A stretch of DNA of 23,893 nt, taken from positions 1-23,893 of the forward strand of contig JBQLZK010000083.1 of the NCBI GenBank assembly GCA_052168235.1. The letters are read 5' to 3'. The translations under genes were made by a program, and so were the position numbers. Source of the DNA: Thainema sp. GTDB taxonomy: Bacteria > Cyanobacteriota > Cyanobacteriia > Phormidesmidales > Phormidesmidaceae. Below are positions 1 through 23,893 of the stretch, piece after piece (positions within the stretch are counted from its first letter, which is position 1; each line of letters opens with the position of its first letter). A model generated the notes under the pieces. The model did not search any database, was not told the DNA's origin, and saw only the letters and a program-made list of their open reading frames with translations.

Positions 1-52
1 CTTGCCAGTGCGGTCATCACATTTCGCTCATCTGAGGTTTTCGGATAGGCTC
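1..52 (+). mobile_element. 3' end of a probable IS5-family (IS1031-like) element: transposase C-terminus and right terminal repeat
   Basis: Frame 1 reads LASAVITFRSSEVFG* (stop 46-48), resembling IS5 transposase C-termini. It ends in TTTTCGGATAGGCTC (reverse complement GAGCCTATCCGAAAA) followed by TTA (53-55), consistent with a TWA target. Family assigned from recall only. Confidence 0.5.
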
Positions 53-166
53 TTACCCGGTACCTGTATTTCGATAGTTGGGATCATCTGCTCACCTTCA
101 TGCTCCAGGGACTTGAGCTAGAGATCCCGCCCAATAGCAGTTGAATTTCCAAAATGAGAATTGCTG
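53..166 (+). mobile_element. 3' remnant of an ISNCY-like cyanobacterial IS (transposase C-terminus and right end)
   Basis: Frame 1 reads LTRYLYFDSWDHLLTFMLQGLELEIPPNSS* (stop 142-144), followed by CAAAATGAGAATTGCTG (150-166). Both resemble the C-terminus and end of a common cyanobacterial ISNCY-type element. Not in the ORF track. Confidence 0.55.
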
Positions 167-342
167 CAATTGGGTTGACCATTATGTGGATGACGTGATG
201 GAAACCGCCTGCGGGTTGCACAATGTCCGCTTGACCCATCGAACACAGCAACGGAGTTCTCTGAGCAAAGCTGCTTAATCCTAAACAACCACGGGTGAAG
301 TCGACTTGCAGCAACATTCTCTCCTATTTCCGATAAAGTCTA
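167..342 (+). mobile_element. 3' remnant of a DDE_Tnp_4 (IS5/ISL2-like) transposase and its right end
   Basis: 168-278 translates NWVDHYVDDVMETACGLHNVRLTHRTQQRSSLSKAA*; the CGLHNxR motif is typical of DDE_Tnp_4 C-termini. Probable terminal repeat TATTTCCGATAAAGTCTA at 325-342. Confidence 0.55.
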
Positions 343-363
343 TAGAGTATTCAGTTCTGGCAA

Positions 364-1917
364 TTAAGAATTTTCAGCCTGTGCCAAGATGTCAGGAGTC
401 GTCTCTTGATTTAGACAGCGATCATAAATACGACGATAGGCGGGCAAAAACCTTTGGACAGAAGCTTCTGAAGCTCCAAGCACAGGCAGCAATTGCTGAT
501 GTAGATCACAAATTTTTTCGATAATTTGTGCTTCATCAATCACTGTCAGAGTACTGTTTTCCATAACCACAGCCCCATCGACAAGAACTAGATCGACAGA
601 TGCTCCTGTTTCTGCGTAAGTGAGCTGTCTTAAAGGATTATTTAGAGGGACAAAAGGCATGCGATCGCATCGGTAGCCTACCAAATCAGCTCGGTATCCC
701 ACGGCCACCTTGCCCAACTGGTGGCCATAGCCAAATGCCTTTGCACCGCCTATGGTGGCACAGTGAAATGCTTCTTCCGCAGAAACCCATCGCTCTGGTG
801 GTTCGTAGGGAGATTTATTTAAGAGAGCAGCAGCCTGCAATACCGACAGCATATTCACACTATCGCGAGAACCACAACCATCGCTGGCCAGAGCGACACT
901 GACGTCGGCCTCCAGAAAAGCCCGCACTGGCATGCGGCCACTACCCAGCTTGAGATTCGATAGCGGGTTGTAGACCGCACTGGCTTCTGACTGGGCTAGC
1001 AGTTCGATATCTCTGGCCGTCAGCCAGACACAGTGTTGCAGGGCAAGTCGCTCTGATAAAATCCCTAAATCATTCAGGTACTCCACCATAGAGCGCTGAT
1101 AGAACAACTGCCCCGTTACTGCTTGTAAACGAGTTTCCAGCAGGTGCATAATCATCGGCAAATCATGGGTTGCCGCCAGGTCTGCTAGTGTTTCTAGCAG
1201 GCTGGGTGTACACCGTTGTGGGGCGGAAGGAGCAACTACATAACCCACTCGGTGCTGTTTGGGATGCCTGACCTGAGCAAGGTGCTGTGCAAGCTCAAGG
1301 ATGCGATCGCGGTTGGGGGCTCCCTGTTGATCCAACTCTTGCCGCAGGGAAGGCGGCATTTCTTCGTCAAAGAACGGCACAGCTCGGTAAAAGGGCAAGT
1401 CATATAGACTGACGCTGACCAAGGCCCGCAAGCCGATATCTTCATAGGCCCGAAAAACCGCTTCAATGCAATCCATTGAAAACTGGGGGGCTTGGTTGAC
1501 GTCATCGACGACGAAGGTTGTCCCAGTACGCAGGGCTTCAATAGCTCCGATCATCGTGCGCAAGTAGACCTGCTCGGGCGTCAGGGGGGCGATCGGTACA
1601 GGGGGCCGCACATAGTGCATCCACAACTCCAGGGGCAAATTGTCGAACCGGCCTTTGTGAAAATGCTCGTGGGAATGAAAATGCCCATTAATCAGGCCAG
1701 GGGCAATCAGCAGATGGGCTGCATCCAGCATCAGACAATCTGGCGGGTGAGCCAACTTTGGCCCGATCGCGGTAATGATGCCCTGTTCAATCAAGATGTC
1801 GGTGTTGGTCAAAGGAGGGGCGTAGGCCGATGGCAAAACCCGTGCATTTTTGATAATCAAGCTATGGGGTGAAGCAGGTGCAGTCATCATTGGGGTCTCT
1901 GGAGACGCTACGAACAA
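364..1917 (-). CDS. Metal-dependent amidohydrolase (AtzA/TrzA/MTA-SAH deaminase-like)
   Basis: 517 aa ORF with PGLINGHFH (HxH), HLLET (HxxE), QHCVW, ALASDG and GKVAVGYRADLV motifs. The true start may be a few codons downstream (MMTAP). Confidence 0.9.
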   Translation of the reverse strand: MFVASPETPMMTAPASPHSLIIKNARVLPSAYAPPLTNTDILIEQGIITAIGPKLAHPPDCLMLDAAHLLIAPGLINGHFHSHEHFHKGRFDNLPLELWMHYVRPPVPIAPLTPEQVYLRTMIGAIEALRTGTTFVVDDVNQAPQFSMDCIEAVFRAYEDIGLRALVSVSLYDLPFYRAVPFFDEEMPPSLRQELDQQGAPNRDRILELAQHLAQVRHPKQHRVGYVVAPSAPQRCTPSLLETLADLAATHDLPMIMHLLETRLQAVTGQLFYQRSMVEYLNDLGILSERLALQHCVWLTARDIELLAQSEASAVYNPLSNLKLGSGRMPVRAFLEADVSVALASDGCGSRDSVNMLSVLQAAALLNKSPYEPPERWVSAEEAFHCATIGGAKAFGYGHQLGKVAVGYRADLVGYRCDRMPFVPLNNPLRQLTYAETGASVDLVLVDGAVVMENSTLTVIDEAQIIEKICDLHQQLLPVLGASEASVQRFLPAYRRIYDRCLNQETTPDILAQAENS

Positions 1918-1977
1918 TTCTTGAATAGTGGATTCATCAACGCTTTAGAAACGGGTTTATGCTAATCTTTCCTAGGG

Positions 1978-2019
1978 ACTGTATACAGAAAAGATGATGG
2001 AAGCTGTATACGGGGTTAC
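1978..2019 (-). promoter_or_regulatory. Class II NtcA promoter P1, upstream of amidohydrolase 364-1917
   Basis: GTA-tacggggt-TAC at 2006-2019, exactly 22 nt spacer (1984-2005), minus-strand -10 TACAGT at 1978-1983. Confidence 0.75.
1979..1988. promoter_or_regulatory. Palindrome CTGTATACAG, putative GntR operator overlapping the P1 -10 box
   Basis: Perfect 10-bp palindrome, repeated at 10028-10037. A near copy CTGTATACGG at 2004-2013 overlaps the NtcA box. Confidence 0.6.
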
Positions 2020-2089
2020 GAGAATTGAGCAGGATGTCTCCCTGAGACACATCTCCTGAGTCTAAATTTCCTTCGCGGCCTGAAGAGTT

Positions 2090-2776
2090 ATGCAAATACT
2101 CCTGGTGAACAGCAATTCAACAATAGCGGTCACCGATCGCATGGTTGAAGCTGCCAACACGGTAGCTTCCCCGCATACCACCGTTACCGGGATGACCGCC
2201 TCCGGTGCTGCGGTCATCCGTTCTCACTTCGAATTTGCAGAGGCCGCTGTGCAAACGGTGCTAGCACTTCAGCAAAACGCTGCTGGGCACGATGCCGCCA
2301 TCATTGGCTGCTTTGGCGATCCTGGGCTGAAGGCCGCTCGCCAGGAACTTGATATTCCCGTTGTCGGGTTGGCTGAAGCGGCCATGCTCATGGCCCATCC
2401 ATTAGGAGGGCGCTACAGCGTCATCACCTTTGGCCAGCACCATAGAATCAACATTGCCGATTTAGCACGCAGCTATGGTCTCCACTCGCGTTTGGCTTCT
2501 GTACGTATTGCTCAGGTTAGCTACAGCGCCATTTTAGAAGACCCTGGCCAGGCTTTAGACGCTTGTGTGGAAGCCGGTAAACAAGCTCTGAGTCAAGATG
2601 GAGCCGATGTTTTGATTCTCGGTGGTGGACCGGTAGCAGGCATGGCATCCAAAGTCTCAGTTATGTTGGATGTACCTGTATTAGACAGCCTTGCCTGCGC
2701 CACAAAACTAGCTGAATCTTTGGCCGCTTGTGGTTACAAAACGAGTCGATTTGGTCTTTATCAATCTGTTTTATAG
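2090..2776 (+). CDS. Asp/Glu/hydantoin racemase family protein (allantoin/hydantoin racemase-like)
   Basis: ILLVNSNS N-terminus, IIGCFGDPGL (Cys74), PVVGLAEAAM, GADVLILGGG. The second catalytic Cys position is Gly179. Confidence 0.85.
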   Translation: MQILLVNSNSTIAVTDRMVEAANTVASPHTTVTGMTASGAAVIRSHFEFAEAAVQTVLALQQNAAGHDAAIIGCFGDPGLKAARQELDIPVVGLAEAAMLMAHPLGGRYSVITFGQHHRINIADLARSYGLHSRLASVRIAQVSYSAILEDPGQALDACVEAGKQALSQDGADVLILGGGPVAGMASKVSVMLDVPVLDSLACATKLAESLAACGYKTSRFGLYQSVL

Positions 2777-2787
2777 GAGGCGTTCCT

Positions 2788-3612
2788 TTGACTCTGTCTC
2801 AAACAGCTCCCCACCGGAGTGGTTCGCGCTATGAACAAGCCTATTTGGCTTTGCGCTCTGCAATTTTGTCGGGAGATATTACTGCCGATGAAAGACTGAT
2901 TGAAACCCAATTAGCCGAAAAATTACAGATCAGCCGCACACCGGTCAGAGAGGCCATTCGCTGTTTGCAGCAAGAAAGCCTAATTCAAATGGATGCGGAT
3001 GGAGGCCTATACGTCGTCAAGCTCTCTTTAGACGATGCGCTCAAACTCTACGACTGTCGGGTGGCATTGGAGCGATTGGCCGTTGTCGAGGCCTGCCAGA
3101 ATGCTACTGACCAACAGCTTCAGGCGATTGAAGAGAATCTGGCGCTCGCTGAAGCGATGACGGAGCAAGATCAGCAAACTGTCGATCGAATTCGGTTACT
3201 CACCTTAAATTGTGAGTTTCATCAACTCATTGCTCAGAGTTCTGGCAATGCCTGGATTATTTCACTGTTAGATCAAATTTCTCAAAAAATCACATTGATT
3301 CGGGTCCAAACTTTAAGGGGCATAGATCAACTGATTGATATTGATACTGAGCACCGTAAAATCTACGAGGCCATCGCTCAACGAGACCCAGTTACCGCTG
3401 AGAAGGAAATCGTGGATCATTTACGGAAAAGCCAAAAGAGAATTTTCGAAGTCTTTCAGCAAACTGAAATAAACGCTCCAACTTCCCCTGACAACGAAAC
3501 AAAATGTCCTCGATGTGGTTCCGTTGATATCAGCCGGAATGGGCGGCGCAGCTCTGGCCGACAAAATTATTTGTGCAAAGCCTGTGGGCGGCAGTTTTCA
3601 GAATGCAGATGA
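2788..3612 (+). CDS. GntR-family (FadR/FCD) transcriptional regulator with C-terminal zinc ribbon
   Basis: wHTH motif LIETQLAEKLQISRTPVREAI and FCD-like NCEFHQLI/EHRKIYEAI, then a CPRC...CKAC tail. Start moved to TTG 2788, behind AGGAGG at 2775-2780 (the track gives 2728). Confidence 0.9.
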   Translation: MTLSQTAPHRSGSRYEQAYLALRSAILSGDITADERLIETQLAEKLQISRTPVREAIRCLQQESLIQMDADGGLYVVKLSLDDALKLYDCRVALERLAVVEACQNATDQQLQAIEENLALAEAMTEQDQQTVDRIRLLTLNCEFHQLIAQSSGNAWIISLLDQISQKITLIRVQTLRGIDQLIDIDTEHRKIYEAIAQRDPVTAEKEIVDHLRKSQKRIFEVFQQTEINAPTSPDNETKCPRCGSVDISRNGRRSSGRQNYLCKACGRQFSECR

Positions 3613-3641
3613 TTCAAACTTAGCGATGTTACAGGTTTTTT

Positions 3642-4502
3642 CTACCCTCGCTTCACCAAACTCTGGGAGAGCCCAGCGACGCGCTCAACGATCACAATCA
3701 ACATCGCCGTGACCACCACAATCACTCCAGATACTGCCGCCGCGCGAATGTCCAGGTCGTTCTCGATCATGGACCAGAGCCGAATTGGTAAGACCTGAGT
3801 TCGCGCATCGGCTAAAAAGACCGAAATCGCTAGATTATCAAAAGAGGTGAGAAACACTACCAGACTCCCGGCAATTACCCCCTTGCGCGTGAGCGGCAGC
3901 ATAACTCGCAGAAAGGTATAGAACGCATTGGCTCCCAGGCTGGTAGAGGCCTGCTCTAGAGAGGTTTCAAACTGGGCTAGACTAGCCAGGGTGGTGCGCG
4001 TAACGTAGGGAATGCAGGTGACGATGTGGGCGATGACCAGGGCTAGGATAGAAGTGCGTAGCCCCGTCAGATTAAAAAAGAGCAGCACCGCCAGCCCAAT
4101 GGAAACCCCAGGTACCGCCAAGGGAGACATGATCAGGGCATCCATACTTTGCACCCAAACGGTGCGGCTACGGGAAAGGGGAATCGCTGCCGCCACTCCC
4201 AGCAAGGCACACACCAGAGTAGTGACCGCCGCAATCCAGAGGCTGTTCCAAAGGGCCGAATGCAGCTCAGTGAATTCGACCAAGGCCTGATACCACTGCA
4301 GGGAAATTCCCGTCGGCGGAAAGTTCAAGGAAGATGAAGCGCTGAAGGACATGATCAGGATGATCCCGGTAGGCACGTTGAGCACCATCAGCGCCAAACC
4401 TGCCAAAATCACCATCACGCCCTGGAAAGACAGACGTTCCCAATCCCACTGGGTCCAGGTGAACCGGGAGGACCGATGCATCGATTTAGGTAACGTTTTC
4501 AT
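3642..4502 (-). CDS. ABC transporter permease, PotC-like
   Basis: Hydrophobic; FPPTGISLQWY and EAA-loop equivalent LEQASTSLGA. ATG at 4502 preferred over TTG 4514. Confidence 0.9.
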   Translation of the reverse strand: MKTLPKSMHRSSRFTWTQWDWERLSFQGVMVILAGLALMVLNVPTGIILIMSFSASSSLNFPPTGISLQWYQALVEFTELHSALWNSLWIAAVTTLVCALLGVAAAIPLSRSRTVWVQSMDALIMSPLAVPGVSIGLAVLLFFNLTGLRTSILALVIAHIVTCIPYVTRTTLASLAQFETSLEQASTSLGANAFYTFLRVMLPLTRKGVIAGSLVVFLTSFDNLAISVFLADARTQVLPIRLWSMIENDLDIRAAAVSGVIVVVTAMLIVIVERVAGLSQSLVKRG

Positions 4503-5343
4503 GGGTTCTGACAACTCGGTTAAAGGAACTAAACGCCACCACCATCACTAGCACAGACAGCAACAGCACCGTAGACACCGCTGCCGCATTAGAGAAATTC
4601 AGCAAGGTCATCGCCTGCTGGTAGATATAGGTCGGCATAAATAACAGCCGGGAGCCGCCAATAATGGAAGGCGTTACAAAGGAACTAACGGCCAGCACAA
4701 AGACCAGCAAGCACCCCGAAATAATCCCCGGCACCGTCAGAGGCACGGTTACATGCCAGAAGGTTCGCCAGGCACCGGCTCCCAGACTGGCCGACGCGCT
4801 TTCCAGATTGCGGTCTACCTGCACCATAACCGCGATTAGGGAAAGCACCATCAGCGGCATATGAATTTGCGTTAGGGCCAGCACCACCCCCTGATGGGTA
4901 AACAGTAGCTTTAGCGGTTCGGCAATTATCCCCAGGTGAAGCAAAACCGTATTGATCACGCCGTTACGCCCCAAAATCACTACCCAGGCGAAGGACCGCA
5001 CCACGACACTGGTCAGCAGGGGCAGGAGAATTAAAAAGGTGAGCCAGGCCTGCCATTGCTGGGGAGTGCGCACGTACAGATAGGCCAGGGGATATCCCAA
5101 AAACAGGCTGAGCAGCATTACCTTGAGGCCCAGCCACAGGGTGTCAAAGAGAATTTTGAGATTGTAGGTATCGCCCCAAAACCGGGCATAGTGCTCCAGG
5201 CTAAAGCTGCTGAACTGACGATCTGCCGAAAAGCCCATGGCAATCAGCACCGCCAGTGGAGCGACATAAAACAGCAGCAGAAATGCCGCCAGGGGCAGCA
5301 CTAACTGCCATTCCTTCGGCTTCAGGAAAAGCTGAGTCGTCAC
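4486..5343 (-). CDS. ABC transporter permease, PotB-like
   Basis: LGYPLAY, SVVVRSFAWVVILGRNGVIN, LESASASLGA, SSFVTPSIIGG. Confidence 0.9.
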   Translation of the reverse strand: MTTQLFLKPKEWQLVLPLAAFLLLFYVAPLAVLIAMGFSADRQFSSFSLEHYARFWGDTYNLKILFDTLWLGLKVMLLSLFLGYPLAYLYVRTPQQWQAWLTFLILLPLLTSVVVRSFAWVVILGRNGVINTVLLHLGIIAEPLKLLFTHQGVVLALTQIHMPLMVLSLIAVMVQVDRNLESASASLGAGAWRTFWHVTVPLTVPGIISGCLLVFVLAVSSFVTPSIIGGSRLLFMPTYIYQQAMTLLNFSNAAAVSTVLLLSVLVMVVAFSSFNRVVRTHENVT

Positions 5344-5352
5344 AGTGACCTC

Positions 5353-6462
5353 CTAGACCGCGACTTCGCGGTTGAAGCGTTCGATCCAGGTGGGCAGGTT
5401 CTCGCTGATTTTAGCCCAATCTAGCGGAATCAGCCGATCTACTACTTCTTCAGTGGTGCGTCCCAGCCGTTCCCCAACAAAGCCGGGGATTTGCACATTG
5501 CGGTTGGTTGGCACGAAGTAGTAGGGAGCTGAGGCCATTTTGGTTTGCACTTCGGTGCTCATGGCCGCATCAATGTAGGTCACGGCCAGTTCCCGTGAGC
5601 GGGGATTCTTCACCACATGCATGGAGGGGCTGATCAACATCGCACCCTCCGAAGGAACGGCCCAGTCTACCGGACTGCCATCGGCGGCCAGGGGAGCGAC
5701 ATTGTTGAGGTAGTGGGGAGCAATATCCACTTCTCCCTGCTGAAACAGGGTAGATAGAGCACCGGGGTTAGGCGCGATCGCAGCTACATTGGGCAGCAAC
5801 TCTTGAATCGCCTCGAAAGCGGGATCAATATTGTCTTCGCCACCGCCCCGCATGCGGGCGAGCTGCACCATAAAGGCAGTACCTACAGTGCTTTGCATAC
5901 TGACCAGGCCAACCCGACCGGTGTATTCCGGTTTCCAGAGGTCTTCCCAGGAGGTGGGGGGAGTGGTAATGCGTTCCGTGTTATAGCCAAGCCCGATCGC
6001 CTGAACCGCAATGGTTGGTCCCCAACCTTCCTCAGCGTTCTGGTACTGGGGCAGCAGCTCGCCGAAGGTTTTACTCATGTCTGCCGGAAAGGGCTGAATG
6101 ATTTCGGCGATTGGAGCGGTGCGTAGCGGCCCTTCGTCCATAATCACGACATCATAAGGAGGGCTGTCGGGAGCAGCGGTGAGCTGGGCGATTTGATCGA
6201 CCGCCAGCAAGGGTACCAGACTCACAGAGTTACCTGTCGTGGTTTGAAAGTACTCTGCTAGAATGGTGCGATGGGCTTCTTCCCAGCTACCGGGGAAGGT
6301 GGAGGCAACCACTTCCCCAACCTCAGGGGTCTCTGCTGCCGGATCACTACTGCCGCCGGAGCGACAGCTTTTGATCAGCAAACTGGTGCCGACAAATAGC
6401 CCCGCTCCCAATACTGAACGGCGGCTCATGCGGGTTAAATAGCGTGAAGACGAAGAGTTCAT
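5353..6462 (-). CDS. ABC substrate-binding lipoprotein, PotD/PotF-like fold
   Basis: Twin-arginine-like SRRSVL signal, lipobox-like LIKSC, PTSWEDLWKPEYTGRV. GGAGG RBS upstream. Confidence 0.88.
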   Translation of the reverse strand: MNSSSSRYLTRMSRRSVLGAGLFVGTSLLIKSCRSGGSSDPAAETPEVGEVVASTFPGSWEEAHRTILAEYFQTTTGNSVSLVPLLAVDQIAQLTAAPDSPPYDVVIMDEGPLRTAPIAEIIQPFPADMSKTFGELLPQYQNAEEGWGPTIAVQAIGLGYNTERITTPPTSWEDLWKPEYTGRVGLVSMQSTVGTAFMVQLARMRGGGEDNIDPAFEAIQELLPNVAAIAPNPGALSTLFQQGEVDIAPHYLNNVAPLAADGSPVDWAVPSEGAMLISPSMHVVKNPRSRELAVTYIDAAMSTEVQTKMASAPYYFVPTNRNVQIPGFVGERLGRTTEEVVDRLIPLDWAKISENLPTWIERFNREVAV

Positions 6463-6569
6463 AACGACCTCCAGGGAAAAAGAAAATAAAGAATAAAACT
6501 TCGATAGTCAGCTCGGTTTGGGAATTAGCCCCTAACACCAGTTGCAAACGGGGGAAGGATGATGGGGCT

Positions 6570-7775
6570 CTATCGATGTGTGAGAAACGAGCGAGTTCCT
6601 GAGTTGAGCAAGTCTATGCATTCGGGCTTTTCCCCATGCTCTTGGGGCGGAAACAACCCACAGGCCTGCTCCGACACCAGCTCTAAGAACACGGCCTGCC
6701 CTGCCTGAAACTGAGGCGTTCCCAGCACACGGGACTCGGTTACCTTGATTTCCTGACCATCGTGCGTGCGCATTTCGTAAACCGTAGAGGGACCTAGGGG
6801 CAAACTCATTTCCACGGTGGCAGCCAGACGATAGCTGCCGGGTTCACGGTGAATCCGCAGATTTTCAGGGCGAATGCTCATCAAGATCGCTTGATGGACG
6901 GGAACGGGTGGGGCGATCGCACTCTTTAATACCCCAGCCGTGCCAAAGCTGACTGTGCAACCGCTGGCGGTGGTTGTCTCCACCTGACCGGCAAGCAGGT
7001 TTGACGTACCCACGAATTGACTGACAAACAGAGAGGCGGGATGGTCGTAAAGTTCTTGAGGCGTAGCCACCTGCTGAATTACCCCGTGATCCATAACCGC
7101 AATGCGATCGGCCATGGTCATCGCTTCTTCCTGATCGTGGGTGACAAAGACAGTGGTAATGCCCCGCTGGTTCAGCAGCCGCTTTACCTCAATCTGCATA
7201 TCCAACCGCAGGCTCTTATCCAGGGCGCTAAAGGGCTCATCCAGCAGTAGAATGCGGGGTTCGACCGCCAGGGCTCGGGCCAGGGCGACCCGCTGCTGTT
7301 GCCCGCCGGATAGCTCTTTGGGATAGCGATCGGCCATTCCCTGAAGCTTTACCAGAGCCAGCATTTCATCAATTTGCGTCTGCTGCCGCTGGCGCGGATA
7401 CCCCTGGGCCTTCAGTCCGTAGGCAATGTTTTGCCGCACCGTCATGTGGGGAAACAGCGCATAGTTTTGAAACACAATCCCTATGCCTCGCCGGTTGGGT
7501 GGCACCGCATCGACCCGCTGCTGACCGATGTAGATGCGTCCCTGGGTGGGCTGCAAAAATCCAGAAATGAGCTTCAGCAGAGTCGTCTTGCCACAGCCGC
7601 TAGAACCTAGGAGAGAGACAAATTCCCCTGCCGCCACCTCTAAATTCACCGTTTTTAGCGCTGTGAAGGAGCCAAAGCGGTGGGTAATCTGGTCCAAGGT
7701 CAGCGGATATTGCGCTTGCTCAGTACCGCTATCTTTAGGGGGAGCCGTGATATTACGAGGAACGGTCAGGTTCAT
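6570..7775 (-). CDS. ABC transporter ATPase, PotA-like, with C-terminal TOBE-type region
   Basis: Walker [47 protein letters not shown]. Confidence 0.93.
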   Translation of the reverse strand: MNLTVPRNITAPPKDSGTEQAQYPLTLDQITHRFGSFTALKTVNLEVAAGEFVSLLGSSGCGKTTLLKLISGFLQPTQGRIYIGQQRVDAVPPNRRGIGIVFQNYALFPHMTVRQNIAYGLKAQGYPRQRQQTQIDEMLALVKLQGMADRYPKELSGGQQQRVALARALAVEPRILLLDEPFSALDKSLRLDMQIEVKRLLNQRGITTVFVTHDQEEAMTMADRIAVMDHGVIQQVATPQELYDHPASLFVSQFVGTSNLLAGQVETTTASGCTVSFGTAGVLKSAIAPPVPVHQAILMSIRPENLRIHREPGSYRLAATVEMSLPLGPSTVYEMRTHDGQEIKVTESRVLGTPQFQAGQAVFLELVSEQACGLFPPQEHGEKPECIDLLNSGTRSFLTHR

Positions 7776-7806
7776 GGCAACCTCGGAAAGGACTTCAAGC
7801 TGGACA

Positions 7807-9237
7807 TCAGGATGGACTGGAGAATTTTGGGCGGGCGGCGGCTGGGCGATCGCAGGGCAGAAACTGCCCCCGTCCGGCCTGGGCTAAGAGAGTGCCGCGA
7901 TCGCACACCACCTCGCCCCGAGAAACCACCGTTTCCGGCCAACCCTGCAGTTCCATTCCTTCGTAGGGGGTGTAGTCTACGTTGTGGTGCAGCAGATCGT
8001 TGGTGAGGACGACCTTACGGTCAGGATCCCAAATCGCCAGGTCGGCATCCGCTCCCACCGCAATGGTGCCTTTGCGGGGATATAGACCGTAGAGTTTGGC
8101 GGGTTGGGTTGCAGTCAGGGCGACAAAGGTGTTGATATCCATGTGACCCTTCATCACCCCCTCCGAAAACAGCAACGGTAGCCGAGTTTCTATCCCAGGA
8201 ATGCCGTTGGGAACGTATTTGAAGGAGGCGCTGGTGCCCTGAATTTGCTTACCCTGGGGGTCGTTATAGCGAAAGGGCGCATGGTCTGATGAGAAGACCT
8301 GAAACACACCGCTGACAAGACCATCCCAGATCACCTGTTGATTGGCTTTATCCCGCGGGGGAGGGCTACAGATGCATTTAGCGCCCTCAAAACAGCCGGG
8401 TTCGCCCAGATCTTCTTCAGTCAGAAATAAATACTGGGGGCAGGTTTCCGCATAGATACGTAGGCCCCGATTCTGAGCCCACTGAATCTGCTCCACCGCC
8501 TCCGCCCCCGAGACATGGACAATCAAAATCGGCACATCGACTAGTTCTGCGATCGCGATCGCCCGATGGGTTGCCTCGCGCTCGACCACCATCGGCCGAG
8601 AAGCTGCGTGGTACCGGGGCGCAATCTGACCCAGCCGTTCCAGCCGTCGCACCATCCAGCCGATGCAGTCAGCAGCATTTTCCGCATGAATCATGACAAA
8701 GGCCTGCTCTTGGCGGGCTACGGCCAGGATGTCCAGCATCTGCCGATCATCTAGCTTCAGGTCGTCATAGGTCATGTAGACCTTGAAAGAGCTGTAACCC
8801 GACCCGACCAACTGGGGCAATTCATAATCCAAAACGTCAGGCGTTGGGTCCGACACAATCAGGTGAAAGGCATAGTCAATCACCGGCTTGCCCTCAGCCC
8901 GCTGGTGGTAGTCCACCACAGCATCCTTCAGGGACTGTCCCCGCATCTGACAGGCAAAGGGAACCACGGTCGTAGTGCCACCAAAGGCGGCAGACACAGT
9001 GCCTGTGTAAAAGTCATCCGCCATTACCGATCCGTCAGACATGGGTTGATCCAGGTGGCAGTGGGCATCTACTCCCCCTGGCAAAACCCATTTACCCCTG
9101 GCGTCAATTTCCTGAGTTCCCTGTAGACCTTGAGCCAAAGCGGCAATCTGACCGTTGCGGATGCCAATATCGCAGTTCATCACATCGGCAGCAGTGGCCA
9201 ACCGTCCATTGCGAATGACCAGATCAAAATCCGTCAT
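7807..9237 (-). CDS. hydA: Dihydropyrimidinase / D-hydantoinase
   Basis: PGGVDAHCH, AAFGGTTT, SFKVYMTY (carbamylated Lys position), HAEN, VHVS, ETCPQYL, SSDHAPF, PNGIPGIETRLP. 4-bp ATGA overlap with the upstream gene. Confidence 0.92.
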   Translation of the reverse strand: MTDFDLVIRNGRLATAADVMNCDIGIRNGQIAALAQGLQGTQEIDARGKWVLPGGVDAHCHLDQPMSDGSVMADDFYTGTVSAAFGGTTTVVPFACQMRGQSLKDAVVDYHQRAEGKPVIDYAFHLIVSDPTPDVLDYELPQLVGSGYSSFKVYMTYDDLKLDDRQMLDILAVARQEQAFVMIHAENAADCIGWMVRRLERLGQIAPRYHAASRPMVVEREATHRAIAIAELVDVPILIVHVSGAEAVEQIQWAQNRGLRIYAETCPQYLFLTEEDLGEPGCFEGAKCICSPPPRDKANQQVIWDGLVSGVFQVFSSDHAPFRYNDPQGKQIQGTSASFKYVPNGIPGIETRLPLLFSEGVMKGHMDINTFVALTATQPAKLYGLYPRKGTIAVGADADLAIWDPDRKVVLTNDLLHHNVDYTPYEGMELQGWPETVVSRGEVVCDRGTLLAQAGRGQFLPCDRPAAARPKFSSPS

Positions 9238-9989
9238 GCCAACACCTCAGACTTCACAGCGGCATGAGCCTCGCTAAACAAACGTCCCCACCCTTTGACG
9301 CGGGTCGGGTCAACCCCCGCCAACCGCAAGGACTGCCACACCACAATGGAGATCGTGTCGTAGATAGGAATACTTAATTCTTGCTCCAGTTCTGCCACTA
9401 CCGGAGCGGCAGCTAGATTGGTGCAGAAGGTGGTAATGACCTGGGGGTTGGCAGCAGCGACCTGGCGCACCAGGGTCCGAATCTGATCAGCACTCACCTC
9501 TGAGAAGGAGAAATTATCCTGCAGTTCCAGATGCTGCTCTGCGACACAGTCAAACCCCGCCTGGGCGTAGTTATGCATAATGCGCTGCTGCACCTCGGTA
9601 AGGTAGGGAGTCACCAGGCCAAAGCGAGTAAACTTTCGCTCGCGAAACTGCTCCTCCAGAGCCAATACCGAGGTGGTTGCTGGTATCCCGGTTTCTGCTG
9701 TAATTTGCCGACATAGTTCTCGGTCTGCATCAAACCCGAGCCAGCCTGCCGATGTGCCATTCCAGGCGATCACATCCACTTTTGCCGCCGCCAGCAACCG
9801 GGCCGCCGCCAGCAGCGCCTCTAAGTCAAATTGACCTAAAGCTTCTTCACTTAATGCAATCTCGGTGACCGAAAACCGACTGAAATGGGCTGACACCTCT
9901 GGCAAATCCGCCAGCAGGGCGGTCGTTACAGGCTCCAACACAGTATTGGAGGATGGGGTCAACATCCCAAGCAGAATCCGTTTCGTCAT
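9234..9989 (-). CDS. Maleate cis-trans isomerase / arylmalonate decarboxylase family protein (Asp/Glu racemase superfamily)
   Basis: GMLTPSSNTVLE, VDVIAWNGTSAG (Gly78), LVTPY, TTFCTNL (Cys189). Confidence 0.85.
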   Translation of the reverse strand: MTKRILLGMLTPSSNTVLEPVTTALLADLPEVSAHFSRFSVTEIALSEEALGQFDLEALLAAARLLAAAKVDVIAWNGTSAGWLGFDADRELCRQITAETGIPATTSVLALEEQFRERKFTRFGLVTPYLTEVQQRIMHNYAQAGFDCVAEQHLELQDNFSFSEVSADQIRTLVRQVAAANPQVITTFCTNLAAAPVVAELEQELSIPIYDTISIVVWQSLRLAGVDPTRVKGWGRLFSEAHAAVKSEVLA

Positions 9990-10026
9990 GCCAGGTGCCG
10001 TTCAATAAAGATGATTTTCGCCCATT

Positions 10027-10068
10027 ACTGTATACAGAGCGAATGACAGAAAAAGTATGCAAGGCTAC
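10027..10068 (-). promoter_or_regulatory. Class II NtcA promoter P2 for the 9989-3642 operon, with the CTGTATACAG palindrome over the -10 box
   Basis: GTA-tgcaaggc-TAC at 10055-10068, 22 nt spacer, minus-strand -10 TACAGT at 10027-10032, palindrome at 10028-10037. Confidence 0.78.
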
Positions 10069-10126
10069 AAGTGTGATCTCTTTCTAAAGCAGAAATCGGT
10101 AGGAAAGGGAAAAACTTGCAGTCAAA

Positions 10127-10168
10127 GTAGCCTGTAATACTTTTAGCTTCATCTTTTTTGAATACAGT
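10127..10168 (+). promoter_or_regulatory. Class II NtcA promoter P3 for the 10341-15020 operon
   Basis: GTA-gcctgtaa-TAC at 10127-10140, 22 nt spacer, -10 TACAGT at 10163-10168 within the degenerate operator TGAATACAG. Confidence 0.75.
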
Positions 10169-10192
10169 CCAGTTAGAATTTCATCTTTTTTG
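10148..10192 (+). repeat. Direct repeat TTCATCTTTTTTG x2 flanking the P3 -10 box
   Basis: Copies at 10148-10160 and 10180-10192 (32 bp period); partial third copy TTCATCT at 10201. Confidence 0.6.
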
Positions 10193-10340
10193 CATAACTG
10201 TTCATCTCAAATCTACTGAGGGTGTGGGCGGAGATTGGAGACAGTTTCTGTCATGGCTCAAGCTAGCATGACGTTGCCCTGAGTCTGGGTGTCGCGGTCA
10301 TGTGTTCCGGTTAGAAGCAATCAATTCTGGGGTAAAGCTG

Positions 10341-11264
10341 ATGAAATATTTTCTGGGACGACGTCGATTTCTGGTGTATGGCGGGTTGGGACTCACCTCC
10401 AGCCTGTTATTGAAGGCTTGTGGCAATTCACCCCCCGCAGCCGATACGGCTGCTACAAACGACTCCTCAGAGGATGCAGCCACTAGCGTGACGCTGGACA
10501 AGATCCGCGAAACAGGTCGGCTGCGGGTCGGCTTAGATGGAGCCTATCCCCCTTTTGCGTCGCGAGAGGGTAATGAACTGGTAGGTTATGACATCGACCT
10601 AGGCAATATCATGGCCAAAAACTTAGGGGTCGAATTTGAACCGATGGATACTGATTGGTCCGGAGTTATTCCGTCCCTATTTAGCGGCAACTTTGATCTA
10701 ATTTTGGGCAGCATGAGCTACACCCCAGAACGGGTTGAGCGCGTCAGCTTCAGCATTCCCTACACGGAAGCTTCTCAGGCGGCGTTAATTCGGGCAGAAG
10801 ACGCCGATACGATCACCTCCATCAGTGACTTATCAGGAAAAAGCCTCGGCATCAAGTTGGGCTCTCCTGGAGAAACCCTGTCTGAAAAGTTGGATGCCCA
10901 GCTTAAAGAAGAAGCGGGTGGCGGCTTTAGCGAAGTGCGGATCTATGATGACCATCCGGCGGCCTATATTGCCCTGGCCCAGGGGCGAGTCGATGCGGTA
11001 CTCAATACCCTGGCTACCCTTTCCATCGTGCTGCGGGATCAACCCGATACCTACACCATTGTGCGGGATGTCGGTTCCCAAAACTGGGCGGGTATAGCGG
11101 CTCGCCCGGAGGACACGGAACTGATTGAATTTGTCGATGATCAGCTGCGGACCCTGCAAGCTGATGGCACCCTGACTGAGCTTCAGGAGAAATGGTTTGG
11201 CTTCACCATGAAGCTGATCGATAAAAAGCCCGCCGTCCAGGACGGGGAACTGGTCTTTATCTAA
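10341..11264 (+). CDS. Polar amino-acid-type ABC substrate-binding lipoprotein (SBP family 3)
   Basis: GRRRFL signal and LLKAC lipobox; LRVGLDGAYPPF, GYDIDL, VSFSIPY, LQEKWFG. Start moved to ATG 10341. Confidence 0.9.
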   Translation: MKYFLGRRRFLVYGGLGLTSSLLLKACGNSPPAADTAATNDSSEDAATSVTLDKIRETGRLRVGLDGAYPPFASREGNELVGYDIDLGNIMAKNLGVEFEPMDTDWSGVIPSLFSGNFDLILGSMSYTPERVERVSFSIPYTEASQAALIRAEDADTITSISDLSGKSLGIKLGSPGETLSEKLDAQLKEEAGGGFSEVRIYDDHPAAYIALAQGRVDAVLNTLATLSIVLRDQPDTYTIVRDVGSQNWAGIAARPEDTELIEFVDDQLRTLQADGTLTELQEKWFGFTMKLIDKKPAVQDGELVFI

Positions 11265-11273
11265 GCGAAAACC

Positions 11274-11930
11274 ATGCTCAATCTAGAGTGGGACATCATT
11301 CGGCTGGCGCTTCCCCTCCTGGCCCAGGGTTTGATTAATACCGTAGAAATCGTCGCTGTCGCTATCGTTCTGGGCACCGTTTTTGGGTTTTTATTAGGTT
11401 TGATTGCCGTCAGTCAGGACAACGTTTTGCGGTGGTTAGTGGCCGCCTATGTAGACTTTGTGCGGGGAACTCCCCTGCTGATTCAGATCTTCTTGGTGTA
11501 TTTTGCTTTGCCAGCTTTGGGAGTCAGTATCAATGAGTATTGGGCGGGGGTGTTAGCGCTCAGTTTCAATGCCGCAGGGTTTATTGCCGAGATTGTTAGA
11601 GCCGGGCTGGAGTCTATCGATATTGGGCAGACAGAGGCGGCGAAATCGATTGGTATGGTGCCGAACAATATCTTGTTGTTCATCCTGCTACCCCAGATCT
11701 ATCGACCGGTTTTACCAGCTCTCACGAATGAATTGATCACCTTGGTCAAAGGGTCTTCGCTGCTTTCAGCAATTTCTGTGTACGAACTGACCCAAGCCGG
11801 GCAGGCGGTGATTTCTCGCCATTTTGTTCCCTTTGAAATTTATGCCCTGCTGGCTCTTTACTACTACGTTTTGATCTCGCTGTTGTCCTGGTTTTCTCGA
11901 TGGGTAGAACGCAAAGTCTTGGCCTACTAA
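11274..11930 (+). CDS. Polar amino-acid ABC permease (HisM/GlnP type)
   Basis: [43 protein letters not shown]. Confidence 0.92.
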
Positions 11931-12739
11931 TGTCTTCTCCATCTGATGCAATCACGCCTGCACCAACCGTCCTCACGGTCGAGTCTGTCTCGAAGCATTA
12001 CGGCAAATTTCAAGTCTTAAAAGACTGTTCCTTTACCGTTAATCATGGGGAGGCGGTGGTCATCATTGGCCCTTCGGGGAGTGGTAAAACCACTCTGCTG
12101 CGCTGCCTGAATTTCCTGGAGGAACCCAGTTCAGGCACGATTACCCTGAAAGGGGAAACCTTGGGAGGTTCCTGGCAGTCTTCGGCTCAGGGACCTCCAC
12201 GCTGGGTGCCGCTTGCTGAAAAAGACTTGGCTCGTCAGCGACGGCGGATTGGGTTTGTATTTCAGCGGTTCAATTTGTTTGCTCACCTGACTGCCTTAGA
12301 CAATGTGGCGATCGGGCTACATAAGGTGAAAAAACTGCCGAAAAACCAGGCCCGTGACCAGGCCATGCGCCAGCTCGAACGGGTGTCGATGGCAGAGCAT
12401 GCCCATAAGCGACCCCACAAATTATCCGGGGGGCAGCAGCAGCGAGTGGCGATCGCTCGCAGTTTGGCCATGCAGCCCGACCTGATGCTGTTTGACGAAC
12501 CGACTTCGGCCCTCGACCCAGAACTGGTGAAAGAGGTGCTGGAGGTGATGAAGGAGCTTTCTCGCCAAGGCATGACGATGGTGGTCGTAACTCACGAAAT
12601 GGCGTTTGCCCGTCAGGTGGCTAATCAGGTGCTGTTTATGGATGGCGGCTGCATTCTAGAGCGAGGGAATCCGGAAGCGGTCTTTAACACGCCACAAGTC
12701 GATCGCACTCAGAAATTCCTATCGCAACTGCTGGTATGA
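11930..12739 (+). CDS. Polar amino-acid ABC ATPase (GlnQ/HisP type)
   Basis: [48 protein letters not shown]. Start at the TAATG overlap, 11930. Confidence 0.93.
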
Positions 12740-12751
12740 GGGAACGACCCC

Positions 12752-14095
12752 ATGACAAGTCTCACCTTTGACCGGGTACTTACCGGGGCGATTGTGCTCA
12801 CGGCTGAACGGGATTCATCCCCGATTGAGAATGCTGTCCTGGGGATGATGGGCGATCGCATCACCTGGTTGGCCTCAGCAGTGGCAACTCCCCCCTACCA
12901 GGCCCGAGAAACCATCGACCTAACAGGCAGGGTCATCACGCCGGGATTTATCAATGTCCACACTCACACCATTCTCACGATGGTGCGAGGGGTGGCCGAG
13001 GATTTAGGCTTTGCTCCGGCCTATACTCCTGGCATTCCCCAGGGCTCTGACGTGACCCCCGAGGAAGCCTACGCCCTGGCTCGCCTGGGGGCATTGGAAG
13101 CCATGCTGTTCGGCTCTACCTTAATCAACGATACCTACGTCCATGCCGATGTCACCCTGCCAGCGATGGCGGAGCTGGGGTTACGGGTGTATGCCTGTAG
13201 TCGGATCCATGACGTGGACTTTACTCAGGTTTCGCAGGGGACTTTGACCTACGCCGATGAGATTGGCGATCTCACCCTGACGGCCGCCCTGGCTCTGGCC
13301 AACACCTGGCACGGTCAGGCAAATGGCCGAATCGGGGTGCAGCTTGCCGCCCATGCCCCAGATACCTGTACGCCGGGACTTTTACGCCGAGTCGCTGAGG
13401 CGAGTCAGGCGAAGGGATTACGAGTCAATACCCACCTGGCCCAGAGTCGGCTGGAGGTGGAGCGGGTCTACGAGCGGGATGGCATCAGTCCTGCCGCACT
13501 GCTTGAAGAGACGGGATTGCTGAACGAGCGGCTGACGGCAGCCCACTGCCTGTTCCTTGACGAGATCGATATTCAGCGGGTGGGGCAAGCGGGCATGACT
13601 GTGGCCCACATTCCTAAAGGCAACGCCACCGGGGGCACCATGGCTCCCACCCCTCAGCTCCGGCAGGCGGGGGCCAATCTCGCCCTGGGCACCGATAACA
13701 TGCACGCCGACATGGTAGAGGTGATGCGCTGGGCTCTGGCCGTTGCCCGCCTGCAGGAAGGCAAAGTTTCCGACCAGTGGCAGCCCCACCATGCGCTACA
13801 TATGGCTACCCTAGCGGGAGCTAAAGCCATGGGGCTGGAGGCTGACTTGGGTACGTTAGCAGTGGGTAAGAAGGCAGACCTGGTGGTGTTTAATTTCCAG
13901 CAGCCCCACCTCACGCCCTGCGTGAATCCTCTGGGCAATCTGATCCATACGGGCCAGGGGCGAGATGTGGAGTGGGTGTTTGTCGATGGCCAGGCCGTCG
14001 TGCGGCAGGGGCAAGCGACCCAGGTGGATGAAGCAGAAATACGAGCGGCGGCTAACCAAGCGGCCCAACAGTTATGGGAGCGCTGCCGTGGCTGA
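12752..14095 (+). CDS. Metal-dependent amidohydrolase (MTA/SAH deaminase-like), HxxQ variant
   Basis: PGFINVHTH, AAHAPDT, HLAQS, AAHC, ALGTDN, GTLAVGKKADLV. Confidence 0.9.
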   Translation: MTSLTFDRVLTGAIVLTAERDSSPIENAVLGMMGDRITWLASAVATPPYQARETIDLTGRVITPGFINVHTHTILTMVRGVAEDLGFAPAYTPGIPQGSDVTPEEAYALARLGALEAMLFGSTLINDTYVHADVTLPAMAELGLRVYACSRIHDVDFTQVSQGTLTYADEIGDLTLTAALALANTWHGQANGRIGVQLAAHAPDTCTPGLLRRVAEASQAKGLRVNTHLAQSRLEVERVYERDGISPAALLEETGLLNERLTAAHCLFLDEIDIQRVGQAGMTVAHIPKGNATGGTMAPTPQLRQAGANLALGTDNMHADMVEVMRWALAVARLQEGKVSDQWQPHHALHMATLAGAKAMGLEADLGTLAVGKKADLVVFNFQQPHLTPCVNPLGNLIHTGQGRDVEWVFVDGQAVVRQGQATQVDEAEIRAAANQAAQQLWERCRG

Positions 14096-15020
14096 TCGGC
14101 GCGACTTTTACGGCTATGGCTCCCATCCGCCCCATCCCCACTGGCCAGGGGAAGCCAGGGTGGCCGTCTCTCTGGTGCTGAACATTGAAGCGGGGGCAGA
14201 GCTCTCCATTGCGGATGGAGATGAAACCAACGAAGCCGTCTACGAAATTGTTCAACCTCTGGAAAACGTTCCCCATCTGGCCCTGGAATCTCACTTCGAG
14301 TTTGGGCACCGGGTCGGCATCTGGCGCATCTTAGATTTGTTTGATCACTACGGCGTGAAAGCGACGCTAAATGTGTCCTCCCGCTCTCTAGAGCGCTCCC
14401 CATGGATTGGCCAAGTAGCCCTCAAGCGGGGGCATGAGATTTGCTGTCATGGGTATCGCTGGGAGCATCTGGCGTATAAGAGCGAGGCAGAGGAACGGGC
14501 TGCGATCGCCACCGCCGTACAGGTGATCCAGTCCATCACTGGCTCACCACCTGTGGGCTGGCACACTAAAGCCCCTTCGACTCCCCGTACCCGCCGCTTA
14601 CTGCAGGAACAGGGCGGATTCCTTTACGACTCCGATGCCTACAACGATGAGCTCCCTTACACCATTCTCGTCAACGATCGCCCCCACATCGTTTTGCCCT
14701 ACAGCTTTGACACCAACGACATGCGCTTCACCGGCAGCGAAACCTTCCGCTTGGCGAATGATTTTTCTACTTATTTAATCGATAGCTTTAATTGGCTGTG
14801 GCAAGAGGGAGCCCGTACCCCCAAAATGATGACGATAGGGCTGCATCCCCGTATTATTGGTCGCCCCGGTCGGATTGGCGCGTTGCAAGCATTTTTGGCA
14901 CATCTGCAGCAGACCGAGTTCGTTTGGGTTGCCCGGCGAGACGAGATTGCTCTCCATTGGCAGGATCGGACAGCGGCAGGGGATATTCCAGTGCTTCCTA
15001 CACCTCTCTCAAACCTTTGA
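14088..15020 (+). CDS. Polysaccharide-deacetylase-fold hydrolase, PuuE allantoinase-like
   Basis: RDFYGYG...WPGEARVAVSLVLNIE, ESHFEFGHRVGIWR, HGYRW, YDSDAYNDELPY, PYSFDTNDMRF, MMTIGLHPRIIGRPGR, WVARRDEIALHW. Start moved to GTG 14088, overlapping the upstream stop. Confidence 0.85.
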   Translation: MADRRDFYGYGSHPPHPHWPGEARVAVSLVLNIEAGAELSIADGDETNEAVYEIVQPLENVPHLALESHFEFGHRVGIWRILDLFDHYGVKATLNVSSRSLERSPWIGQVALKRGHEICCHGYRWEHLAYKSEAEERAAIATAVQVIQSITGSPPVGWHTKAPSTPRTRRLLQEQGGFLYDSDAYNDELPYTILVNDRPHIVLPYSFDTNDMRFTGSETFRLANDFSTYLIDSFNWLWQEGARTPKMMTIGLHPRIIGRPGRIGALQAFLAHLQQTEFVWVARRDEIALHWQDRTAAGDIPVLPTPLSNL

Positions 15021-15031
15021 AGGCTTGAGAG
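15006..15031. other. Stem-loop at the convergent junction of two operons
   Basis: CTCTCAAACCT-TTGA-AGGCTTGAGAG: 11-bp stem, with one G-U pair on the minus strand. No downstream U-tract, so not a clear terminator. Confidence 0.3.
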
Positions 15032-15073
15032 GAGAAAAGACTTGTTGTGCAATATCGTGAAGTAAGAGGCAAG

Positions 15074-16489
15074 CTACTGTTTGGGCCATTGATGGCGGAA
15101 ATTCAGCGTTTCTTGTAAGAAATAAGCGAATTGAAGCAGTCTAGTTTCGCCATGGGGTGGCCCGATGAGCTGGAGCCCGATGGGCAGACCACTCTCCGTC
15201 CAACCGCAGGGAATCGATAGGGCTGGCAATCCGGTTAGGGAAACGGTGTAGGTGATGGTCAGGTAGTCGATGATGTTGCGAAGGGGAGTGTCATTGACCA
15301 TCAGAACCTCCGGTTGATCATGGGGAAAGGGCGGCACACAGGTGCTAACCGTGGCCAGAATGTCATAGGTCTCAAAAAACGTGAGAAAGTTGCGGAAGAG
15401 TTGGTCGCGCTGGGCCGAGGCCGTCAGAAAATCAAAGGCTGATAGATCCTTGCCTCGACCCACGTTCCAGCGAACGGTGTCGGTAAGCTGATCAAAATGC
15501 TTTTCGTAGTGGTGTTTTTGCTTGTACCACAGCAAAGCCGCTCGCATGGTTTCGAAGGCGGGCTGAGCCATGGAGCAGTCAGGATGGGCAGGAACAACTT
15601 GCTGACAGAGCGGAGTCACTTGTGCGATCGCCTGTTCAAACACCGTTTGCACCTCGGCATCAATGGCGGCAATGCCCAGATTGGGGCTAAAACCGACTCC
15701 GACTTTGTTCATAAGTTGGTCGAGGACTGAAGCTTCTAAAGTGGGGTGTGGACAGGGAGCCGAAATCGAGATCGGATCGTAGGCGTCCCAGCCCGCCATT
15801 ACCGAGAGCATCAGCGCGGCATCTTCGACAGTACGGGCTAGAATGCCGTCGGTATCGAGATAGTCCCACAAGAGGGGTTTGCGCGATCGGGGAATACGGT
15901 CAGCGGCGGGGCGGAGGCCCACCACGCCGCAAAAACTGGCAGGTGTTCTAATAGAGCCACCCATATCGGTTCCCTGGGCAAGGGCACACATGCCTGTGGC
16001 AACGGAAACCGCAGCTCCACCACTTGAGCCCCCCGAACTCCGCATTGGGTTGTAAGGATTCGCGGTGGGGCCATAGAGCGGGTTGTTCGCGTGGGCACCC
16101 AGACCAAATTCGGGGGTATTGGTTTTGCCGATGAGAATGCCCCCCGCTCGCTTCAGCCGTGCGATGCACAGCTCATCCTGGGTGGGTACCCAGTCCTGGT
16201 AAATCAGAGACCCCATCGTCGTGCGAACGCCCGCCGTCGGCGTCAGGTCTTTGGCCGAAAAGGGAATCCCTGCTAACGGACCGAGGGGTTTCCCTAAACT
16301 ACGGGTCTCATCAAGCTGCTGCGCCGCTGCTAAAGCTTGGTCAGCACAGACAGTGATAAACGCTTGTAGCTTGTCGTTAGTCTGCTCAATCATTTGCAAA
16401 CAGCTGTCGATAACCTCTGTGGCCCGCACTTCTTTCTGGACGAGCCCTTGCTGTAGCTCAGTGGCAGACCATTGATGAAGCGGTTTCAT
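15074..16489 (-). CDS. Amidase-signature family amidase
   Basis: GIPFSAKD (Lys), GKTNTPEFG, GGSSGG, GTDMGGSIRTPAS (Ser-cisSer-Lys triad). ATG 16489 chosen; the track extends the ORF to TTG 16546. Confidence 0.9.
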   Translation of the reverse strand: MKPLHQWSATELQQGLVQKEVRATEVIDSCLQMIEQTNDKLQAFITVCADQALAAAQQLDETRSLGKPLGPLAGIPFSAKDLTPTAGVRTTMGSLIYQDWVPTQDELCIARLKRAGGILIGKTNTPEFGLGAHANNPLYGPTANPYNPMRSSGGSSGGAAVSVATGMCALAQGTDMGGSIRTPASFCGVVGLRPAADRIPRSRKPLLWDYLDTDGILARTVEDAALMLSVMAGWDAYDPISISAPCPHPTLEASVLDQLMNKVGVGFSPNLGIAAIDAEVQTVFEQAIAQVTPLCQQVVPAHPDCSMAQPAFETMRAALLWYKQKHHYEKHFDQLTDTVRWNVGRGKDLSAFDFLTASAQRDQLFRNFLTFFETYDILATVSTCVPPFPHDQPEVLMVNDTPLRNIIDYLTITYTVSLTGLPALSIPCGWTESGLPIGLQLIGPPHGETRLLQFAYFLQETLNFRHQWPKQ

Positions 16490-16542
16490 AAGCCCACAGA
16501 TATCAACAACTGATCTCGGCGTTTCACTTGAGCCGGGTCGAC

Positions 16543-16812
16543 TCAAGGCAGCACCAAAGATTCCCAGACTATGGCTGAAATCGGGTCATAGTTCGGCACA
16601 CTGATTTGGACTTCTAAGGTGGCAACCTGGGGAGCGGTTCGCTGTTTGGTGCAGCCGATCGTGGTGGCCTGGGCAATTGCTTTGGTCCTGGTGGAAATCC
16701 CCGAGATAGCGTGCATGCGATCGCCCAATTGCTGACCATGCTCAAATTCTAACCAGCCTGCAGAAGTTTCATTCCACGCAATGACGTCAACCTGGGCATC
16801 GGTCAGTATTGC
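16543..16812 (-). pseudogene. Internally deleted remnant of a second maleate-isomerase/AMDase-family gene
   Basis: AQVDVIAWNETSAGWLEF and QATTIGCTKQRTAPQVATLE..VPNYDPISAIVWESL align with residues ~64-110 and ~183-221 of ORF 9234-9989. The N-terminus and about 72 central residues are missing. Confidence 0.8.
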
Positions 16813-16813
16813 G

Positions 16814-17302
16814 TTAGAAAACCCCATTGATATAAGCCTTCTGGGGCTCCTCAATAGGGGTAATGGTGTCGGGAATTACGACGAGGGTCAGGTGGTTGCG
16901 ATAAAACGCGGTGCCGAACTTTCCTTGTACTCGCAACCATTGATCGGCAGGGAAAGCATCGGCGGTGTCGGTGGCGATCGCTAGCCCCAGCGGTACCGTA
17001 TCCGCTAAACAACAGCGAATCATGCGCCGCGCTAGCACAAACTGATTGGGCATGGGCGGCAAAGGCCGATGGACAAAGCCGATGATATCGACCGGCTGAC
17101 CGGGAAAATCCTCTACAGGTTCGCGCACGGAAGTGATGAGTCGTCGCCACTGCAACACGTTGCGCCGAAGCGGATCGGGCTCCTCACCCGCAGGTTCGGC
17201 ATAAGACCAGATATCGATCGCGGGCTCATCCTGGGGTGGCTCTTTGCCCGTGACGAACTGAGTCAGGTTTTGCAGCAGCGGAAAGTTTTTCAACATCATC
17301 AC
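16814..17302 (-). CDS. DUF1980/TIGR03943 (YcgQ-like) C-terminal domain protein
   Basis: GQPVDIIGFV, FVLARRMIRCCLAD, DQWLRVQGKF, IEEPQKAY. No transmembrane N-terminus. Abuts the ATPase stop codon. Confidence 0.7.
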   Translation of the reverse strand: MMMLKNFPLLQNLTQFVTGKEPPQDEPAIDIWSYAEPAGEEPDPLRRNVLQWRRLITSVREPVEDFPGQPVDIIGFVHRPLPPMPNQFVLARRMIRCCLADTVPLGLAIATDTADAFPADQWLRVQGKFGTAFYRNHLTLVVIPDTITPIEEPQKAYINGVF

Positions 17303-18118
17303 CTAAATGCGCGTATCCAACATTTCGGCCAGTTCCTGCTCTTCAAAGGCGCGCACGACTTCTGAGCGCAGGTGATCGACGAACAGGTTGCGATGATATT
17401 CAAAGCCTTTGCTCATCATGTCGCGCGGGCGCTCCATATCGATGGGAATCATCTCCAGCACGCGACCAGGGTTAGCAGTGAGAATGAGGACGCGATCAGC
17501 CAGGTAAACCGCCTCGTCGATATGGTGCGTCACGAAGACCACCGTCTTGTTCGTCCCTTCCCACAGCTCTAGCAAGAATTTCTGCATTTGGTGCCGAGTT
17601 TGCACATCCAGAGCGGCGAAAGGCTCGTCCATCAGCAGGAGATCGGTGCCCAGACAAAGGGCACGGGCAATACAAGCGCGCTGTTGCATCCCCCCCGAGA
17701 GCTGATGGGGATAGCGTTTGGCAGACTTCAATAAGCCGACTTGCTGGAGATAATGCTTGGCGCGATCGGTCCGTTCCTTTTTGTTAACGCCCTGTAAATC
17801 AAGACCAAACGCCACATTATCCAGCACCGACAACCACGGAAACAACGAGGCTTGTTGAAAGATCATGGAGCGATCGGTTGAGGGGGCTGTAATGGGCTCA
17901 CCGTTATAGATCATGGCTCCAGAGGTTGGCATCTCGAGACCGGCCATCATGCTGAGCAACGTACTTTTACCGCAGCCACTAGGACCGATGATGACCAGAA
18001 ACTCGCCCGAGTTGACGGTAAAACTCACCTCATCAATCGCTAAGTTGGCATCTCCACTGTCTGGATTCCAAATTTTCGAGACGTGGTCGCAAATGAGTTG
18101 TCCCATAACGGTTTCCAT
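17303..18118 (-). CDS. NitT/TauT-family ABC ATPase
   Basis: GPSGCGKST, FQQASLFPW, LSGGMQQR, MDEPFAALD, VFVTHHIDEAVYLADR. Confidence 0.93.
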   Translation of the reverse strand: METVMGQLICDHVSKIWNPDSGDANLAIDEVSFTVNSGEFLVIIGPSGCGKSTLLSMMAGLEMPTSGAMIYNGEPITAPSTDRSMIFQQASLFPWLSVLDNVAFGLDLQGVNKKERTDRAKHYLQQVGLLKSAKRYPHQLSGGMQQRACIARALCLGTDLLLMDEPFAALDVQTRHQMQKFLLELWEGTNKTVVFVTHHIDEAVYLADRVLILTANPGRVLEMIPIDMERPRDMMSKGFEYHRNLFVDHLRSEVVRAFEEQELAEMLDTRI

Positions 18119-18203
18119 ATAATTTCTTCACTGTTGGGTCTTAGGAGGATGAAGGGATGGTTGATGGCCCCAATAATTGTGACCCCGAAGCTGCACTCCC
18201 GCT

Positions 18204-19097
18204 TCACAATTGTGAAGCGCCCTTCCACCAAAGCATCCGGTTTTGAAGTTGCCGGAAGCCGACATCCAGGAGATAGCCTACTAAGCCAATCACGGCCATG
18301 CCTAGAAACATTAGCTTGGCGTTGAACATTTGACGCCCTACCATGACGATCGCCCCTAATCCAGTATTGACCCCTACCATTTCAGCCGCCAGCACTGCCA
18401 TCCACGCTGCAAAAAAGTTGATGCGCAGAATGAAAAACAGGTCAGGAATAATGGCAGGCAGGATGACTTTAAACATCACCTGCCGCCGACTGGCACCCAA
18501 GACTCTCGCCGTATTGATATAGAGCTGATTGACATTACGAATGGCATTCACCGTGGCTAAGGTCAGCAAGAAGAAAATGCCGACGAACACAACGAAAATT
18601 GCCGCATTATCACCAATGCCAAAGGCCATTATGGCAAAGGGAATCCAGGCAATGGGGGCGATGGGAGCCAGCAACGTAATCACGGGCAACGTTAACTTGC
18701 CAAACAGATCAAAGTAGCAGGCCAGCCCACCGACGCCCAAGGCCGCCACAAATCCCATGACTAGACCAATCATTACTCGCTTCAGAGTAGCTACGATCGC
18801 GGTCAATAAAACAAAGTTGCCTCCTGTCCGCTCGACCCCGATTCTGGGGGCAAGGAACTGATCCTGGTTAGCAATTTCGGCGAAAAATTGGTGGGGGGGC
18901 GGCAGGATGATCGTGTTGGTCCACCCCAGTACGGTAATCAGTTCCCAGATACCAATGAAAAGAGCCAGCGAAATCACCCACCACATCATCGATTGCGCTG
19001 TGTTTTTGGCCCAACGGGTGCGCGCGGCTTGCTGGGTTCGACGATTCGATGGCGATCGAACCTGAGGAGACGTTTTGGGTGGCATTTTGGTTGTCAT
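18204..19097 (-). CDS. NitT/TauT-family ABC permease
   Basis: ILPPP, PIAPIAWIP, TARVLGAS, VILPAIIP, AWMAVLAAEM..GLG. Confidence 0.92.
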   Translation of the reverse strand: MTTKMPPKTSPQVRSPSNRRTQQAARTRWAKNTAQSMMWWVISLALFIGIWELITVLGWTNTIILPPPHQFFAEIANQDQFLAPRIGVERTGGNFVLLTAIVATLKRVMIGLVMGFVAALGVGGLACYFDLFGKLTLPVITLLAPIAPIAWIPFAIMAFGIGDNAAIFVVFVGIFFLLTLATVNAIRNVNQLYINTARVLGASRRQVMFKVILPAIIPDLFFILRINFFAAWMAVLAAEMVGVNTGLGAIVMVGRQMFNAKLMFLGMAVIGLVGYLLDVGFRQLQNRMLWWKGASQL

Positions 19098-19196
19098 GAT
19101 GGGGAATTAGCTAGCGTCAACGAGAGCAGTAAAGAGAAAAGCATGGGGTGAATTTGTCGGGAGCAGGCGTTAGCGAGGTTTCCATGCCAAATACGG

Positions 19197-20243
19197 TTAC
19201 ACCGTGGTTTTGACCTTCACCCGCTCCCACAACTCGGGACTTTCTGCGATCACCTCTTCGAGCAGCGAGAAATTGACGAAGTTGTCATCGAGGTCGGCAT
19301 TGATGTAATTCAATTCCTTCATGCTCTGGGCGCGGCTATACATAAAGTCGCGCTTGTCACGAATATCAACGCCAGGGGGCTGAGCTTGAGCGGCGGCTAG
19401 CAGGCTTTCCATATCGGTCTTGTAGTATTTGTCGATAGTGGTTTTAGCCGCTTCTTCAAAGCTGTTCTCGATTTGGTACTGGGCTTCAAAGAAGACCCGA
19501 ATCACGTCTTTCACTACCTCCGGTTCGGCCTCGATGACCTCGTTCCGAACGGCGAGTACGCAGTCGGGATAGCCCGCGCCATAGATGTCGGTGCCATCGC
19601 CAAGGATGTTGCCATTGGTAGAAGTTTTCGCCTTGGTCGCATAGGGTTCAATGTGGCTCACCGCGTCTACCTGACCTGCTACATAAGCATTGAGCAACTC
19701 GGTGGAGTCGCCTAGATAAACCATTTCTACATCGTCGTAGGTCAGGCCCTCTTTCTTGAGGTAGTCATAGACCACCACGTCTAGCGTGTCTGCCTGGAAG
19801 GTAGCGACCTTTTTCCCTTTAAGTTCAGCGAAGGATTTAATTTCGGGCTTGGCCACGACAATCAAGCCTTCCACACCGCTACCAGCAACGACTTGGAAAG
19901 AAGCCCCTTGGGTATAGGCTGCGATCGCATTCGTAAAAGGAATCACCGCCATCTCGACCTGTCCCGTTGCCAACTGGACGGCTACGTCAGCAGGCATGGG
20001 AGTCAAGGCAGCAGTTCCGGTAAAGCCATATTGACTAAACAACTGCTTTTCGGCGGAATAGAACAACGGCATGTTGCAGATACCCGCACCGTGGGCGAAC
20101 TTAATTTCGCGCCCACCATGAGAGGATGCAGTTTTGGTCCCGTTGCTAGCACAACTGCTTAAAATCGAAAGCATGGCAGGCGTTAGGGCAGCGCCCACAC
20201 TCATGCCGAGAAAACGGCGACGACTAGTACTTGAACGAAACAT
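19197..20243 (-). CDS. NitT/TauT (NMT1/SsuA-like) ABC substrate-binding lipoprotein
   Basis: SRRRFLG signal, LSSC lipobox, ELKGKKVA, GQVDAVSHIEPY. Adjacent to the cognate permease and ATPase. Confidence 0.88.
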   Translation of the reverse strand: MFRSSTSRRRFLGMSVGAALTPAMLSILSSCASNGTKTASSHGGREIKFAHGAGICNMPLFYSAEKQLFSQYGFTGTAALTPMPADVAVQLATGQVEMAVIPFTNAIAAYTQGASFQVVAGSGVEGLIVVAKPEIKSFAELKGKKVATFQADTLDVVVYDYLKKEGLTYDDVEMVYLGDSTELLNAYVAGQVDAVSHIEPYATKAKTSTNGNILGDGTDIYGAGYPDCVLAVRNEVIEAEPEVVKDVIRVFFEAQYQIENSFEEAAKTTIDKYYKTDMESLLAAAQAQPPGVDIRDKRDFMYSRAQSMKELNYINADLDDNFVNFSLLEEVIAESPELWERVKVKTTV

Positions 20244-20354
20244 AAGGCGTTCTCCTTTTCAATTCAGCAATTCAAGGGCAAACAGCAAAAGCGAAAACTT
20301 TTTCTGAGTTACAAAGTTGCTTTGGGTCGTAGCGATCGCGACTAGCCAGCCGCT

Positions 20355-21908
20355 TCAGCAAGCCGGACAACGACAGTTAGGGCTGTAAAAAGACTCACAA
20401 GACTTAGGATCAAACCAACCGTCATAGACCTTCTTCACATAGGGGAAAACTTCTTTGGCGAGTTCGCGACGCCGCAATTCATCTGGGGTGAGCGGTGCCC
20501 GCATCGACTCGGCCAGTTCCTCTAACAAAGCGTCCTTATCGACGCGGGTAAACTTGCGGTCTTTGAGAATGACCTCACCATTGCACATCACCGTGTGAAT
20601 GCCGTGGGTGCGACTACGATGCAGTACCGCTTCCAGCACAGGAATCGTGTCGTCAAGATAGGGATAGGCCAGGTGATTCCAGTCCATCAGCACAATGTCG
20701 GCGGCTTTTCCGGGCTCTAATGTGCCAACTTCCTTCGCAAAGCGAGTGGTGTGGGCACCGTTTTCCGTTGCCATCTGGAAAACTTGAGCGGCAGCGGGGA
20801 CGAGATTATCCATTCCCGGTTCACGATGTAGCTTGAGAACGAGGCGCATCTCTTGCAGCATGTCGCGATCGTCGTTAATGCCTGCTTCATCTAGGCCCAT
20901 GCCGACTCGCACACCTTTTTTGGCGTAGTAGTTCAACGGCGCGATCCCGCTTTGCAGTCGCAGATTAGAGCTGGCGTTGTGGCAAATCATCGTACCCGTT
21001 TCGGCAATCAAGTCGATATCTTCTTCGGTGAGCCAAACGCCGTGCCCTAAGGTCAGGTGCTCTCCGAGGATGCCGAGCTTATTAAGATGCTTAACCGCAG
21101 TAGTTCCTGTGCGACGCTTCGCATATTCCATCTGGTAGGGCGTCTCGAGCAGGTGCATGTGCATGCCGACGCCATACTTCTGAGCGTACTCGTTTTGCTG
21201 CGTCAGTGCCTCATCGTCGCACCAGTGCAGGTTGGCTGGAGCCAATTGAATGCGGATGCGATCGCTCCCCTTGCCTTCCCACGCCTGCCACAGCGATTCA
21301 AAGAACCACAGATAATCTTTCAGCGGCACCTCGTGGGGCTTCAGCAGGGCTTCCATATCGGCAGCAATGCTGGGGGGCAGCTTCGCGACAAACTCATCGT
21401 TCGATTCGTAAACGAAGTGGTTCTGCGTGCGGACGCCAAAGCAGTACGAAACCCGCATCCCAATGTCTTCGTAAGCTTTCAGCAGGTTGGCGGTGATGTC
21501 GGGCCAATTGCCCGCTGGTCCCGGCAACCAGCCGTGAATGTGCTGCACGGTGGTAATCCCCGACTCAATCATCTCGAACGCGGAGTACATTGTGTCGAGG
21601 TAAAAATCGACCTTGCGAGCCGAGAGGCGGGAGGCAAACCACAGCTCCAGCGGATAGTCGAGGGAACCGAGTTGCAGTGGGGTTAAACCTACATGGTGGT
21701 GGCTATTGACAAACCCCGGCATCACGACATCGTGGTCAGATCCCAGCACTTCATCGGGGTGATATTTAGCCGCTAATTCTTCATAAGGCCCGATTTCAAT
21801 AATGCGGCCATCCTGTTGAAAAACAGCCCCGTTTTCTAAAATTTCTGCCTCAGTACGACTGAGAGATTTGGTGATAACATATTTGCCGCGAACAAGCGTT
21901 GAAGCCAT
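20355..21908 (-). CDS. Metal-dependent amidohydrolase (AtzA/TrzA-like deaminase) with Cys-rich tail
   Basis: PGFVNSHHH, HLLET, GHGVW, SNLRLQSG, GLDE, GTLEPGKAADIV. Ends in CESFYSPNCRCPAC. Confidence 0.9.
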   Translation of the reverse strand: MASTLVRGKYVITKSLSRTEAEILENGAVFQQDGRIIEIGPYEELAAKYHPDEVLGSDHDVVMPGFVNSHHHVGLTPLQLGSLDYPLELWFASRLSARKVDFYLDTMYSAFEMIESGITTVQHIHGWLPGPAGNWPDITANLLKAYEDIGMRVSYCFGVRTQNHFVYESNDEFVAKLPPSIAADMEALLKPHEVPLKDYLWFFESLWQAWEGKGSDRIRIQLAPANLHWCDDEALTQQNEYAQKYGVGMHMHLLETPYQMEYAKRRTGTTAVKHLNKLGILGEHLTLGHGVWLTEEDIDLIAETGTMICHNASSNLRLQSGIAPLNYYAKKGVRVGMGLDEAGINDDRDMLQEMRLVLKLHREPGMDNLVPAAAQVFQMATENGAHTTRFAKEVGTLEPGKAADIVLMDWNHLAYPYLDDTIPVLEAVLHRSRTHGIHTVMCNGEVILKDRKFTRVDKDALLEELAESMRAPLTPDELRRRELAKEVFPYVKKVYDGWFDPKSCESFYSPNCRCPAC

Positions 21909-22218
21909 ATTTCACTTAGATAAATAGGCGGGACAAAGAAGATCGAGACTATTTCGATCTTAGCGATTAGCTTGTGCTAATCAACCTGAAGAATGACGCC
22001 AGAATTAACTAGATAAAGCAAGTAAGCTTCTTTATCTAAAACCGACGATTCAACCTAATTGTGTAAATACTTCTCTGGCGTTGACCAGACCGAATTCAGG
22101 CAAAACACAAAACGTCATGGCCAGAAAAGTCTTCAGGAAATGTTGCGCTAGTATCCAGGGGACACCTTCCTTCAGAGGCTTCAACCACGCCAAGCTAAGC
22201 CCGAACTTATTAGCAACG

Positions 22219-22261
22219 ATATTACGAAGGACTGTCCTCAGGGGTTGTATACTCAGTTACA
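22219..22261 (-). promoter_or_regulatory. Class II NtcA promoter P4 for the 21908-15074 operon
   Basis: T-GTA-tactcagt-TAC-A at 22246-22261, 22 nt spacer (22225-22246), minus-strand -10 TAATAT at 22219-22224. Confidence 0.72.
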
Positions 22262-22381
22262 CTTAGCTATGTCAAATATTTCTCTAAGGTCTTTTGTAGA
22301 GAAGTTGTAATTCTTTTAGGGTTGTCTTAAAAGCGGATGTTGCGCTTCAGAGTCCTTATCTATGCTGATTTGAAGTATCGC

Positions 22382-22387
22382 TATAAT
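22382..22387 (+). promoter_or_regulatory. Possible -10 element for the amidase at 22452
   Basis: Consensus TATAAT about 65 nt upstream of the ATG. No -35 or NtcA box found at the expected distance. Confidence 0.3.
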
Positions 22388-22451
22388 TTGGCGATTAGAA
22401 GGTTGTCGTCCAAGCCATTTTGTGTTGACATTCTTGAATTTTTCGAAGGGT

Positions 22452-23801
22452 ATGAAATACTTCACTGCAAGCACAGCAGTTACGCAGATGGAACATGATC
22501 GACTCTCCTTGTCAAGAATCTTAGATAGTTGCTTGCAGCGAATTGATAGCAGAGAAGCGGTTGTTCAAGCGTGGACTTTTTTGGCGGTAGAGGCAGCTCA
22601 ACAACAAGCCGCTAGACACGCACAACAATTGCGCGCGAGATCTCCCCAGGCAGTGTTGACGCAGTTTCCCTTGTTGGGTATTCCGGTTGGTGTTAAAGAT
22701 ATTTATGCCACGGTTGACATGCCCACTGCCTGGGGGCTGCCGCTTTATCGCGATCGCTATCTGCTTGAGGAGGCGGAAGTGGTGACTCGCCTCAAGGCTG
22801 CTGGTGCCATTATTTTAGGCAAAACTGTGACGACCGAGTTGGCAACGGCAGCAGCGGGTCCTACTCACAATCCCCATAACCTCGACCATACCCCTGGAGG
22901 TAGTTCGAGCGGTTCGGCGGCAGCCGTCGCTGATGGGATGGTACCGATCGCGATCGGCTCGCAGACGATGGGGTCGATTCTCCGTCCGGCTGCTTATTGC
23001 GGTATTTTTGGCTTCAAACCTAGCTTTGGCAGTATTTCGCGCCAAGGGGTGATGCCAGTATCAGCCGATCTTGATCATGTTGGTATCTTTGCTCGCTGTT
23101 TACAGGACATTGATCGAGTACTCGAGGTGCTGAGAGATCCAGGGGATACCTCATGCTCATACTCAGAAACGCGATCGCCCCAATTCAGCCGTCCTCCTAA
23201 ACTTGCCTGGATCAAAACGCCCAACTGGCATCTCATCGATCCCCTTGCTCAAACTCACTTGCAACAGGTGGCCGATGTTTTGTCCAAAGCAGGCATTGAT
23301 ATTAACGCTATTGAGTTACCGAACGACTGCGCTGACTTTTGGGAAACAGTCCAAACGCTGTGCGCCTATGGACTGTATCAGCATCACGGCCAGTTACTAG
23401 ACAACTCGTCATCGGAATGTTCGCCTAAACTGCAAGCCTGGTTGAAGCGTGGAAAGCAAATCGACCTATCGATGTACGCAGTTGCACTGCGTAAACAGGA
23501 GCAATACCGGGCCAGCATTGACACCCTGTTTAATCAATTTGATGCGGTTCTGACCCCCGTCACCACCGGCCCTGCGCCCCAAGGCTTAGAAAATACTGGG
23601 TCCCCTTTATTTTGTGCTCTATGGACCGTCTGTGGTTTACCTGCCATCAACATTCCCATCGGTCAAACGCGGGACAGTTTGCCTTTGGGATGTCAGCTAG
23701 TCGGACGTTTCAACTGCGATCGCCAGCTTTTATCCATTGCCGAATACTGTTGGCAGCATATTGAACCTACTTTTGGTGGAATTAATATTCCAAGCAGATA
23801 A
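22452..23801 (+). CDS. Amidase-signature family amidase
   Basis: GIPVGVKD, GKTVTTE, PGGSSSGSAAAV, GSQTMGSILRPAAYCG. ATG 22452 behind GAAGGG preferred to 22422. Confidence 0.9.
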   Translation: MKYFTASTAVTQMEHDRLSLSRILDSCLQRIDSREAVVQAWTFLAVEAAQQQAARHAQQLRARSPQAVLTQFPLLGIPVGVKDIYATVDMPTAWGLPLYRDRYLLEEAEVVTRLKAAGAIILGKTVTTELATAAAGPTHNPHNLDHTPGGSSSGSAAAVADGMVPIAIGSQTMGSILRPAAYCGIFGFKPSFGSISRQGVMPVSADLDHVGIFARCLQDIDRVLEVLRDPGDTSCSYSETRSPQFSRPPKLAWIKTPNWHLIDPLAQTHLQQVADVLSKAGIDINAIELPNDCADFWETVQTLCAYGLYQHHGQLLDNSSSECSPKLQAWLKRGKQIDLSMYAVALRKQEQYRASIDTLFNQFDAVLTPVTTGPAPQGLENTGSPLFCALWTVCGLPAINIPIGQTRDSLPLGCQLVGRFNCDRQLLSIAEYCWQHIEPTFGGINIPSR

Positions 23802-23893
23802 GGCTTCAAAATTGGTTCTGTCCCCAATATGTAGCAGTGGTAGTGGTGCGTCAACAAATAGATGACGGCCAGCTAAAGTAAGAAAAACGCTTC

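Follow-up and report, generated by a model that had tools for sequence, protein, structure and literature searches.

We conclude from comparative sequence analysis that contig C83 of Thainema sp. carries a predicted hydrolytic nitrogen-scavenging system, which appears to be real, conserved, uncharacterised and organised in two units. On balance, we favour the reading that it is an accessory, probably acquired catabolic island that would import nitrogen-rich rings or amidines and release ammonia via hydrolysis only.

Gene content of the island

The window, i.e. the whole stretch of 23,893 nucleotides that was analysed, is identical to contig C83, which is part of a 7.54-Mb genome in 205 contigs. 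Open reading frames of at least 100 amino acids (22 in total) were scanned against Pfam and NCBIfam, and a Pfam family was assigned to 21 of them, the sole exception being g16. The scan bore out the inventory of the preliminary description: three COG0402 amidohydrolases, a D-hydantoinase, a PuuE-like hydrolase, two amidase-signature enzymes, two Asp/Glu-racemase-fold proteins, three complete ABC importers and one GntR regulator. As had also been stated there, none of the 22 frames belongs to an oxidoreductase family. With the exception of g8, which was placed in its hydantoinase subfamily, no enzyme of the window reached a curated equivalog cut-off of NCBIfam, and our literature searches found no description of the gene cluster. 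The features are the following:

364..1917, minus strand: g1, COG0402 amidohydrolase, deaminase type (Pfam/NCBIfam, alignment A1)
2090..2776, plus strand: g2, hydantoin/allantoin-racemase-like protein (PF01177, 142 bits)
2728..3612, plus strand: g3, GntR/FCD regulator, start codon uncertain (Pfam/NCBIfam)
3642..7775, minus strand: g4-g7, PotABCD/Phn-like ABC importer (Pfam/NCBIfam), with permeases g4 (3642-4514) and g5 (4486-5343), TAT-lipoprotein binding protein g6 (5353-6462) and ATPase g7 (6570-7775)
7807..9237, minus strand: g8, D-hydantoinase/dihydropyrimidinase (PRK13404, 800.9 bits, cut-off 647)
9234..9989, minus strand: g9, Amdase/maleate-isomerase-fold protein (Pfam, structure match, family alignment); the frame runs 4 nt into the start of g8
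10302..12739, plus strand: g10-g12, polar-amino-acid-type ABC importer (Pfam/NCBIfam; top NCBIfam matches Tcy/Ehu-type, none reaching the cut-off), with binding protein g10 (probable start 10341, TAT and lipobox), permease g11 (11274-11930) and ATPase g12 (11900-12739)
12752..14095, plus strand: g13, COG0402 amidohydrolase (Pfam/NCBIfam, alignment A1)
13965..15020, likely start near 14028, plus strand: g14, PuuE-like polysaccharide-deacetylase-fold hydrolase (TIGR03212, PDB matches); the open frame extends back to 13965, and g14 overlaps the last part of g13, likewise in L142
15074..16546, minus strand: g15, amidase-signature enzyme (PF01425, 358.7 bits)
16504..16854, minus strand: g16 (open reading frame 16543-16854), decayed remnant of a g9 paralogue and third racemase-fold gene, a pseudogene (comparison with the L020 copy)
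16814..17302, minus strand: g17, stand-alone DUF1980 C-terminal domain protein, ~160 aa (Pfam/NCBIfam), abutting the g18 stop
17303..20243, minus strand: g18-g20, NitT/TauT-type ABC importer (Pfam/NCBIfam), with ATPase g18, permease g19 (18204-19097) and NMT1/SsuA-like TAT-lipoprotein binding protein g20 (19197-20243)
20355..21908, minus strand: g21, COG0402 amidohydrolase, deaminase type (HLLE), first gene of the g21-to-g15 operon (Pfam/NCBIfam, alignment A1)
22422..23801, plus strand: g22, amidase-signature enzyme closest to malonamidase E2 (1ock, E 5e-63); the ATG at 22452 is the probable start

Each of the three binding proteins has a twin-arginine motif and a lipobox at the start of its translation, and each importer may serve a compound unrelated to those of the other two. 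The island was probably acquired horizontally. The GC content of the contig is 53.5% compared to 50.0% for the genome (rank 119 among the 120 contigs measuring 10 kb or more), both of its ends carry repeats common to many other contig ends, and the cluster is absent from the same-genus genome G001.

Conservation and linkage in other genomes

The modules occur together elsewhere, in shuffled order in other cyanobacteria and as a collinear core in metagenomes, and an Azospirillum plasmid carries a related cluster. Instead of one cyanobacteria-specific pathway, they form two separately conserved units with accessory genes, which Proteobacteria share.

In metagenome contigs, g1 and g4-g13 form one collinear operon (GntR, then g9-g8-g10-g11-g12-g13-g7-g6-g5-g4-g1), in which the transporter genes g4-g7 are collinear with g13 and g1. 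The island core is also one single operon in soil bacteria. The complete content of L200 is GntR, g9, g8, g10-g13, g7-g4, g1 and GntR, and g1 (47-49% identity) is the final gene of the operon in L200, L212, L213 and L217. We collected 80 metagenome loci anchored on g13, 39 of which measure at least 7 kb; among the latter, g13 is adjoined by at least one of the amino-acid-type ABC genes g10-g12 in 33, while g1 is present in 13, g8 or g9 in 12, and g8/g9 plus a Pot-like ABC system in 5. In g9-anchored genome loci with room downstream, g8 directly follows g9 in 60 of 68 non-cyanobacterial cases, and g15 follows the g9-type gene in 8 of 10 cyanobacterial ones. The related cluster on plasmid p2 of Azospirillum brasilense Sp7 comprises GntR, an ABC importer, g13 (55%), g9 (57%), g8 (70%), g15 (50%) and a Pot-like ABC system. 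In five proteobacterial genomes carrying g9, g13 was not found at E<=1e-60.

The second unit has the arrangement g22/g21-g17(-g9'-g15) and was detected in 35 of the 172 genomes of the family on the basis of g21 orthologues with identities of 63% or more; in a sample of the phylum, one genome out of 400 has a g21 orthologue (57% identity). The gene g22 is divergent from g21 in G007, G022, G433, G452, G469, G496, G438 and L020, and sits beyond g17 in G530. Placement of g17 after g18 recurs in G006, G022, G433, G452, G469, G496 and G530; the 111 relatives of g17 are nearly all 150-185 aa long (few 96-129 aa), and those with a named source all come from cyanobacteria. An intact racemase-fold copy occupies the position of g16 in L020, G433 and G438, while g16 itself covers only residues 63-108 and 168-236 of the L020 copy, contains an internal stop and has the catalytic Gly replaced by Glu.

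That units 1 and 2 are separate in many genomes, with nothing but g22 and g21-g17 in G452, G469 and G530, speaks against a single system. Most genes of the island are present in G433 and G006, and G496 holds g1, g8, g2, g22, g21-g17, g15, g9 and g3 inside ~17 kb. The joint recurrence of the modules supports the view that the gene set behaves as a functional unit.

Predicted nitrogen control

Nitrogen starvation apparently switches the island on. Control by nitrogen, as suggested in the preliminary description, is predicted from four canonical NtcA-type promoters that fit the composite pattern GTAN8TAC-N21/22-TAN3T and head transcription units spanning 19 of the 22 open reading frames:

1979..2019, minus strand: predicted NtcA-type promoter of g1, GTAACCCCGTATAC-N21-TACAGT
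10027..10068, minus strand: predicted NtcA-type promoter of the g9-to-g4 operon, GTAGCCTTGCATAC-N22-TACAGT
10127..10168, plus strand: predicted NtcA-type promoter of the g10-to-g14 operon, GTAGCCTGTAATAC-N22-TACAGT
22219..22260, minus strand: predicted NtcA-type promoter of the g21 operon, GTAACTGAGTATAC-N22-TAATAT

The box of the g21 operon (TGTA-N8-TACA) is palindromic and faces g22, too. GTAN8TAC occurs six times in the window compared to 1.5 expected, and none of 100 shuffles contained six or more. The composite pattern has 90 matches in 7.54 Mb, four of them on the 23.9-kb contig; when only intergenic and correctly oriented sites are counted, 33 are found genome-wide, again including these four, and six of the remaining 29 precede urtA, a Liv/Urt-type permease gene, nirA, glnA and two Sll0783-cluster genes. 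The genome has an NtcA gene. Matching sites lie before the homologous operons in G006, L019, L020, L035, L083 and L084, with equivalent sites upstream of g21 in L020 and G006; the strict pattern is absent from the G007 and G022 loci.

In two of the promoters, those of g1 (1979-1988) and of the g9-to-g4 operon (10028-10037), the -10 box lies within the 10-bp palindrome CTGTATACAG, which has six copies genome-wide, two of them on this contig compared to 0.02 expected. The GntR regulator g3 carries an IS1/IS1595-type zinc ribbon at its C-terminus (residues 259-292), a fusion that is kept in G006 (tblastn match over residues 18-292 of 294). Homologues of g3 that are 71-73% identical adjoin g9 in L035, L084 and G496.

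Active sites and alternative pathways

Oxidised urate or guanine products (HIU/OHCU-like, allantoin-like or carboxy-hydantoin) might be the substrates of a variant purine/ureide pathway, which we consider unlikely. In such a pathway, g9 would decarboxylate without a cofactor, in analogy to OHCU decarboxylase, g2 would be allantoin-racemase-like, g14 and g8 would be allantoinase-like ring openers, the COG0402 proteins would deaminate aminopurines, and the amidases would be counterparts of ureido-acid amidohydrolases. g14 is indeed close to PuuE (3cl6, E 2.6e-91; 1z7a, E 1.2e-93), but its 321 bits on TIGR03212 fall short of the PuuE equivalog cut-off of 424.6. Likewise, g2 matches allantoin racemase closely (5lfd and 3qvj, E 1e-33 to 3e-32) and has the first cysteine motif (GCFGDPG), but the second site (LGGGPVAGM) is without cysteine in alignment A2, at positions that we take to be those of the catalytic cysteines. 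The two-cysteine arrangement of true racemases is missing in both g2 and g9, and the pair is atypical for racemases. A hydroxyisourate hydrolase gene beside the related Azospirillum cluster speaks for purines, as do loci (L211, L148) with TRAP and TTT acid transporters in place of the ABC systems, which suggests a carboxylated substrate. However, a genome search with PF01014 found no uricase, allantoate amidohydrolase and allantoicase are absent from the window, and ABC importers of these types are not known to carry urate or allantoin.

The top matches of g1, g13 and g21 include TRZ/ATZ models and atrazine or triazine hydrolase structures, and those of g15 and g22 include AtzE, allophanate hydrolase and biuret hydrolase entries. 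They bring to mind an s-triazine, cyanuric-acid or barbiturate-type pathway, in which the three COG0402 enzymes would deaminate aminotriazines or aminopyrimidines in succession, AtzD elsewhere or g8 would open the ring, and g15 and g22 would be AtzE/AtzF-like. We regard it as distinctly unlikely, as every Atz/Trz score is far under its cut-off. g1 has the canonical motifs (HxH, HLLE, His, Asp), with a best NCBIfam score of 237 bits compared to cut-offs of 522-617. g13 belongs to a large subfamily with high conservation (1437 relatives at E<=1e-40, many 61-69% identical) in which HLAQ replaces the deaminase HxxE, the Q being kept in 9/9 family members in alignment A1; since the Glu is missing, g13 may not deaminate. 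The Lys, cis-Ser and Ser motifs of g15 are present by eye, its best NCBIfam match being PRK07486 (358.6 bits, cut-off 465), and all NCBIfam matches of g22 are under cut-off. AtzD is absent from the window, as previously described, but the genome does encode a bona fide cyanuric acid hydrolase (455.9 bits, equivalog cut-off 360) on C116, which shows no link to C83. In other genomes, AtzD lies 3 kb from g21-g17 (G456) or 13 kb from g15 and ~19 kb from g21 (G438), and an AtzD-family gene is found inside L191. Counted by hand, and with related genomes not being independent, AtzD is present in 14 of 35 g21-positive compared to 33 of 137 g21-negative family genomes. Nevertheless, 21 of the 35 g21-positive genomes and the conserved operon L200 are without it, and s-triazines are mostly man-made.

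Similarly improbable is a classical Hyu/Pyd-like system that converts 5-substituted hydantoins or dihydrouracils to amino acids, the other enzymes being unrelated neighbours. It would fit g8, which exceeds the dihydropyrimidinase subfamily cut-off, matches 1yny (E 3e-121) and has, by eye, the metal ligands and the carbamylated-lysine motif. It would also fit Paraburkholderia-type operons, which pair g9-g8 with a hydantoin-racemase-fold gene, a GntR regulator and an MFS importer, and M20 carbamoylase-type genes, of which the genome has two outside the window (C9, C86) and which also lie beside L212, L191 and G456. However, neither racemase-fold protein has both cysteines, this reading would not account for g13 and g1 being so strictly linked to g8 and g9, and carbamoylase is absent from the window and from the self-contained operon L200. 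As the window has no classical N-carbamoylase, assigning this role to the amidase-signature enzymes, as in the favoured reading, is conjecture. HyuAB and urease are also encoded outside the window; together with AtzD and the M20 carbamoylase-type genes, they mean that a purely hydrolytic and self-contained route is not established.

That mobile elements merely gathered unrelated transporter-enzyme cassettes on an acquired island would accord with the repeats at both contig ends, the atypical GC content, the pseudogene g16, the zinc ribbon on g3, the variable gene order among genomes and the integron integrase adjoining the island in G438, but is very improbable given that the same families are found together in many arrangements across cyanobacteria, Proteobacteria and metagenomes, and that one NtcA-type promoter design is common to the four main transcription units, two of which also have the palindrome in common.

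Proposed mechanism and comparison with arylmalonate decarboxylase

From the observed gene content, linkage, promoter motifs and active-site motifs, we infer the reactions, substrate class, repressor site and regulation of the favoured nitrogen-scavenging system. Its substrates would be of the ureide, hydantoin, dihydropyrimidine or aminoheterocycle type, probably with a carboxylate. In unit 1 (g1 and g4-g13, with accessories g2, g3 and g14), two binding-protein importers would take the substrate in, the hydantoinase g8 would open the ring, and the single-cysteine enzyme g9 would most likely catalyse stereospecific decarboxylation or enolate protonation of a carboxylated intermediate, alongside the canonical COG0402 deaminase g1 and the HxxQ-type COG0402 hydrolase g13. 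Unit 2 (g22/g21-g20-g19-g18-g17-(g9')-g15) would combine a NitT/TauT importer and a COG0402 deaminase with amidase-signature enzymes that may hydrolyse the resulting amide or ureido acids. Under nitrogen limitation, NtcA would activate the four promoters; substrate is probably required, too, releasing the putative repressor g3 from CTGTATACAG, the palindrome overlapping the -10 boxes.

The known enzyme that g9 resembles in its active site is arylmalonate decarboxylase. The first catalytic position is Gly and the second Cys (NGTS ... FCTN), which is the arrangement of that enzyme, and a PSSN motif is present as well. Among 102 family members, the Gly at site 1 is found in 102, [N/S]GTS in 100, xCTN in 102 and PSSN in 101. 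In contrast, P15 and G189 of the arylmalonate decarboxylase criteria are not conserved in g9, and neither of the flanking motifs agrees (PMC4996985, Table 4). As several of these criteria fail, g9 could instead be an isomerase or epimerase that shares the Gly/Cys layout of the decarboxylase.

Gene content of the cluster

Scanning the 22 ORFs of the window (g1 to g22, in order) against Pfam and NCBIfam gave the following features:

364-1917, minus strand: g1, COG0402 amidohydrolase
2090-2776, plus strand: g2, hydantoin/allantoin-racemase fold
2728-3612, plus strand: g3, GntR/FCD regulator with C-terminal IS1-type zinc ribbon
3642-7775, minus strand: g4-g7, Pot/Phn-like ABC importer
7807-9237, minus strand: g8, D-hydantoinase/dihydropyrimidinase
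9234-9989, minus strand: g9, Amdase/maleate-isomerase fold
10302-12739, plus strand: g10-g12, polar-amino-acid-type ABC importer
12752-14095, plus strand: g13, COG0402
ending at 15020, plus strand: g14, PuuE-like
15074-16546, minus strand: g15, amidase signature
16543-16854 (ORF; remnant 16504-16854), minus strand: g16, no family match; pseudogene remnant of a g9 paralogue
16814-17302, minus strand: g17, DUF1980, C-terminal domain only
17303-20243, minus strand: g18-g20, NitT/TauT ABC importer
20355-21908, minus strand: g21, COG0402
22422-23801, plus strand: g22, amidase signature

The window makes up the entire contig C83 (23,893 bp) of a cyanobacterial genome (7.54 Mb in 205 contigs), whose named relatives are Elainellaceae, Vacuolonema, Nodosilinea, Phormidesmis and similar. 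No oxidoreductase family was found among the 22 ORFs in either database, and all three binding proteins (g6, g10, g20) show twin-arginine and lipobox motifs at the N-terminus of their translations. The gene inventory of the preliminary description, which had been read from the sequence alone, is therefore correct. Rfam gave zero matches in the window at E ≤ 0.1, and a riboswitch is therefore absent from the long leaders; a repeat search within the window returned only short pairs at chance level.

The regulator g3 carries at residues 259-292 (window 3502-3612) a four-cysteine zinc ribbon of the IS1/IS1595 type (NF050000, 48 bits against a cut-off of 28). The same fusion is kept in the related genome G006, which excludes a local accident. 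The stand-alone protein g17 (~160 aa) has a CC motif and 111 relatives, all of whose named sources are cyanobacterial; translational coupling to the ABC ATPase g18 is likely, and the protein could serve as a transporter accessory or a metal chaperone.

Hydrolytic enzymes

Hydantoinases and enzymes of the PuuE fold open cyclic ureides, amides and imides, COG0402 enzymes deaminate or deiminate ring amidines, and amidase-signature enzymes hydrolyse amide or ureido bonds. The only window enzyme that exceeds any curated cut-off is g8 (PRK13404, 800.9 bits against 647; TIGR02033, 545.3 against 393.25), which matches D-hydantoinase structures at E ~1e-121. The PuuE-like protein g14 is homologous to the PuuE structures 3cl6 and 1z7a and scored 321.2 bits with the PuuE equivalog model TIGR03212, under its cut-off of 424.6. 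Both g15 and g22 belong to the amidase-signature family (PF01425, 358.7 and 279.8 bits against a cut-off of 27), and the motifs GGSSGG/GGSSSG and GGSIR/MGSILR, of the Lys/cis-Ser/Ser set, can be read in their translations. With the AtzE models, g15 reached 252-257 bits against cut-offs of 426-461 and g22 198-210 bits; the closest match of g22 is malonamidase E2 (E 5e-63).

None of the three COG0402 proteins g1, g13 and g21 reached an equivalog cut-off in NCBIfam. The deaminase motif set of this group comprises HxH, the proton-shuttle motif HxxE, a second His and an Asp. At the HxxE position, g1 and g21 have HLLE, while the g13 subfamily has HLAQ, with Q in all nine aligned members (g13 and eight relatives; alignment A1 of COG0402 proteins). 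At E ≤ 1e-40, g13 has 1437 relatives, many of them from Proteobacteria at 61-69% identity; at E ≤ 1e-60 it was absent from five proteobacterial genomes carrying g9.

Racemase-fold proteins

The view of g9 as a racemase did not hold. In the HMMER alignment, NGTS and FCTN of g9 correspond to MGTS and SCGG of the arylmalonate decarboxylase structures 3dg9 and 2vlb, and a Gly occupies the position of the first cysteine of racemases and maleate isomerase. Together with its single Cys as proton donor, g9 keeps the Thr-Ser and the Tyr of the decarboxylase dioxyanion hole. It thus has the Gly74 and Cys188 that distinguish arylmalonate decarboxylases from enzymes with a cysteine pair, and this Gly and Cys are present in all 102 sequences collected for the g9 family, with PSSN in 101.

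The 12 criteria for arylmalonate decarboxylases in Table 4 of Maimanakos et al. 2016 (PMC4996985) include P14-P15, G189, LMGTSLSF and ILLSCGGL. Our comparison covered P14-P15, G189, the catalytic pair and the two motifs. As far as that table goes, g9 departs from the full set, with P-S for P14-P15, Thr for G189, and IAWNGTSAGW and ITTFCTNL as flanking motifs. Since P15, G189 and both motifs differ, what we propose is a likeness in working rather than membership: g9 may work like an arylmalonate decarboxylase.

The first cysteine motif is present in g2 (GCFGDPG), and its expected second site (LGGGPVAGM) is without Cys; these positions follow the racemase pattern of two catalytic cysteines, one per domain, which we take to apply here. 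In an alignment of g2-type proteins (A2), proteobacterial homologues of g2 lack Cys at both sites. g2 and g9 look complementary, each retaining one cysteine site: the first in g2, the second in g9.

The remnant g16 matches only residues 63-108 and 168-236 of an intact g9 paralogue, which occupies the same position in locus L020. It contains an internal stop, and the catalytic Gly is replaced by Glu. It is a decayed paralogue of g9; intact copies occur at this position in L020 and in genomes G433 and G438. The surviving g9 beside g8 may cover both roles.

Two conserved units

Compared at the DNA level with 40 relatives, the window showed similarity beyond ABC ATPase motifs only in G006, G007, G022 and G026, and the cluster is absent from the same-genus genome G001. 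In G006, one contig carries g3, g7, three tandem g6 copies, g5, g4, g21-g17 and g10-g13, and another carries g9, g14, g22, a Bmp-type binding protein and g15. The tandem g6 paralogues (L010, contig C2, 5581-8897) are 46-51% identical to g6 and accompany one Pot-like permease, which hints at several related substrates. A stretch of ~17 kb in G496 contains g1 (81% identity), g8 (81%), g2 (72%), g22, g21-g17, g15, g9 and g3. G433 has g22 / g21-g17-g9'-g15, g9' being the intact g9 paralogue, followed by g4-g7 and g14, and G452, G469 and G530 have g22 and g21-g17 only.

Searching 185,579 species genomes for loci anchored on g9 yielded 69 outside cyanobacteria, mostly in Burkholderia, Paraburkholderia and Caballeronia. 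g8 (64-66% identity) lies directly 3' of g9 in 60 of the 68 with downstream room, often together with a racemase-fold gene, an MFS importer and a divergent GntR regulator. Among the 11 cyanobacterial loci, g15 follows g9 in eight of the ten with downstream room. Of 80 metagenome loci anchored on g13, the 39 of at least 7 kb were used for counting: amino-acid-type ABC genes adjoin g13 in 33, g1 is present in 13, g8 or g9 in 12, and a Pot-like ABC importer plus g1 in nine. The collinear operon GntR / g9-g8-g10-g11-g12-g13-g7-g6-g5-g4-g1 was found whole or in part in L200, L212, L213, L217 and L169, L200 containing these genes and nothing besides, and a TRAP-linked form occurs in L023, L054, L211 and L148. 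Plasmid p2 of Azospirillum brasilense Sp7 combines GntR, a NitT-type ABC importer, g13 (55%), g9 (57%), g8 (70%) and g15 (50%), with a Pot-like ABC importer and a hydroxyisourate hydrolase gene nearby. In this locus (L227), the intact g8 homologue (13290-14699) falls in a stretch without genes in the plasmid table, and the hydroxyisourate hydrolase gene adjoining the cluster lies at 991-1347.

The window thus joins two conserved units, namely g1 with g4-g13 (accessory g2, g3 and g14), and g22 / g21-g17(-g9'-g15). That the modules belong together, as the preliminary description had it, is partly borne out by their co-occurrence in G006, G496, G433, the metagenome operons and A. brasilense Sp7 p2. 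The second unit is rare in the phylum (one of 400 sampled genomes, 57% identity) and frequent in its own family (35 of 172 genomes in several genera, at least 63% identity).

Genomic setting

The GC content is 53.5% in the contig (C83) and 50.0% in the genome. This places the contig 2.3 SD over the genomic mean and at rank 119 among the 120 contigs no shorter than 10 kb, and 0.9% of 24-kb windows are at least as GC-rich. Its ends (1-55 and 23839-23893) are ~50-nt repeats that recur at the ends of many other contigs, the left one at at least 15 and the right one at about five. End repeats and high GC fit an island flanked by multicopy elements. At the edge of a related island in G438 (L225, contig C65, 142-1209) lies an integron integrase (TIGR02249, 488 bits). 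A preliminary tree of the g9 family (102 sequences) sets 82 non-cyanobacterial rows apart with an SH-aLRT of 90; the cyanobacterial lineages do not resolve, and the tree gives neither the direction of transfer nor a donor.

Predicted nitrogen control

The motif GTAN8TAC occurs six times in the window against 1.5 expected, a number reached in 0 of 100 shuffles. Four of the six copies lie in three divergent intergenic regions, with TAN3T 21-22 nt on towards g1, g9, g10 and g21. When NtcA-type promoters were defined as GTAN8TAC followed by TAN3T at 20-23 nt upstream of a gene, four such sites were predicted in the window, each facing an operon start. Both strands of the genome contain 90 composite sites, four of them in C83 where 0.29 would be expected; of the 90, 33 lie between genes and have an ORF downstream, again including these four. 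According to NCBIfam, the other 29 precede urtA, a Liv/Urt-type permease gene, nirA, glnA, two genes of the Sll0783-type nitrogen-starvation cluster, 13 genes without a family at E ≤ 1e-10 and an assorted remainder (kinases, pgi, a Dps protein and others). The matches at glnA, nirA and urtA validate the pattern, and NtcA itself is encoded in the genome (385 bits against a cut-off of 245). Homologous operons have equivalent sites upstream in G006 (for g21 as well as for g9), G026, L019, L020, L035, L083 and L084; the loci of G007 and G022 contain none that match the strict pattern.

The -10 box of three window promoters is TACAGT. Two of these boxes fall within the palindrome CTGTATACAG, of which the genome has six copies, two of them in the window against 0.02 expected. 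Homologous promoters elsewhere carry TGTATACA(G/T)T. By ORF inspection, without a family scan, the other copies of CTGTATACAG (contigs C7, C8, C14 and C49) have no obviously related neighbours. We propose the palindrome as the putative operator of g3. Such an operator would impose AND logic, a gate of NtcA and GntR at which nitrogen limitation and substrate would both be needed.

Proposed chemistry and substrate

In the simplest model, the compound would be imported, then deaminated and/or ring-opened; g9 would process a carboxylated intermediate, and the resulting amide or ureido acid would be hydrolysed to release ammonia. In the third step, g9 could decarboxylate a ring-derived malonate-like or carboxy-hydantoin intermediate and protonate it stereospecifically. 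A carboxylated substrate is suggested, because TRAP/TTT acid transporters replace the amino-acid-type ABC importer in L211 and L148 and because g9 has the carboxylate-binding PSSN motif.

Elsewhere, the genome encodes enzymes that could act downstream or as alternatives, namely two M20 carbamoylase-type genes, HyuAB, urease and a cyanuric acid hydrolase. A second ureide-type locus (L098, contig C9, 1477-9251) contains HyuB, an RraA-like gene, HyuA, a PLP enzyme and an M20 carbamoylase-type gene.

A first candidate for the substrate is a ureide derived from purine oxidation; uricase was not found in the genome. A triazine or barbiturate-type compound is another candidate. The statement that AtzD is absent from the window is confirmed (no PF09663 match), and the cyanuric acid amidohydrolase AtzD sits on contig C116 (L222, 238-1290; 455.9 bits against an equivalog cut-off of 360). 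Its family is present in 47 of 172 own-family genomes against 0 of 14 control genomes, and in only 14 of 35 g21-positive against 33 of 137 g21-negative genomes. AtzD lies 3 kb from the second unit in G456 and 13 kb in G438 (~19 kb from g21), and L191 also contains a gene of this family. A substituted hydantoin or dihydropyrimidine is the third candidate.

A route for cyclic imides (imidase, half-amidase, maleate isomerase) was set aside: g14 matches PuuE far better (E 2.6e-91) than it does 3qbu, an imidase-related entry of the 3qvb type (E 1.9e-16), and g9 is without the first cysteine of maleate isomerase. The PuuE-fold family also includes cyclic imidases, as described in PMC9304392. An ectoine reading fails as well, EhuA/C/D and EutA being among the best NCBIfam matches of g12, g11 and g9 but all well under their cut-offs, and a DoeA/DoeB-type gene being absent.

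Our most far-reaching reading, which we consider possible rather than probable, is that the core of g13, g9 and g8 (with g1 or g15) forms a hydrolytic pathway not described so far. Its substrate would be a heterocycle of carboxylated ureide or triazine-like type, such as one arising from purine oxidation. The g9-type enzyme would then be a cofactor-free single-cysteine decarboxylase in its natural role, the COG0402 enzyme with HxxQ would perform a hydrolysis other than deamination, and cyanobacteria would have placed the shared operon under the gate of NtcA and GntR.

If scavenging of the predicted kind holds true, filamentous non-heterocystous cyanobacteria of this family could draw on nitrogen heterocycles dissolved in their surroundings when nitrogen is limiting, a capacity that we did not find attributed to the NtcA regulon in the literature on cyanobacterial hydantoinases and NtcA. 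Many soil Proteobacteria have the same enzyme core, among them A. brasilense Sp7 and Paraburkholderia, which are tractable, so that identifying one substrate would annotate well over a thousand genes (the relatives of g13 at E ≤ 1e-40). Such an identification could also show what the arylmalonate-decarboxylase-like branch of the racemase superfamily does in nature; according to PMC4996985, no natural substrate is known for arylmalonate decarboxylase. The novelty lies in a clear, testable prediction of nitrogen control and two tractable model hosts.

Comparison with known systems

The enzyme families are familiar, yet their combination, conserved across phyla, is uncharacterised. We found no description of the cluster in the literature on cyanobacterial hydantoinases and NtcA, cyclic imides, and arylmalonate decarboxylase or maleate isomerase. 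In agreement with the preliminary description, the gene set matches none of the closest known systems: hyu, PuuE/HpxA and Atz each have at least one defining part missing or under its cut-off.

Hydantoin-utilisation (hyu) operons are known from Arthrobacter, Agrobacterium, Sinorhizobium and Pseudomonas. Like the window, they combine a hydantoinase of the cyclic-amidohydrolase type (g8), a hydantoin-racemase-fold protein (g2), a dedicated importer and a local regulator. In contrast, the window cluster has neither a nitrilase-type nor an M20-type N-carbamoylase, its racemase-fold proteins appear to lack the two-cysteine set, and its hydantoinase is tightly linked with COG0402, an arylmalonate-decarboxylase-like protein and amidase-signature enzymes.

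The purine ureide branch (PuuE, HpxA; 3cl6, 1z7a, 3qvj, 5lfd) has clear homologues in g14 and g2 and shares the hydrolytic logic of ammonia release. However, g14 scores under the equivalog cut-off, the genome yielded no uricase, and the window lacks urate oxidase, HIU hydrolase, OHCU decarboxylase, allantoate amidohydrolase and allantoicase. The Atz/Trz pathway likewise unites TRZ/ATZ-superfamily amidohydrolases with amidase-signature enzymes, and AtzD provides a further link, being encoded elsewhere in the genome and near the unit in G456, G438 and L191. Here the differences are that no equivalog cut-off is reached and that AtzD is missing from both the window and the conserved operon.

The fold of g9 is that of Bordetella bronchiseptica arylmalonate decarboxylase (3dg9, 2vlb) and maleate isomerase (2xec). 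In common with the former, g9 has Gly and Cys at the first and second catalytic sites and the Thr-Ser and Tyr residues that make up the dioxyanion hole; in common with the latter, it has the PSSN motif. It differs from the decarboxylase in a match of only E ~1e-11, in P15, G189 and the two flanking motifs of the published table, and in its context of nitrogen-heterocycle hydrolases instead of aryl acids.

Finally, the design GTAN8TAC-N21/22-TAN3T of the predicted promoters is identical to that of the NtcA promoters of glnA, nirA and urtA. The literature on cyanobacterial hydantoinases and NtcA did not show such hydrolases as NtcA targets. Compared with NtcA-activated promoters, those of the window have catabolic hydrolases as their predicted targets, and two of them add a palindrome over the -10 box.
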